DNA of 64,000 bases. Origin: Isurus oxyrinchus (lineage: Eukaryota). A program made the position numbers and the translations under genes. The number at the start of each line of letters is the position of its first letter. Position 1 is the stretch's first letter. Below the pieces are notes generated by a model. That model was not told the DNA's origin. It was given only the letters and a program-made list of their open reading frames with translations, and ran no database searches. Below, piece by piece: positions 1-64,000 of this stretch. The DNA lies in contig JANJGN010000041.1 of NCBI GenBank assembly GCA_026770705.1, forward strand, positions 5,084,001-5,148,000, in the 5' to 3' direction.

Positions 1-11
1 TTTCCTTGCAG

Positions 12-889
12 TGAACCTATTCACGATTGTGATATTGAGGCGCCAGAGGTGCGGTCTCTCCAATTGTGTTACCCGTTACCTGGTGGCCATGGCAGTGGCT
101 GATCTACTGGTCATTATCCTCGACCTGATACTGAGGCATATTCCAATTGTGTTTGATAAGTATTTTATTTTCCTGCAATCAGTCCCAGTGTGTAATATCC
201 ACGCCGTCCTGCTCTATGCAGCCACTGACTGTTCTGTGTGGTTCACCGTCACTTTTACCTTGGATCGATTTGTGGCCATTTGTTGCCCGAAACTGAAAAC
301 TAAATATTGCAATGAAAAAACGGCAGCTGTGATTCTGGGAACCGTGATTGCACTGAGCTGTTCAAAGAACATTTTCTGGTATTTTTTACTCACAGGTCAG
401 TACTGGCTGGTAAACTTCCCCTGGTTTTGTGGTTACACAAAAGAGGTTCTGTTCTCTCCTGTCTGGGTGACAATCGAGTTCACCCATCACATTCTAACAC
501 CTTGTGTCCCATTTGTACTGATCCTGCTCATCAATATTTTGACAGTCGAGTATATTTTAGTGACCAGCATGACCCGCAGGAGCCTTCGGTCTCATAGGAG
601 AGGGGAGAGCCCCAGAGACCCAGAGATGGACAATCGAAAGAAATCGATCATGTTACTGTTTTATATTTCAGCCAATTTCATTGTTTTATGGGCAATGTTA
701 ATGTTTTATTCCATATGGGTTCGAATGTATGATTTTGGCTTTAATTCACTGTATCTACATTTTTTTGTTCTGCAATTGGGTTTCATGCTGCAGCTCCTGA
801 GTTGCTGCACAAACACTTGGATTTATGCTGTGACACAGACTAAGTTTCGGGAGCAGTTTTGGAAAATGTTGAAATATCCCTTCAATTAA
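12..889 (+). CDS. GPR139/GPR142-like class A GPCR, paralog 1: last (major) coding exon; exon 1 lies upstream of the window
   Basis: Pyrimidine tract and AG acceptor (tttccttgcag, 1-11), then an open frame to TAA at 887-889. Seven-TM pattern with MAVADLL (TM2), FTLDRFVAICCP (TM3), ILTPCVPF (TM5) and LLSCCTNTWIY (TM7). The phase-1 junction inside TM1 (G|TG AAC = V-N) matches that of paralog 2. Confidence 0.9.
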
Positions 890-1959
890 ATTTTTAATTA
901 GTTCAATGATTGGAAGAGCTGAATATCTGACATTTCTAGGACATAATTTCACAATTCCAGCACTGCATAACGGTCTGTCACTGGGTGGAATGAATCAATG
1001 CAAACTTCCTGAATTTTAACATTGAACTTAACGTTTTCAGTGGATAGGGGTGGAAACTGGGGTGGGGCTGTTGGGGTGGAGGGACTGCTTTAAGTTGGAA
1101 TTGAGAAGTCTTAAATTACTAGGAGTTTCCTGAGTTCTCTCAATGAATTTAACATTTCCAGCTGGCACGGGGGAATGGGGGTAGGATGGGGGTGTCTTGT
1201 GCATTCAATGGGTCCGTTTCAATGGAACCGAATCACTCAAAGCTTCCAGTATTTTCTCCTTTCATTGCTTTTGAATTGAGGAAAATTCTTCTCATTGGGA
1301 GAACAAATACACCACGATTTTCCAGAATTAAAGCATTTTCTCTTATTTATAGCTGTGGGGGTGGAGTGGTGGAGGGAGGGGGCGAGGGGAGGCCGTGAAT
1401 GTTACCTCACTGACCAACTACTCCCATCCAATTGGCCGATTGTAAAGCCTATCGTCCCCTCCGCCACACAGGAACGGAAGGTAATAAAGCTCAAGCCATT
1501 TGCACACTTCCATTGCCCACAAGACATGTCCATTATCCTTCTCTCTCGTACTGATTGAACAGAAAACTAAGCCACTGATAGCCTACTTCCAAAATCGCCG
1601 ATGCAACTGTCCACTGTTTCTCATTGATTGGACAGGAATCCTCCATCCAACACGTGATTGGAAGCCAAAATGGAATGCCGGAGTGGAACGTGGTGAGGTC
1701 TTGTCAGAGGAGGACTCGTCGCAGCATACAATTCAAGTAACCAACAACGGCAGTAGGAACACAAACTGAAAGTGAGGTATCAGCAGAAATTAGTGCATGG
1801 CAGCAGCACAGCTCACACTGAATTCTATTGTTTATAAAGGAAGTGGGTATCAATTCATCTGCAGAAAGAGAGCGGCGTTGTAGTGGATTTGGTGTGTGTG
1901 TGTGCGGGGCAAGACGGCACAACTGGACCTCGATCTCCCTAAAAGAAATGCAGATTGAC

Positions 1960-2280
1960 ATACAAAAAGAGGGAGCGAGAGAGAGGCATGTTGCTTAACA
2001 GACAGAAAGACACAGAGACTTTGAAAAAGAGATAGAAAGAATTTGAGTGGTGTGGGGGGGAGAGAAAGAGGCTGATAGAGAGAGAGGTGGAGGCAGAGTG
2101 AGAGATGAACGTACTGGGATGTAGAGGAACAGAAAAACAGAGAGCGGGAAAGAGATAAAGGGAGAAAAAGAGGCTGGAAGAGAACAACAGTGAGAAAGGG
2201 AGAGACGAACAATGAGACAGGGAGAGAGGAAGACATTGAGTAACGGGAGGGGAGGTGAAAAAGAGGTAAGACAGGGATTG
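1960..2280. repeat. GA-rich low-complexity tract
   Basis: Degenerate (GA/GAGA/GAAA)n. It produces the spurious S/L/F-rich minus-strand ORFs. Confidence 0.85.
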
Positions 2281-2337
2281 GGTTAGTCACATCGTGGATG
2301 AGATTTGGGAATTAAGCAGGGGGACATGGAAATTGCA

Positions 2338-2840
2338 GCTGAATGTATTTTAAATAGGGTGAATTCCCATTCACTTAGCACCAATCTGCTGAATGTATTT
2401 TAGCCAGTACGCACTTATCAACACCGTGCTGAATCTATTTTAACCAACAATAAATCCCACTCACATATTATGACCCCGCTGAACGTATTTTAACCAGCAC
2501 TAAATCCCATTAACTTATCAATGATCCGCTGAATATATTTTAACCAGCACTAAATCCATTAATTTGTCAACAATCTGTTGAATGTATGTTAGTCAGCAAT
2601 AAATCCCACTCACACATTACCACTCTGTTGCTTGTATTTTAACCAGCTCTAAATACCATTCACTTATCACCACTTTGCTGAATGCATTTTATCCAGCACG
2701 AAACACCATTCACTAATCAATACCCTGCTGAATGTATTTTAACCAGCAGTAAACCCATTCACTTATGAGCACTCTGCTGTATATATGTTAGCCAACACTA
2801 AATCCACTCAATTATCAACACCCTGCTGAATCTATTCTAA
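2338..2840. repeat. ~50-bp minisatellite, about 10 copies
   Basis: Unit GCTGAATGTATTTTAACCAGCACTAAATCCCATTCACTTATCAACACTCT recurs at ~2338, 2388, 2428, 2478, 2528, 2577, 2627, 2677, 2727, 2776 and 2825. Confidence 0.92.
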
Positions 2841-3499
2841 AAGGCACAAAATCACATGCCTGGTCGGGGAATCTTATACATTCGTATGTGTTAAAATTAG
2901 AGAATTAGCTTACTATTGATATCCTGAATATATATGTCAACTTATGGTGATGACTTAAAATTACTGCACAAACACGTTAATTTATGCAGTGAGTCACTCC
3001 AAAATCAGACAGCAGTTAAAGTCTGTGGTGAAGCATCCATTCCGAACATCATTCAGAGAATGAGCCAATCCGGGAGCACCACTGCTGTCTGACAGGCAGC
3101 ACAGCCAATCTGGAGCTTCTCCCAGGGACTCACACAACCACTACCCAAAACCACCATCTCCACAGCCACTCAACTAATTCACACACCCCGTTATTAAAAG
3201 CCACCTCATCCAATTGGTATGATTGACCAGGTGAATCACGATTCACTGAGCCTATTTGGTATTTTGTTGACATTCGCGTGACAAAATCCTCGAAATCCGC
3301 CTGGTGAATGACACCTTACGTGAACCAAACAGGGAGCATCATTATGTGGCTAAAAAACGCAACAGCCAATCTGGGACTTCATTTGGTAACTCAGGGCCTT
3401 CTTCCCCAATCAGGCAGCTGCTTTTGGTGCTTTACGGTCGGGGCAGTTGGTCAGCAAGTTTTAGATAGAGGCTAACATACTTACGGCACTCCTGGCTGC

Positions 3500-6050
3500 C
3501 TGGATGACCATATATGCAGAATGTGGCATCTGTTTAACGCGCTTGAGAACCGGGTTTTGGAGCTCAACCATCGGCTGGATGCAGTGGTGCACTCCGGTGC
3601 GCGAGACTCATATAGACAGCATGTTTCTTTTTTTTCACACAGTCACCGCACAGCTTAAGGAAGTGCAGTCAGACAAGGAATGGGTTACCCAAGTCAGAGG
3701 AAGGGGTGCTAGCAGTTAGTCAGGAAAGCCACCGAGTGTGTCTCATTTAAAAACAGTTTCTTTCCCTGTGTTGGAAAATGGTGACCGTGTTTATTCCCAT
3801 TGAGAATGCAGCCAGAGCCCAGCTACACAAGCTGGGAGTGGAGAAAGTGAGGGAGAACAATCGTGTCGGAGACCCCAAATTGTGGGTGAGTCAGGCGTAT
3901 CAGCGGCCAAAGGCATAACTCCAGAATGGTGTGTTGCATCCCTGGAGCCAGGGTCAAGACTGTCATTTTACTGCTCCAAGGAATTCTGAATGGGGAGGGC
4001 GAGCAGTCAAATGACATGGTTCACATTCGTCCTAAATGACTTATGCACAAAGCGGGATGAGGACCAAGAATTTAGGGAGCAAGGTAGCAGCTTGAAAAGC
4101 AGGGCATCAAAGATTCTAATTTCTGGATTAATTCCGATGCCACGTCCTACTGTGAAGAAAAATAGGTGGATAGATTAAATTCATGTGTGGCTGATGATGT
4201 GGTGCAGGAGGACTACTGAAAGTTTTTCGGTCATTGGGTGTGTTTCTTGTAGAGGTGGGAGGTGAGGAAGTCCAAGATATTTTACCTCAACCGGAAATGC
4301 ATCAAAATTATTTATTGGTAGGGCTGGGGTTGGGGGTGGTGACGTGGTGCGGGCGCTGGAGAGTGGAGGTTTGCTGGTGCTGTTGTTGCGGGTTTAAACA
4401 AATTTGGCAATGCGATAGGATATGTAATGGATGTTACGTAGGATGTGATTTATAGGCAAGTTTAGAAGAAAAACTACGTCAGCCAGGAAGACAGCGATTA
4501 TATAGTCAAGTTAAGGCACAAAGGAGAATGGCAGGGATGGATGGCACTTATTTTCATCCAAAGAGTCATGTGAGTCGGGCAGAATAATTGACAGTGTTGA
4601 TTAACACAGAGATCTGGTGAAGGAAAGGGCAGGGCTGGCAGCTCAAAATTCTGTTTATGGAATCCGCAGTCGAGACGAGGCTGCCGTTGGCGGGAGGGCG
4701 GTCGGAGTAGAGGAGTTGGTTCACAACATTAATCAATGAGTCAATTGCTGCAAAGAGGAAAGATGATACCTTAGTGAGTTCCTCAGATGAGGCCGTATGG
4801 TTTGAGCTGAAATTCAAAAAGGGGCCAATCAATTTGCCACACCGAAACAGCCAGATTGATAGAAATGCTGACAAAATCAGAGAAGTGGAATAATAACAGG
4901 GTAAAAATAGTAGCTTTCCACTTTCCCCTATCTACGAGGATATACAAAGTCGTGATGGCTTAGAGGGGACAGAATTTTCAAAATGTACCGAGGGAAGATT
5001 TTTAATGTGAAGAATATGAATCCCACAAGAAAGGCAGTAGTGCTGGGCTTAGCATTTGGGAACAAAACTGGGCTATTGGTAGAAGTTTAAAAGGGGGAGA
5101 ATTTCTCTGATTTTGTCCATAATTCAGTAAGTGTTAAGGTAGTTATTGGGAAGGATAAAATGCACCTGATATAAAGCTGCTGAATTGGGAAAGCATGTTT
5201 TTAATAATTTAGTATACGATCCTGTCAAAGTGAACTGGAAGCATCCATCTGTCCAAAAACCTGCATCAGAGCAGAGGGAAGTTTGCAAAAAATGAAATAT
5301 TGAGTGCTGGGGCAAACATTTCCAGAAAGCCCTGGATTTCGAGGAATGCACTGGATTGAATGAGGGAAAACAGGAAGCTCCTCGAGGAAGCTGATGGCTC
5401 AAAAAAGCATGAGTCCTTCAAAATATGTAAATTGTGTATAGTTACTTAAATAAGGAAAGTAGGAGATCGAAGAGGGAGCATTGGAAAACACTGGCAGGTT
5501 AAATAAAGTAAAGCAAAAAGGCTTTTCGTAAGTATTTTACGGTCAGAGGATCACCAGAGAAAGAGCAGCTCGCATTTGGGACAAAATTAGTGTGTGGATT
5601 TATGAGATTGCGATGTTATTTCAAAAGTGCACCTTGCATCTGTATTTAGTGTAGAGAAGAGCGATGTAGGTATAGAAATCAGCGACGGGGACTGTGATGC
5701 ACTTGAACAATTTAGGATTGAGAGGGAGGAGATATTAGATGTTTTATCTGACTTTGAAGTAGATAACTCGCCAGACCTAGATGCGATGATTTCCAGGCTG
5801 CTCTGCAAGGCAAGGAAGGAGATTGAAGTGTCCCTGACATTAATTTCAAAATCCAGCCTCGTCACAGGAGAATCTCAGTTGACTTAAGGTCAGCGAATGT
5901 ATTATCATTATTCAAATTAGGTGCCAAAAATCCAGGCAGCATTAAATTAGAGGATCTAAAATCAGTGTTAGGGAAACTTTCGGAAAAAAAAAATATCTGG
6001 GAGAGGACTGACCTCTGCTTGGAGAGGCAGGGATTAATCAGCGATAGTCA
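3500..6050 (+). mobile_element. Decayed CR1-type LINE (ORF1 esterase-like region plus ORF2 endonuclease to start of RT)
   Basis: Broken translations VCCIPGARVK, LNDL and ILISGLIPMPR (CR1 ORF1 SGNH-like), and HLASVFSVE...EILDVLSDFEVDNSPDLDAMISRLLCKARKEI (CR1 ORF2 motif KSPGPDGIHPRVL). Many stops and frameshifts. Confidence 0.85.
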
Positions 6051-6649
6051 GCATTATTAACCTGGATTGCCATTGACTTTCCCGCAGTTAATCAAAACAT
6101 TCTGGTTCTTTTAATCTGTGCAGGGTCTCTTGCGAAATTTTGATCCAGTTGGTACACTTACTTTCCAAGTATGTGGTCCAGCAGTGCCTCATTTCTCCTG
6201 GAACTGGAAACGCACTGCAGTAGAAATGTTTCCTGAGCACAGTTTAGGAACTGCTATTATCAGTATCTACATTCGACTAATTGAACTCCCTCGTTCTAAG
6301 TATTCTACAATGCTTGCACTTCAGTGTAATTTCCTTGCCAATTCGAGATTGTGCCCTTGCCACTTTGGTCTATACTATTTCTCCTGCACTGCAACATCAT
6401 ACAAGTCTCGACGATGCCACCGGAAGTCACCTAATAAGAATTTGCAACATCGCAACAGCTAAATGAATGAAGCCAAAATCAAAAAAATGGCTGGAATAAG
6501 TCCCCAGATTCCCATGGTGTGACCTGAGATAACATGTCAACATTGCTGATGGAGTTAGTGGTAGTTTTACAAAATGAAAACAGAAACCCCAAGAGGAGTT
6601 TGCTAAATTATGAAGCTTCCTTTGAGACGTGGAGGCCTAAGGTCTGCAC

Positions 6650-9600
6650 CAGAAGAAGTGGAAGTCCATTGCCTGGCTGCCCAAAAGTGCAGAATCGATG
6701 AACATGCGCTGATCTCAAAAAACTGAATGCAATGCACAAACAAACAGAAGAAAGGAGAACGGATGATAGATGTATCCATTTTAGGGGAAATCCACTTTTT
6801 TTTTTAGAAGAAGCACCTGAGTAAAGCAGAGTCCATACACCTGGCCAAATCAATACAGATTGAGCAAAATACAAAATGAAGCTGGAGGTAAGTATTAAAA
6901 TAGGCAGGACTCTCAGGACTTAGCACATCAAGGCGGCAGCTGGAGGAAAGCTGCAGCAAAAACTGGCAGCATTCCACCAGGAGGCCCAGCTGAAGTGAAC
7001 GTAAGTTTTATTTATACAATTAATGCAATTAATTTAAACGACATGCTGAGTAGAGAAGAACCTGAAGCTTTTAATAAAAAAAATGCTCCTTTCATTTGAA
7101 CCCTGGGTTCTTGCTTTAAGAAAAATGAATGCCGGGTTAACAGGCCTAACCTTTTGAATAAAATGGGACGGCCACAGTGCAATACTGCCGAATATTAAAA
7201 AAAAGTGTGGAAATTCACAGCAGGGTTATTGACAGCTGCAGAGTCATCCTTAAGTGGATAAAAATGGATGTGGCACAGACAGCCATAAATGCGCAATGGC
7301 ATTTAAAAAGATTAACTCAGGAAAAGAAAAATAAATTGCCTTGGATACGAAATTCCATCACAGCCACATTTTTGCTTCTGCAAGGCATGAAGGGATAGTT
7401 TTCTTTATTTAAATTATTGGATGATTCAAGTCAAAGCACAATCTCTGGAGTCATCCAGGCCAGCACCAACTTTACCCTCATTTACTGAATTGCATGACCG
7501 GTAATCCCAAGCTAGTACATTGATAATTCCTCAACCACCTTCAATGACAAAATAAATGCCTTTCATGAATCTTTGAAACATCAAGTTGAGGACTCTGTAG
7601 AGCCTTACAAGATGCATACAAATCCTGTAGCAAATTAACAATCGGCGAAATTACGTCCTTGAACACGTTATATGAGGCAACATAAAGGTCCAGAACTTCC
7701 TGGAAATCCCTGGAACCTGTTTTTATGGGGGGCCTGTGAGATGATTGCTAATTACTTTCCCTATAAAATACCGATAATTGCTTCCAGCATTGTGCAAGCA
7801 GCTGGTAGTGAGCAGCAGGGAAATTAATAAAACTAGCGACTTGTCACGTGAAGGAGAAAAAGCATTAAATAAAAAGCAATCGCTTGTTTCAAAGCTGAAC
7901 AGGATGAATTGAAGTGTGAGATTCAGGCTGGATATGTAGATTTGAAAATGCATCGCAAAACGCAGTCTTCAAAGAGCCAGAATTTTCGAGGCCTGAACAA
8001 ACAGAAGTTAGAGATAAAACAAATGGGGCAGGGTGGGAATTAGCACCCTCAAATGCACAGTTGGCAAATCAAACCGTGAGTTAGAAAATCTCATCCACAT
8101 GTACAGCCAAGCAAAACAATAGGGAATAAAAAGATTCAAATAAGCAGGAAAATTGAAAGGCTCTCTGCACAATGAACCTATATAGGTCAAAAAATCATCA
8201 AAAAACAAGATGTTGAATATTATTTGAGAATAAAGCTGCATTGGAACTATCAGCAGTATCAAAGGAACAGACTGAAGCTCAGGGTGAGTTGGTGTTAGTT
8301 GGCCAAGGAATTAATTAGTCGGAAAACAGCTGATTGTCCTGCTTCTTCAAAAAGCACAAATAAGTACATTATTCTTCAGCAGCATGAATACATTAAAATC
8401 TCTCCTACACAGCAGAACGGAAGAAGAGCACAGTAAAATCGAGGAGAACTTGCTGAATAAAAGGAAAGTGAAGATGAAGCAATTGAAGCTTCACAGCGCG
8501 AAAGAAAGCCTGGAGAAAAAAATTAACACATTACAGATGTCCCTGAGGCCAAATCATTTTCCTATGCAAAATGATGAAGAGTAGCAGATTAATTTCATCT
8601 GACTCTGAACAAAATGGAAACGCAATTTGCAGGGAAGACTCCAGAATTTTGAAAATTATAGGAATAAGCCTAATCTGCCAGAAAAAAAGGACAGAAGAGC
8701 TGAAGAAACAGCTGACATTGAAAGGAAAAGTTAAAGCCCTTTCCAAAAATGCAAGCAGGTGATGAAGTTATGAACAAAACATTTGGAGAACTGTAGGAAT
8801 TTACCTGCCAACGGAGACAGGCCTGGCCAACAGTGAAACCCACATGAAGGACAAAGAGAAATCACTGCTGCAGGCAGAGGACGGAGGGGGGCACTGGCAA
8901 ACTAGCAGGGTCACTGCATTGGAAGCCCAGAGACCCAGGCTACTGCTCTGGAAGCATGGGCGCCACATCCACCATGGCGGCTGGAGGAATTAGAATTCAG
9001 CTCTTAAACCTGTAATTGCAAGCTAGCCCCAGTGATGGGCACCATGAAACTATCATCGATTATCATCAAATCCCATCACTTTACCAATGTACGTTAATTG
9101 AATGTCTGCCTTGCTGAACTGTTTTGACCGAAAAGTGGCTCCAGGAACCCAGCAATGCAGCCGGCTATAAACTGCGCTCAGCAGTCACCTAGTGAGTTCA
9201 GTTCAAAAACAAAATATATGGGCAAACAAATGCCGGTTTTCCAGCTACGCCCACAACCTTTGGAAGAATAAGGAAGAAGAAAGATTGAAAAAAGATTGTA
9301 ATTTGCGAATCTGATACTGAAGCTCAAGAGACAAAAATGCAAAATCACTGGATTCCTCAAACGGACTGAGGGTTGTTGAAAGGTGACCTGGCTGAAATGG
9401 AGATCAAGAAGCGGGAACATCAAAGAAATGGTGAGCAATTCCAAGGAGAAGTCAAAGTTCTCACAGAATAGCGGGAGGATTTTCATCTACAAAAAGGCCA
9501 AGTAAACTTAAAGAATGTGAATGTGCAGCACGGCACTCATGAAAGCGACGCTGCTGAGCGAAAAATGGTCAGTGTAGAGAACTAACTTTCATGTACAGAG

Positions 9601-9790
9601 GTTCAGTTTGCTGAGATGTTGGATCTTCAGCATGAAAATACCCCCAAAAAATTAAGCCGCCATCCAATGTGAAGAAGATGGAGAATGAGATGTGTCATTT
9701 GGAAGAGGGAAGACAGACTCTGAAGACTCGAACAAGCAGTTTCAGGATTTAATGACTGAATTGGGCGAATCAAAGGGGCAGTCAAGGGGC
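6650..9790 (+). pseudogene. Heavily decayed, apparently intronless ODF2/cenexin-like coiled-coil pseudogene, interrupted by a SINE
   Basis: Collinear peptide blocks resemble remembered human ODF2: KLEVSIKIG~KSEVKMQKG (~6880); MDVAQTA..MAFKK~MDGAAAA..MALKD (~7264); LHSRTEEEHSKIEENLLNK..KLHSA~LHRQTAEYSAFKLENERLK..KLNQA (~8405, ungapped); ILKIIGISLICQ~ILKITEAKLAECQ (~8647); EIKKRE~EEKTRE (~9400); AAERKMVSVEN*LS~AAQNKILDLETQLS (~9560); SEDSNKQFQ~SESTNRSMQ (~9720). Numerous stops and frameshifts. Confidence 0.55.
8884..9272 (+). mobile_element. tRNA-derived SINE (chondrichthyan-type), decayed, inserted in the ODF2-like pseudogene
   Basis: Degenerate tRNA-like head (...CCAGAGACCCAGGCTACTGCTCTGG...CCCACCATGGCGGCTGG) and central block (GGCACCATGAAACTATC...CCCAGCAATG). 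The 3' tail GGGCAAACAAATGCCGG...CGCCCACAACC...GAATAA resembles the LINE 3' ends at ~21610, ~48770 and ~54740. Confidence 0.7.
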
Positions 9791-10550
9791 ATATAAAAAA
9801 AACCTGAAAGGAACTGACTGTACAGGTCAGCGTAACCCTGTATAAAGATTTCACAGATAATTCCGAAGGAAAAGCAGCTCAACTTTCAGACCAATTGCTG
9901 ACCTCAAGGAAAATGTTCAGATGTGTGCAAAAAGATTTGCAGATAAAAGAGCAATCACAACTTTGGCTGAAGTTGTGAAACAAATGGAAATTAATGTCCC
10001 ATTTCTCAATCATCAACATCAAGCTCGATCATGGGGGACACAGTGGAAATAGAAAATCCCAGTCCACTCCAATATTGCTCGGAGTGCATATTCCCCTCAT
10101 AAAGAATGGAACAAACACACCTTGCCCGAGCAGATCAAATGGGATGCTGATAATCAAAAAGGGAACTCAAAGGAGCACAATAATCCAATCAAATGGAGAG
10201 AAACAAGTGTGAGAAATACGGAGCATCACAATCTAAAGCTTAAACTGAAAACGTCAGCCCGAAGAAGCTTTTTAAACTATTCATCCACATGGAACACACA
10301 GGAATGTTAAAGAATGTTCAAATATCAAGACAGCTGAATTCATGATGTGTTAGCGTTGTCCAGGTCCGCGAGGTTGGGGGGTGGGGAGAGGGGGAGTGGG
10401 GGTGCTGTGGGGAGTAGTTGCGAGGTGGCGGTATTGTGTCAGAGAAATGTAGCAAACAAATGTTTTACTGGAAATAATTATAGTCAGATGGAAGGAAGGA
10501 TGGTTGGTTTTAAAGGATGCTGCTATTGTCTCGAGTAGCAGCATGGCGAT

Positions 10551-10845
10551 TGTAATGTAAAGGTTTTCAGGACAGTAAGGGTTAATGTCGCTTTGGGGAA
10601 TAGTATCGCGACTGGTCTGATGCATAGGGTTACATGATTGTAGACGTAGAAGCCAAGTATGAAGCAACTAGTAAAGTGGCTGCACCCGTGTATGCGGAAC
10701 ATCGGATATGTATATCATTAAAGCTTAACAATGAATAGTTCATGTTTAATCATTGCAAGTCGGGAGACCTCTCAGTGGGAGATCAAAGCAGCATTTTCAA
10801 CAATTCCCAAATTAGGGCAGGAGGCAACACTGACCAATCAAACAT
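10551..10845. mobile_element. Possible solo LTR
   Basis: Begins TGTAATG...GTAAGGGTTAATGT, has an AT-rich polyA-signal-like stretch and ends near ...AACA. No convincing TSD seen. Confidence 0.3.
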
Positions 10846-11499
10846 TGCCAGGGCAAGTATAGCATATCGTTATATAGAGATTAATGCCCCATCTAAACGC
10901 TCCTAATTACAGAATACATGAACTTGTATTTCACGTGGTTTGATGCAGACAAATTTCCCTCTAAAGACATCAAACACTCTAAGGGAAGGTACAACAGTAG
11001 ATGAGGTATATAACCAATCTCCCTATTCACTGTCCTCATTGTACCCATCTCAGCACCGATACACCAAAGATTTAGATACGGACAACTCTCTGTCTGCAAT
11101 GTCCCCTTCGAGCATTCCAAAGGCTGTTATAACACTGGCTTAGATTGACAACTGCGCATTCCCCAGTAAACCTTCCAATAGCTGGCTCAATCCGGGGGTT
11201 GAGGCATAAGACTGCGGGGAATAACCAGTCAGTACTATTAATGTGATATATAAAGTGAGCTTTATTCAATGCAGGCATATCCCACTATACTTATAGTATT
11301 TCACAGCTGGTCAAATCATCTGCCAATGTTCTCGTAGATGTGTTTTCCTATTTATGGCGTCCCTATTGCCGATAATCCCAAGCTGTTTTAGAGTAGCTTT
11401 TGTTTTCCATACACCTTGTAATTTCTCACTAACTTGCAGCCAAAGCAGCCTGGACTGCTGCCACTGTGCTGCGCATAATTGCTTGTTATTTCCGTTTCT

Positions 11500-11710
11500 C
11501 TTTTAGATGCTTCCGTTCACTGAATTTCTGAGAAGGAGAAAGAAACAAAAGCACTCTTCTTAGGTTCTGGTTTCTTACGTTAGGTGTTTCATGAATGTAA
11601 TTGTTGTTAATCTTTTAGATGCTTCCGTTCACTGATTTTGTGAGAAGGAAGATGAAACATAAGCACTTCTCTTAATTTCCGTGTTGTTACGTCTGGTGTG
11701 TCGTGAATGG
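11500..11710. repeat. Two-copy direct duplication, period ~112 bp
   Basis: CTTTTAGATGCTTCCGTTCACTGA...GAGAAGGA...GAAACA.AAGCACT...GAATG at 11500 and 11612. Confidence 0.85.
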
Positions 11711-11754
11711 AGATAGCAAAATGAGTAATAAAGAGTCTATGTGGATAGCTAGTC

Positions 11755-11880
11755 TGCGTGTGTCTGTGTGTCTCTTTGTGTGTTTTGTTCATGCATGTTT
11801 CTGTGTGTGTTTATGTTTCTGTGTGTGTATGTATGCATGTGTCTGTGAGTGTGTGTGTATGTGGGTGTGTGTGTGCGTGC
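11755..11880. repeat. Degenerate (TG)n microsatellite
   Basis: Long interrupted TG run, the source of C/V-rich spurious ORFs. Confidence 0.9.
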
Positions 11881-14129
11881 CTGAATTTTTCATGCTTTTT
11901 CTCCCTGAACATTAATTTTGCAGAGGAGCCTCAACACTTTGAATATGGAATCGTTTAATCAGTCATATTAAAGGAAAGCAAAATGTAAAGAATATGTTTC
12001 AAGTTAAAAGTTTTGAATTAAAGTTCTTGCCAAAGATCACAACCTGATTATGTGTTCATGAGCAGGTGTGAATTTTACCATAGATACAAATTCAACCAAG
12101 GGGGAATGGGGGGTGTTTTAATGTTCCACAGTGTGAATTGGAACTGTGATGCAGCTGATTCTCCGTTGGAGTTATCTTGGGTCAGACACGTCTTAAAGTG
12201 TTTAAAGATGTTAGGTTTGGCTCCTGATAAATTTGTCAAAGCAGCAAAATCATTTTTAATGAAGTTATCTCCGCTCCACAACCAAACACCTCCACCACAA
12301 AACACGCTGTGGAGTTAATCATGTTGTGCTCATAGCTACTTCCGTTTTAGTTAATGATATAACCTTGTGAATACCAGAATTATATTGGCCGTTATTAGAT
12401 TTCAATTTTCCAAGTTTACAGACGTGAGTGAACATATCAACCCATTGAAGTGTGGGTCATAGGCACGATGAATTGCTTGCGTTTTTTAACAAAGATGATT
12501 ATTCATTAAAGCGCCGTGTGAACCCAAGAGTTTTTTTGAATTAAAGACAGAGAATAAGGTAATTGTGCTCCAGAGGACTGGCCTTACCAGTTCACGCTGC
12601 TTGTTACTACTAGATAACTTTCGAGAAAGAGTGCTTGAGAACGGGACTTCTGAGCAAACTCACCGACCAATGAAGATCGGATTTCTCAAAACCAGTTTTG
12701 AATACCACCAAGCTTCAGCACAGTTGTTTCTGAAACCAGAATTCATAAAATAAATTAGACATGAGCTTATATTTCCCGTTTTCAAAGGGAGACTTAGCTG
12801 ACTTTTAAGGAGATTAACAAACTTTCAAAAGAAGAACGCTAATCGGAAAACAGTTCAGGCGGCTCCTTGGAACAAAAAACAAGTTTGTTTCTAGGAAGGA
12901 ATATATTGAACAATGAATTCAAAATTTGGGCAACATTAAAAATCGGACACAGGCTAACAAGTTACTTTTGTGAAAACATAATTATATTTGAAGAAAGAAC
13001 AAACAGGGCAAAACATGCTAACACCTGCAGTCAAGCATTTGATTCAAATTTGAAAGATATTATCAAAATATTTTCCTTTTGAGCGCATTCGATCATCACT
13101 CCTTGCTAATGGCGTTGCAAGTTGAAAACGAAATGCAGAACAATCATCAGAAATTCAGTCAAACCTTCTCTGTAAGGCTTCAAGGCCATCCTGCCACCAG
13201 TGCATGACTCGTGGTGCAAACTGCACAATGCAGATCTCTTTCTGGAAGTTAGAGCACATGAGAAATGGCTGCGGTCGCCAAGACCCATTCTGAAGAGTAT
13301 AAGATGCTATCATCATTCCATTACAAGCCAAGAAGCAGTTATGCAATGATATCCAGAGGTCTTCTGAATCCAGCCTTCTTGTTATTGTGCTGACAATACT
13401 GCCTTTTCCGGTGCACATTAACAACGTAAGCATTAACCGAGCCCTCCAGTTGCTTTCCCTTCGTAGTGTGAGAAACACCAAATTCCATCACTTTCAGAAT
13501 TTCAGCCTCTGCTTCAGTCCCTCCCTCCGTTCCTGCCTCCACAAACTCTTGTTGTTCTGAAACGTAATCTTTCTGTTTCGAAGTTGATATTTAAATCGGT
13601 TTGTGAGCTGACCTCGAGTTACACTTCCCACGTTCCCGGTTTGGAACTCATGAACTGGAGTGGTCATGTAACCTGGCTCCCCTCACTTTGCCCTACAAAA
13701 TCTTCCCAGGTCTCATGAACGAGATGAGGTGTTCACTATTGTAACTGTATGGCGATTCGTGGAAATGATTGAGGGTAAGATCTAGAATTAGGGTAAATAG
13801 GCACAACATCAAATGGGAATTGGAAGAACCCACCTCCGGTGTCGTTCATGTAATTTATCAATTTGGTGACCATGTATGTTCTAATGATTGTAAAGAGTAG
13901 ATGAGGGGAATAAAGGTAGATTTTTTATTTCTCTTTTGTATATGTGTTTTTCTTTGCCTACGAAATCTTTATGAGAATTGAATTCGAGGCATTGGGACTG
14001 TTGGGGAGCAGAAAAGCAAAGAGCTTGAAATAACGACCGCATTTTATCCTCTTGGAAGTTAACTGGAAAAACAGGATGAATTATCTATTGGCACATCCTT
14101 TTAAATATAATAAAATCACGTATTGAAGT

Positions 14130-14650
14130 TGATTGGTGGAAACCTGTATCCCCTGATTCAGACCTCCAGCCTACAGTAAGATGGAACTTTTGGAGATGAA
14201 TATAATTATTTATCTGTTGATCCAGATCTTTAGCCTACAGTAACAATTATATCTTACAGATGAACTTAAACCCTATATACACTGATACAGATCTCCAGTC
14301 TGCAGGGACAGGGATGTGTTTGATGAGGATTTGAATCTTGTCTCCACTTTTCCAGATCTCCAACCTGGGGTTCCTGGGATGTTGTGGAGTTGAAAGTGAA
14401 TAATGTAACCACTGATCCAGATTTCCAGTCTGGAGTAACCAGCCTCGGTTGCAGATGGGCATGCAGTTAGTGCTACATGGGATGTTGCGAGAAGGTTCTG
14501 AACTCTGTATTCATTTCTCCACATCATCAGTCTGCAGTCATTGCCATGTTGCTCAGCTGAATCTGAAGCATGTACCCACTGATCCAGATCTTTAGTCTGC
14601 AGCTGCTATGATGTTACGTAGTTGTAGAAGAATCCGATCTGCATTGACTC
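14130..14650. repeat. Degenerate ~65-bp minisatellite
   Basis: Core ACTGATCCAGATCTCCAGTCTGCAG recurs at ~14152, 14217, 14281, 14347, 14411 and 14578. Confidence 0.75.
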
Positions 14651-15360
14651 ACTGTGATATACCACACTTGGGGAACTGTGCACATTTTCCCTGGTTCGGA
14701 CACACTAGACTTTCCTGGCTCATGGCGTCAATAACCTCTGCCTGTCTCTTCATCAGGTAGCTGACTGGGATATCCCAGCCTTGGAGGGAAATGCAGACAT
14801 CGCCATTGTAAGGGAGGTGAGAACCGCGTCAAAAAAATGTTTTCCTTTCTTTGAGTGCTGCATGAAGGATAGAGTCACTAAAAGTAAACATGTACCATTG
14901 TGAGCTCTGTCTGCATCTCCGACTGCAGCTGACTGTCATTTCTGTAAGTCACGCTCTGCCGCCTCCTCAAGATGCAGCGCCCGGTGGTCCAGTGCTTTCT
15001 GCTTCATGTGAATAAAACCTGCTGCAGTGCGCAGTGCTCCTTGTCCATGCTCATTTCATATTTGCATCACCGCGCACTGACAAGGGAAGGAGATGGAGGT
15101 TGGGAAATGTTATGGCCGCATTGACATGCGATTATGCCACAACAGATCTGGTCGCAGACACAAACAATTTGCCGCCAATGTCCAAGGCTCGTCCAGCACA
15201 ATCCAGGATATGCCCTGCAACACAAGAAGGGCAGAGGCATCCTGGGTAACGGCAGAGTGGCAGACAGTCCAGTGGGGCAATATTGCCGAGCTCCCAGCAT
15301 TTACTGCAGACACTATGGTGCCTCAAAGCGCATCAGGGCAAAGACAGCAAACGGGGAGAA

Positions 15361-15500
15361 ATAGAAAATACTGTGGATGCTGCTAATCTGAAAAGAAAAT
15401 CCTTAAAATATTGGAAAATTTCAGCAGATTTGACAGCATCTGGGCATAAGAAAGAAACTGACAAACATTTAGGGTCTGTGTGACTCTTCCTAAGAGCCTT
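15361..15500 (-). mobile_element. Old fragment of a Penelope-like element 3' end
   Basis: Reverse complement resembles the 3' end of the element at 53320-53466 (ATGCTG.CAGA.CTGCTGA...TTTCCA...CAGCATCCACAG). Confidence 0.6.
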
Positions 15501-16299
15501 GCATCAGAGGAAGACTCATAGGGACACAGGAAAGAAAGACTCCTGCTGCTTCCCAAATGCCATCTACCCTCAGCTGATGGATATTTTATCCTCTGTGCTG
15601 AACACCACCTTAAAGGAGTAATGGCAGCGCAGATTTCACTCTGATTGTGAGTCCGAGATGTTCCTTACCAGGAATGAATCAGTAGTGGTACGGCTCACGA
15701 GTTGGCTGAGTCATGAAGGAGCTGGAATGCGAGGATTCAAGAACAGGGTTCCTGCTCACCTTCACGAGGGCAACTTACAGTGGGAAGTAACAATGTGGCC
15801 TAACCACATACACCTACTGCCGAAGGAATAATAATAGGCCATATCTGTCGGGGTTGCTCTGTGCCAGCTGGTGAAAGAAACAGCATCAGGCAAATAAAAA
15901 ACATGTCGATATTGTCCTCACAAACTATCGCTGTTGCATGTGCCAATAGTGGTCTTAGTTGGAGTGATATCCGCACAAAGCTTTTGGAGTTGAAGTGTTG
16001 CCTTCACATCAAAGAATCATTCCAGCGTGCTGAAGTCACTCCCACTCTGTTAGATGTGTTACATTCAGAACGGAGCTAACAGCGCTAAACTGGGCATATG
16101 TGAGGCTATGTAGGCCATCAGCAGCAGCAGAATTCTGGCACAACCAAAATCACCAATCATGTCCCGGCTTAAACGGGATAAGCCACTGATTATCCAACTC
16201 CATACCTTTCAGCAAAACTTCCCAATCTAAAATAGCCAATCACTCCTCCGCCCCCATCCCCGAATTCTTTAACACTCTCTTTGTTCAGATTAAGAGCAG

Positions 16300-18050
16300 T
16301 TTCTCTGATTGGAACATAGTACATTGAAACTTAATGAAACATTCTACCATATTACGCTCACTCTTTCCTAAGTGCACCTTTACATCAAGTGTATCAATGA
16401 GCAATGTTCAGTAGCACAAGGCTAGATCTGAAATAAGACGTTCAATGTCTGGTTGTTCAACGTTCTGCTCTAGAACACCATCTTGCAAATGTTGTAAGAA
16501 TTCATTCGCCCAAAACATTAGAAGGAATTAGTTTTACTCACCCTGTAATTACGGTGAAATCTCCCATGATTAGATTTCCGTGCTTCATACAAGAATCTCC
16601 AATGTAATGATATATTCAGAGATGTACATTACCACTGCCGTTTGGTCGACTGTAAACAACTCACTGCAATGTTTTCTGCCCCCTGCTGTCCCTTAGTTGA
16701 CCCAAATTGATTCTATATTTTGATATTTCCAACACCAGGCATTTCTCAGCACTGTACCAATGCCATCTTTGATCAATAGGTTTACTGCAATAACTTTTCC
16801 CAGCTCCTTGTCCTTCCAGAATGACACATGCCTTGGATATTAAGTTCCCAACATTAGTTTGCTTGCAGATACGTCTGTGCAATGTCTAACAGATCAAACA
16901 TATCAATTTCTATTTGAGATTAAAATTCACGTGTTTTCCTGCGAATGCTGCAGGCATTCAGAAACAGAGCCCTTAATTCATTGTTTCATTACCGTTTTTG
17001 CAAACACTGTCCCTGCCTGCTAGCACACTCCTAAACTTGCAATGTCTTCTCCTTTCTTCCATTACCTGATTACTTTCGTCTTTAAGCCTTCAGTCACATG
17101 TTGTCTTGCCATTTCCATTTCATTTATTCCAACTGCCCGAGATGATCTCTTCACCATTTGGTTATTTAAAAACCATCTCTACTTCCTTTGTACCATATCC
17201 CAATCGAACACAGGGCAGGGCACGGTTAAAGTCTAGATTTCCCTAATGCTAAATTTCCCACAGTCCCAGTTGTAGTGCCAGTGCGACTACATCCACACCC
17301 ATTTCTCCTACACTATTTTTGAGACACATATTAATATTCCTAATGTTATTCACCTGACACCGTTTTTTACATCACACCAGTCATAGTTATAGATTGTTAA
17401 CGTTTCTTTTCTGCTGCTTTACCTCGTGCCTATCTCCCCAGAATCGCTATGCAGAAAGTATTTCCTAGTTTTTCCAATGTTTTTTGTACTTACATGGACA
17501 ACGACCCAGTAAATCCACTCCCTCCAAGTTGAAGCTTCTCTACAGCCTGAGCAGGTGTCGCAAAAGGTACAAGCCTGGAGGTAACCCAGCAGCCTGGACT
17601 CATGGCAGCGAACACAACATGACTAAACAGACGCCTATCACTATTATAATCCTCATTGCCCCACCCATTGACAAAACATTGTTCAGCATTGTGTCATAAT
17701 CATTCCACTTGTCTATCTTGCAGTCCTCCCCATTCACAATGGTTCCATCACTTCATACCTATTCAAAAGGTCATGGACCGAGGCTCCTTGAAGTCTCGGT
17801 TCTGGGTGGCCTTATTCACCAGACATGCACTCACACTCCTGCTCGTGACCATTGAACAATCTGAAGTTCTCTCTAAGCTAAGGGGAATGACTGCCTTCTG
17901 GGGCAAAGTTCCCAAGCAACATTTGCCCCCCATTGACTCCCGACAAATGCTTCACAATTTCCGCAGCTCATAATCCAGCTCAATGTATTCAATGTACTCC
18001 ATCGAAATGTACATACTGCTATAATGGCACACCGCCAGCCTGCCACTGCT
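16300..18050 (-). mobile_element. Decayed CR1-type LINE (ORF1 and 5' ORF2)
   Basis: Minus-strand similarity to the 3500-6050 element: esterase-like block at ~17480-17600 and endonuclease-like WQLNIQG segment at ~16830-16860. Confidence 0.65.
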
Positions 18051-20769
18051 GACAACCTTACTCATTTAATTGGCCAATTAGGTAATAATTTACAGAGATA
18101 CAGAATGTTGTGCTCAGCTATTTTGGAGACGAGGAGGAAAGCTGTCCAATGACCGGGTGCTGACAAAAGTAGGAAAAGAAACAAGTCTTGACCTCACTTT
18201 CGCAAGTAACCATCTGATCCAGAATCCCAACTCCTCACTCAGTCCACATCTGTCTCAGATGTAGCCGCGAGTCCATGCCTCCTGTTTGACATGCACTTTG
18301 AACAACCCAGTGTTTTTATAAAACATCTATTGAATCCCCAGCTAGCTCAGCATTCTCTGACGATAGTTAATATTTATTAAGGGGAATTACATACAGTGCC
18401 ATGGTGCTGGTGTGATGGCCCAGAAAGAGGACACCGTGCGGAGGAATCAGACAATACGACCAGATGATGTTTTAATGCTGAGTAATTGGTAGCGGTGTGA
18501 CTTCTGCACCAGTTCTTCAGCTGGATCTTAAATGTTTGAAGCTTGTACACTTCTCAATAAAATCTTCAAAAAGGAAACCACGCTGTAACCACGTTGTGTC
18601 CTGATTTTCAACGTTAACACACCAAACATAGAAAAAGGATTGGTAAAATGAATGTTAACATTTTGAAACTTGAAAATACACAGAATTTGGCGAAAGGTAG
18701 CCAAGGAAAATTACAGCTGATTAATGTCTAACGCCATCAAACAACTGTTGGATCACTTGTGTGCCATGTTAACATCAAGTGAAGATGCACTGAAGGTGTG
18801 AAGGACAAAAGGTAGATTTGCTTGAGAAGTATGAAAGCATCAACCCTTGCAGATCTGTGCATCTCTAGTCGGTTTCCCTTTGTTCTTCACTGTGGCAACA
18901 TCTGAATGATTTGAAAAGCGATTTCTGAGCTTAATTTCAGACTTAGGAATGCTGTGGGTCCGCAGTCAAATGCAGGTTAGACCTGGTTAAGATGGCTGTT
19001 CTCCTCCCTAAGTATTCAAGATGGGCCGTCCATACAGTCCTTGAATCTCTTGCTGGACGCAACTGATAAAAGTTATTTTTTATAGAGTAGGATCAGAACA
19101 GACGCCCCCTTCCTGCAACCCTGCATTGAGCTCGCCGCTGGTGACATACAAAATTTCCGGGCTGCCATCCCCTGGGACAGCTTTGAAAGTCGTGAACTGA
19201 GCCGTTTTTTTAGGATCAGTTGGTAAATCCGTGAGTCTGGAGACACTTTTGTTTCCTTTGGAGTTACTGATTACTGGCGGGTACATCCTGCAGCTGCACC
19301 TACATCAGTCACTTTGTCTAACACCTCTGCCACAACTGCACAGCCCAATTTTCCTTCCACTCCGGTCTGCCCTTCGGAAGACCCTCCCCCCTCACAACCA
19401 CAATCCCCACAATTCTGTCTCCCCTGCTCCCCACTGTCAACACCTTCTTCCCATGACTGCTCTTCCCATTGGTCCCACACTGCATTGGAGCTGCGAGAAC
19501 TCGATGGGCCGAATGGCCTGCTAGACATTACTGTCTCAAACTTTTGTTGGAATCAATTGTATTCCAAAGGTGGGCTTTGGCTGCAGTCTAATATGATTTC
19601 AGGTATGTGAAAGCGAGGTAAAATGCTGGTCGTGTGTGCTCTATGCATTTCGCGTGCACAGTGCTCAATACCATTCAACTGAGTTGGAATACATACGGGT
19701 CGTGTTCGGACGCTTATGGGTCTGTTAAATATTTGCTGGGGGGGAAAGGGTAGACCAACGGCCACTTACCATCCAGCCTGATAGTTTAGCACAAGTGCGG
19801 GAGGATGGGAAAATAATGAATCATCACAAGATAAGATCCAACAGCCCATTGCTGGTCAGTCTGGAGAAAACAAAAGCTGTCCATTGCCAAACGTCCACAA
19901 AATTAAGCGCCATTTCACTTGATAAACACTGAAGGGTTCGCTTCAGTGTGACGTTTCAAACGGGCCCTGAAAGGTTTTTTTTTATTTTTGTTCCCGGTTG
20001 GCAATTAAATTAATTTAAAATTGTTGATTGAGGTTAACACGGAAACAGCTGGGCTCAGTTTCACCCAATTCCAGATTGAGCACAATATTCTTCTCGCATT
20101 ACCTGTGGTCACCTTGCACGATCTCTGGGTCTTGTAGACTGTCAGGCATACAGTGTCACCCTGCCCTGAGACTCTGCTGCAAAGGGTGAGGGAGCACAGA
20201 TTGTTATAACAGCTCACAGGACATTTGAATGGCGATATAAAAGAGGAAGAAAGATTCTCACTTCAGCAATGGTGAATGAGGCCATTTCACCCTCCTGTCG
20301 CTTTCTCCCTAAAATAGATCCTGCTTCCTGCCCTCCATTTGTTCTCTAATGGGACACCTATCAAGATGCCAATAACCAAGAGCTCCCCTCCCTGCGTGAA
20401 ACATAGGAGGTACCAGTATGAACAAGGAGCACAGGACTCACTATTTTTAGTTGATATTTGTAGGAGGCACTGTCTTAAACTACCTGACCCACAATGTTGC
20501 CTCAGGCAAAACGAGACTTAACGTCGATTTTTGCTTAAGATGAACTACGAATCGGGGTGTGCATCGTCATGAACAAAACGCACTGAACGAATTGTACTAA
20601 TTAGTCACTGGTGAAAACCACTAACACTCTCGCTTGCACCCCTGCACACCATCATTCACACACGAATCGACTGTGCTATGTGTTGGAAAACATGCGAAAG
20701 AAATAGAGATACAAGGAGGAAGACTGGAAAGGCTGGATGAACAGAGTGGGGCCCTCATATCAAAATATT

Positions 20770-21040
20770 TACGATTATGAAAGATTTATTTTAACATACT
20801 GGATGCAGAGCAAAGATTTGCTCTAACGACAATGCTTATAAAACGAGGTCTTAAATAAGAAACAATTGCCAAGAGAACTCACAGGGAATTCAAGAATACT
20901 TACTTCCACAGAGAGAGATGAGAATGTGGGAGTCATTACCAAACGGAGTGCTCTGTTGTATACATTAGCTCTATTTAAGTGGAAGCTATGCAGTCATATT
21001 CCAGGGACAGAAATAGACGGACACCCTAACTAGTTATGAT
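20770..21040 (+). mobile_element. CR1 3' fragment
   Basis: TTCCACAGAGAGAGATGAGAATGTGGGAGTCATTACC matches the CR1 ORF2 C-terminal F.QRVV..WNSLP motif. Confidence 0.55.
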
Positions 21041-21604
21041 TTGAATGGTCAGGCTCTTTCGGTCGGGCGTCTAACTTTTCAGGGGTCTCTGCTTAAGGGG
21101 TCGTGGTGGAGGGGAGTGAAGGCACCATTTCACCCTGCTGCTCTTCTCTGCAGCTACAGCTGGTGCTGTTTGGCCTCACCCCATTTTCCCATTCACCAGA
21201 AAGAACAACGAGTAATCTCCGCAGCCCCCGTCCCCCACTCAAGCAGGATGCCCCTGTCTAGCAATTTCCTTTACCCCCTGTCCAACATAATCCGTTATTT
21301 TAGAATTGCCTCTGCCTTGGGTGATGTGTTTTTGAGACAGTGGCTTCATCACTGATAGAAAGGGACTGTGTGTCCCGCTAAACTACCATTCCGTTTCAAA
21401 GTTAAGCCTTGTCTACAGTGCAGCATCATCAGCGTTACACCACCCATCCAGTTTGAGTTCTACCAAACTACGTGATCTCTCCCCACGAGGACATTGCTCC
21501 CAGTTCTCTGCGAAGCCATCAATTCGGTTTGGATGGTGCCTCCTGCCCAGGCCTTCTTCAACACATTCATGATATGGACCAATAACTCCTCAAGTGAGTG
21601 GTTT

Positions 21605-22900
21605 GATTTTATTCATTCATGGGTTGGAAAGCTCGCTGGCTGGGGGAAATGTATTGCCCATCCCAAGTTGCCATTGTGAAGGTGGTGATGAGCTGCCTTT
21701 TGAACGGTTGCAGTGTCTGTCGTATACCTACAACAACAGGGCTGTTAGGAGGTGTTGCGGGGTGGTGTTGGTCGTACCAAAGGATACTGGCCCAGCGACA
21801 GTTAAGTAACACTGATGCATTTCCAAAATGGATGGACGTGTCTTGGGGAGGGGATTGAAGATTGTTTTGCTGCCATCTATCTCCTTACCTTCTTCAAGGT
21901 GCAATTGCCGTAAGCTGGAAGGTGCAGTCGAAGGAGTCGTGTTTTTTTTCCTTGCAGTGCATTTTATAGACGGTATGCACTGCTGCTTTTGTGCATCGGT
22001 GAAGGAGGGAGTGAATGATTGGTTTAGCATCATCATCAAGCGGACTGCTTTTCCTGGATGGTGACGAAATTCTGTACTGTTTTGGAGCTGTGCTCATCCT
22101 TAAAAATAGAGAGTATTCCGTCAAACTTCCGACTTGTGCTTGATAGGCAGTGGACAGCATTTGGGGAGTAAGGAAGTGTGTAACTCCTCTGTCAATTCTT
22201 GGCAGCTGAACTGCTTTTTTAGCCACGTAACCTAGGTGACTAGTCTAGATCAGTTTGTGGTAAATGGCGACCTCCTGAAAGTAGATAGTGGGGGGATTCA
22301 GTGAGGGGATGCCATTGATTGCCTAGGGGCAACTGTTAGATTGTCTCTTGATGGAGATGGTCATTGTCTGGCACTTTTCTGGCTTGATTGTTACTTGCAA
22401 CTTTTCCGCAACGTGCTGGATATTTTCGAGGGCCTGTATTTCTTTTTCCTGACACGTTGTTTCTCAGTACCAACCATCCCACCCTCACCCATGCCCACCA
22501 CCATCCTCCTCGGAGGATGAGATGTGCTATGTTATTCACAATCAGTTCGGCAGGAACTTAATACCCTGCATGGCTGGAGGGGCCACAACATCCTGACCAG
22601 GTCATGCTGCATTTGAACCTGGGCTGCTTCATTTTCTGAGGAATCACGAATGCTCCTGAACATTGTGCAAACGTCAGTGAACATCCCCACTTCCGACCAG
22701 ATGATAGATGGACACACATTTATGAAGCAACTGACGCCGTTTGGCACTCGGGAATTACCCTGAGGAAATCCTAAAGAGTGTTGTCTTCCTTTGCACCTAA
22801 GGCGTGTTACCAAACGTCAACAATTTTATTCCGGCTCATTGAGGCCACCCACGGTCAAATACTGCCTTTCTGTCAACGGCTGTCACTCTCCTCTCGCCTC
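21605..22900 (-). mobile_element. CR1/L2-group LINE (second family), RT domain to 3' end
   Basis: Minus ORF 22532-22813 reads GFPQGNSRVPNGVSCFINVCPSIIWSEVGMFTDVCTMF, a degraded GVPQGSVLGP..F..FINDLP...FADD motif. The 3' tail ...CCCATGAATGAATAAAA lies at ~21605-21625. Confidence 0.8.
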
Positions 22901-23896
22901 AGGAAATAGAGCTTTTCTCCAGTTTGTATTCATACTTTGTTTTATAATGATTAACCAAAACATCTGGAAAGGTTATATTTAATTTAATATGACTTGTGGC
23001 TGTTGTGGAAGTGCACACCAGGCCTGAAGAGATCATGGAGAGATAAAGAATGTTCTTGGCTCTTACCTTGCGGTGCTGGTAATGGTGAAAAACCCTGAAT
23101 GTCATCTCTATGGAGCGTGCAATGACACAGATATTCTGTTGAGCTCAACTAAGGGAAAAGGCCAGAAGTTGTAACATGTCCAAGTCAAATCTCCACCGAA
23201 ACCTTTGGATCAAGATGTATAGCTGACTGCTCAGCACTTATGTACAATCATAATTTGTTTTATTGTGGCTGGTTCGTATCATGTTGAGTGGCTGCTCAGT
23301 AGAACAGACCTTTAAACGATCACTCTGCCAACATCTCTGCTTGTCGCACTCCCCTTCCATCCTGCACTCAGACAACATTAGCTCTCCTGCCCCATGTCAC
23401 ACCACCTTACCGTCAATCAGTCACCCATTACAACTCGTCACCCAAACTCCCACGGCACACTAGCACCTGGTAACACTCCCCTTCAAACCATCAACACTAA
23501 TTTCCCCATTCCCAATGATGCCTCATCGCATGCAATTTTCCTCCATCAACCCTGCTACTCTTCTGTCCACACTGCTATTCCAAGGCTGCCTGCCATCAGG
23601 CCTGGATATCCCTATCAACCCATATCTTCTTCGTTACAAATTTCACCTCAATAGCCTCAGCTTCCCCCATCAACATTAGCTCCTCACCTCTAACTTCTCC
23701 AACATCCCTGCTTACCCCATAACCTCCGATTTCCACCCTCAAACCGTCTTTTCTTCTCCAATAACTTCCATTTAATTGTCCTGGCCTTCGAGCATATCAA
23801 CAACCGTCTGGTCAATAAGGTAGAATGATTCCGAAATGTTCAGTAAGTCCTTACGCAACTTGTAAGTTTTGTATTGTACATTTCTCTTTCGCTCAG

Positions 23897-24709
23897 CTAA
23901 CAAAGTGATGATTGTGTCACTTTTGCAGATAGTGTGGTCTCTCCAAATGTGACACTCGGCAGATGCTGACTATGGCTGGTTTTCTTAGCCTGATATTTCG
24001 GCTCTTTCTGATAGTTTTAGGAAAAGAGTTTCGTTTCTTCAACTCCACCCCCGTGCGTAATGCCAACACTATCAGAAACTGACTGTTCTCCCTGGTTCAC
24101 AGTCACTCACACCATTGAAATCTCTGTAGCCATTTTTTAGCAAAATCTGAAGAGTAAGTATGGTGTTGGCGGAACAGCGGCTGAGCTTCGGGTAATAGTG
24201 ACTGTTTTGGTATGTTTAAGGAAAATTTCCCGATATTTTTTGAAAGCCAATGAGTATTGGCTGACGATAAAAGTCCATTCTGTTATGTGACAATAAATGA
24301 CCTGCATTCTCAGTTTTGGAGAAAAATCGAGTTCCTTGATCACATTCTAACGCCGGAGAGGCTATTTGCCCCGCTTCTGCTGTTGAATGGTTTCACTGTC
24401 AGGCACAGGTTAATGACCAGCAGAAATTGCAGGACACTCTGGGTAATCAGAAACATGGAAGATCGAAGGGAACCCAACAATTTGCTTTTGTCCTCTCAAC
24501 CAATTGCATCAAGTTATGGTCAACGTTTATGGTTTACTCATTGTGGTGGCAGATGTTGGATATGTTGTCCAGTTTGATGCATCCAGAAACCTTGCACAAT
24601 GGTTTAATTCATTCTGCAGCTCCTGAGTTGATTCAGAATCATTTGTGTTTGTACTATGACTCAGAATATGTTGCGATTGCATTTGGAGAACGTTCTAGGA
24701 TATGATTAA
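23897..24709 (+). pseudogene. GPR139-like GPCR pseudogene (major exon), closer to paralog 1
   Basis: Acceptor tttctctttcgctcag ends at 23896. Broken translation: ANKVMIV / CGLSKCDTRQMLTMA / TDCSPWFTVTHTIEISVAIF*QNLKSKY / WRKIEFLDHILTP..LLLLNGFTVRHRLMTS / FILQLLS / TQNMLRLHLENVLGYD*. It is collinear with 12-889 but has an in-frame stop, frameshifts and deletions. Confidence 0.85.
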
Positions 24710-25259
24710 AATAACTGAAACACTGTTCGTGTGCAGCATTGTCCACTGCTCCTTCAGGTTTTCAGCGTCTGGAGGGGCTTGCCAGAAAGGCAAATGAAAA
24801 ATCTTGGGGCTTGTCGCTAATGATAACATTGTCTGTTGAACAATTGACTTTTACAACATGAAGTTTCCTCGCTCTGATTAGACATCATAGTACCAAGAAT
24901 AACAGAACTCACATTGGGCAATCCACTGGTCCACTTTTCTTCTCCTTCACAACCATCTGCAAGGGCCCCTCCCAGCAGCATCACCCACATAACCCAGCAC
25001 CCCCACCCACCACCCCTAAACTTCATTTGGCCAGCCCATTTGTCCATCATAACGCATTCCACAATTGTCCCTTGCAGATGTTGCACCTATTTTGTGGATT
25101 GATGAGGTGAGTTACAAAGTGTTGCCAGACCCCGGCCTGTTCTTTTTTTAGCAAAATTATTAATCGATTTACTGAAGAACATGAAAAATATGTGTCACAG
25201 TGATGTTGCCAAAAGGGACATTGTCTTTGTTAAATAACTCTACGAGCCTCCACGCATCT

Positions 25260-25900
25260 TGACTCATCCATGTCCACCATTGTTACCCTCCATGTCACAC
25301 TCTCTCAGCTGCTTTCCTGGTTTGGCCTTGAAGAGATTCATTATGTTCACCTGAACCATCCCATCTCGTAGCGAGTTCCACATTCTCACCAATCTCTGGA
25401 CATGAGGTCTCTCCTGAATTCCCGATTGGATAATTTGCTGATTGTCATACATTCATGACCATATAGTTGCGTCCCTCCCCATAAGATGAAACATTCTCTC
25501 TGTATCCAATCACTCAAAAAGCCTGCTTTTAAACTCCTCTATTGTGCCATCCCGGAGACTTGTTTACAATTTTCCAGAGAGAAGTGTCACAGCCTGAAAA
25601 GTCCTCCTGAGATGTGTACCCGCACATTCCTGCATCATCCTTATCAATCCTGCCTGCACTAGTGCCTCTATATTGCTTTTATAACCATGCATGTTGACCA
25701 TGAGTGTAATTGCCTAACTTTGGTCAACCAAAGTTTTAATCGGGTACAGCATATCCTTCTGACTTTTCAATTCTATCCCCTAAGGCATGAAGCCAAGTGT
25801 GTGGTTCGGAATTTTTAACGCCCGGTTAACATATAGGTCTACTTTCAATGGTGGAGTTATTTTTACTCACAAATCGCTAAGTACCTCTTCCCCTTCGAGA
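25260..25900 (-). mobile_element. CR1 3' fragment
   Basis: Minus ORF 25264-25452 contains QRLVRMWNSLRDGMVQVNIMNLFKAK, the CR1 ORF2 C-terminus. Confidence 0.7.
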
Positions 25901-27389
25901 GGAAAGAGGAAAGAAGAAGAAATTCGTTTTTTAGTGCCAGTGGGATCAGTTCTGTAAAGCAGGCACATTTAATGCTACATGGGTTGAACTGGTGTCCACT
26001 GTCATCGGTCGTGATAGGTGTTTTGGCAGTGACGGTGCGGCATGGGAATAGGGACACATGTACAAGCTAATTCGCTTTGCTGTGAGGCGGGCTTCATGAC
26101 CCTCTGCTGTAGCCGATGTGAAAGCTTGAACTTAAGCGCCAGCTGAGAACTCATTTAGACTCAAGCTCCATCTTGGTTAAAGGGATTTTTCCATATCCTC
26201 AAAATGACATCATCTAAAAATAGCGAGTGTTTGTGCTGCTGGGCGATATCGGACGCCTTGTAGAATTTTAATAGATGATATTAGTGGAGACTGGGTAAAT
26301 CCACATTAACTGAAATGCTATTTATTGCTGTTTATTTAAAGTGCCCTGATCTGAAGTGATGGGTTTGTATTTGGAGATGGTTTTAATGTTTATGGGAGAA
26401 AATTAGGGTGATGGTGTTCAGCGTACATCAGATAGCTGTTAGTTGAATGGATGGAAATGCTCGAAGTGCGAAATAGATACCAAGTGTTCTAAACCATATC
26501 GATATAAGGTAGCTCCTGTGAAATATGCTCACCTTCATTATGTTCAGTTGCAATAAAGACTATCTGTGCTCCAGTTATCTCATGTGTGTCTCTGAGGTGC
26601 TCAAGAGAGAATGTGGAGATCTTTGTTCTTGGTACTTGGATTTCTGGTGCTCTACCAGCACAGATGCTGTTTATTAGAACTAAGCAGGTATTATGTATTT
26701 ACTAATAGCATGCACGCAATGAAGATTGTCTCCACTTTGAGCATGATATAGACGGAGTCACCTAAGCTAGTTACTTGCTAATCAACAGAGAGACCAATCT
26801 GTGTATTGATTGAACAGGTGAAAGTTTAAAATAATTGTTAACGACTTATAATTTCAGAGCCAATCTGCAGAGAAGAGGGCCATTTAGCCCATTAAGCACC
26901 TCCTGGATCTTTGAAATTGCTGCTCAATTCTCCCCACTCGATCTCTCCACTTTCCCCATTGCTCTGCCATTGTTCCTTTTTTAGTTCAATTACCTCCACA
27001 CCCCTCATTTGTGATTCAACATTGCACCTTCCTCCATTACCCTTTCAGGAATCCCCTTACATGTCACATGGACAGATTGTGTATAGATAATTTTTCCGCC
27101 GCTCCCATCGGGTTATCTGCTTATTACCTTCAATCTGTTTCACCCGAGCTTCCAAAATCCCACACTGATTGCCACGATTGAAAGAAATGTGTATTTCTCC
27201 CTTGGGGCAGATATCGTTCATTTGACCAGCATCAGCAGAACAGATTACCTGATTATTAACTGGCTGATGAATTTTCTTGCTTGAAGGCTTAACGACAGCA
27301 ACTCATTCTATCTTCAGAGCTCAGGGGCAGCCCAAGGACTGGAATGGTCCAGAGGAATTTACCGAGTTCACATTTTCATTTTCTGCATT

Positions 27390-27700
27390 TTGCGTCATCT
27401 CTGTCTCTCTTTCTATTTCTCATCTCTTTCTGTCGTTATCCTTCGTTCTCCGTATGCCCTCTAGCTCAGCCTCTCCTCCTTTCTGCTCCTCTCTCTCTCA
27501 CATTCTCGCTCTGCATCTTCCTCGCTACGCTCTCTCCCTCTCTCTTCACTCGCTCTCTATTTCTCTTTTATTTGATGATTCTATTTTGCTCTGTCTCGCT
27601 CCTTGTATGTTCCACCGTGTTTTTTTTTCTTTCTCGTTGCTCCATCTTATTCTCCAGCTTCCTTTCAAGCTGTATCTCTGTCTCTCTCTGTCCCTATATT
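27390..27700. repeat. CT-rich low-complexity tract
   Basis: Degenerate (CT)n. It explains ORFs 27277-27732 and 27344-27718. Confidence 0.85.
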
Positions 27701-30700
27701 ATCACCTGGACCGGATAGGTAAATATTTGTAATTTTAACACGTTTTCTGTTTGTTAAATATTTGCCTCGAAACGGGACTGAGCTGTCATAAGTCGCTCTC
27801 CTCCCTGGCACCGTTCAACAAGGTCCGTGGAATGAGCTGCCCCTGAATATAAAGCAGCAGCTCACTCACTCTCTGAGGGGGCAAAACACAAACTACCAAT
27901 GCTAACTATCATATTCAATCATTTTAATTTTTCAATTACATATGGACGTTCTCTGAGCCGAATAAATATAAGCAGGTGAATATACGAACTCAAATATTTG
28001 ATAATTAGAACGAGGCTATGAACGTCTTGTCATTCAGGGGACGTTACTGTCGCTGCATCTGCCATCAGATTTTATTGTCCAGCACTATTTACCATTGAGA
28101 GTCTGTTGGTCAGCCTCCTTCCTGACCACTGCAGTCCATATTATTTATGTACAACGGACGTGCTGTTCAGGAATGTGTATTCAAGGGCCTGGAAGATGTC
28201 CCTGGTGTTCAGCATCAGAAACTGTTTTATTCATCGTGTCCCATTCTCTGTAGCTAGGCCCAGTGAGTTATTCACAATTTTATGAGTTCACGCAGAGATT
28301 CAGCCTCCTCCACCCCTCTAGTCCCTATGTACACTTCCCTCCACCAGCACACCGTCCTGAAATACCCCAATTTCCTTCCGCACACCGGTGCCTCATGTAC
28401 TTCCGAAACTGTTCCCCATTTCCTTTCCAACCTGCACCACTTTTCATTTCCTCTAACCAGACCCTCGACCGAAATGTTCTCTCACTGCTTCAGGGTAAAT
28501 GGGCTAGTTGGACCGAATGGCCTGTTGTGACGAAATCACTACGAATGTCCCTATTACAAAGTACTCCAGTGGTGGGCATTGGCTGGAGACGAAAGTCAGC
28601 TCATTTTTACAGGAGAGGGTAAAAATGTTGAAGTTGTCCAAAATGCACTGTGTCTACAATTCTTTGCATGTTACCAGCTGAGCTTTGGTTACCATGCATA
28701 TTTGGAGCACTTTGCCAATTTGTTTAATATTTGCTTGTAACACGGATCTGACCAGGTTAGGCAGTTGATATCCTGCCTGCCTGTATTGAACAAGGTGTGA
28801 CGATCTGGAATTAATGACAAACCCCAGGATGGGATCCAGCTGCTCACTGCCAGTGCGTGTTGTCAATACACAGACCACCCACTCTTGAGTCTCCTAATTT
28901 TGCTTTTTGCAATCGATACACACGGCGGGCTGGTGCTCTGCTAACTTTGACCAATGGACGACAGGCGGCTCAGGTACCGGTCACGATCATTTATTCGAGT
29001 AATTGCGAGGACAGAAGCATCTCTAGGCATCATGCACTAGCATGCTGTCAAACTGCAATCATGCAGCGTATTTTATACATTGCTGATCCCGTACAAGAAG
29101 AATATTCAAATCCCCTTCTTGTCAGAATATATGTTATGTCATACATGCTCTTTGACACCGGCAGACAACTCACCCCTATCCTGGCTGGGACCAACTTTAG
29201 TTTCCTTTTCGGTTGAAAGGATCACTTCATCTATGTTGTTGTCAGCCTCTGCCTCCAATCAGGATCCCAAAGCCTTACTGTTTTTTGCAGGCTCTAAGGC
29301 TTTGCAATATTTATCTGGTAACTTTAACTGTTAATGTGCTAGATAGCACCGGATGCATGACGTATTCAAATAATCATTCACTTTCAATACATTCTTCCTG
29401 CATGACCCCTAAGAGTCACCAATACTGGGTCGTTGCCTAGCCCAGATTCGACAAATACATTTTTACTGTCCATCCCTTTATGTACCAACACACATTGATA
29501 CTGGCCAGTTATACAGCTTTGCATTAAAAATTTTGACGGTCAGGTCAAAATCAGGTATCATCTGGTCCTTCACTTGAGGCCTCAGATTTGTTAAACTTCT
29601 TCTCCCCCTTTTAATGCCTCCAGCTCCTCTTCTGTGACCCTCAGTCACGATGAATCAGGTAGGTAAAATATATAATAGTTATCAGCTGAATCAGAACCAG
29701 TGCATGGGAAATAATCCAAATACACGGATGCATTTGTACATTGGAGCCTCAATTCCACCGTCACGGTGAGGAGGAATCTACCTGCTCGATATCCTCTTTT
29801 GACACTCTAACCTGTTTACAGTAGGTTCAATACATCTGCAGAGCTTGTCTCCGAATCGGGGTTAGGTGCTCTGGCAGTTAATATATTATCATATGAGAAC
29901 TGATTCAAATACCGTACCAGGTTATCGTTATGGCTTTCCATGACCTGGGTATTAGTCCATCCTCTCTTGTATATTTAGAGCAGTTGTACATTTCCCAGGC
30001 TTGCCGGCACCTGCGGGGGTAGGGACAACAATTGATTATGGATGGATCACATCAAGTTGCCCCAATACTGGATCATTTGCTGCCACGCAGTGATACAATA
30101 ACTCCGATTCCACATGTGTGCAACATGGGTCGGTTTTTTTGCAGCCCATGCAGTTTGCATTATATAATTTGCTGCTGCTTTGAATCCACACTTTGTTTCT
30201 TCCATCTCCTATATTGCATGAGCACATACAAATGTTGTGCTCTCGAAACCGCGCCCTTCTAAATATTGTGCTAACTATATTCCCTTGTATGTCAACTGCT
30301 TATGGCAGAATGTCATGTTGCCTAACATAATATTTTCCCCACATCACCCCAACATTTTCGGCTCAATAAAATGTTCTGCTGGGTGTTGACATAGGTATAA
30401 CAGGTATCACTAAGTCAATGCCAATTAGCATGTTACAATTCACAATGCATTCAACATTCTTTCTACCTACACGTGTTAAACCTCTGAGCTGGCAATCAGC
30501 CAAGTCATGATTTCTATGTCGTGGACGGTTAAATAAAAGTTCATTGGCTGCCCATGAAGCAACTGCATCTTCATTAATCTCTTAAATTCAGTCGGGCTTG
30601 TTCCAGTGTAGAGGGTCCATTGGTGCTGCAGACATAGCTACTGTTTGCTTAACTTGAAATATGTTTTCCTATACTGTTAAATTTATTGATAGACCACGCA

Positions 30701-30849
30701 TAACCTTCGAGCAAGTTAGCCATGTTATGAATTAATTGTTTCATGTCATGGCCTGTATTAAATTGGATGTCGTGAAATCCATGACCCCGCTTAAAATTTC
30801 CTTAAGCTGGGAGATCAAGGATTGGACAATTTTGTCAACAGTTTACAGG

Positions 30850-32200
30850 TCAGTGGACTTAACACAGAAGCTTCCCCACTGAAGCATTCTGAAGTTTCTA
30901 TCCATTTGAGTAATAAGGCGGTATTATTCTTCCAACCAAAATGCATAAACTCACTATTCTCCATATTAAACAACATCTAGCAAATGTTGTCCCATTCACC
31001 TTACTTGTCCATATCCATTTGTAAATATCTTATATCTTCATTACAACTTATTCCCCACCTATTTTGGAATTATCTGTAATTTTAGCTATTGTACATTCTA
31101 TCCCTCAACCAAAGTCATTCATAACGAGTATAAATAGTTGGGCCCTAGGACCGAACCCATTGGAAACCCAGTAATTACAGCTGGTGTTCGGGAAAAAAAG
31201 AACCATTTACCCAGACTCCTTTCTTTCTGTTGGTTAGCCAATCCTCTCTCCAAGCTAATATAATACCCATGACTTCATGTGATGTACCTTGTGAATTAAT
31301 CTTTTGTGCAGCTTCTTTTCAAAGGCCTTCTGCAGTGCAGAAATACAACATCCACAGTATCTCCATTATGCACTTTGTTTGTCACATGTTCCAAAAACTG
31401 TAGCAAATTACCCAAACACGAGTTATTTTCATAAAAAAATGCTGACTCTGTTGGATTTTATTTCGACGTTCCAAATGCCCCGTTAGTAATTCCTTAATAA
31501 CTGTTTCCAACAATTTCTAAACGATAGATATTAAACTGGTTTAGAGTTTCCTAATTTCTGCCTCCCCCAATCCTTCTGAATAAGGTCATTATATTAATAT
31601 TGTTCCAATCCAGTGCAACCTTTTTGGAATCCAGGGAATTTTGGAACGTAATTACCAATGCTTTCACTATTTCTGCTGCCACCTCCTTTACGACCATTGG
31701 ATTTAGGTCAACAGGTCCTGGGGACTTGTCACCCTTTAATCCAAAATGTTTGCTCAGTACGTTTTCTCTAGTTATGGTCATTCTTCTAGGTTCCTGCATC
31801 TCTATACCCTCTGCTCTGCCTGTTACGAGTGGTGTGGCAGTAGTTTCCTCCGCCGTGAAAATTGAGGCAATATATTGAGACTAAACATATAGTGCCTTTT
31901 CTATGTTCCCCACTGTTAACTCTCCAGTCCTACCATCCAACTGACCAACATTCGCGTTTGCTACACTATTTATTTTTATATACTTTTGGAAGAATTTGAT
32001 ATCACTTTTTTAAATTTTGCGCTAGTTTACTTTCATAATTTTCCTTTGTTATTTTTATTAACTCTTTGTTCGTCTTTATAATGTTCCAAATCTTCCTGCT
32101 TGTCACTGACCTTTTCCATTTGGGATGCCTTAATTTTGGATTTTGTGTTGCCTTTAACTTCCTTGCTTAGCCCTGAAAGATTTTTTTCCCACTCTTACCA
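30850..32200 (-). mobile_element. CR1 LINE ORF2 fragment (RT region)
   Basis: Minus ORF 31551-31799 reads GLKGDKSPGPVDLNPMVVKEVAAEIVKALVITFQNSLDSKKVALDWNNINIMTLF, typical of CR1 ORF2. Confidence 0.88.
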
Positions 32201-32714
32201 TCATTCTTCCTCATTGGAACGATTGTTCTCTTTATTTTTGCGATTTGGCCAAGGCATTTTTGATAAGGTATTTGCACACATTTTTGTGACTGAATGTGCT
32301 GTCCAGGTTGGTTATTGTTTTACATAATTAGTCTGATCGTTTTAAACCGAGTAGGGATGAAATGTACCCTTGGCTCCTGCTATGCTGAATCAGTTTTGAT
32401 TTTTTTTCCCCAATGTTTTTCTCTTCCCGGTAAATTAGTGATGCTTTTGTTCCTGGCACGAAGAAATTGTTATCCCTCAAATTGTATTATTTGCTACCAG
32501 AATTGAATGGCAGATACCGAATTCCTGGACGTCATATATGTTCCGAAATTAAGGGGAACTTGTCAGGCGAAATTCCCAGATTTATTTGTGTGCAATATTG
32601 GCATTCATTGTGTTTCTCTCTTTCTGTTTAAATAACAATCACATTTTTTTGCATCACGGTCGCATTTATCAATGATCCGTTAGCGGATATTTGTTGCAAG
32701 AAGCATTTCTACCC

Positions 32715-33015
32715 TTCATGTTCTTATCTTTCTATCTTTCTATCCATCCACTCATCTATCTATCTATCCATTTATCTATCTATCTATGTATTTATCTATC
32801 TATCTATCTTCTCCATATCTATCAACCTATGAATACATTTCACTCTCATACTCTCTTGCTCTTTCATTCACACGCTCCATTTCTTGCTCGTTCTGTCTCG
32901 CTCTCTCTCTCTCTCCCGCGTACAACTCTCTTTTCTAATCAGTGTATCCAGTTGGATATCTGTCTATCTGTGCATCTATATGTCTGCCTATCTGTCTGTC
33001 GGTCTGCCTGTCTAA
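32715..33015. repeat. (CTAT)n, (CT)n and (CTGT)n microsatellite mosaic
   Basis: Visible ATCT/CTAT runs at 32725-32825, then CT and CTGT runs. Confidence 0.85.
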
Positions 33016-33459
33016 CTGTCATGATGATTGATTCTCCCGCGACTTCACCATGTGAGTACGTGGCAAAAAAAAAAGTGGCAGTCTGTTATCACTTGTGACA
33101 TTAGATCAAGTCAATATTTCAACAATCGATTGCCAAATGCTGCATACAATGCCCGTTCAGGTGGAATTAATTAACTTTGCCCTGTCTTCCTTGTCTTTAC
33201 GTCGCTTGACTCAGTTCTCCACAAATGCTTAAATCATTGGATGATTCCTCTATTTGGTTGTGCCAAAGGTTTTCTTATTTAGTTCAGAATCATGTTTTCA
33301 AATATATCCTTTCCTGTGGCGGGGATGTTGTTAGATGGACCACAAGTTATTGCCAGATCCAAATTGCCCTTGAAAAGGCGGAGGTGCCCTACATTCCAGA
33401 AATTCTATATTTCATCTGATTGACGTCAGTGGCATTCCCTCAGTACCTAGAAAAAAGTT

Positions 33460-35750
33460 CGTCAGGCTCAGTGTGAATTCAGATGACTGAGGAGTCCCAT
33501 TCTGGAGCTACATGTTCTTGATAAAGACGGGCACATTTTTTTGTGCTGGAGAGTTGAAATCAAAGGCCAAGGTTGGTTCACTTCTCCATGCTGTGCCTTG
33601 GCCGTTCCACCACTCTTGAGCCGCTGAGACTCGAAGCGGTTTTCGATTTGATGCACTGGATGATTCAGGCCGAGTGATCAGCAGCATTCTCCTCCCGCCC
33701 CCTGGTTTTAAGACATCCGTGCATTAGGAAAAACTGGAGATTATACAAACAACGTTCTCTTTGACCGCCCTTTGGACGAGGACTGCTAAGTGGTAGATGC
33801 AAGTATGGAAACGCAACCCTTTCCTGAAACATGTGCCCTACAACCGCCAGATGTCTGCTGCATTTGTACAGGATTTTGGCTGGGTGCCTATAGGCATCAG
33901 AGCCTTGCCAAGTCCCCAATCCTCCATGCCTACAGGGCTTTTCACCTGAAGCATTGTTGTAAACCCATATTTTAGTACCAGGATTCCGGTGTGCCATGTC
34001 TATGCTTTTAACGATGCAGGCACACCGGGATGCTTTTAGTAATGTAGTGTCAGGGTCCCATGTACTGGGATCCAACTTGCAATCTCTGAGCTTAGTTTTC
34101 AGATTTCAGACATCCTCTAGTGGAGCTTCCTGTGCTCACCGAGTGTGGCGTGTTTGTACGTACGCATTTTCCAGATGAACAGTATGACCTAGCCAGGGAA
34201 CCGGGGCTCTAATGAACATACTTTTGATGTCAGGCTTGCTGCACTTTGCAAGTTCATTGGTTTTGCGGATTTTCTCCTGCCAGGAACCGTTGGAAATTCT
34301 TCACAGACAGTGATGTTTGAAAGTTTTCATTTGCTTTCTATGTGGCCGAAAGGTTATGGAAGTCTCGCAATAATATAGAAGTGATATAATAAAAACTGCC
34401 TGGAAGGGCTTGATCTTCCATCTGAGGGAAGATTCCATGTTCTCTTTGCCGAAGTCAATGAGTGAATGCTGTCAAGTGCCGAGCTTGTTTTTGTCAGTTG
34501 GTGTGTAATTTGCCCATCCAGTTAGTGGCCTTGGAGTCCATGTGGCCAAGTGAGCAAAACGTGCGTAATGAACAAAGTGGTGCATTGCTCAAAGCGGCTG
34601 TGGTATCTTGGAGCACGTGACCAGCAACGGTTTAATGCAGCATCTCTATCCTTAGTTATATTGTCAAACGAAAACATTCTGTGTTTCCCGCAACGCCCTG
34701 AGCACACAGCTGAATGTCTCTGGATACTGACGTATGAGAGCGCATTTTTCCACGAATGTGACTTCCCTCTGTAGCTGCCCAGCAGCCTCTGTGCAAGGTT
34801 TTATTCTTGGCTCATTCAAAAGGCTGCCGGTGGTCCTGAAATGAATTGATAATACTTTGTCAAGTTGTTTGAGTGCATGCTTGGACAAAGACCTACAAAT
34901 ATATGACAAACAGAGCTGGTGATATTAAACAGCATTATTTGGCACTGCAAGTGATATGCAAAGGGTTCACACAGACCAAACAGTTTGTATCCCTCTGATC
35001 ATGACGCCTTCATCATAGAGCGAATGACACTGACCATCTGTTCAGTGCTGTCGCATATTCCTGGCTGTATTGGATAGTTTATTGACTAAGAAGGGAGTCT
35101 AGGTTGTGTTTTGTGAGGGAGTTGGACGAGGGGGCGGATATACGGCGCTGGTTGCGGAAGAACAGGCAGAAGAGCGGGTCTGAGGACACAATCAGAAAAA
35201 CCATGATCTTTCCGAATTACAGGACAGGCTCAAGGGGCTAAATGACCTACTGAACTTTACTATTCTGTTTTTGGTGTTTGGTTGAAATGCAGCCCACACC
35301 AAAGGTGGAGGAGCCATCGATTTTGGTTCATTGTAATCAGTGTATCTGTCTTCTAATGATTGTCTGCAGACTAGATTTGAGGGCCAAGACTAAAATGTTC
35401 AGCGTGGAATGCCGTCCCAGCGATGCACTCTGTATATCCGATGGTTTTATTCAAGTAATTGTTTTTCATTCAGTTGAATCATCACTCTGGTTGGACTATG
35501 TGAGTGGGTGAGCAGGAGGATTGGATGACTCGGTGAATTGTTACTGGGGCTGTATGGGGTCGGAATGCCTTGAAAGCATTATATTGAAATATTTTGTCTG
35601 AGAAACAAAGGCCTTCTTCATACAATATTTATTGAATATCAAGTCACCACCAAAACCAACCTTCCAGGTTGAACTTTTGCGGTAAAAATTTCCAGGCAGA
35701 ATGGTGCAAAGTTATGTGCAATGGAAAAGAATTTCGGTCAAGTCATTGAC
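33460..35750 (-). mobile_element. Decayed RTE-clade LINE
   Basis: Minus translations CPSLSRTCSSRMGLLSHLNSH* (RTE C-terminal C..C.R.C.SRIGL.SH.R.H), STWDPDTTLLKASRCACIVKSI, RHPAKILY and RPKGGQRER. A small CR1 3' piece is nested at ~35050-35260. Confidence 0.7.
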
Positions 35751-36231
35751 GGAAGTGTCAGTGCTAGAGGAATCCATGGAATGATCTGGGAAGCGTATGA
35801 GTTCCCTCTGGAAGTTTAAATGTCACAGACAAACATCACACATGTGCCCTGTTGGAAGATAAAATTTGTCCCGAAAAACATGACAGTGGTGAACATTTGA
35901 AATTTCCCGCACTACCTCTCCTGACAGTCGAGGCCGATTGAGTTTCCTCGAATCATTTTGAGCTACATTAGTAAAGATTAGATTTCCAACATCCCTCCGT
36001 GGGTCAAGCATTTCCCACCGTGATTATCCACTATGGGATCTACCAGCTGCTCGTTAAAATATAGCCCCTTCAATTGTATTGACCACAAACATCATTCGAA
36101 TGTTCAATGTTTCATTTCGAAACGGTTCCTTTTTGAAACAGAGCGACTGACGTAACCTGTTTGTTCAGTGACTAAAACTAATTGATTTCTTTAGGGGACA
36201 TGAATGCTCTAATGGGGATTGATCTGCTGCT

Positions 36232-36303
36232 TATATAACAGTTTCGCTGAATGTCAAATTTCATGTTTTGCAACAGGCTCGGTGTATCGGTTTCAACGTG
36301 AGT
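36232..36303 (+). promoter_or_regulatory. Candidate TATA box and short non-coding first exon or donor of GPCR paralog 2
   Basis: TATATAA at 36232-36238 and GTGAGT donor at 36298-36303. A strong acceptor (pyrimidine tract, AG at 36961-36962) lies 21 nt before the ATG. Confidence 0.35.
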
Positions 36304-36439
36304 TAGCTCCTCTTACAGTGAATATAATTTGTTGTACTTCATAAGATACGATCCATTTTCAAACCCATACTCGAAGCTGTCATTTTCCGATGTACGTTTA
36401 TGAACATGCTCTCGGACTAACAATATCAATTTCTGTCCT

Positions 36440-36730
36440 TCTTTCGATTCATAGATGAGGGAAATGCAGGCATGGCGAGCATTTATTGCCCATCTTTAAT
36501 TCAACTTGTGAAGTGGGTGGTGAGCTGCTGCAATCTTTGTGGTGTAGTTACATCCACAGTATTATTAGGGGGAAATCCATTAATTTGACAAAGAGACAAT
36601 GAAGGAACGGCGATATTTTCCCGAATCAGGATGATGAGTGGCTTGGAGAGGAACATTCAGCGACAGGCGTCCGCATGACCATGCTGACTTTGTCTTTCTA
36701 AATGCTAGCGGCCATGGGTTTGATTAGTTA
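36440..36730 (-). mobile_element. 3' end fragment of the second CR1/L2-group LINE family
   Basis: GCATTTATTGCCCATC...GGTGGTGAGCTGC, similar to 21640-21700. Confidence 0.65.
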
Positions 36731-36983
36731 ACTGAAGGGCTTCATATTGAGTAAAGGTAACAGCTGTTCTCTGTCCCCTGCCAGGAATGATGTCATGCTA
36801 GTTTTTCCCTGATGCTCTATAATAATTAATGTGACATCTCCTTTCGAAGGTCTTAGATTTTAAAGTGTTTCTCCTGTTTTCCTGAGATAAAACTTAAAGA
36901 AGAAGAGGATTTTTACGTTTCAGCTCACACGTTTATTTCTTCTTGTGCACCCATCTCTGTAGGAAAGACATCTCCTTAAAAAG

Positions 36984-37053
36984 ATGGGTGAACTGATACT
37001 TCACCAGCTAGAAGCGATTTATTATCCTGTTCTCGCGGCTATTGGGGTTCCTG
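36984..37053 (+). CDS. GPR139-like GPCR paralog 2, coding exon 1 (MGELILHQLEAIYYPVLAAIGVP)
   Basis: AAGATGG Kozak context, 23 codons plus 1 nt, then donor GTAAGA at 37054. YYPVLAAIGVP|VN parallels GPR139 YYSLLLCLGLP|AN. The phase-1 join restores the frame of exon 45342-46198. Confidence 0.88.
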
Positions 37054-38164
37054 GTAAGAGCTTTAATGCAATCTTCACCCGTACAAATGGATGTTGACGT
37101 TCTTCTCAAGTGCTGGTTCTGATAACATGGAATCGTTTCTTTACAGTTGGGGACACATGAAAGCAGGGATGTAAGTTTAAACATAACTTTAAAAGATTTC
37201 TTACTGTTGCTGTATCTTTCACTCAGGCGTCTCCACTGCCAACACCTTATTCACGGAATGTCTTGTAACAGAGTGGGCTCTGCAATAGATATCATAATCA
37301 AGTGCAAACCGAGTTTGAACTAGTAGAAAACCCAATCTGTGAAAATCTGTGCAGAGGCAATTTATCATTCTGCAAGTTCCTGCGTGAAATACTTGAATGC
37401 TTTGCTAATGCTATTCATCCATTTCCCAATAGTTAAAGGGACAGGATTACTGTCAAATCGCATACTTATTGCCACAGCGATACTTTTACAAATCTGGATG
37501 CAGAGAGGATATCTGGAAGTCTGGGTGAAACAGATTCCGTTTGTGCAGAAGGCATTTGGATGTTTTAGTAACCTGTCTATTGAAATGCATGTATTTCTAG
37601 AACCTCCTTTATCGAACTTAATGAATGTATTTGAAGTGCAGTCAACGAAATGACGCAAAAGTTGACAGGCAATTTCTGGTGGAGAAGCTTCTACAGGCAG
37701 CAGGTTTACAATGAGCTGATTATCCGTTTTTTGGGCTTTGGCCGAGGTTCAAATAGTGCTCAGGACACAAGGGGCTACGACAATGTTGTTCTTCGAAATA
37801 GGGGCATGGAAACTTTGAAAATAACTGCGAATCGATTAGTCATGTGTTACAAAAGTTATTATAACCCATAGTGCAGAACTACTTCACTACAGCAATGGAG
37901 CATTAACAGGGAATTTTCAGTGAGGGTGCTAACTGAGATATACGTGGTCAGATTTTGGAAACCCTATGCACCCTGAGTAGTAATCTGGTTATCGTTAATG
38001 TGCTCATTTCAATTTCTAGCCCTCCACTTCCTGTTGTTGAAAACCCTGCTTCCAAATCTAACTGATTTACATTGAGGATTAGTGTAAATTGATATTAAGC
38101 ATTGCCGGAATCCCCTGTGGCTTTGGCAAACTCACATTGCCATGTTACATGGTGTCGCTGACAG

Positions 38165-38700
38165 AGGGACATTGGAGCATAGGAAATACGAGTAAGAGTT
38201 GACCATTTGGCCGCACGACGGTGCTCCACTACTCAATTATATCATCGCTTAAATTATGCCTCCACGACATTCCTCGCACTATCTCATATCTTTGGACGCA
38301 TTTACTAATGCGAAATCAGTTCATTGACACATTCAACATACTCAGTGACTGCCAATCCACGGAGGTTGCAGTACATAATTTCGAAAATTTACCCCTCCCT
38401 GAGTGATGAATTCTTCCTAAGACCAGTTCTAAATGCAGACCTCTTATTCTGATATTGCTTTTCAGGGTTTTAGGCACCCCCAACAGGGGAACAATCCAGG
38501 CAAATCTACACCAACGAAATTTATAAGAACGATGGATGCTTCAGTGAGATCAATTTTCATGTGCCAATGCTCCAGAAAGCAGAAGATGAGTCTCGTCAAT
38601 GTCTCCACATAGGACAATCCCAGCGACCTTAATGTAATCCAAGAGGTAATGTGTTGAACATTCCTTGTCGCAGAGCTACAACAGCACCTAATGAAATCCA
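38165..38700 (-). mobile_element. CR1 3' fragment (intronic)
   Basis: GGAGCATAGGAAATACGAGTAAGAGTTGACCATTTGGCC...CTCAATT is a degraded CR1 3' UTR. The minus ORF has LRSLGLSYVE..MKIDLTEA (LGL.SLE.RR.RGDLIE). Confidence 0.7.
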
Positions 38701-39619
38701 CACAAAAGGGGCAAAGTAGATGGTTTACTGGAAGCACGAACATCACCATAAACATTCCACATGAATATTGCAGTTTTGGGTAATCGCTGGCTTGGGGTTA
38801 CAAATTATTCTTGTGCACAAATCAGCTAACGCTGATGGTCCACAGTGCCTCGTGAATGCCCTGTTTTGAGCGGTTTATCAAGGTGAATTGTACGCCATTT
38901 AGCACAATGATTGTCTCACAAAATACAATCGAGAGAAGCCCTGATGTGAAGGCGGAATTTGTCTGAACAAGTACCGTGCGGCGGTTATTCCTATTAATCC
39001 TTTAATGAACAGATGCACCTGTGGTGGGTAGGTTGGTGGACCGGATTTACATAGAGTTTTGCACCTGCGTTGTTCCCTGATCACCTGCCAAAGACCCAGT
39101 CTAGCAGTTACATTTATGGACTGGCCAGCTCGAAAATTAATGGCTCAACCGATCCTCTCTTGCTCACAGACATCGAGGTCCGCATTGTGAAGCATTTTTC
39201 TTTCCCTGTCATTCCCCAAAAGATCATCGATCCATCCACTGAGGGGAAAGGGAGGTGGTCAGCAGGAAGGGATATTCTTTGCCCATGTGTTTCATGATGT
39301 CATGAGATTTCATTTAGGTACCACGTGCTCTCAAGGATATGAAAAGTGATGTACACTGAAAGTGTTGCAAAATGGTATTTAGGAATCAGTAATACAATTG
39401 AGCAATACCGAGAAATTCAAATGATATTTCACCGTTTAGATCAGATAATTTCACTCAGATGTTTGCTGATGATTCATATGAACTTTAAAAGCTTTAAGAG
39501 GAATTACTCAGATAAGGATAAACATCTTGAATCATTCAATCTACGGAATGATTGCAAATCAAACTGTCTGCTTTGTCTTGGAATAAGTCAATATTGTTGA
39601 ATTATATTAGAGCGTAAAT

Positions 39620-41050
39620 CATCCAGACAGGTGTAGCATATCCCATCATACTCCTGATTTGACTATTTAAATGGAGGAAAGGTTTTGGAGACTCAGGGGG
39701 TGCGTTGCTCACAACAGCATTCTCAGATTCTGACCTGCCCTTCTAGTCACAGTTTCTTGTCAATGGTTTGTCCAAGTATGGTGAAATTGGATTTTTAAGC
39801 GATGGTGATGTCATTAAAACTCAAGGACATTTTGATGGATACTCCTTCGGTTCAGTTGGTCATTGCCTTTCAATTTTGTGGGATGCAAATTACCTGTCGA
39901 ATTTCAGCATAAGTATGGCTATTGCCCAGGTATGGATGGACATGGGCATGGATGTTATTAGCATAGGTTCTGTCGCGAATGGTGCTGAACTTTGAACAAT
40001 TGTCAGCGGACACAACCTTCTCCCAGTAGCCCACACCCTACCCACCACACCAAACCTCTTTCTGTGTTTTAAATGAAAATAATTTCATTGATGCAGCAGC
40101 TTAAGATGGCTGTGTTCAGGGCACAGCCCTCAGGCTCTCGTCAAGTTATGTCATGGGAAACAAAGAATAAAGAAAAAAATCCTTTTCACTTGATATGACT
40201 TCAAGCACTGGGGACTTTGCTCCTTTTTCTTATTGACTAAAATTCTGATAGCCCTCCTTGACACCATAGTGTGATAGCTGTTGTCTTGATATAAAACACT
40301 GCTCCTCTCTCCTCACCTTATGAGTACAGCATTTGAACATGTTTCAACCAAGGTTGAACCGAGAGTTGGAGTTCACACGAAGCAAGAAGTGAGCGTCAGT
40401 GAGCAGTTTACTGTGAGTATCTGGCGATTGAAAGCATTGTCCATGATACTTTTCATCACTTTCATCATGATGAGGTGGAGGCAGACGGTGCTGTAATTAG
40501 ATTGCTTGGATTTGGCGTGTGTTTTTGTGGATAGGCATATCTGTGAAAATGCTGACATTTTTGCATCGATGCCAGTATTTTAGATGCACCATAGGAGCTT
40601 CGATAAAGTAGTCTTATTCAGGAGCAGTGATCTCCCATACTATTGGCATTGTCTAAAATTACCCTTAGCCTCTGCATCATCCAGATCCTTCTGTCATTCC
40701 TTAAATTCGAGTGCTGAGAATCACATTGTATTACGCCTGGCATCTGTGTTGCTTTTTATCCAATGGAGGAGGCTGGGATGGTTCATCCACCCGTCACTTC
40801 AGGGTGAATGTGACTGCAAATTCTTCAGCCATGTATATGCACTGGTGCACAGTGCTACACAGTCATTTCCGATGGGGATATTGGTGGTGATCCGTCCACC
40901 AGTGAGTTGCAGAATTTTCCACCGCCATTCAAGGCGACTGTGACTTGACTTCAGAGCTGAGCTATCGTTACTTGGTAGGGCGATCAATGAGCCCTGCTTT
41001 TCTGATGCTGAATACGCTGTTTTGCCTGCAAGTAGCCTTGTCTTCAAATT
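39620..41050 (-). mobile_element. Second CR1/L2-group LINE family fragment (intronic)
   Basis: Minus ORF 40373-40558 reads KSKQSNYSTVCLHLIMMKVMKSIM, a degraded KS.P.NYRPISLLSI.SKVME. Similar to 22100-22900. Confidence 0.65.
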
Positions 41051-44000
41051 CAACAGGTGAAGCCGTGTTGGTAGGAATGGTCACTGTTGCTGTGGACATA
41101 TGACAGATGTCAGCAAAGTTCCTTCATTTGTGCACTTGACCTCGAAAGCATGGAAGGACAACAGCAGAAGAGGCATGGGAACACTCTTAATTACAAAGTC
41201 CTTTCCATGTCTCGCACCAAGTGGACTTGGAGATGTATCACCATTCCTTGACTGTCACTGGATCAAAAACCTGGAAATCCATCACTCGTAGCATTTTGTC
41301 TGCACCCGCTTCATATGGACTCCAAAGCTAGAAACACCTTATTTTCAAGAAGAATAATTGAAAACAGAAATAAAATTACTAATCTTGTCAATATATCCAA
41401 AGAAAAAAAAAATCCATGATGAACGAGTAATGAAGAGTGATATTCTTTTTGTATTGAAATGACGGCCCTGGCTTTTGCTTTTTTTCGAGCTCAACAAAGA
41501 ATAACTACAATATCCATGTTTAAATATAAATTATTTCGAACAATACTGGTCCCAAACTGAGAATGTATATTTTGAATTCACTCCTGAATATCCAAATCTT
41601 TAACCAAAAAAATTGGCTGAAATTTTCGTCTACATTTCACATCACTCCCCCACCCTCTAAAGGCCCCTCTCCCCATCACCCACCCACCTCAAACATGCCG
41701 AATCTGCACGCAGATCAATGACATGCATCGGCTATAATGATGTCAGTTACATGAACCTCCCCGGTTTCAGATGGAGAACAGTTACAAGTTACTAATTAGC
41801 CACTTATTGAGTTTCTGAACGACACAACCGAATGTTTTCTTGATTCGTGCCTTGCATTTGCCATGGCCCAGACGAGAGAGAAAACATATTTCTGTGCAGC
41901 TACCATCAGAACAGAATCGCGTGGAAGAGAGGTTCTGCGTCCGGGTCCATGATTAAATGCAGCAACAGATGGTGCTGGGGAAGGTGGCAGCGGCTTCAGG
42001 ATTACTTTTCACTTTTCTTGTTTCTTGCCTGAGCTTTCAACAAAAAATATTTTTGGCAAAACCGTTTCTGAGATCAAGTGGTCTTGAGCTTGCAGCCATA
42101 CCGACTTCCTGTTCACAGCATTACACTCTGTCGCAGGATGTTCAGGCTTTCACTGCCGATTGGACGCATACCCTATTGTGCATCACTCATTGCCTCTTCA
42201 CAGTGGCAATTTAATTAATTGTGGAGCTGGAGATGGTCTATGGGAGAGTGTGGAGGGAAAGGGCTAATTTTACATTTCTCCAATCTCACCTGCCTAAAAA
42301 CGTAAAATCCATGCCACTGTCTACTTATTATAATGATTCTGTATGATTTTAAATCACGATTACGTTTTGCACATGCACCGGAGGATCTGTGTCACTTCTC
42401 TAGTGTAACTGCTGCTGACTGTATACTTAATTTGCTAGGTAAATAGTGGATAATCGTTTGGATAGGTCACTATTTAATTAGGTAGATAATTGGGTGCTTC
42501 ATTCCTGCGCAACTTCAATGTTTAATTCGGAAAGAAATCTGGAAATATACTGATAATTTATTGGATAACAGTTTTGATAATGAATTTGTTCAAACATTGG
42601 CTGCTTCATTGTATAATTTTTTTCAATTACTCTATATTTGAACCTGTTTCCTTATTTAAAGTGTGGCCAGTACAGTTTCAAGTGATGATAATTTGGCGAA
42701 CAATCTTTGTATATTTCACAATAGCGCACAGATAATTATGCCTCTCAGTTTAAATGCATGTCATTGTCGGAATATAAATATTCGGTTTGCTCAAATAATA
42801 ATAGGTATTGGGTAAATGAAGGTAAATTTTCGTTTTTGACATTTATTTCAGCTGCAGCTGTGTCAAAATAGCTTCGATTAATAAAGCTTCCACCTTTTCC
42901 AGTTCAACCTACATTCCTAACAGAAACCCAAAATTTAATTTTGATCTATTGCCTAGCGTTTTCAAGGCTGTTTGTGATTACCTTTGACAGCTCCATTAAG
43001 TCCATCAATATTTGATGCTTGCATTCGAGTTAGAGAATTGTGAATTGGGGGCTGCCAACTGGGCTGTGTATGTAATGCAAATAGATACTTGCTTTTTTAT
43101 GTGTGGTCAAACATTGCCAATTTACAATCTGATCCAAAAATGTAAAAAAACTATTTATCTTTATCCGACTATTTTGCATTACTTCATTCAAAGTTCATCT
43201 GAATCATTAACCAACAACATATTGAAATAACATGATCCAATATGTTAATTAACCACCCGTTTATAGACCATCAATGCATTGTTATTTCCCTACATTCAAG
43301 TTTGCGAAAAATCTACGCTCAGTCTGCACCATGTTGCATAGCCTGGAAAACAGTTGATAATTGAAATAACTCTCTATCTACTCATCCCATTGTTTTGCGC
43401 ATGTGCATTATCCATTCATTAATCTGTGCCTTCCAAATCTGACCGCGGATTTCGGTTGGAAAGCTATTCAGCACCCTTGAAGGAGCCATGACATCCTCTC
43501 CTATAACAGCGCCAGCAGAACTAAAAACAAAATTTCGGCAGCAAGCCGATTACCCACTTTCGATAATAATTCAAGCTAGAGTTATTTAATTTGATTTTAA
43601 ATGCCGAAAATAATCTAGCAAACGTGTGCATCAAGTTATTACATATCTAGCAGCTACAAATTAGTTCAGAAATATTCACTTAGAAAATATAATCTTCAAA
43701 ATTCAAATGGACATTCACTATCTAAAGAACAGAAAGCATAATGCAACCGTGATTATCTGAGGCTCACATCAATTTCGCTTAACTTACATAGATGATTGGG
43801 TTTCATCGGTAATCAGTATAAATGTCTGAAGTTAATCTTGTGGAAAATAATGCAGCATTGAATAACGGCGTTAATTCTCGAAAAATGTTCCTGCATTTTG
43901 AAAAAAAATATGCATTTTAACAAATAATGCTAAGATTCATGTGTTTTATGAACCTGGCCAATCTGAAATGAAATAAGCTGTAGAGGATGTTAATTTAAAC

Positions 44001-44259
44001 ATGGGTGTGATAGGTGTAATGTCTCTTTCGTCAGTTTATCGACAATTCGTAATTTCACTTTTCTGAACATATATTAGTTTAAAGATTCAAATTGATTTCC
44101 CCATCACCTTCAATCTTTATGACGATCTTTCGCACTTGATGCCCAGCAGAAATCAATTTTCAGCTTCATATTTAAAATCACTTCACACGGATGCTGCGCT
44201 TGAGATGCCCTTTCTGCCCTTTTGGCAAAAAAGTGAATGGTTTTGCAGCCGATCAATTA

Positions 44260-45110
44260 ATGGGAACTCTGTCCTGTCTACTAGGAAGTAAAACGCTAGT
44301 TATGACCTCAGTACAATCACATCATCGAATTGGTCATTAACTTTGCTTTGCAAGAAATGTGCCCCTATGGCCAATAAACATTGCCCACTCAATCTGATAG
44401 CAATGTCACCGTTCCCACTCCGCCATTAAATTGCCCTATTGATCAGGACTGACTCCACCCATTCTGCATAGCAATGTTGCTTCACACCTTCTGCAATGAA
44501 TTAGCGATGCATTCACCTGAAATAATGCTGCACAATGCCCAGCCAGAATATCAATCTTACATTACTCATTCTGACTTAAAACACATGACTGATCAGCTCT
44601 CATTCATGAATAAAACTTCTCTCTGTGAACCTGCATAGGAATGTCACTTTGTACTGATTGTCATTGTACCGCCACCGTGATAACTGCAGTGTAAACTTGC
44701 ATTCAGCCTTGTCTATGCTGTCTTTTATGTAGCTCAGTGACCATTTTCTGGTCGTATGTTTTTGCCATTCAATCTTTCATCCTCTCAAGCATTCAGAGTA
44801 TGCTCGTGCCACTGGACAATATTTTACCTTCAAGCTGGATGTCCTGTAGCACAGTAATGCTTCCCAGTATTTATCACATCTGTAGACCACCCATATGCAT
44901 TGCAGCAATACCTCTTCCAGAGTATAAGTCAACTTGGCACAGATACTATTTTGCGCATTAATTTCCCATTTCACATTGTACCAACACACATGAATTGCCA
45001 CTTTACACCTCCCATTTACCTTCTATTATTCACGATGCCCAGCCATTTGTTTGCTTTCAAATTTTCCAGGTCACATTCGCCCTCAGTAATCTCAATCATT
45101 ACTAAACAAT
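44260..45110 (-). mobile_element. Old CR1 ORF2 fragment (intronic)
   Basis: Minus translation LLQCIWVVYR..WEALL resembles the CR1 endonuclease GV.YRPP segment. Confidence 0.5.
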
Positions 45111-45341
45111 AGTCGCCTAGTTTACGTTGAATATGGTCATTTCAAATTACGAATTATCAACTGAGGTTTTCCTTCCCTATCTACTTTGATTCGGTCCAGT
45201 TTAAATTTAGAACATGCTCGCCTCGGAATGTAGACTGTGCAGATTTGGGTTGAAAGCACAATCCTTTGCTGCAACAGGAACAAAATTAGTAATGTTCATT
45301 TGTGTCGTCTATCTCTTGCTCTCTTTATCCCTCTCTTACAG

Positions 45342-46198
45342 TTAATCTTGTTGCGATTGTGATTCTTTCCCGAGGAAACTGTGGCCTTTCCAAATGTATT
45401 AGCCACTATATGATCGCCATGGCCGTGGCAGATCTCCTGGTTGTTTGTGCTGAAGTCATACTGAAAAATACGCTGGATATTTATTTCCCTGTTTTATTCT
45501 TGACCACGAGCACGGTGTGCCCTCTAACTGTGATTTTGACTTACGTAGTCATATCAGCCTCTGTCTGGTTAACAGTGGTGTTCACCTTCGATCGTTTTGT
45601 GGTCATATGTTGTAAGAAGCTGCGAAAAAATTATTGCACAGGGACAACAGCGGTAGTTGTCATATCAGTGGTGAGTGTGTTGAGTTGTTTGATAAACATT
45701 CCCTGGTACTTTGCGTTTGAAACTGCATATATAATGGAAAATGTAAATCGTGGTTGTGTCCTAACACAGAATTTTTTCATTTCTGCTGAATGGGCCGCAT
45801 TTGACTTGTTTACCATTATCTTGACGCCATGTATTCCATTTATCCTAATTTTGTTGCTAAATGTTTTGACGGCTAGACATATTTTGGTGGCCAGTAAAGT
45901 TCGCAGATGTCTCCGCGTTTGCAACAAGGATTCTGAAATAGAAAGCCGAAGAACGTCCATTATTTTACTCTTCAGTATAACCGGGAGCTTTATATTGCTC
46001 TGGACAACTCCGGTTATATATATTATCTCTTTGCATGTAACAGTCACATCGAATTCTGGCGCAAATGCACTTCAGTCAGTTGGATCCATGCTTGGGATCC
46101 TCAGTTGCTGCACAAATACATTCATTTATGTGCTGACACAGGCTAAGTTTAGGAAGGAGCTGAAGAACGGAATGCAGTATCTTGTGAAATTGGGATAA
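45342..46198 (+). CDS. GPR139-like GPCR paralog 2, coding exon 2 (spliced protein 308 aa)
   Basis: Acceptor ctctctttatccctctcttacag ends at 45341, with an open frame to TAA at 46196-46198. Motifs: CGLSKC, MAVADLL, FTFDRFVVICC, ILTPCIPF, ILSCCTNTFIY. The 70 + 857 nt give 927 nt, or 309 codons including the stop. Confidence 0.92.
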
Positions 46199-46418
46199 AA
46201 TTAGGCAAATTACAGTGGAATACCCGTTCACCATTTCAGTAGGACATGAGGTTTGTGCCTTGAATGAACTCATGTTAGGAAAATGCTAGTAACAACGTTG
46301 AAGCATTCTGCATAAAATAATATCCTACTAAAAATGTTCATTTATACTATAATTTCAAACTGAACTCCTTTTCACAATATACAGTATTGAATGGTGATTT
46401 GTATGTTGTGATAATATT

Positions 46419-46434
46419 AATAAATGATAATAAA
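46419..46434 (+). terminator. Candidate polyadenylation signals of GPCR paralog 2
   Basis: AATAAA at 46419-46424 and 46429-46434, about 220 nt after the stop. Confidence 0.4.
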
Positions 46435-47859
46435 ACGTACTGAACCTCCACTGTTAGCTGTGCAGAGATTGAAAGGGTGAATTGTGATGCCAGCTGCTGA
46501 CAGCCTGGTGTTCATTGGAACAGTTGTTCTTATCAACATAAGAACACCCCAAACATCAGCAGCTGCATCACGATAACTCGACAAATGTAACATAGACAAA
46601 CATCAGGAATTTCCTACAATCTACTCTGGGCCAAATAGTACATAGGGGGAATTTTCAGAACATGTTTCATGAAGTCTGGCACCCTGCAAATGTCGGACAG
46701 TTGCACAAAGAGCTGCTGCTCCAAGTTCCATATACCTCAAACGATTGAAACAAGGAAGGCCCGGTCATCACGTGTTTTGTTAAAAGTCGGGTATTGACGC
46801 AATTGATCACACATTCCCACGATCCACAGTGCACAGAGACGACACCATATAAAGGATTCAAAACTTTTAAATGCGATTACCCTACGATTCATTTGAAAGC
46901 ACAAATGAAATCATACTTGTTTTTGCACGATTAATGGGACTACCTCCTCCCTACATGTTCATTCACAACACTCTCTGTCTCATGTTATCTGGTCCTTTCA
47001 CACATACAGCCTTCAAATGGCTGTTATCATATTCTCGAATGTTTTAATATGTTTGACTTTATAGCCACTCATCAATGTAGTATATGACGCTTCGACCAGG
47101 TATCAGCACGATTTCCCAGCCAAGAAACGTCTGATCACACGTGGCCCTCCCACCAACTTACGTCTTTGTATACCTATGCATATTGAATGTGAAAAAATGT
47201 AAAGCAATTGTTCTCGTCGCATATTCTTATCATTTACCTAACTTAATTGTCATTCGTAGAAAGCAACCATTGACAGGCTACAGCACAGAAGCAGACTATT
47301 TGAACCGTCCTTTCCTTACTGTGTCTCTGCAGGAAGATGCAGGCGGCAGCCACTCTTCCAGCTTCTCCCTATTATCTGGGTCATTCGTTTTTTCTCAGAT
47401 TTAAAATTCAAAATCCTCTTGATCATTATTAGTTACCCACTCCAAACACCGGGTATAATGATTGGCCAGAACAACTGCCAGTTAAAGCAGCATTAAGTAG
47501 AAAACCACAACCGTTGTCCTTGAATAAATAAACATTAAAAACAAGACAGATTCGGTCATGGCATGAGGGGCATAGCTGGCACGAAGAGCAATTATTGTCA
47601 ATCTTTAATTGCTCTTGCAGCAAATAATATGTGCTCCATCCTTCTGAGCAGCTGCAGTGTTTCTGATATCTTCGCCCTGGCTGCTTAGGGCCTGAATTAC
47701 TAATTTCCCAGATCACCAGCTCAGCTAGCACTCTTTTCTAAATGTTTAATCTGGCTTTTCGGCAACTGGACTTTATATATATGCACCCCGACTGCTCAGC
47801 TTCCAGTTCTTTCTGTTCCTGAAGGAACCTAAGTTCCACAAAGTAATGCCACGACTCAA

Positions 47860-48772
47860 CACTGTTTAGGTCCTTCATCAATGACCTGCTCTCCAGCTTA
47901 AGGTCGGAAATGGGGATGTTCGCTCATGATTCCGCAATGTTCAACACAATTCATGATTCCTGAGATAATGAGGTTGTCCATTGCCAAATGCAGCATGTTC
48001 AGGCTTCGGCTCACAAGTGGAAAAGGACATTTACAGCATACAAGTACCAGGCAATGACTATCTCCAAAATAGAAAATCAAACCATTGCCCGTCAACTTTC
48101 AATGACATTACCATAGCCGAAAATCGTACTAGCAGCATTGTAGTGGACATCATTGACCAGAAACAACATAACTGGATTGGCCAATAAACACAACGTTTAC
48201 AAATGCAGTTGAGATGCCAGGAATCCTGTAGCGAATAACACAAGTGCTGACACCCCAATTCCTTTCCACCATTTACAAGACAGGAATTTCATGGTACTTG
48301 CTGGGAATGCTTGCAGCTCCAATATTAGTCAAGAAGCATGATAGCATCTGGGATAAATCAGCCATTTTTTGACACCACATCAATGAACGTTGACACTCTC
48401 CACCACTGATGAACAATGGCAGCAGTGCTTAATATCTGCAAGGTGCGCGGCAGGAATTCTGGAAATCAACTTGGACAATACAGTCCAAACCCACGAAGGA
48501 TAATGGGCAGCAGGTTTATGCGAACATGACTATTTGGAAGTTCCCCTCCAAGCTACTCACCAGCTTGATTTGAAATGATATCCCTATCCCTTCCTTGTCA
48601 TCGTGTCAAATTCCAGGAACTCCATCCCCAAGGGCACTATGCGTGCAGAGTAGCCAGAGGGACTGCTGCGGTTCAAGAAGGCAGCTCCACACCACTTTCC
48701 CTAGGGTACCTATGTCTGGGCACTAAACACTTTGCGAACGACTGGCACCAACATCCTCTTAACGAATAATAA
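47860..48772 (+). mobile_element. Second CR1/L2-group LINE family, RT to 3' end
   Basis: TTCATCAATGACCTG...GGGATGTTCGCTCATGATT (FINDL..GMFA.D). Ends ...AACATCCTCTTAACGAATAA. Confidence 0.8.
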
Positions 48773-49329
48773 TATATAATTGTCCCTCTGGCTGCACAGC
48801 TACTGCGCTTCCCATTTTTCCAGTCTGTCAGCTCTGTTCTACTATAGCCAAATCACTTTCCTAGCTAATACTTACTGCTTCTTATAAAACTAACCTCTAG
48901 CTATTTAGCTCCCGGACTTTTATAAATCTCTGCTCTGGGGGAAGAGTGCCTTTTACCTTCCAATCTGTGTTTTGATTATCTGAGGCACGCTTTTTTTTTA
49001 TCTCTGTTATGGGGGTGCAGCCCCTTTCTAATCTTTGCTTTTAATATCTCTCTCTAGCTCTTTTTAAATCGCTCCTCTGGCCACTCAGCTTCCGCTCTTT
49101 TTACATATCTGCCATAGTGCCTCAACTACTCCTCTTTCTAAAAAATATCACCTGTTCGTGCACAGCTCCCAGCTCGCTCTAAATCTCTGCTCTCACTGTT
49201 CAGCTGCAGCAGTAAAAGAATAATTAAACCTGCCCTGACTGCCAAGTGTCTAGCCCGGAATTGGAGACTGTTGAGTTTAATTAAGAATGATCACTGGTTT
49301 GTAGCACCACCGTATCTGAGGAAGTGGGC

Positions 49330-50240
49330 AAAATCTACAAAGGTTGAAAATAGTGAATTCTTCTGACGCACTTCCCACTGAAGATTTAACATATGGTCCA
49401 GCAAATTCGCTAGATGTATTCAAAAAAAAGACGATAGTTATTACAGTAAGGAGGGAGTTTGTGAAAATCATCGGAAGTGCCTATGTCGTTCCAAATGATG
49501 ATGAGAACGAAATTTTCAGCAGATCTAAAAGCACTGGAAATGTTAAACGGAGAAAGGGTTGAAACAAATTGCCTGGTTTACACGAAAAATCGCTGATGAA
49601 ACCTTTTCATTCTGCTGCAAATTATACGTCATAGAAACCACATGCAGATTATGCAAGGAATGCGGCAGTGTCTGGAATCATCTCAGTGATAGATTGCAAT
49701 GTCATCGAATTATCTAAGGACAATATTCAAAGCGCAACAAAATGAATTGAAAGAAAGCGAATGATCCCAGAAATGGAGGTACTGGATGCGGAAGCACAGA
49801 GATATATAAACAAGGTGAGGATAAATGACAAACAACGTTGACAGGCATTATTGCAGCCGTTCAGTTCTAGATGAGCAGAACTCAGAGTTTTTTCGGACAC
49901 CTGCAAGGCTTTTTGAGCACACCATTGAATCATTTCTGGGAATAATTGCCTTTGGAGCTAACTTCGACCATCTGATGCATGGATATGCCCCATGCAGCAT
50001 AAAGTAAATATACTCCTGACCATTTTCTTGTACCTCGTATTCAAAATGAGCTAATTTCGATGATGACATTGCAGGTGAAGAAATTGAACTTTATTGTAAA
50101 CACGAAGGCTGCAATACACCTTCTGCTTCTTCTTGTCATTACCCCTGGTCTGACTGATGAAGATCAGTTATTCCTTGTGCTTCGTTAGCTTGATCTGTTT
50201 TCTGAAGATGTGAATCGAAGGGAGGATTTGATTCATTCTC
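49330..50240 (+). mobile_element. hAT-superfamily (Tip100/ZMYM1-like, DUF4371-type) transposase fossil
   Basis: Broken translation MLNGERVETNCLVYT..DETFSFCCKLY (TTF-type zinc finger), LDEQNSEFFGH (LAEQNLAFRGH), HFLVPRIQNELISMM and KAAIHLLLLLVITPGLTDEDQLFLVLR*LD (KYFSIILD.TPD.SH.EQLS.VLRYVD). Confidence 0.75.
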
Positions 50241-50599
50241 TGATGATTCAAAACAAAATTTAGTAAGGCCTTTCTGTTTCTCTCAATGATGCGCCAAATG
50301 GGCTTGGCCTTCGCATCACTGTGAGAGGCAGGGACTCAACAATCAGGTAAATATTAAGGATCAGAAACGAGGCGTACAGGCCTGCCCCCTTCAACACAAC
50401 CGTTGAAGCTTTTTAACCCCATGAGGCTGCCACAACTTATCTCTGGAATTGGAAGAAACAGCAAACTGTAGTTCTAAACAATGAAACTGTTTTGGAGTTG
50501 TGCAGGGAAATTAAAGAATTATTACAGTTTGAAACAACAAATGACATATATTGAGAGCGGAAGCTTCCTGGATAATGTTAAAGTCGTTGTCAGACTGTT

Positions 50600-52260
50600 G
50601 GTGGAATGTCTAGTATAGAGTGCAAATGCAATATGTTACCAAACAGCTGATGTCAGGAAGGCATTGATTACAGAAAGTGGCAACTCAGCGTTAAAATAGA
50701 GACTTAGTCCATGATCAACTACGAAGTTAAAGGTTTCGAATTTTGCTTGGCAATGGTTGAGTGGCACAACAGCATATTCGCCAGAAGCATTGTGACCCAG
50801 AATATTTAATACTTCGATATGCAGCTTTGTGGGGCTTTAGCATTTCAGAGGGATGGCGAAAATGAAAAGCAGGCTCCGTAGCACTCGTAATAAGCTAAGA
50901 TATTATTTGTAATAGCGGACCTTTCATTAAACGATGATGGGCCAATTTGTGAGGAGTTGGGAAACATCAAGGGGATCAAATATTTGTGGGAGTTGTGAAT
51001 AGCCCAGCAAACCACGGTGCTAAATTGTGGCGTGGTATACATCAGGAAATTCGAGCTGAATGTAACATGGTTAAAGCAGGAAAATTAGAAACTTCAGTTT
51101 GCAACAAGACCATCGTTAAGCAAATCAGCACTAATAGTATGCAAGAGGAATTCATTGAATGTATACTAGCTTGGTTTCAGAACTAGTAAGTTGAGGAGCC
51201 AACTTGGAATCGAGCTAGACAGGATTTAGTGCTTGATCATGCGAAAGACTCAATGCATTTCCGTGCTCTCAATTAGTCTTCGGGAAATAGTCACAATAAA
51301 GTGATTGAATTTTGCAATAAGTATGACAGCGATATGCTGAATCCTGAAACTTGGTGGTTAAATCTGAAGAAAGAAAATTGTGAATGTAAGAGAGGCAAGT
51401 TGGCTATAATAGATTTCGAAAGTAAAGGAAAAGGTTTGTTAGTGGACAGGGAATGGCGAGTATTTAAGGAAATAATGCACTGTCTACATCAAACAAGCAT
51501 TCATCGAAAGCTCAACACAGAGACAGAAAGAAAACTCAACCGTTGTTTCCAAATGAAGTTAGATATCACACTTCACGAAATGAAATGATTTATCATGGCA
51601 CAAGAGAAGAAGTGGTAAATCTGAGGTTTGGGAGAACTTTAGAACCCAGCAAGTGAGGACAAAGACACTGATTTATAAATGGGAAGAGAATGTCATGCAA
51701 TCCAGCGAGGAACATAAAGCGCAAGTCTCGGAACTTTACATGTAGGTAGGGGAATATTTATCATGGAGAACAGGGAAACATCATGGTAACGAAACAATAA
51801 CTTTTCGCCTGTCGTCACAGAAGAACTTATAGAATATTTCCAAGATAAGCTAGGCAACCAAATGAGTTGTGAAACAGGGAAGTGAAAAGGAATAAATAGT
51901 TTTACAGGAAACGGTAGTGCTTGAAATGTGAACTGGATTGAAGGTTAAATAATTTGCCGGACTAGAATTGCTTCATCTCAAGAGTGCTGAAGGAGGAGGC
52001 TGAAGAAACAATGGTTGCATTGTTTGTTTTGTTTCAAAATTCTTTAGTTTCTGCAAAGCCTCCAGCGAATTTTAAAATATCAGATGTTGCATCACAATTG
52101 AAGAATGTAATAAGATGGTCGAGGGAGAACTGCAGTCATGTTAGTTTGACATAAGAATTCTGGGAAAAGTTATTAGTACGGAGGTGATAACTGGGTATGT
52201 AGTAAAGAATGATAACATTGCACAGTGTGATCAAGGATATATGAAAGGGAAATCATGTTT
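50600..52260 (+). mobile_element. Decayed CR1 LINE ORF2 (endonuclease to RT start)
   Basis: Degenerate YVEEPT..A..DLVL, GNSHNKVIEF, VDREWRVFKE, HLRVLKE and QGYMKGKSC segments. Confidence 0.75.
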
Positions 52261-52720
52261 GAAAAACAATTAAGCAACTCACTGCATAAAGAGACTCCAC
52301 ACATATCCAGATTTTAAATGCTGCGAGGGCCCAGCATATCAGTGGAAAATGGAAAGCTGAAGCACTCTCAACGGTACCGAATGGATGAGGCAACCTGCCC
52401 TCCTCCGTAGGTTCCCAAAATTACAGATGTTAGTCTTCAGTCAAGTTTATTCACACTCTGTGATATCAGGAAGCCGCTGAACATCTGGATACTGCAGGAC
52501 GGTGGGCACGAGAATATTTCGGCAATTGTACTGAATGCTTGTGCACTCGATAGTGCCCTATGACATAGCCATGCTGCTCCAGTACAGATTCAACACTGGC
52601 ATCTACTCAATTATCAGAAAAATCGCCCAGGTACGAGGTACAGAAAAATGCAGCACAAGCCCAACCTGTTCATTAACAGTCGCGTGAGCCTCCATTTGAT
52701 AATCAGGAAAGTAATGGAAG

Positions 52721-53228
52721 AACACCTGCGGTCTGTCCGCAAGAATGACCCAAACCTCCCTGTCGCTTGCCATTTTAACACTCCACCCTGCTCTCTTGCC
52801 CACATGTCTGTCCTTGGCTTGCTGCATTGTTCCAGTGAAGCCCAACGCAAACTGGAGGAACAACACCTCATCTTCCGACTATGCACTTTACAGCCTTCCG
52901 GACTGAATATTGAATTCAACAACTTTAGGTCGTGAGCTCCCTCCCCCATCCCCGCCCCCTTTCTGTTTCCCCCTTCCCTTTTTTTCCAATAAATTATAAA
53001 GATTTTTCCTTTTTCCACCTATTTCCATTATTTAAAATAAAACACCCCCACTAGAGCTATACCTTGAGTGCCCTACCATCCATTATTAATTAGCACATTC
53101 GTTTAGATAATATCACCAACTTTAACTTTAACACCTATGTGTTCTTTTGTACTATTGTTGTTGACATCTTTTGATGATCTGCTTCTATCACTGCTTGTTT
53201 GTCCCTACAACCACACCCTTCCCCCTCC

Positions 53229-53261
<33 letters not shown>

Positions 53262-53466
53262 CCGCCCGCACACACACCTTAAATCAGCTTATATTTCAAC
53301 TCTTTCTTGGACTCGAACTCAAGTTCTGTCAAAGGGTCATGAGGACTCGAAACGTCAATTCTTTTCTTTCTCCGCCGATGCTGCCAGACCTGCTGAGTTT
53401 ATCCAGGCAATTCTGTTTTTGTTTTTGTTTTGGATTTCCAGCATCCACAGTTTTTTTTGTTTTTAT
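52721..53466 (+). mobile_element. 5'-truncated, young Penelope-like element (GIY-YIG C-terminus plus 3' pLTR-like region) with 12-bp TSD
   Basis: Uninterrupted EHLRSVRKNDPNLPVACHFNTPPCSLAHMSVLGLLHCSSEAQRKLEEQHLIFRLCTLQPSGLNIEFNNFRS*, the C-terminal half of the Penelope GIY-YIG endonuclease. Flanked by AAGTAATGGAAG at 52709-52720 and 53467-53478. Confidence 0.88.
53321..53361 (+). ncRNA. Minimal hammerhead-ribozyme-like motif with variant core, in the Penelope 3' region
   Basis: AAGTT-CTGTCAA-A-GGGTC(ATGAG)GACTC-GAAAC-GTC-AATT. Stem II pairs, and the GAAA core and GUC triplet are present, but CUGANGA is replaced by CUGUCAA. Confidence 0.45.
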
Positions 53467-56044
53467 AAGTAATGGAAGGGTTCATCAAGCGGCATCTGAT
53501 CAGCAGTACTCTGCTCATGGAGGCTTAGTCTGGTTCCAAAAGATTCAGTCTGTTCCTAATAGCATCACCGCCATGGTCAAAATATGAGGTAACAGCTTAA
53601 CTCCAGATGTGACGTGATAGTGAACACACCTAATATCAAGGGAGCATATGATCACGTGGGGCATCAAGGCGCCCTCAAATAAACTGAGTAAACGTGAATT
53701 AATGGGAAAACTCTTCGTTAGATGGAGTCATATCTGGCACAAATGAATATTGTTCTGGAAGTTGCAGAAGATTCATCTCAGTTCAAGGATGTCACTGCAG
53801 GAGATGCTGAGGATTTTGGCCAGTCCTCAGTACCATCAGCTGCTCCATCTATCACCATTCTTCCATCATAAGCTCATAATTGGTGATTTTCGATGACGAT
53901 TGCACAATGGACAGTATATTTGCAATACCCCAAATACTGACCCGTCCATGCCCAAATACTGGAATGCTTGGATATTATCCAGGCTTGTGGAGAGAAGAGG
54001 CAAGTAACGTTCATGACACATAAGTACTTAGCATTTTTATCTCCAAAAAATAAACTAACCATCGTCGCTTGGCATAAGTAATATTATAATTTCCGAAACC
54101 ACCGCTACCATCATCCTAGGAACAACTGTTGACCAGTAATTGAACTGGCCAAACCATACAAATACTGTGGCTACAAGAGCAGGCCAGTGGATAGGGAATC
54201 TGCCGCGAGCAGATCACGATCTGACTCCCCACTGCTGGGCCACCACCTACAATACACAACTCAGGAGATCCCGGAACAATGCTGCTCCAACAGCCCTCAG
54301 CATCCTCAATACCATCCATGACAAAGCTGGATTGGCAGCCCTTCAATAAGCGTGCACTCCCTCCAACAGCAACGAACAATGATGGCAGTGTGCACCAGCT
54401 GCAATATTTTCCTCAGGAGTACAGCCCTCTGCCTTAGACAGTACATCGTAAATCCAGAACAGCTGCCATCTAGAAGGACAAGAACAGCAGGCACATGGGA
54501 AAACCAGCACTTGCAGGTTTTCCTCCCCGCTACTCACCATCCTAGCTTGGGAAGATCCGCGTTCCTTCATTGTCGCTGGGTCAGACCCTGGAGCTACAAC
54601 CTTTTACTGAACTGTTGGTTTATCTGCAACAAACGGACAACCAAGGCTCAAGCATTGTATTCCCCACCACCTTGACAAGTGTAATTAGGACGGGCAGTCA
54701 ATGGTTGCCTAGAACAGCGATACTAACATCCCGTAAAAGATAAAGAAGAATGTAGACATGTTAACAAGTTGAGAATTTTTCCAACTTTTCGTCACTATGT
54801 GGCATTCTGTTCATAAACAATGACTGCAATGATATTGAATTTATTCAACGTAGATGTAGAAAGATTTTTTGGTACAGCAGGGAGTTATGGGTTTTGGAGC
54901 ATGTCGGAAGTTCGAGTACAGAGAGCCTGCAGGTCCGTTCTGACCTTAGTAAATAGTGGAGCGGGATAGGAGTGTCGATTGATCTGCTTCAGACGCTCAG
55001 CGCTATATTCAAATCTTAACTTTTCCCTAATTGTAAACAACATACATACATATTTACTCCTGTGCTCCAATCCTCTTACAAATAATGCCAACGTGTTATC
55101 TGCCCTCTTAAGCGATTTCTTTACACACAAGCTCTCGTGTTTCAAAGTTTTTAAATATTATACTCTGCTTTAATAATATTAGTGTCGAAGTCAGTGAATT
55201 CACACTTCGACACATGACACTTCATGTAACATCATATTGACAGCTGAATTCATCATTCTATATCTCTCTGCAACCTTTCTGTTCTCCCCCTCAGCTAATC
55301 TTTCTCCATAGGTCTATGTGATCAGCAGGATTTGATACATAATTCTTTGTCCCTACTCTCGAGTCATTAAGATTGATTTTTGGAGCCATTCAGCAACTTT
55401 CAGCCTTTTAAATAGGAACAAGATAATGTCATTCTCAGCGTCAGGCATTTTAGAATAGGTGTACAATGCCTCGAGCCAGTTCTACAGAAATAGAAGAAGG
55501 CAATTTTGTCCTTCTTTTGTTTTTGTACAGACGAGGTGGGGGAGGGATCCAGACTCTGCCAATCCTATTACACAGGGAACGGGGGTACCACAATTAATTC
55601 TATTTTCTACCCTGTAACACAGGAGCTGGGGGATGTCATTTAGCACCCACAGCCTGTTGCCGTGGAACTCTGCGGGGGAATGACTGTACTGGAGCAATAA
55701 ACACGTCATTGGAATGCTCCACACAAGCCCTAATGGAGGACACAAATTTGAAAAAAAAATGCTCCTCTTGTAGAATTGCATATGCAGCGGGATATCAATG
55801 TTAAAGATTTCTTTGTTGTTGATGGTTTTCATGATATGACAGTAACCAAGTGGAAGCTGTAATGTATGTTTCTGGCGCATGCGACCCTGAGGAATGGGGG
55901 ATACATGTTGGTGAATTGAAGTTGTCAGATGATAACAAGAGTTTCAGTTAGCTCTCCCCGACATCGGTTTGTGTACCTCCTATTTATGACAAGATTTAAA
56001 AGAAGAAATGTTGGGCGTTTACAGTCAAGGAATGGATAATGGGT

Positions 56045-56212
56045 NNNNNNNNNNNNNNNNNNNNNNNNNNNNNNNNNNNNNNNNNNNNNNNNNNNNNNNN
56101 NNNNNNNNNNNNNNNNNNNNNNNNNNNNNNNNNNNNNNNNNNNNNNNNNNNNNNNNNNNNNNNNNNNNNNNNNNNNNNNNNNNNNNNNNNNNNNNNNNNN
56201 NNNNNNNNNNNN
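56045..56212. other. Assembly gap (168 N)
   Basis: Run of n characters. Confidence 0.99.
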
Positions 56213-58270
56213 ACAATATGATTGAAAGTGTCCTCCACTTTCAAATGGGGAAGAGTGTGCCTGAGTCAAGTGTTTAAGTGTAAAGATGGACATCTATTTG
56301 GGCATGAAAGCTAAGTGAGCTGATGCGAATGGGAATATTAGGCTTGGTGAGAGGTCAAAGGAGCAGCAGTGGCTGGCAGTTAATGAGGCATTTCAGAAGA
56401 CTCAGAGTACGTATATCTCTGCAGTAAAGAAAGATTCTTAATGGAGGACCCACCATCCACCGATAACTAAAAAAGTTAGTGAAAGCAGCGAGGTAATGGA
56501 AAACAGAATAAACCGTGCAAAGTTTGTTGCCAGGTCAGGTTATTGGCCAGTTTAATAGTAACATCAAGGAATAGATTAAATGGTTACCGGGAATAAGAAA
56601 TTATAGTCTGAGGTGAAAAAAAACCTAGAAATATAAAACGTATAGAAACAGTTTCATCAGAGTTTTGTGGAAAGGAGAAGAGGAAGTAAAGGGAGTGATA
56701 TTCCCTTTCTGCATTAAAAAGAGAGTCAATATTAGCTAATAAGGGAATGGGGAAATAAATGAAGGCATATTTTGCTGCTGTATTCAGCACACAAGTAACA
56801 CAAATGTTCCACTAATTGCTGGAAAGCAAGACAGGAAAGGAAGAGGTATGTTGGTGAAATCACAATCACTAGGAAAGAGGTACTAAACAAACTGATGGAG
56901 CTGCAGGCAGACACGTCTCAGGGACCTCTGGAACATCATCCTAGGATCTTAAAAGAGGTGGCTAATGAAATGGTAGATGCGTTTTTGTTGAAATTCCAAT
57001 TTTAACAATTTTCGGGAAACATTCCATTCCAATGGGAGCACGAAAAGAACCTCACAATTCAACAAGGACGGGATATGGATAACAAGACATTATGGGCCGT
57101 TAGCTTTACATCTGCCATGGAGACGGTGCTAGAAATGATTAGGCAGGAGTTTATAGCTGTGCATTTAGAGATAATCAAGATAATTGGGAACATTATCCAT
57201 GGTATTCTGAAAGGGACGTCTTGTTTAACCATTATTTGCCGTTGTTTGAATTATAGACATGCATTGTGGATAAAGGGCTGATTTTGTATGTGCTGTATTT
57301 CGGACTCTCGGAAGGCATTTGATAAGATGCCACATCAAAGTTTAGTTTAGATGAAAAATGTTCATGACCAAAGGGTTAACTTATTAGCATTGATAGAAGA
57401 TTGGGTAGCCAGCAGATTAGAGAGACGATGGAGCATAATCTGGGATAATGGGAAGTTTTCACTTTGGCACAGACAATGAAAATAAAACTGGGTAATGATT
57501 AAACTGAGAAAGGCTGCAGGATTCCGAACTGCAGGAGAATCAAGCTGGTCAAGTACATGAGTTGGAGAAAGTGGCCATGCAGGGAGAGCATGTAGTTTCA
57601 GAATGAAATGCTATGCTTTTTTTGTGATGGGAATTGAAATTAAAAATAAGGATGCTATGCTTCACTTAAGCAGATCATTGCTGAAATCTAGAATTTTGTG
57701 CGTCGTTTTGATTGCCCTGTTTATGCAAGGATGTGGATGCCTGGGGGCGCTTCAGAGAACGCTCACTAGGTTGTCACCTGGAATGAATGGAATGTGTTGT
57801 GAGGAAACTTTAAGAAGATCGGACTTGCCTGCACAGCATTTTACAGGAGGAGGGGGGGGGGGGAAATAATTGAATTCTATGCGAACCTGAAAGCTTTGTC
57901 GAAGGCTGTGGGAATCCATCGTTGATGTTTTGGTTGAGCAGCTAATTAGGAGTCATTTATTTTTTTCTTAATTGCTTTGCCCTTGTAGCACACAGTTTTT
58001 CTATTTGTTTGTGTGCGTTTTTATTTGTTTCTCCTCGAGGTTATTCTGACGTTTGAACGCTCTGCATTAGAAGGCCGAGGAGGCCCGATCACTGAATATT
58101 GTTAAGATGGAGGCCAATATATTTTAGCCAGGAAGATTAATCAAAGTTTATAGGGTTGGGTGGGATTTTGGTACTTGAAAAAATCAGATTCTCCATTAAC
58201 TTAATGAAAGGAGGAGAAGGCTCGATGTTCCAAATAGCCTATGTCTGCTCAAATCTTCTGTGTTTGTATG
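56213..58270 (+). mobile_element. Decayed CR1 LINE ORF2 to 3' UTR
   Basis: LMELQADTSQGPLEHHPRILKEVANEMVDA, HGILKGTSCLT, VLYFGLSEGI (degraded VYLDF.KAFDK), GIEIKNKDAMLHLSRSL and a 3' UTR ending GGCTCGATG...GCCTA..TGCTC. Confidence 0.85.
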
Positions 58271-58339
58271 TTCGTAATCGTGACAACATGGACCAATTTG
58301 ATCAAAACAATATCAGCTTAAAATTTATGTTCTTATCAG

Positions 58340-58650
58340 AGCGGTAGAGTTCAGAGTGCACAAAGGCGATGGATGAATGAGGTTTCGTGAGATTTTGATA
58401 TTGGGCAGCAGAGTTCGCACTTTGATCGCACAGATTTGTAACTGGGTGTTGCCAGGAAAATAATTAGTAAAGTTGAGCCTGGATTTCTCAGAAGGACAGG
58501 TGAGACCTTGAGCAGCAGATGATCTGGAGTGCATGTTCTGATATAATGTTGGGGATCGAGTGAAAAGCTTTGGTTGAGTGTGATGATATGGAGGCGCTTG
58601 TCATTTAGTGTCAAGTAGATGGCAAAGGTTCTGCACTGTCTGTTTCAGCA
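58340..58650 (-). mobile_element. Old L2-like LINE fragment
   Basis: Minus-strand PQHYIRTCTPDHLLLKVSPVLLRNPGST resembles the L2 ORF2 C-terminal region. Confidence 0.4.
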
Positions 58651-59129
58651 TCAGATATTAGCCAGATACTGGTCCAGGAACGCATATTGTTTAGAAATTA
58701 GGAAAAAGTCCGCCATCTTCACATTCTTGAGCATCGCACATGTTAATGCCATGAATCATGGATTCTAGGCATAACATCTGGATATAATGATTTAACAGGA
58801 AGTCCGCCAAAGCAATGATAGGAGAATGAGTTAACAAAATCATCAGTAAGTTAAGAATGGGTTGCCGAGTTAATAACTGGACGCCGAGATTCAAAAAATA
58901 AATACAAAGCAGGGCACATTAAATAGCTAGAATAGCAGCGTCAAACATCGCCCATAGAAATACTCACTGAGTAGAGTATCTTATTGGGGCACAAACAGTA
59001 GCCACGATAACTAAGAAATATATTAAAACACTGGTCCGAAATGGGTCAGTTCGGCTTAGTTATCCACTAATCATTTGCAGAAATAACGTTGAAACTGTAA
59101 GATAATCCACTGCCCCTTGTTTGTACATT

Positions 59130-59320
59130 CCATTCTATTGTTCCTACATCGACTGCATTGTGGTAACATTCAAAACAATTGATCTCAGATGCATATTCAG
59201 TTATGCAACATTCAGTTCGTTTATTCTCAGATTCAAATGCATTCTGGAACATTTAATTCTGTTGTTCTCAGATTCAAAATGCATTGTTGTACCATCCTAA
59301 TCTATTGTTCTGAGATTCAG
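59130..59320. repeat. Degenerate ~45-bp tandem repeat
   Basis: TTGTTCTCAGATTCAAAATGCATT-like core at ~59222, 59261 and 59305, with weaker copies upstream. Confidence 0.6.
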
Positions 59321-59410
59321 AACTGTGTAGGCAAACTGGGTAAATGTTGCTCGAAAATGGAAATCCAACGGCAAAGTGGAGTCTCATTGACTGCCGCAGC
59401 GCCAGGCCTG

Positions 59411-59482
59411 TTTTCTTTAGTATAGTGGTGAATATCCCCACCTTCCACACGGGACATCGGGGTTCCATTTACCAATGGGGAG
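59411..59482 (+). pseudogene. tRNA-Asp-derived pseudogene (anticodon position reads TCC)
   Basis: Ungapped 72-nt match to canonical vertebrate tRNA-Asp(GTC), with 15 substitutions by my count. The acceptor and T stems are damaged. Confidence 0.8.
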
Positions 59483-61492
59483 AAAAGTCATTGTTTGAAT
59501 TGTGCACTGTGGAATATGTGGTCATGCTTTTGATTAGCAAATCGGTTTTCATCTCCCCATGATGATTTACCTAAAGAGCAGTTCGTCATCACTTGGGACA
59601 GAAGACAGATTTGCAAGTATACATTGTGAGTAAAAGTTTCTGGAAAGATCTGGGTATCACAATCCCCTCTCGGTAACGGCACTTCAATCCATCATGCTGT
59701 CTGCTTCCATCTTGGAGACATCGCAATGTTTACACAAAATTACGCATCCCAACGTTTATCCAGGGCACTTCATTCAAATGAATGAATCGACAATGGCGCA
59801 AGTCATATCAGATTTTTCGATAACCGATGAGGTCAACGTAATTCACATCAAAACCACGATTGAGCATCCAGGCCGAACTGACGACAACCCGCTCCAGGTA
59901 ATATCACAGCTTTACATCACCCGTAACCGAAGCTGTTGAAGCCTGAAATAAGTTTGCTATGGCCAGAGTGCCAACTGAAATGTACTCAGTGTATTTCGCT
60001 AAGCACCAAACTGGCAAACGCAGAAAGGAAAGAACATTTGAAGTCACGAAAATGTCCATTCCACATTCCACACTTAAACGCCATTCTTGAATTTAGTCAT
60101 TACTTGTGTTATGTGATCACTTCCCTTCAGCATATATAAATTCAAGCCAAAAGAAATAACAACATTGCATGCAGTCGTCTCAAATGACCAAGATAATCTT
60201 GTGCAAAAACAGATTTTCGCCAAGAATCCCCTGGTTCTGTCAGCAACGCATCAAATATTTGCCGCCTGGTAATTTGTTGCACTTCAACTAACCTTCTGAC
60301 TGTCAAATGAGTCTGGATTTTGAACGACACTCAACAAACTCTTCAGAACACACGGTGCTTAAAAGTGAAATAAGCTATTCGATTTCACTTTTGCATGCAA
60401 CCCGAATTATGCATGGCTTGTTCCTCACACCTAACAGGTTCTCTCCCAAGTGAGACGAACAGGTGAAAAAAATGTCTGCTGGGCGAGAAAACCAATCAAT
60501 TTTAATAGACAACTAAATTATTGGAAAAAGTCAGCAGGCCTGAAAAAATCTGTGGAAAGTAAGACACGGTTTACTTTACGAGTCTGTGTGGCACTTCCAA
60601 AAAACGGTAATTTTTAAACTTTGTTTGGACGTGTTTGTAGATGTTGCTTTAAGCAGTCTATCCTCACCACACTACTCCACTCCTCTTTAGGCAGTTAACA
60701 TTCAGTCTGAAATGAAACTAGCCGTGTGGATATCCTATCCAGTCGCCTCATAAACGAATAAATCAAATCACGCTCTCCCCATGTAGCCTCCACTCCTCTG
60801 ACCTCAACTCCCTCTGCTGGTCCTCAATTCTGCATCGACAGCTTTCCAGAAATTGATGATTTTTAACCCTTCGATCGAACGCCCTTTTTTATTTCTGTGC
60901 TGAAAGCTGATCATGAGATTTCAAGCTTTTTGTTATCCATTCTGCATGACGCCCCTTTCGTACACGGATCCTATTGCTGCACTAAGGCTTTATCTCTGAA
61001 GAGGGACCAAGAAGGACATAAGATAGAGAGTGACATAGCCCATGATTTGGAAACGTTGCTTCTGTCAATATTGCTTATGTTGCTGCATGTAAAAGAAGAA
61101 ATTAGCCTCTTCCAATAGTGGTTATATGTCATGTTTAGCATCTGACAAATTGACATGGTTTTTGCGGATATTGGAAATAGAGCAGCGAGTGTCACTGCAG
61201 CAGAAAGGCGTTTGAAGCGTATGGCCGACTTTAATTCCTTTCGAATTCTTTGCGAGACTTTGTGAGTGAAGAAATGCGTGAAATAGCTGAGGAAGAAGCA
61301 GCTTTGCTTCAGCACAACGGACAAAACCGATGCCATTCAACGATTTTTAAGAAAGAAGATTTATCCAGTATAAACCGATGGAAGGTAAGTGTCTGCATTG
61401 AGCAGGCAAAGTGTGTAACTATTGCTTCAAAATGAAAATCTCACCGCAAACTGGAACCTTACTGGCTCCCTTGGAAAGCAGAAGCAGGCCGC

Positions 61493-61564
61493 TCCTCGTT
61501 CGTATAGTGGGGAGTATCCCCGCCTGTCACGCAGGAGACTGAGGTTTAAATTCCCGACGGGTAG
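61493..61564 (+). tRNA. tRNA-Asp(GTC), probably a pseudogene
   Basis: TCCTCGTTCGTATAGTGGGGAGTATCCCCGCCTGTCACGCAGGAGACTGAGGTTTAAATTCCCGACGGGTAG has 10 substitutions against canonical tRNA-Asp by my count. The B box GTTCGA has become GTTTAA. Confidence 0.8.
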
Positions 61565-62129
61565 ACAAGTCCATGCTCATATATTGCGAGGTCGAAAGCG
61601 TTACCATGCTTTTGATTCGCAAACTGCTTTTAATTTCCACAATGTGATTGACAGAATGGGTATCTACAGGAGAGAAGGCAGATTTGCTCAAATATAAAAT
61701 GAGCAGATTTTCTGGACAGATGAGTTTATCAAAATCACTTGTGATCAACGGCGCTTTCCGCCATTATTCTGTACCCTTACATCTTGTAAGCGTCGAAACG
61801 TTTACCCAAAATAACGCATTTCCATATGTGTCCACTGCTTATGCTGCCTGAGTTCCTGGTGCTGGTGCAGCACATCAATGTCGATGGAGTATTGAGTGCA
61901 CGCTTTATATTCGAAGGTTAGTACATCTCTCATGAAGCATTAAGAGAGAGAGGCGGAGGCAATTCAGCCAATGGAAGCTGCGCTGCTTTTCATTTGCAAT
62001 GTAGCTGACATGTGTCGGAACTCCATCAATGCACATTGGCTCCATGATACTTGAACATTTTTCAAAATGAAAGCTACCAAATGCAGTTTTTAAAATGATT
62101 CATTTGTTTTCTAAATTAACCTGAAAGCA

Positions 62130-62535
62130 CCATGTTGTTAATCCTTGTCTCCTCGTACTACCCCTCTCCCTGTAGTCGCTTACTGATATATTGCATCATT
62201 CATATACCATGTTTCCAAATCCCGAGATCTGCTCATCCCCTCCTTATCTCTGAAATCACCTCCTGCCCAATAATTAATTCAGGTATTAATGGTTCTCGAA
62301 TTCACCCCTCATTTGCTTTCCTTGGCAGGAATGCATTCTGCTGCTGGAGCCTCGAGCTCCTGTATTCCGTCTGTTAGCCTCTCCACCTCTCTCTTCCCGT
62401 TTTAGATAATCCCTAAAATAAAATGTTCTCATTTGAACTTGAGGTCGACTATTCTTAATATGTTTCGGGGAGGGTTTTGGTAATTTATCCCACTCTCAGG
62501 CTTCTGTGTGGCGCCTTGGGACATTTCTTCACTCA
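62130..62535 (+). mobile_element. L2-like LINE 3' end, old
   Basis: CCCCTCCTTATCTCTGAAATCACCTCC and a terminal TGTG.GGCGCCTTGGGACATTT, typical of an L2 tail. Confidence 0.55.
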
Positions 62536-62589
62536 CCTGGAGGGACAAAGATATCACCTTGCTAATTGGGCAGTGCAGACGCCTCCGTT

Positions 62590-63135
62590 CATCTCAGTTT
62601 GACACGATTGGAGCACTCTGAGTATGGCTGGTCCCATATCCCTCACTTCTAACACAGTCTGAGGACCGTGTGCAGTGTTGGTGTCTGTATCCCTCTGCTA
62701 GAGCACCCTTGGAGAACTGTCCGCAGTTCTGGTCTCCATATCACTCGGTTAGACCACACTTGGAGCGCTGAGCAAAATTCTGGTCACAATATCCCTCGGT
62801 TTGTTAACATTTGTAGCACTGTGCACATTTCTGGTCTCGATATCCCTCTGTTAGACCGCACTTGGAGCGTTGTGCACAGATCCGGTCTCCATATCCATTC
62901 GTTAGCCGAAGCATGGAGCTCTGTGCACAGTTATGGTCTAATATGCGTTGGTTAGACCACACCTGGAGTATTGTGAACAGTCCTGGTCACCATACCACTC
63001 GGTTAGACCCCACCTGGAGCACAGTACACAGTTCCAGTGTCAATATCTCTCAGTTACACCATATAAGGAGCACTGTGCACGCTTGTTGCCTCCATTAGCC
63101 TCGGCTGGGCCGCATGCAGAGCACTGGAAGCAGCG
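62590..63135 (+). repeat. 51-bp minisatellite derived from CR1 ORF2 (LVRPHLEYCVQFWSP) sequence, about 10 copies
   Basis: GTTAGACCACACTTGGAGCACTGTGCACAGTTCTGGTCTCCATATCCCTCG recurs at ~62698, 62749, 62799, 62850, 62901, 62952, 63002 and 63053. One copy translates as VRPHLEYCEQSWSPY. Confidence 0.88.
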
Positions 63136-63319
63136 CCGTTCCCTGGGATGGTGATGGCCCTGGCCTTTGGGACAATGGATGTGAGTTCTGATTCTGCGAG
63201 TGTGTGACTGCATTGGTGGGGGAAGATGCAAATGTGCCCTAGGCATTCCCTGACCTCCCCTCCCCAGCACAGTCAATATGTTGACACAGCGGCACTGAAG
63301 TGCCCCCAAGGGGCACTGA

Positions 63320-63860
63320 TGTAGTTATTTGATTCAATAGCAGTGGGGCAGGGTTCATTGGTCTACACATGCATCAGTGAACCGAACACACTGGACCTTC
63401 CTCATCCCACTGCAAATCCCCATTCCAGCACAGAGCCGTGAACAAGCCATGCAACACACTGCCCTCCAGACTCCTGCCCTCGACTACATTGCCTGCTCCC
63501 ATGACTGCACTTCCACAAAAACCAAGCATTCCTATAACCTCCCAACGATTGAATAGCTCTCGCTGCCATGGGGACATGGTCATTTTCCCCCTGCACACTA
63601 CAGCCGCTGCTTCGAACCCTACTGGCTGCCAGAGCCTGTAGCACAATCAGGAAGCCTGAGGCTCCTCCATTTTTTCCTCCTGTGTTCCCCATGCCTGCCT
63701 CACTCGCAGGCATCCCCTCTTGTCCCTAGCCACTGATCGAATCAGAAGACCATGTCCTGAATAATGTGACTGCCCTCTAGTACAAATGACCAGGCAAATG
63801 CCCCACTCCCAGAGGCATCAATGTGTCAGCGGATGGACCTCCATCTGACACTCACTGTAA
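63320..63860 (-). mobile_element. CR1 ORF1 fragment
   Basis: Minus-strand similarity to the ORF1 blocks at 3500-4100 and 17500-18050. Confidence 0.45.
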
Positions 63861-64000
63861 CCCTCCCTCTTTGTCTTCCAAGTTATTTCTCCATTTTTCT
63901 CTCTCACACATTCTCTCTCCCCCAAACACGTGTTTCTCCACCTGTTTCCTTATTGCATCCCTTCTCTGAATCTCTTGCTCAGTTCCTCCCTCTCTCATCT

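Follow-up and report, generated by a model that had tools for sequence, protein, structure and literature searches.

Vertebrate chemoreceptors of the OR, TAAR/TARL, V1R/ORA, and V2R/OlfC families, as well as co-opted FPRs, form large clustered repertoires with many pseudogenes and a variable pocket. Among invertebrates, Srw/Srx of nematodes have expanded and the FMRFamide-/sex-peptide-receptor-like group has been recruited for chemosensing. For cartilaginous fishes, published studies give 20–62 olfactory receptor genes and explain the large noses of these animals by sensitivity, not breadth (PMC10869828; PMC10116579). GPR139 and GPR142 are activated by L-Trp and L-Phe, and F109, H187, W241, and N271 make up the Trp/Phe site of GPR139 (PMC5430874). 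The genome of Isurus oxyrinchus contains a family of class A GPCRs that is a cartilaginous-fish expansion, with more than 2,600 loci here, and is distinct from GPR139.

Results

The window, i.e., the whole 64-kb stretch of DNA that was analyzed, contains two intact class A GPCR genes, one pseudogene, and three further remnants (Table 1). A first-pass annotation had reported three same-strand paralogs, two intact and one a pseudogene; this is confirmed, although the list was incomplete and is extended by the three remnants. The second exons of genes 1 and 2, both open frames on the plus strand, are 43.6% identical. Exon 1 of gene 1 (58 codons) is located 3.1 kb upstream of the window, the promoter module and exon 1 together occupying 3.1–3.5 kb upstream, and the gene 1 protein has 350 amino acids. 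Joining the exons of gene 2 in silico (coding part of exon 1, 36984–37053) yields a stop-free protein of 308 amino acids in which 11 residues precede the start of TM1 (IYYP), in agreement with the earlier estimate. An AG acceptor occupies the same phase-1 site in TM1 of gene 1 (10–11), the pseudogene (23895–23896), and gene 2 (45340–45341), which bears out the identical intron position proposed for the three paralogs, and this site is also present in 19/19 intact or near-intact family genes sampled outside the window. The conserved scaffold motifs listed initially are complete in both intact genes, whereas the pseudogene, with ~64% DNA identity to the closest intact relative sampled, retains CGLSKC and fragments. 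The decayed first exon on the minus strand holds a 41–43-base repeat that in intact genes encodes a repeated N-terminus.

Table 1. Receptor-related features in the 64-kb window.
Feature	Position	Strand	Evidence and remarks
Gene 1 main coding exon (exon 2)	12..889	+	Intact, mid-TM1 to stop; Pfam 7tm_1 E 1.2e-13
TM7-to-helix-8 remnant of family main exon	2958..3044	+	tblastn E 2e-5; nhmmer E 1.2e-13
Pseudogene main exon, gene-1 type	~23897..24700	+	Stops and frameshifts; nhmmer E 2.5e-79
Family main exon, 5' part, strongly decayed	32435..32704	+	tblastn E 1.5e-4; nhmmer E 3e-10
Gene 2 predicted promoter	36158..36238	+	Motif module, score 26.4
Gene 2 5' UTR intron, inferred	36299..36962	+	GTGAGT donor, TAG acceptor; from sequence
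Gene 2 first coding exon	36963..37053	+	ATG 36984, 23 codons, phase-1 GT donor; HMM E 5e-7
Gene 2 main coding exon (exon 2), intact	45342..46198	+	Pfam 7tm_1 E 2.5e-19
Gene-1-type first exon, decayed	59059..59322	-	Tandem repeat; nhmmer E 1.2e-12

Genes 1 and 2 are class A (rhodopsin-like) GPCRs. They score 51.6 and 70.2 bits against Pfam 7tm_1 (cut-off 30.5), a model matched by 20/20 family members searched; the predicted model of gene 1 has seven helices plus helix 8 (pLDDT 68.9), and the DR of the DRY-type motif is invariant in 20 aligned rows. At E up to 0.01, the 20 members match 7tm_1, Srx, and one DUF only, and none matches the Pfam models of OR, V1R/ORA, T2R, or V2R; TAARs, which are without a Pfam model of their own, are absent among six PDB matches. 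Nematode Srx is matched weakly by 7/20 members (best E 1.5e-6), but in contrast to the nematode and invertebrate expansions the family is an independent vertebrate one. The Atlas clusters nearest after its own are FMRFamide-receptor-like.

Among solved structures, GPR139 is the best match by sequence (E 1.4e-8) and also by fold. Shark GPR139 has its acceptor at the same phase-1 TM1 site, and the NPxxY proline is absent in GPR139/142 and the family alike. As judged from sequence, the family therefore belongs to a GPR139/142-related group in the wide sense, these receptors being its nearest characterized relatives with a common intron site. Identity to GPR139/142, however, amounts to ~20–23%, and a single clade with GPR139 is rejected (p-AU 7e-26) in a tree of 27 rows, rooted solely at its midpoint, in which GPR139/142 do not come out as sister group. 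Orthology to GPR139 was rejected because of this test, the 22% identity, and the loss of the Trp/Phe site, in which W241 alone is widely kept. The true GPR139 ortholog, at C15 and outside the window, shares 85–94% of its residues with GPR139 of human, ray, and shark and gives one exact-motif match, as against thousands of family loci. The nearest relatives in the tree are bony-vertebrate orphans: a salamander row joins the family at 96/91, and all orphans and the family together receive 100/98. These orphans, annotated as “probable GPR139” (coelacanth, salamanders, silverside, and anchovy), are 28–31% identical to the family but appear as few small clusters only; they are probably the “GPR210” sets of Rinne et al. 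(2019; PMC6504862).

Exact matches to three motifs number 1,974, 2,066, and 2,625 genome-wide, with 0, 1, and 2 matches to the controls; the motif with 2,625 matches is that of TM3 (control, 2). The main exon is intact in 18/40 sampled matches and broken or cut short in 22/40. The intact fraction suggests ~800–1,600 intact genes genome-wide, a range in which duplicate haplotypes are not yet discounted. The overlap of two motifs (3/20 and 5/20) was discarded as a basis for estimating all loci because subfamily biases it too strongly. Besides sharks, a ray and a chimaera possess the family, 130 clusters (50% identity) match it at E up to 1e-30, and 28/78 intact sequences differ by more than 10% from one another. 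The first-pass annotation was right to suspect a large lineage-specific family with birth and death (>2,600 loci) behind a GPR139 label given by pipelines: instead of a few copies with 1:1 orthology there are thousands of motif matches, with the true GPR139 separate, and databases mislabel the family as GPR139. A literature search, with most subscription journals outside its coverage, found no paper on this expansion.

Genes 1 and 2 differ at 145/203 synonymous sites (raw difference) and are old subfamilies that have been duplicated jointly, not a fresh tandem pair. The pair is present seven times on one contig, 43–45 kb apart and with 97.9–99.1% DNA identity, flanks included; what has been duplicated recently is thus a unit of 45 kb or more. 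The cross-contig pairs L011/L012, L015/L020, and L028/L029 are 99.0–99.1% alike.

Over five divergence bins, dN/dS is 0.19–0.46 for the inner helices and 0.57–1.57 for the outer loops, so that the former are constrained and the latter evolve faster, as had been anticipated; a gradient of this kind is partly generic, since GPR139 versus GPR142 equals it (0.30/0.67 against 0.29/0.68). Among near-identical copies dN/dS is 0.60, and at deep splits 0.33. With omega estimated by grid and kappa fixed at 2.5, the loops of the gene-1 clade reach a best dN/dS of ~3 (p 0.007, one of eight tests), and no positive selection is detected in those of the gene-2 clade (dN/dS ~0.8, p 0.44). Core helices are under purifying selection; of the two subfamilies tested, one has loops with dN/dS above 1. 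Ten pocket positions, invariant in 12 rows of GPR139 and five of GPR142, are variable across 21 rows of the family. F109 is kept in 1/21, H187 in 7/21, W241 in 19/21, N271 in 2/21, and R244 in 0/21, the equivalents of F109/H187/W241/N271 being Y/H/W/F in gene 1 and Y/T/W/S in gene 2. The family has a diversified pocket on a conserved core.

Upstream of gene 2, a forkhead-like element (TGTTTGTT), a homeodomain-like TAATTG, an O/E-like pyrimidine-purine run, and a TATA element follow one another. The elements were read by eye, and their names come from what we take to be the consensus of each factor. The module scores 26.4, or 19.4 with gene 2 left out of training, and the background maximum is 17.2. 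Within 264 kb, 7/7 sites scoring above 21, five of them outside the training set, sit 0.2–0.8 kb upstream of a family first exon, and 8/9 fetched matches to the core pattern precede a family gene. Divergent subfamilies have the forkhead/homeodomain/O/E-like/TATA module in common. In 13/20 promoters the homeodomain-like site is followed directly by the O/E-like site, an adjacency that marks mouse odorant-receptor enhancers (PMC5608512). Of six V2R 5' ends in this genome, four also have the O/E-like site of gene 2, one of the four having been picked up through the pattern first, and this exact variant is common to V2R and the gene-2 type only; the full module is absent from the three V2R promoters scored (11.9, 9.3, and 19.0). 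Plain homeodomain and Y3CAR4 matches are weak or at shuffle level (25 and 96 of 500 shuffles attained the count). A CRE-like site lies just upstream of the gene 2 module. Ebf and forkhead factors have roles in B cells, gut, and brain as well. Taken as motifs alone, the promoters lean toward an olfactory rather than an immune role.

In run X1, a contig of 91 bases begins at 36963 and agrees exactly with both ends of the first coding exon of gene 2. X1 is an RNA-like run of a related species, of unspecified tissue and with contigs that show presence only, and the match hints at spliced expression of the related-species copy in this one run. The metatranscriptome run X2 was rejected as expression evidence, since its short pieces cover the intron as well as the exon, and half of the query words were reached in no run searched. 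The gene s100z, identified by PDB match, is an olfactory marker in catshark. Its last exon is uncovered in X1, X9, X10, and X11, which is no evidence either way because contigs are presence-only, records were filtered, and no olfactory positive control is among the runs.

Discussion

The explanation toward which we incline is that the family constitutes a sparsely expressed chemoreceptor repertoire for many ligands, which, as far as coding sequences and promoters indicate, is likely to reside in olfactory sensory neurons. Like other vertebrate chemoreceptor families, it has promoters with putative homeodomain and O/E-like sites; it differs from them in a coding sequence interrupted by the TM1 intron, and its size is far above the 20–62 OR genes counted for 10 cartilaginous fishes (PMC10869828). 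Forkhead, homeodomain (Lhx2-type), and O/E (Ebf-type) factors would switch on each gene in few microvillous sensory cells, and the outer pocket of each receptor would take a different water-borne ligand. By descent from the GPR139/142 group, such ligands might be amino acids, small peptides, or metabolites, and all receptors would share a single G-protein pathway, leading from Go or Gq to TRPC2. In catshark, the layer of olfactory neurons is nearly uninterrupted, yet seven probes label 0.45–5.94 cells per mm each (PMC10116579), and a further repertoire may fill this gap. The broader proposal that sharks, rays, and chimaeras smell mainly through an unnamed olfactory receptor family of GPR139-related origin, with several hundred to more than 1,000 genes and one gene per microvillous neuron, is put forward tentatively.

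Diverse sensors outside the nose, i.e., in leukocytes, chemosensory cells of gut or skin, taste buds, or testis and sperm, as in the mammalian FPR and MRGPR expansions, seem an unlikely alternative, albeit one to be taken seriously. They would leave an identical evolutionary signature in dN/dS and pocket variation, and the CRE-like site adjoining the gene 2 module would suit them. GPR142 has functions in gut and islets, and B-cell genes are driven by EBF1 together with FOXO1. Moreover, spleen, stomach, testis, and rectal gland of catshark express OR genes and a number of V2R genes (PMC11979771), so the tissue cannot be read from receptor-like evolution. Against such sensors stand the putative homeodomain and O/E-like pairs, as in olfactory enhancers, and the O/E-like element common to V2R 5' ends.

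Passive amplification is improbable in our judgment: a modest functional family would have been multiplied by segmental duplication in unstable regions, with redundant or silent copies and a count inflated by uncollapsed haplotypes. The near-identical blocks and their relaxed dN/dS, the cross-contig pairs, and the many broken matches fit such a history, but two haplotypes cannot account for seven copies on a single contig, and neither the divergence among intact sequences with low dN/dS at deep splits, nor the 130 clusters and the occurrence across sharks, ray, and chimaera, nor promoter modules maintained across subfamilies would be expected from it. That the genes are GPR139 paralogs still sensing Trp/Phe or neuropeptides in the brain, as the best structure match and the intron site could suggest, is largely refuted and hardly credible given the low identity, the lost pocket, the rejected joint clade, and the separate true GPR139.

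Should the receptors be active outside the nose, the expansion would still rival mammalian odorant receptor repertoires in scale. Sharks are currently credited with ~40 olfactory receptor genes, and the account of their olfactory repertoire would change if a family ~20 times larger, concealed by the name GPR139, is olfactory. If the olfactory reading is true, the view that theirs is the smallest olfactory repertoire among vertebrates would be overturned.

Gene structures in the window and their duplication

The first-pass annotation had described three paralogs, two intact and one a pseudogene, sharing a phase-1 intron position in TM1, and the reading frames bear this out: AG directly precedes all three main exons at the same phase-1 site, and the frames of gene 1 and gene 2 share 43.6% identity. 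An HMM of first exons, built on 63 of 122 family proteins, places gene 1 exon 1 at 3.1 kb before the window start, and the spliced models are stop-free (350 aa for gene 1, 308 aa for gene 2). In the 264 kb around and including the window, five main exons are intact and about 12 broken; the window spans G000:C41 5084001-5148000, in a genome of 4.98 Gb in 5,558 contigs.

Features located in the window (positions of the window)
Feature	Position	Strand	Remark
Gene 1 main exon	12-889	+	open GPCR frame
Tandem array	2412-2840		50-base units, 8.6 copies
Family remnant	2958-3044		DNA profile search
Pseudogene	about 23897-24700		broken family copy
Open frame	31554-31880		possible retroelement fragment
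Family remnant	32435-32704		DNA profile search
Gene 2 predicted promoter module	36158-36238		0.8 kb before ATG
Gene 2 donor	36299		between module and exon 1
Gene 2 acceptor	36962		between module and exon 1
Gene 2 coding exon 1	36984-37053		HMM of first exons
Gene 2 main exon	45342-46198	+	open GPCR frame
Open frame	52564-53018		possible retroelement fragment
Family remnant	59059-59322	-	DNA profile search
Tandem array	62688-63080		51-base units, 7.7 copies

The open frames at 31554-31880 and 52564-53018 look like possible pieces of LINE or Penelope-type retroelements. The stop codon of gene 1 (887-889) comes about 6-8 codons sooner than in database relatives and leaves a shorter tail behind helix 8. 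N-termini of the gene 1 type (gene 1 exon 1, L061, and proteins P0005-P0111) carry 14-residue repeats, variable in number, with an N-x-T glycosylation site; gene-2-type first exons consist of 22-23 codons without these repeats. In the downstream gene-2-type neighbour L072 (G000:C41 5163292-5165271), the first coding exon is present twice in near-identical form at a spacing of 1.7 kb, with a promoter module upstream of the first copy only.

Seven copies of gene 1 (97-100% protein identity) are encoded on contig C41, each followed after 43-45 kb by a copy of gene 2, and these block copies are 97.9-99.1% alike, flanks counted in. Between gene 1 and gene 2 themselves, 145 of 203 synonymous sites are different, and the two belong to separate subfamilies, that of gene 1 including eight named shark species. 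Recent block copies together with this deep divergence indicate that old subfamilies were mixed and re-copied in large blocks.

Family size

Of the first-look candidates raised by protein searches of the genome, only 133 of 7,837 and 131 of 8,391 were scored, and whole counts come from exact degenerate motifs. These place the copy number, which the first-pass annotation had proposed to count, in the thousands: 1,974 matches for TM7 (control 0), 2,066 for TM3 (control 1), and 2,625 for a broader TM3 motif (control 2) that recovers 23 of the 24 intact genes used to test it; some of these genes had been picked by related motifs. For each of two motifs, about every fifth of the first 100 listings was sampled, which limits the sample to large contigs (C2-C29). 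Judged by reading frames, 18 of these 40 matches have a full main exon, one ends just past TM7, and 21 are broken. Applied to the 2,625 matches, this fraction (95% range about 31-60%, hand calculation) gives 800-1,600 intact copies, an estimate for the main exon alone. Uncollapsed haplotypes may inflate it, as some family pairs on separate contigs are 99.0-99.1% alike. Two pairs of TM3 motifs, 1.4 kb apart on opposite strands (G000:C2 110275807-110277293 and 110404026-110405497), suggest small inverted duplications. The expansion is real, and the literature searched yielded no paper describing it.

Relatives and separation from GPR139

A protein search gave 1,691 matches from 2,198 candidates; among the 120 matches listed, 117 are from named sharks and three without name, and 116 are labelled GPR139. 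A profile of 20 members found 130 clusters (50% identity) at E up to 1e-30, and the 20 clusters looked up of 150 listed comprise nine chondrichthyan (ray and chimaera among them), four bony-vertebrate (salamanders, coelacanth, silverside, anchovy), and seven without readable species. The GPR139 motif has one genome match, whose protein is 94% identical to shark, 93% to ray, and 85% to human GPR139; as the true orthologue resides at this separate single site, the family is not orthologous to GPR139. The same identities put the genome among those of elasmobranchs. In a careful tree of 27 rows (midpoint root, outgroups without names), GPR139 and GPR142 form one clade (100/99) and 14 chondrichthyan family rows another (93/90), which is joined by a long-branched salamander row (96/91) and then by other bony-vertebrate orphans (100/98). 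A constraint uniting the family with GPR139 was rejected (p-AU 7e-26); the GPR139 label comes from automated annotation, as had been suspected.

Rinne et al. (PMC6504862) name bony-fish orphans of such kind GPR210, and the bony-vertebrate relatives are probably these orphans. The salamander orphan (P0345, P0394), whose long branch sits beside that of the shark family, is slowly changing, one 90% cluster spanning three genera, and is a candidate lead to the ancestral function.

Protein features, ligand pocket, and selection

Pfam recognizes 7tm_1 in 20 of 20 members and a weak Srx in seven; the OR, V1R, T2R, and V2R models match none of the 20. The predicted gene 1 model consists of seven helices plus helix 8 (pLDDT 68.9), and Foldseek lists GPR139 structures first, by a small margin over peptide receptors. 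We assigned region boundaries according to class A landmarks; on this division, the 21 members share a mean identity of 0.29 in loops, 0.42 in outer helices, and 0.68 in inner helices. The extracellular divergence over a conserved scaffold claimed previously is therefore present, but largely generic, since GPR139 versus GPR142 shows a similar gradient (0.30, 0.52, and 0.67). The telling contrast is the pocket: 17 GPR139/142 rows show no variation at E108, F109, H113, W166, W170, H187, W241, R244, D268, and N271, whereas nine of these ten positions vary widely across the family, loop-side columns being uncertain at 22% identity. Activation by Trp/Phe requires F109, H187, W241, and N271, according to PMC5430874.

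Pooled pairwise dN/dS among 78 intact sequences, from non-independent pairs, declines from 0.60 for near-identical copies to 0.33 for deep splits; by region it is 0.19-0.46 in inner helices and 0.57-1.57 in loops. On fixed trees, dN/dS by region gave a divided answer: loop dN/dS is about 3 (grid range 1.3-6, p 0.007) in the gene-1 clade (24 sequences) but about 0.8 (p 0.44) in the gene-2 clade (29 sequences), with inner helices at 0.6 in both (p 0.02). Positive selection hence appears in one of eight tests, the gene-1 clade loops, and is borderline after correction; gene conversion may contribute to it.

A common promoter module

The forkhead, homeodomain, and O/E names of the module sites are putative, given by resemblance to consensus motifs. 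In promoters picked by exon 1 alone, the order is TGTTTGTT, TAAYTA, TAATT(G/A) abutting a pyrimidine-purine run, and a TATA box. The forkhead-homeodomain pair occurs in five and the homeodomain-O/E pair in four of 12 such promoters, the same sequences on which the pairs were defined; neither occurs in the next 250 bases upstream, and none of 500 shuffles reached either count. Plain homeodomain or Y3CAR4 matches are weak in these 12. A strict core pattern has 39 genome matches (control 0); nine of them served as a held-out check, and eight of these nine proved to lie ahead of a family gene. Leave-one-out scoring puts 17 of 20 promoters above the 99th percentile of the background (8 of 11 among those not pattern-chosen), and each of the seven sites scoring >21 within the 264 kb is followed by a first exon of the family. 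Directly 5' of the gene 2 forkhead-like site lies a CRE-like TGACGTAA (36144-36157).

The V2R control comprised 200 kb of a V2R/OlfC cluster (G000:C2 230835001-231035000, loci L154-L173; about seven genes, some broken). Scored for the full module, three V2R promoters reach 11.9, 9.3, and 19.0, against a background maximum of 17.2. The 264 kb contain the gene-2 O/E-like variant four times, two of these within promoters of the gene 2 type, and the V2R region contains it 11 times, four at the six V2R 5' ends found; one V2R 5' end was predicted from this pattern and afterwards recognized as a broken first exon. TTTCTTT(G/T)GGG stands at four of six V2R 5' ends, about 60 bases before the TATA box. 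In mouse, enhancers of odorant receptors are characterized by Lhx2 and Ebf sites next to each other (PMC5608512).

Expression and possible role

Among the sequencing runs searched, none matched as many as half of the words in the query. In X1, a run of presumed RNA from another species, a 91-base contig matches 36963-37053 exactly from acceptor to donor (depth 46.8) and several contigs cover gene 2 exon 2; no exon joint was reported, and one contig extends 149 bases into the intron. In run X9, which bears the same sample label, exon 1 is covered by no contig and exon 2 by a single 47-base piece. This coverage hints at spliced, run-restricted transcription.

Olfactory neurons are the site we favor, with somewhat better than even confidence. 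PMC10116579 describes catshark olfactory neurons as all Go- and TRPC2-positive, in an almost continuous layer, and reports 5.94 cells per mm for a presumed V2R co-receptor probe; by our own sum all seven probes there label 12.6 cells per mm. This near-continuous layer versus few labelled cells favors olfactory neurons, most of which may be without a known receptor. The number of olfactory receptor genes attributed to cartilaginous fishes is 20-62 (PMC10869828). The O/E-like variant at V2R 5' ends lends the olfactory reading modest support. Against it count, according to PMC11979771, catshark ORs expressed outside the nose and zero GPCRs in the top 50 olfactory genes; a sensor repertoire used outside the olfactory system, to which the same variable pocket would apply, is a possibility we consider rather unlikely. 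Passive amplification, with block copies and many broken exons on its side and dN/dS declining toward deep splits on the other, appears improbable. A GPR139-like role, despite the Foldseek ranking, is scarcely credible given the rejected joint clade and the variable pocket.

Size, ancestry, turnover, a conserved signalling face, a variable pocket, and a common promoter module are established for the family. With olfactory neurons as the favored site, its receptors would be expressed sparsely in sensory cells, different receptors may bind different water-borne ligands, and one common G-protein route would operate downstream.
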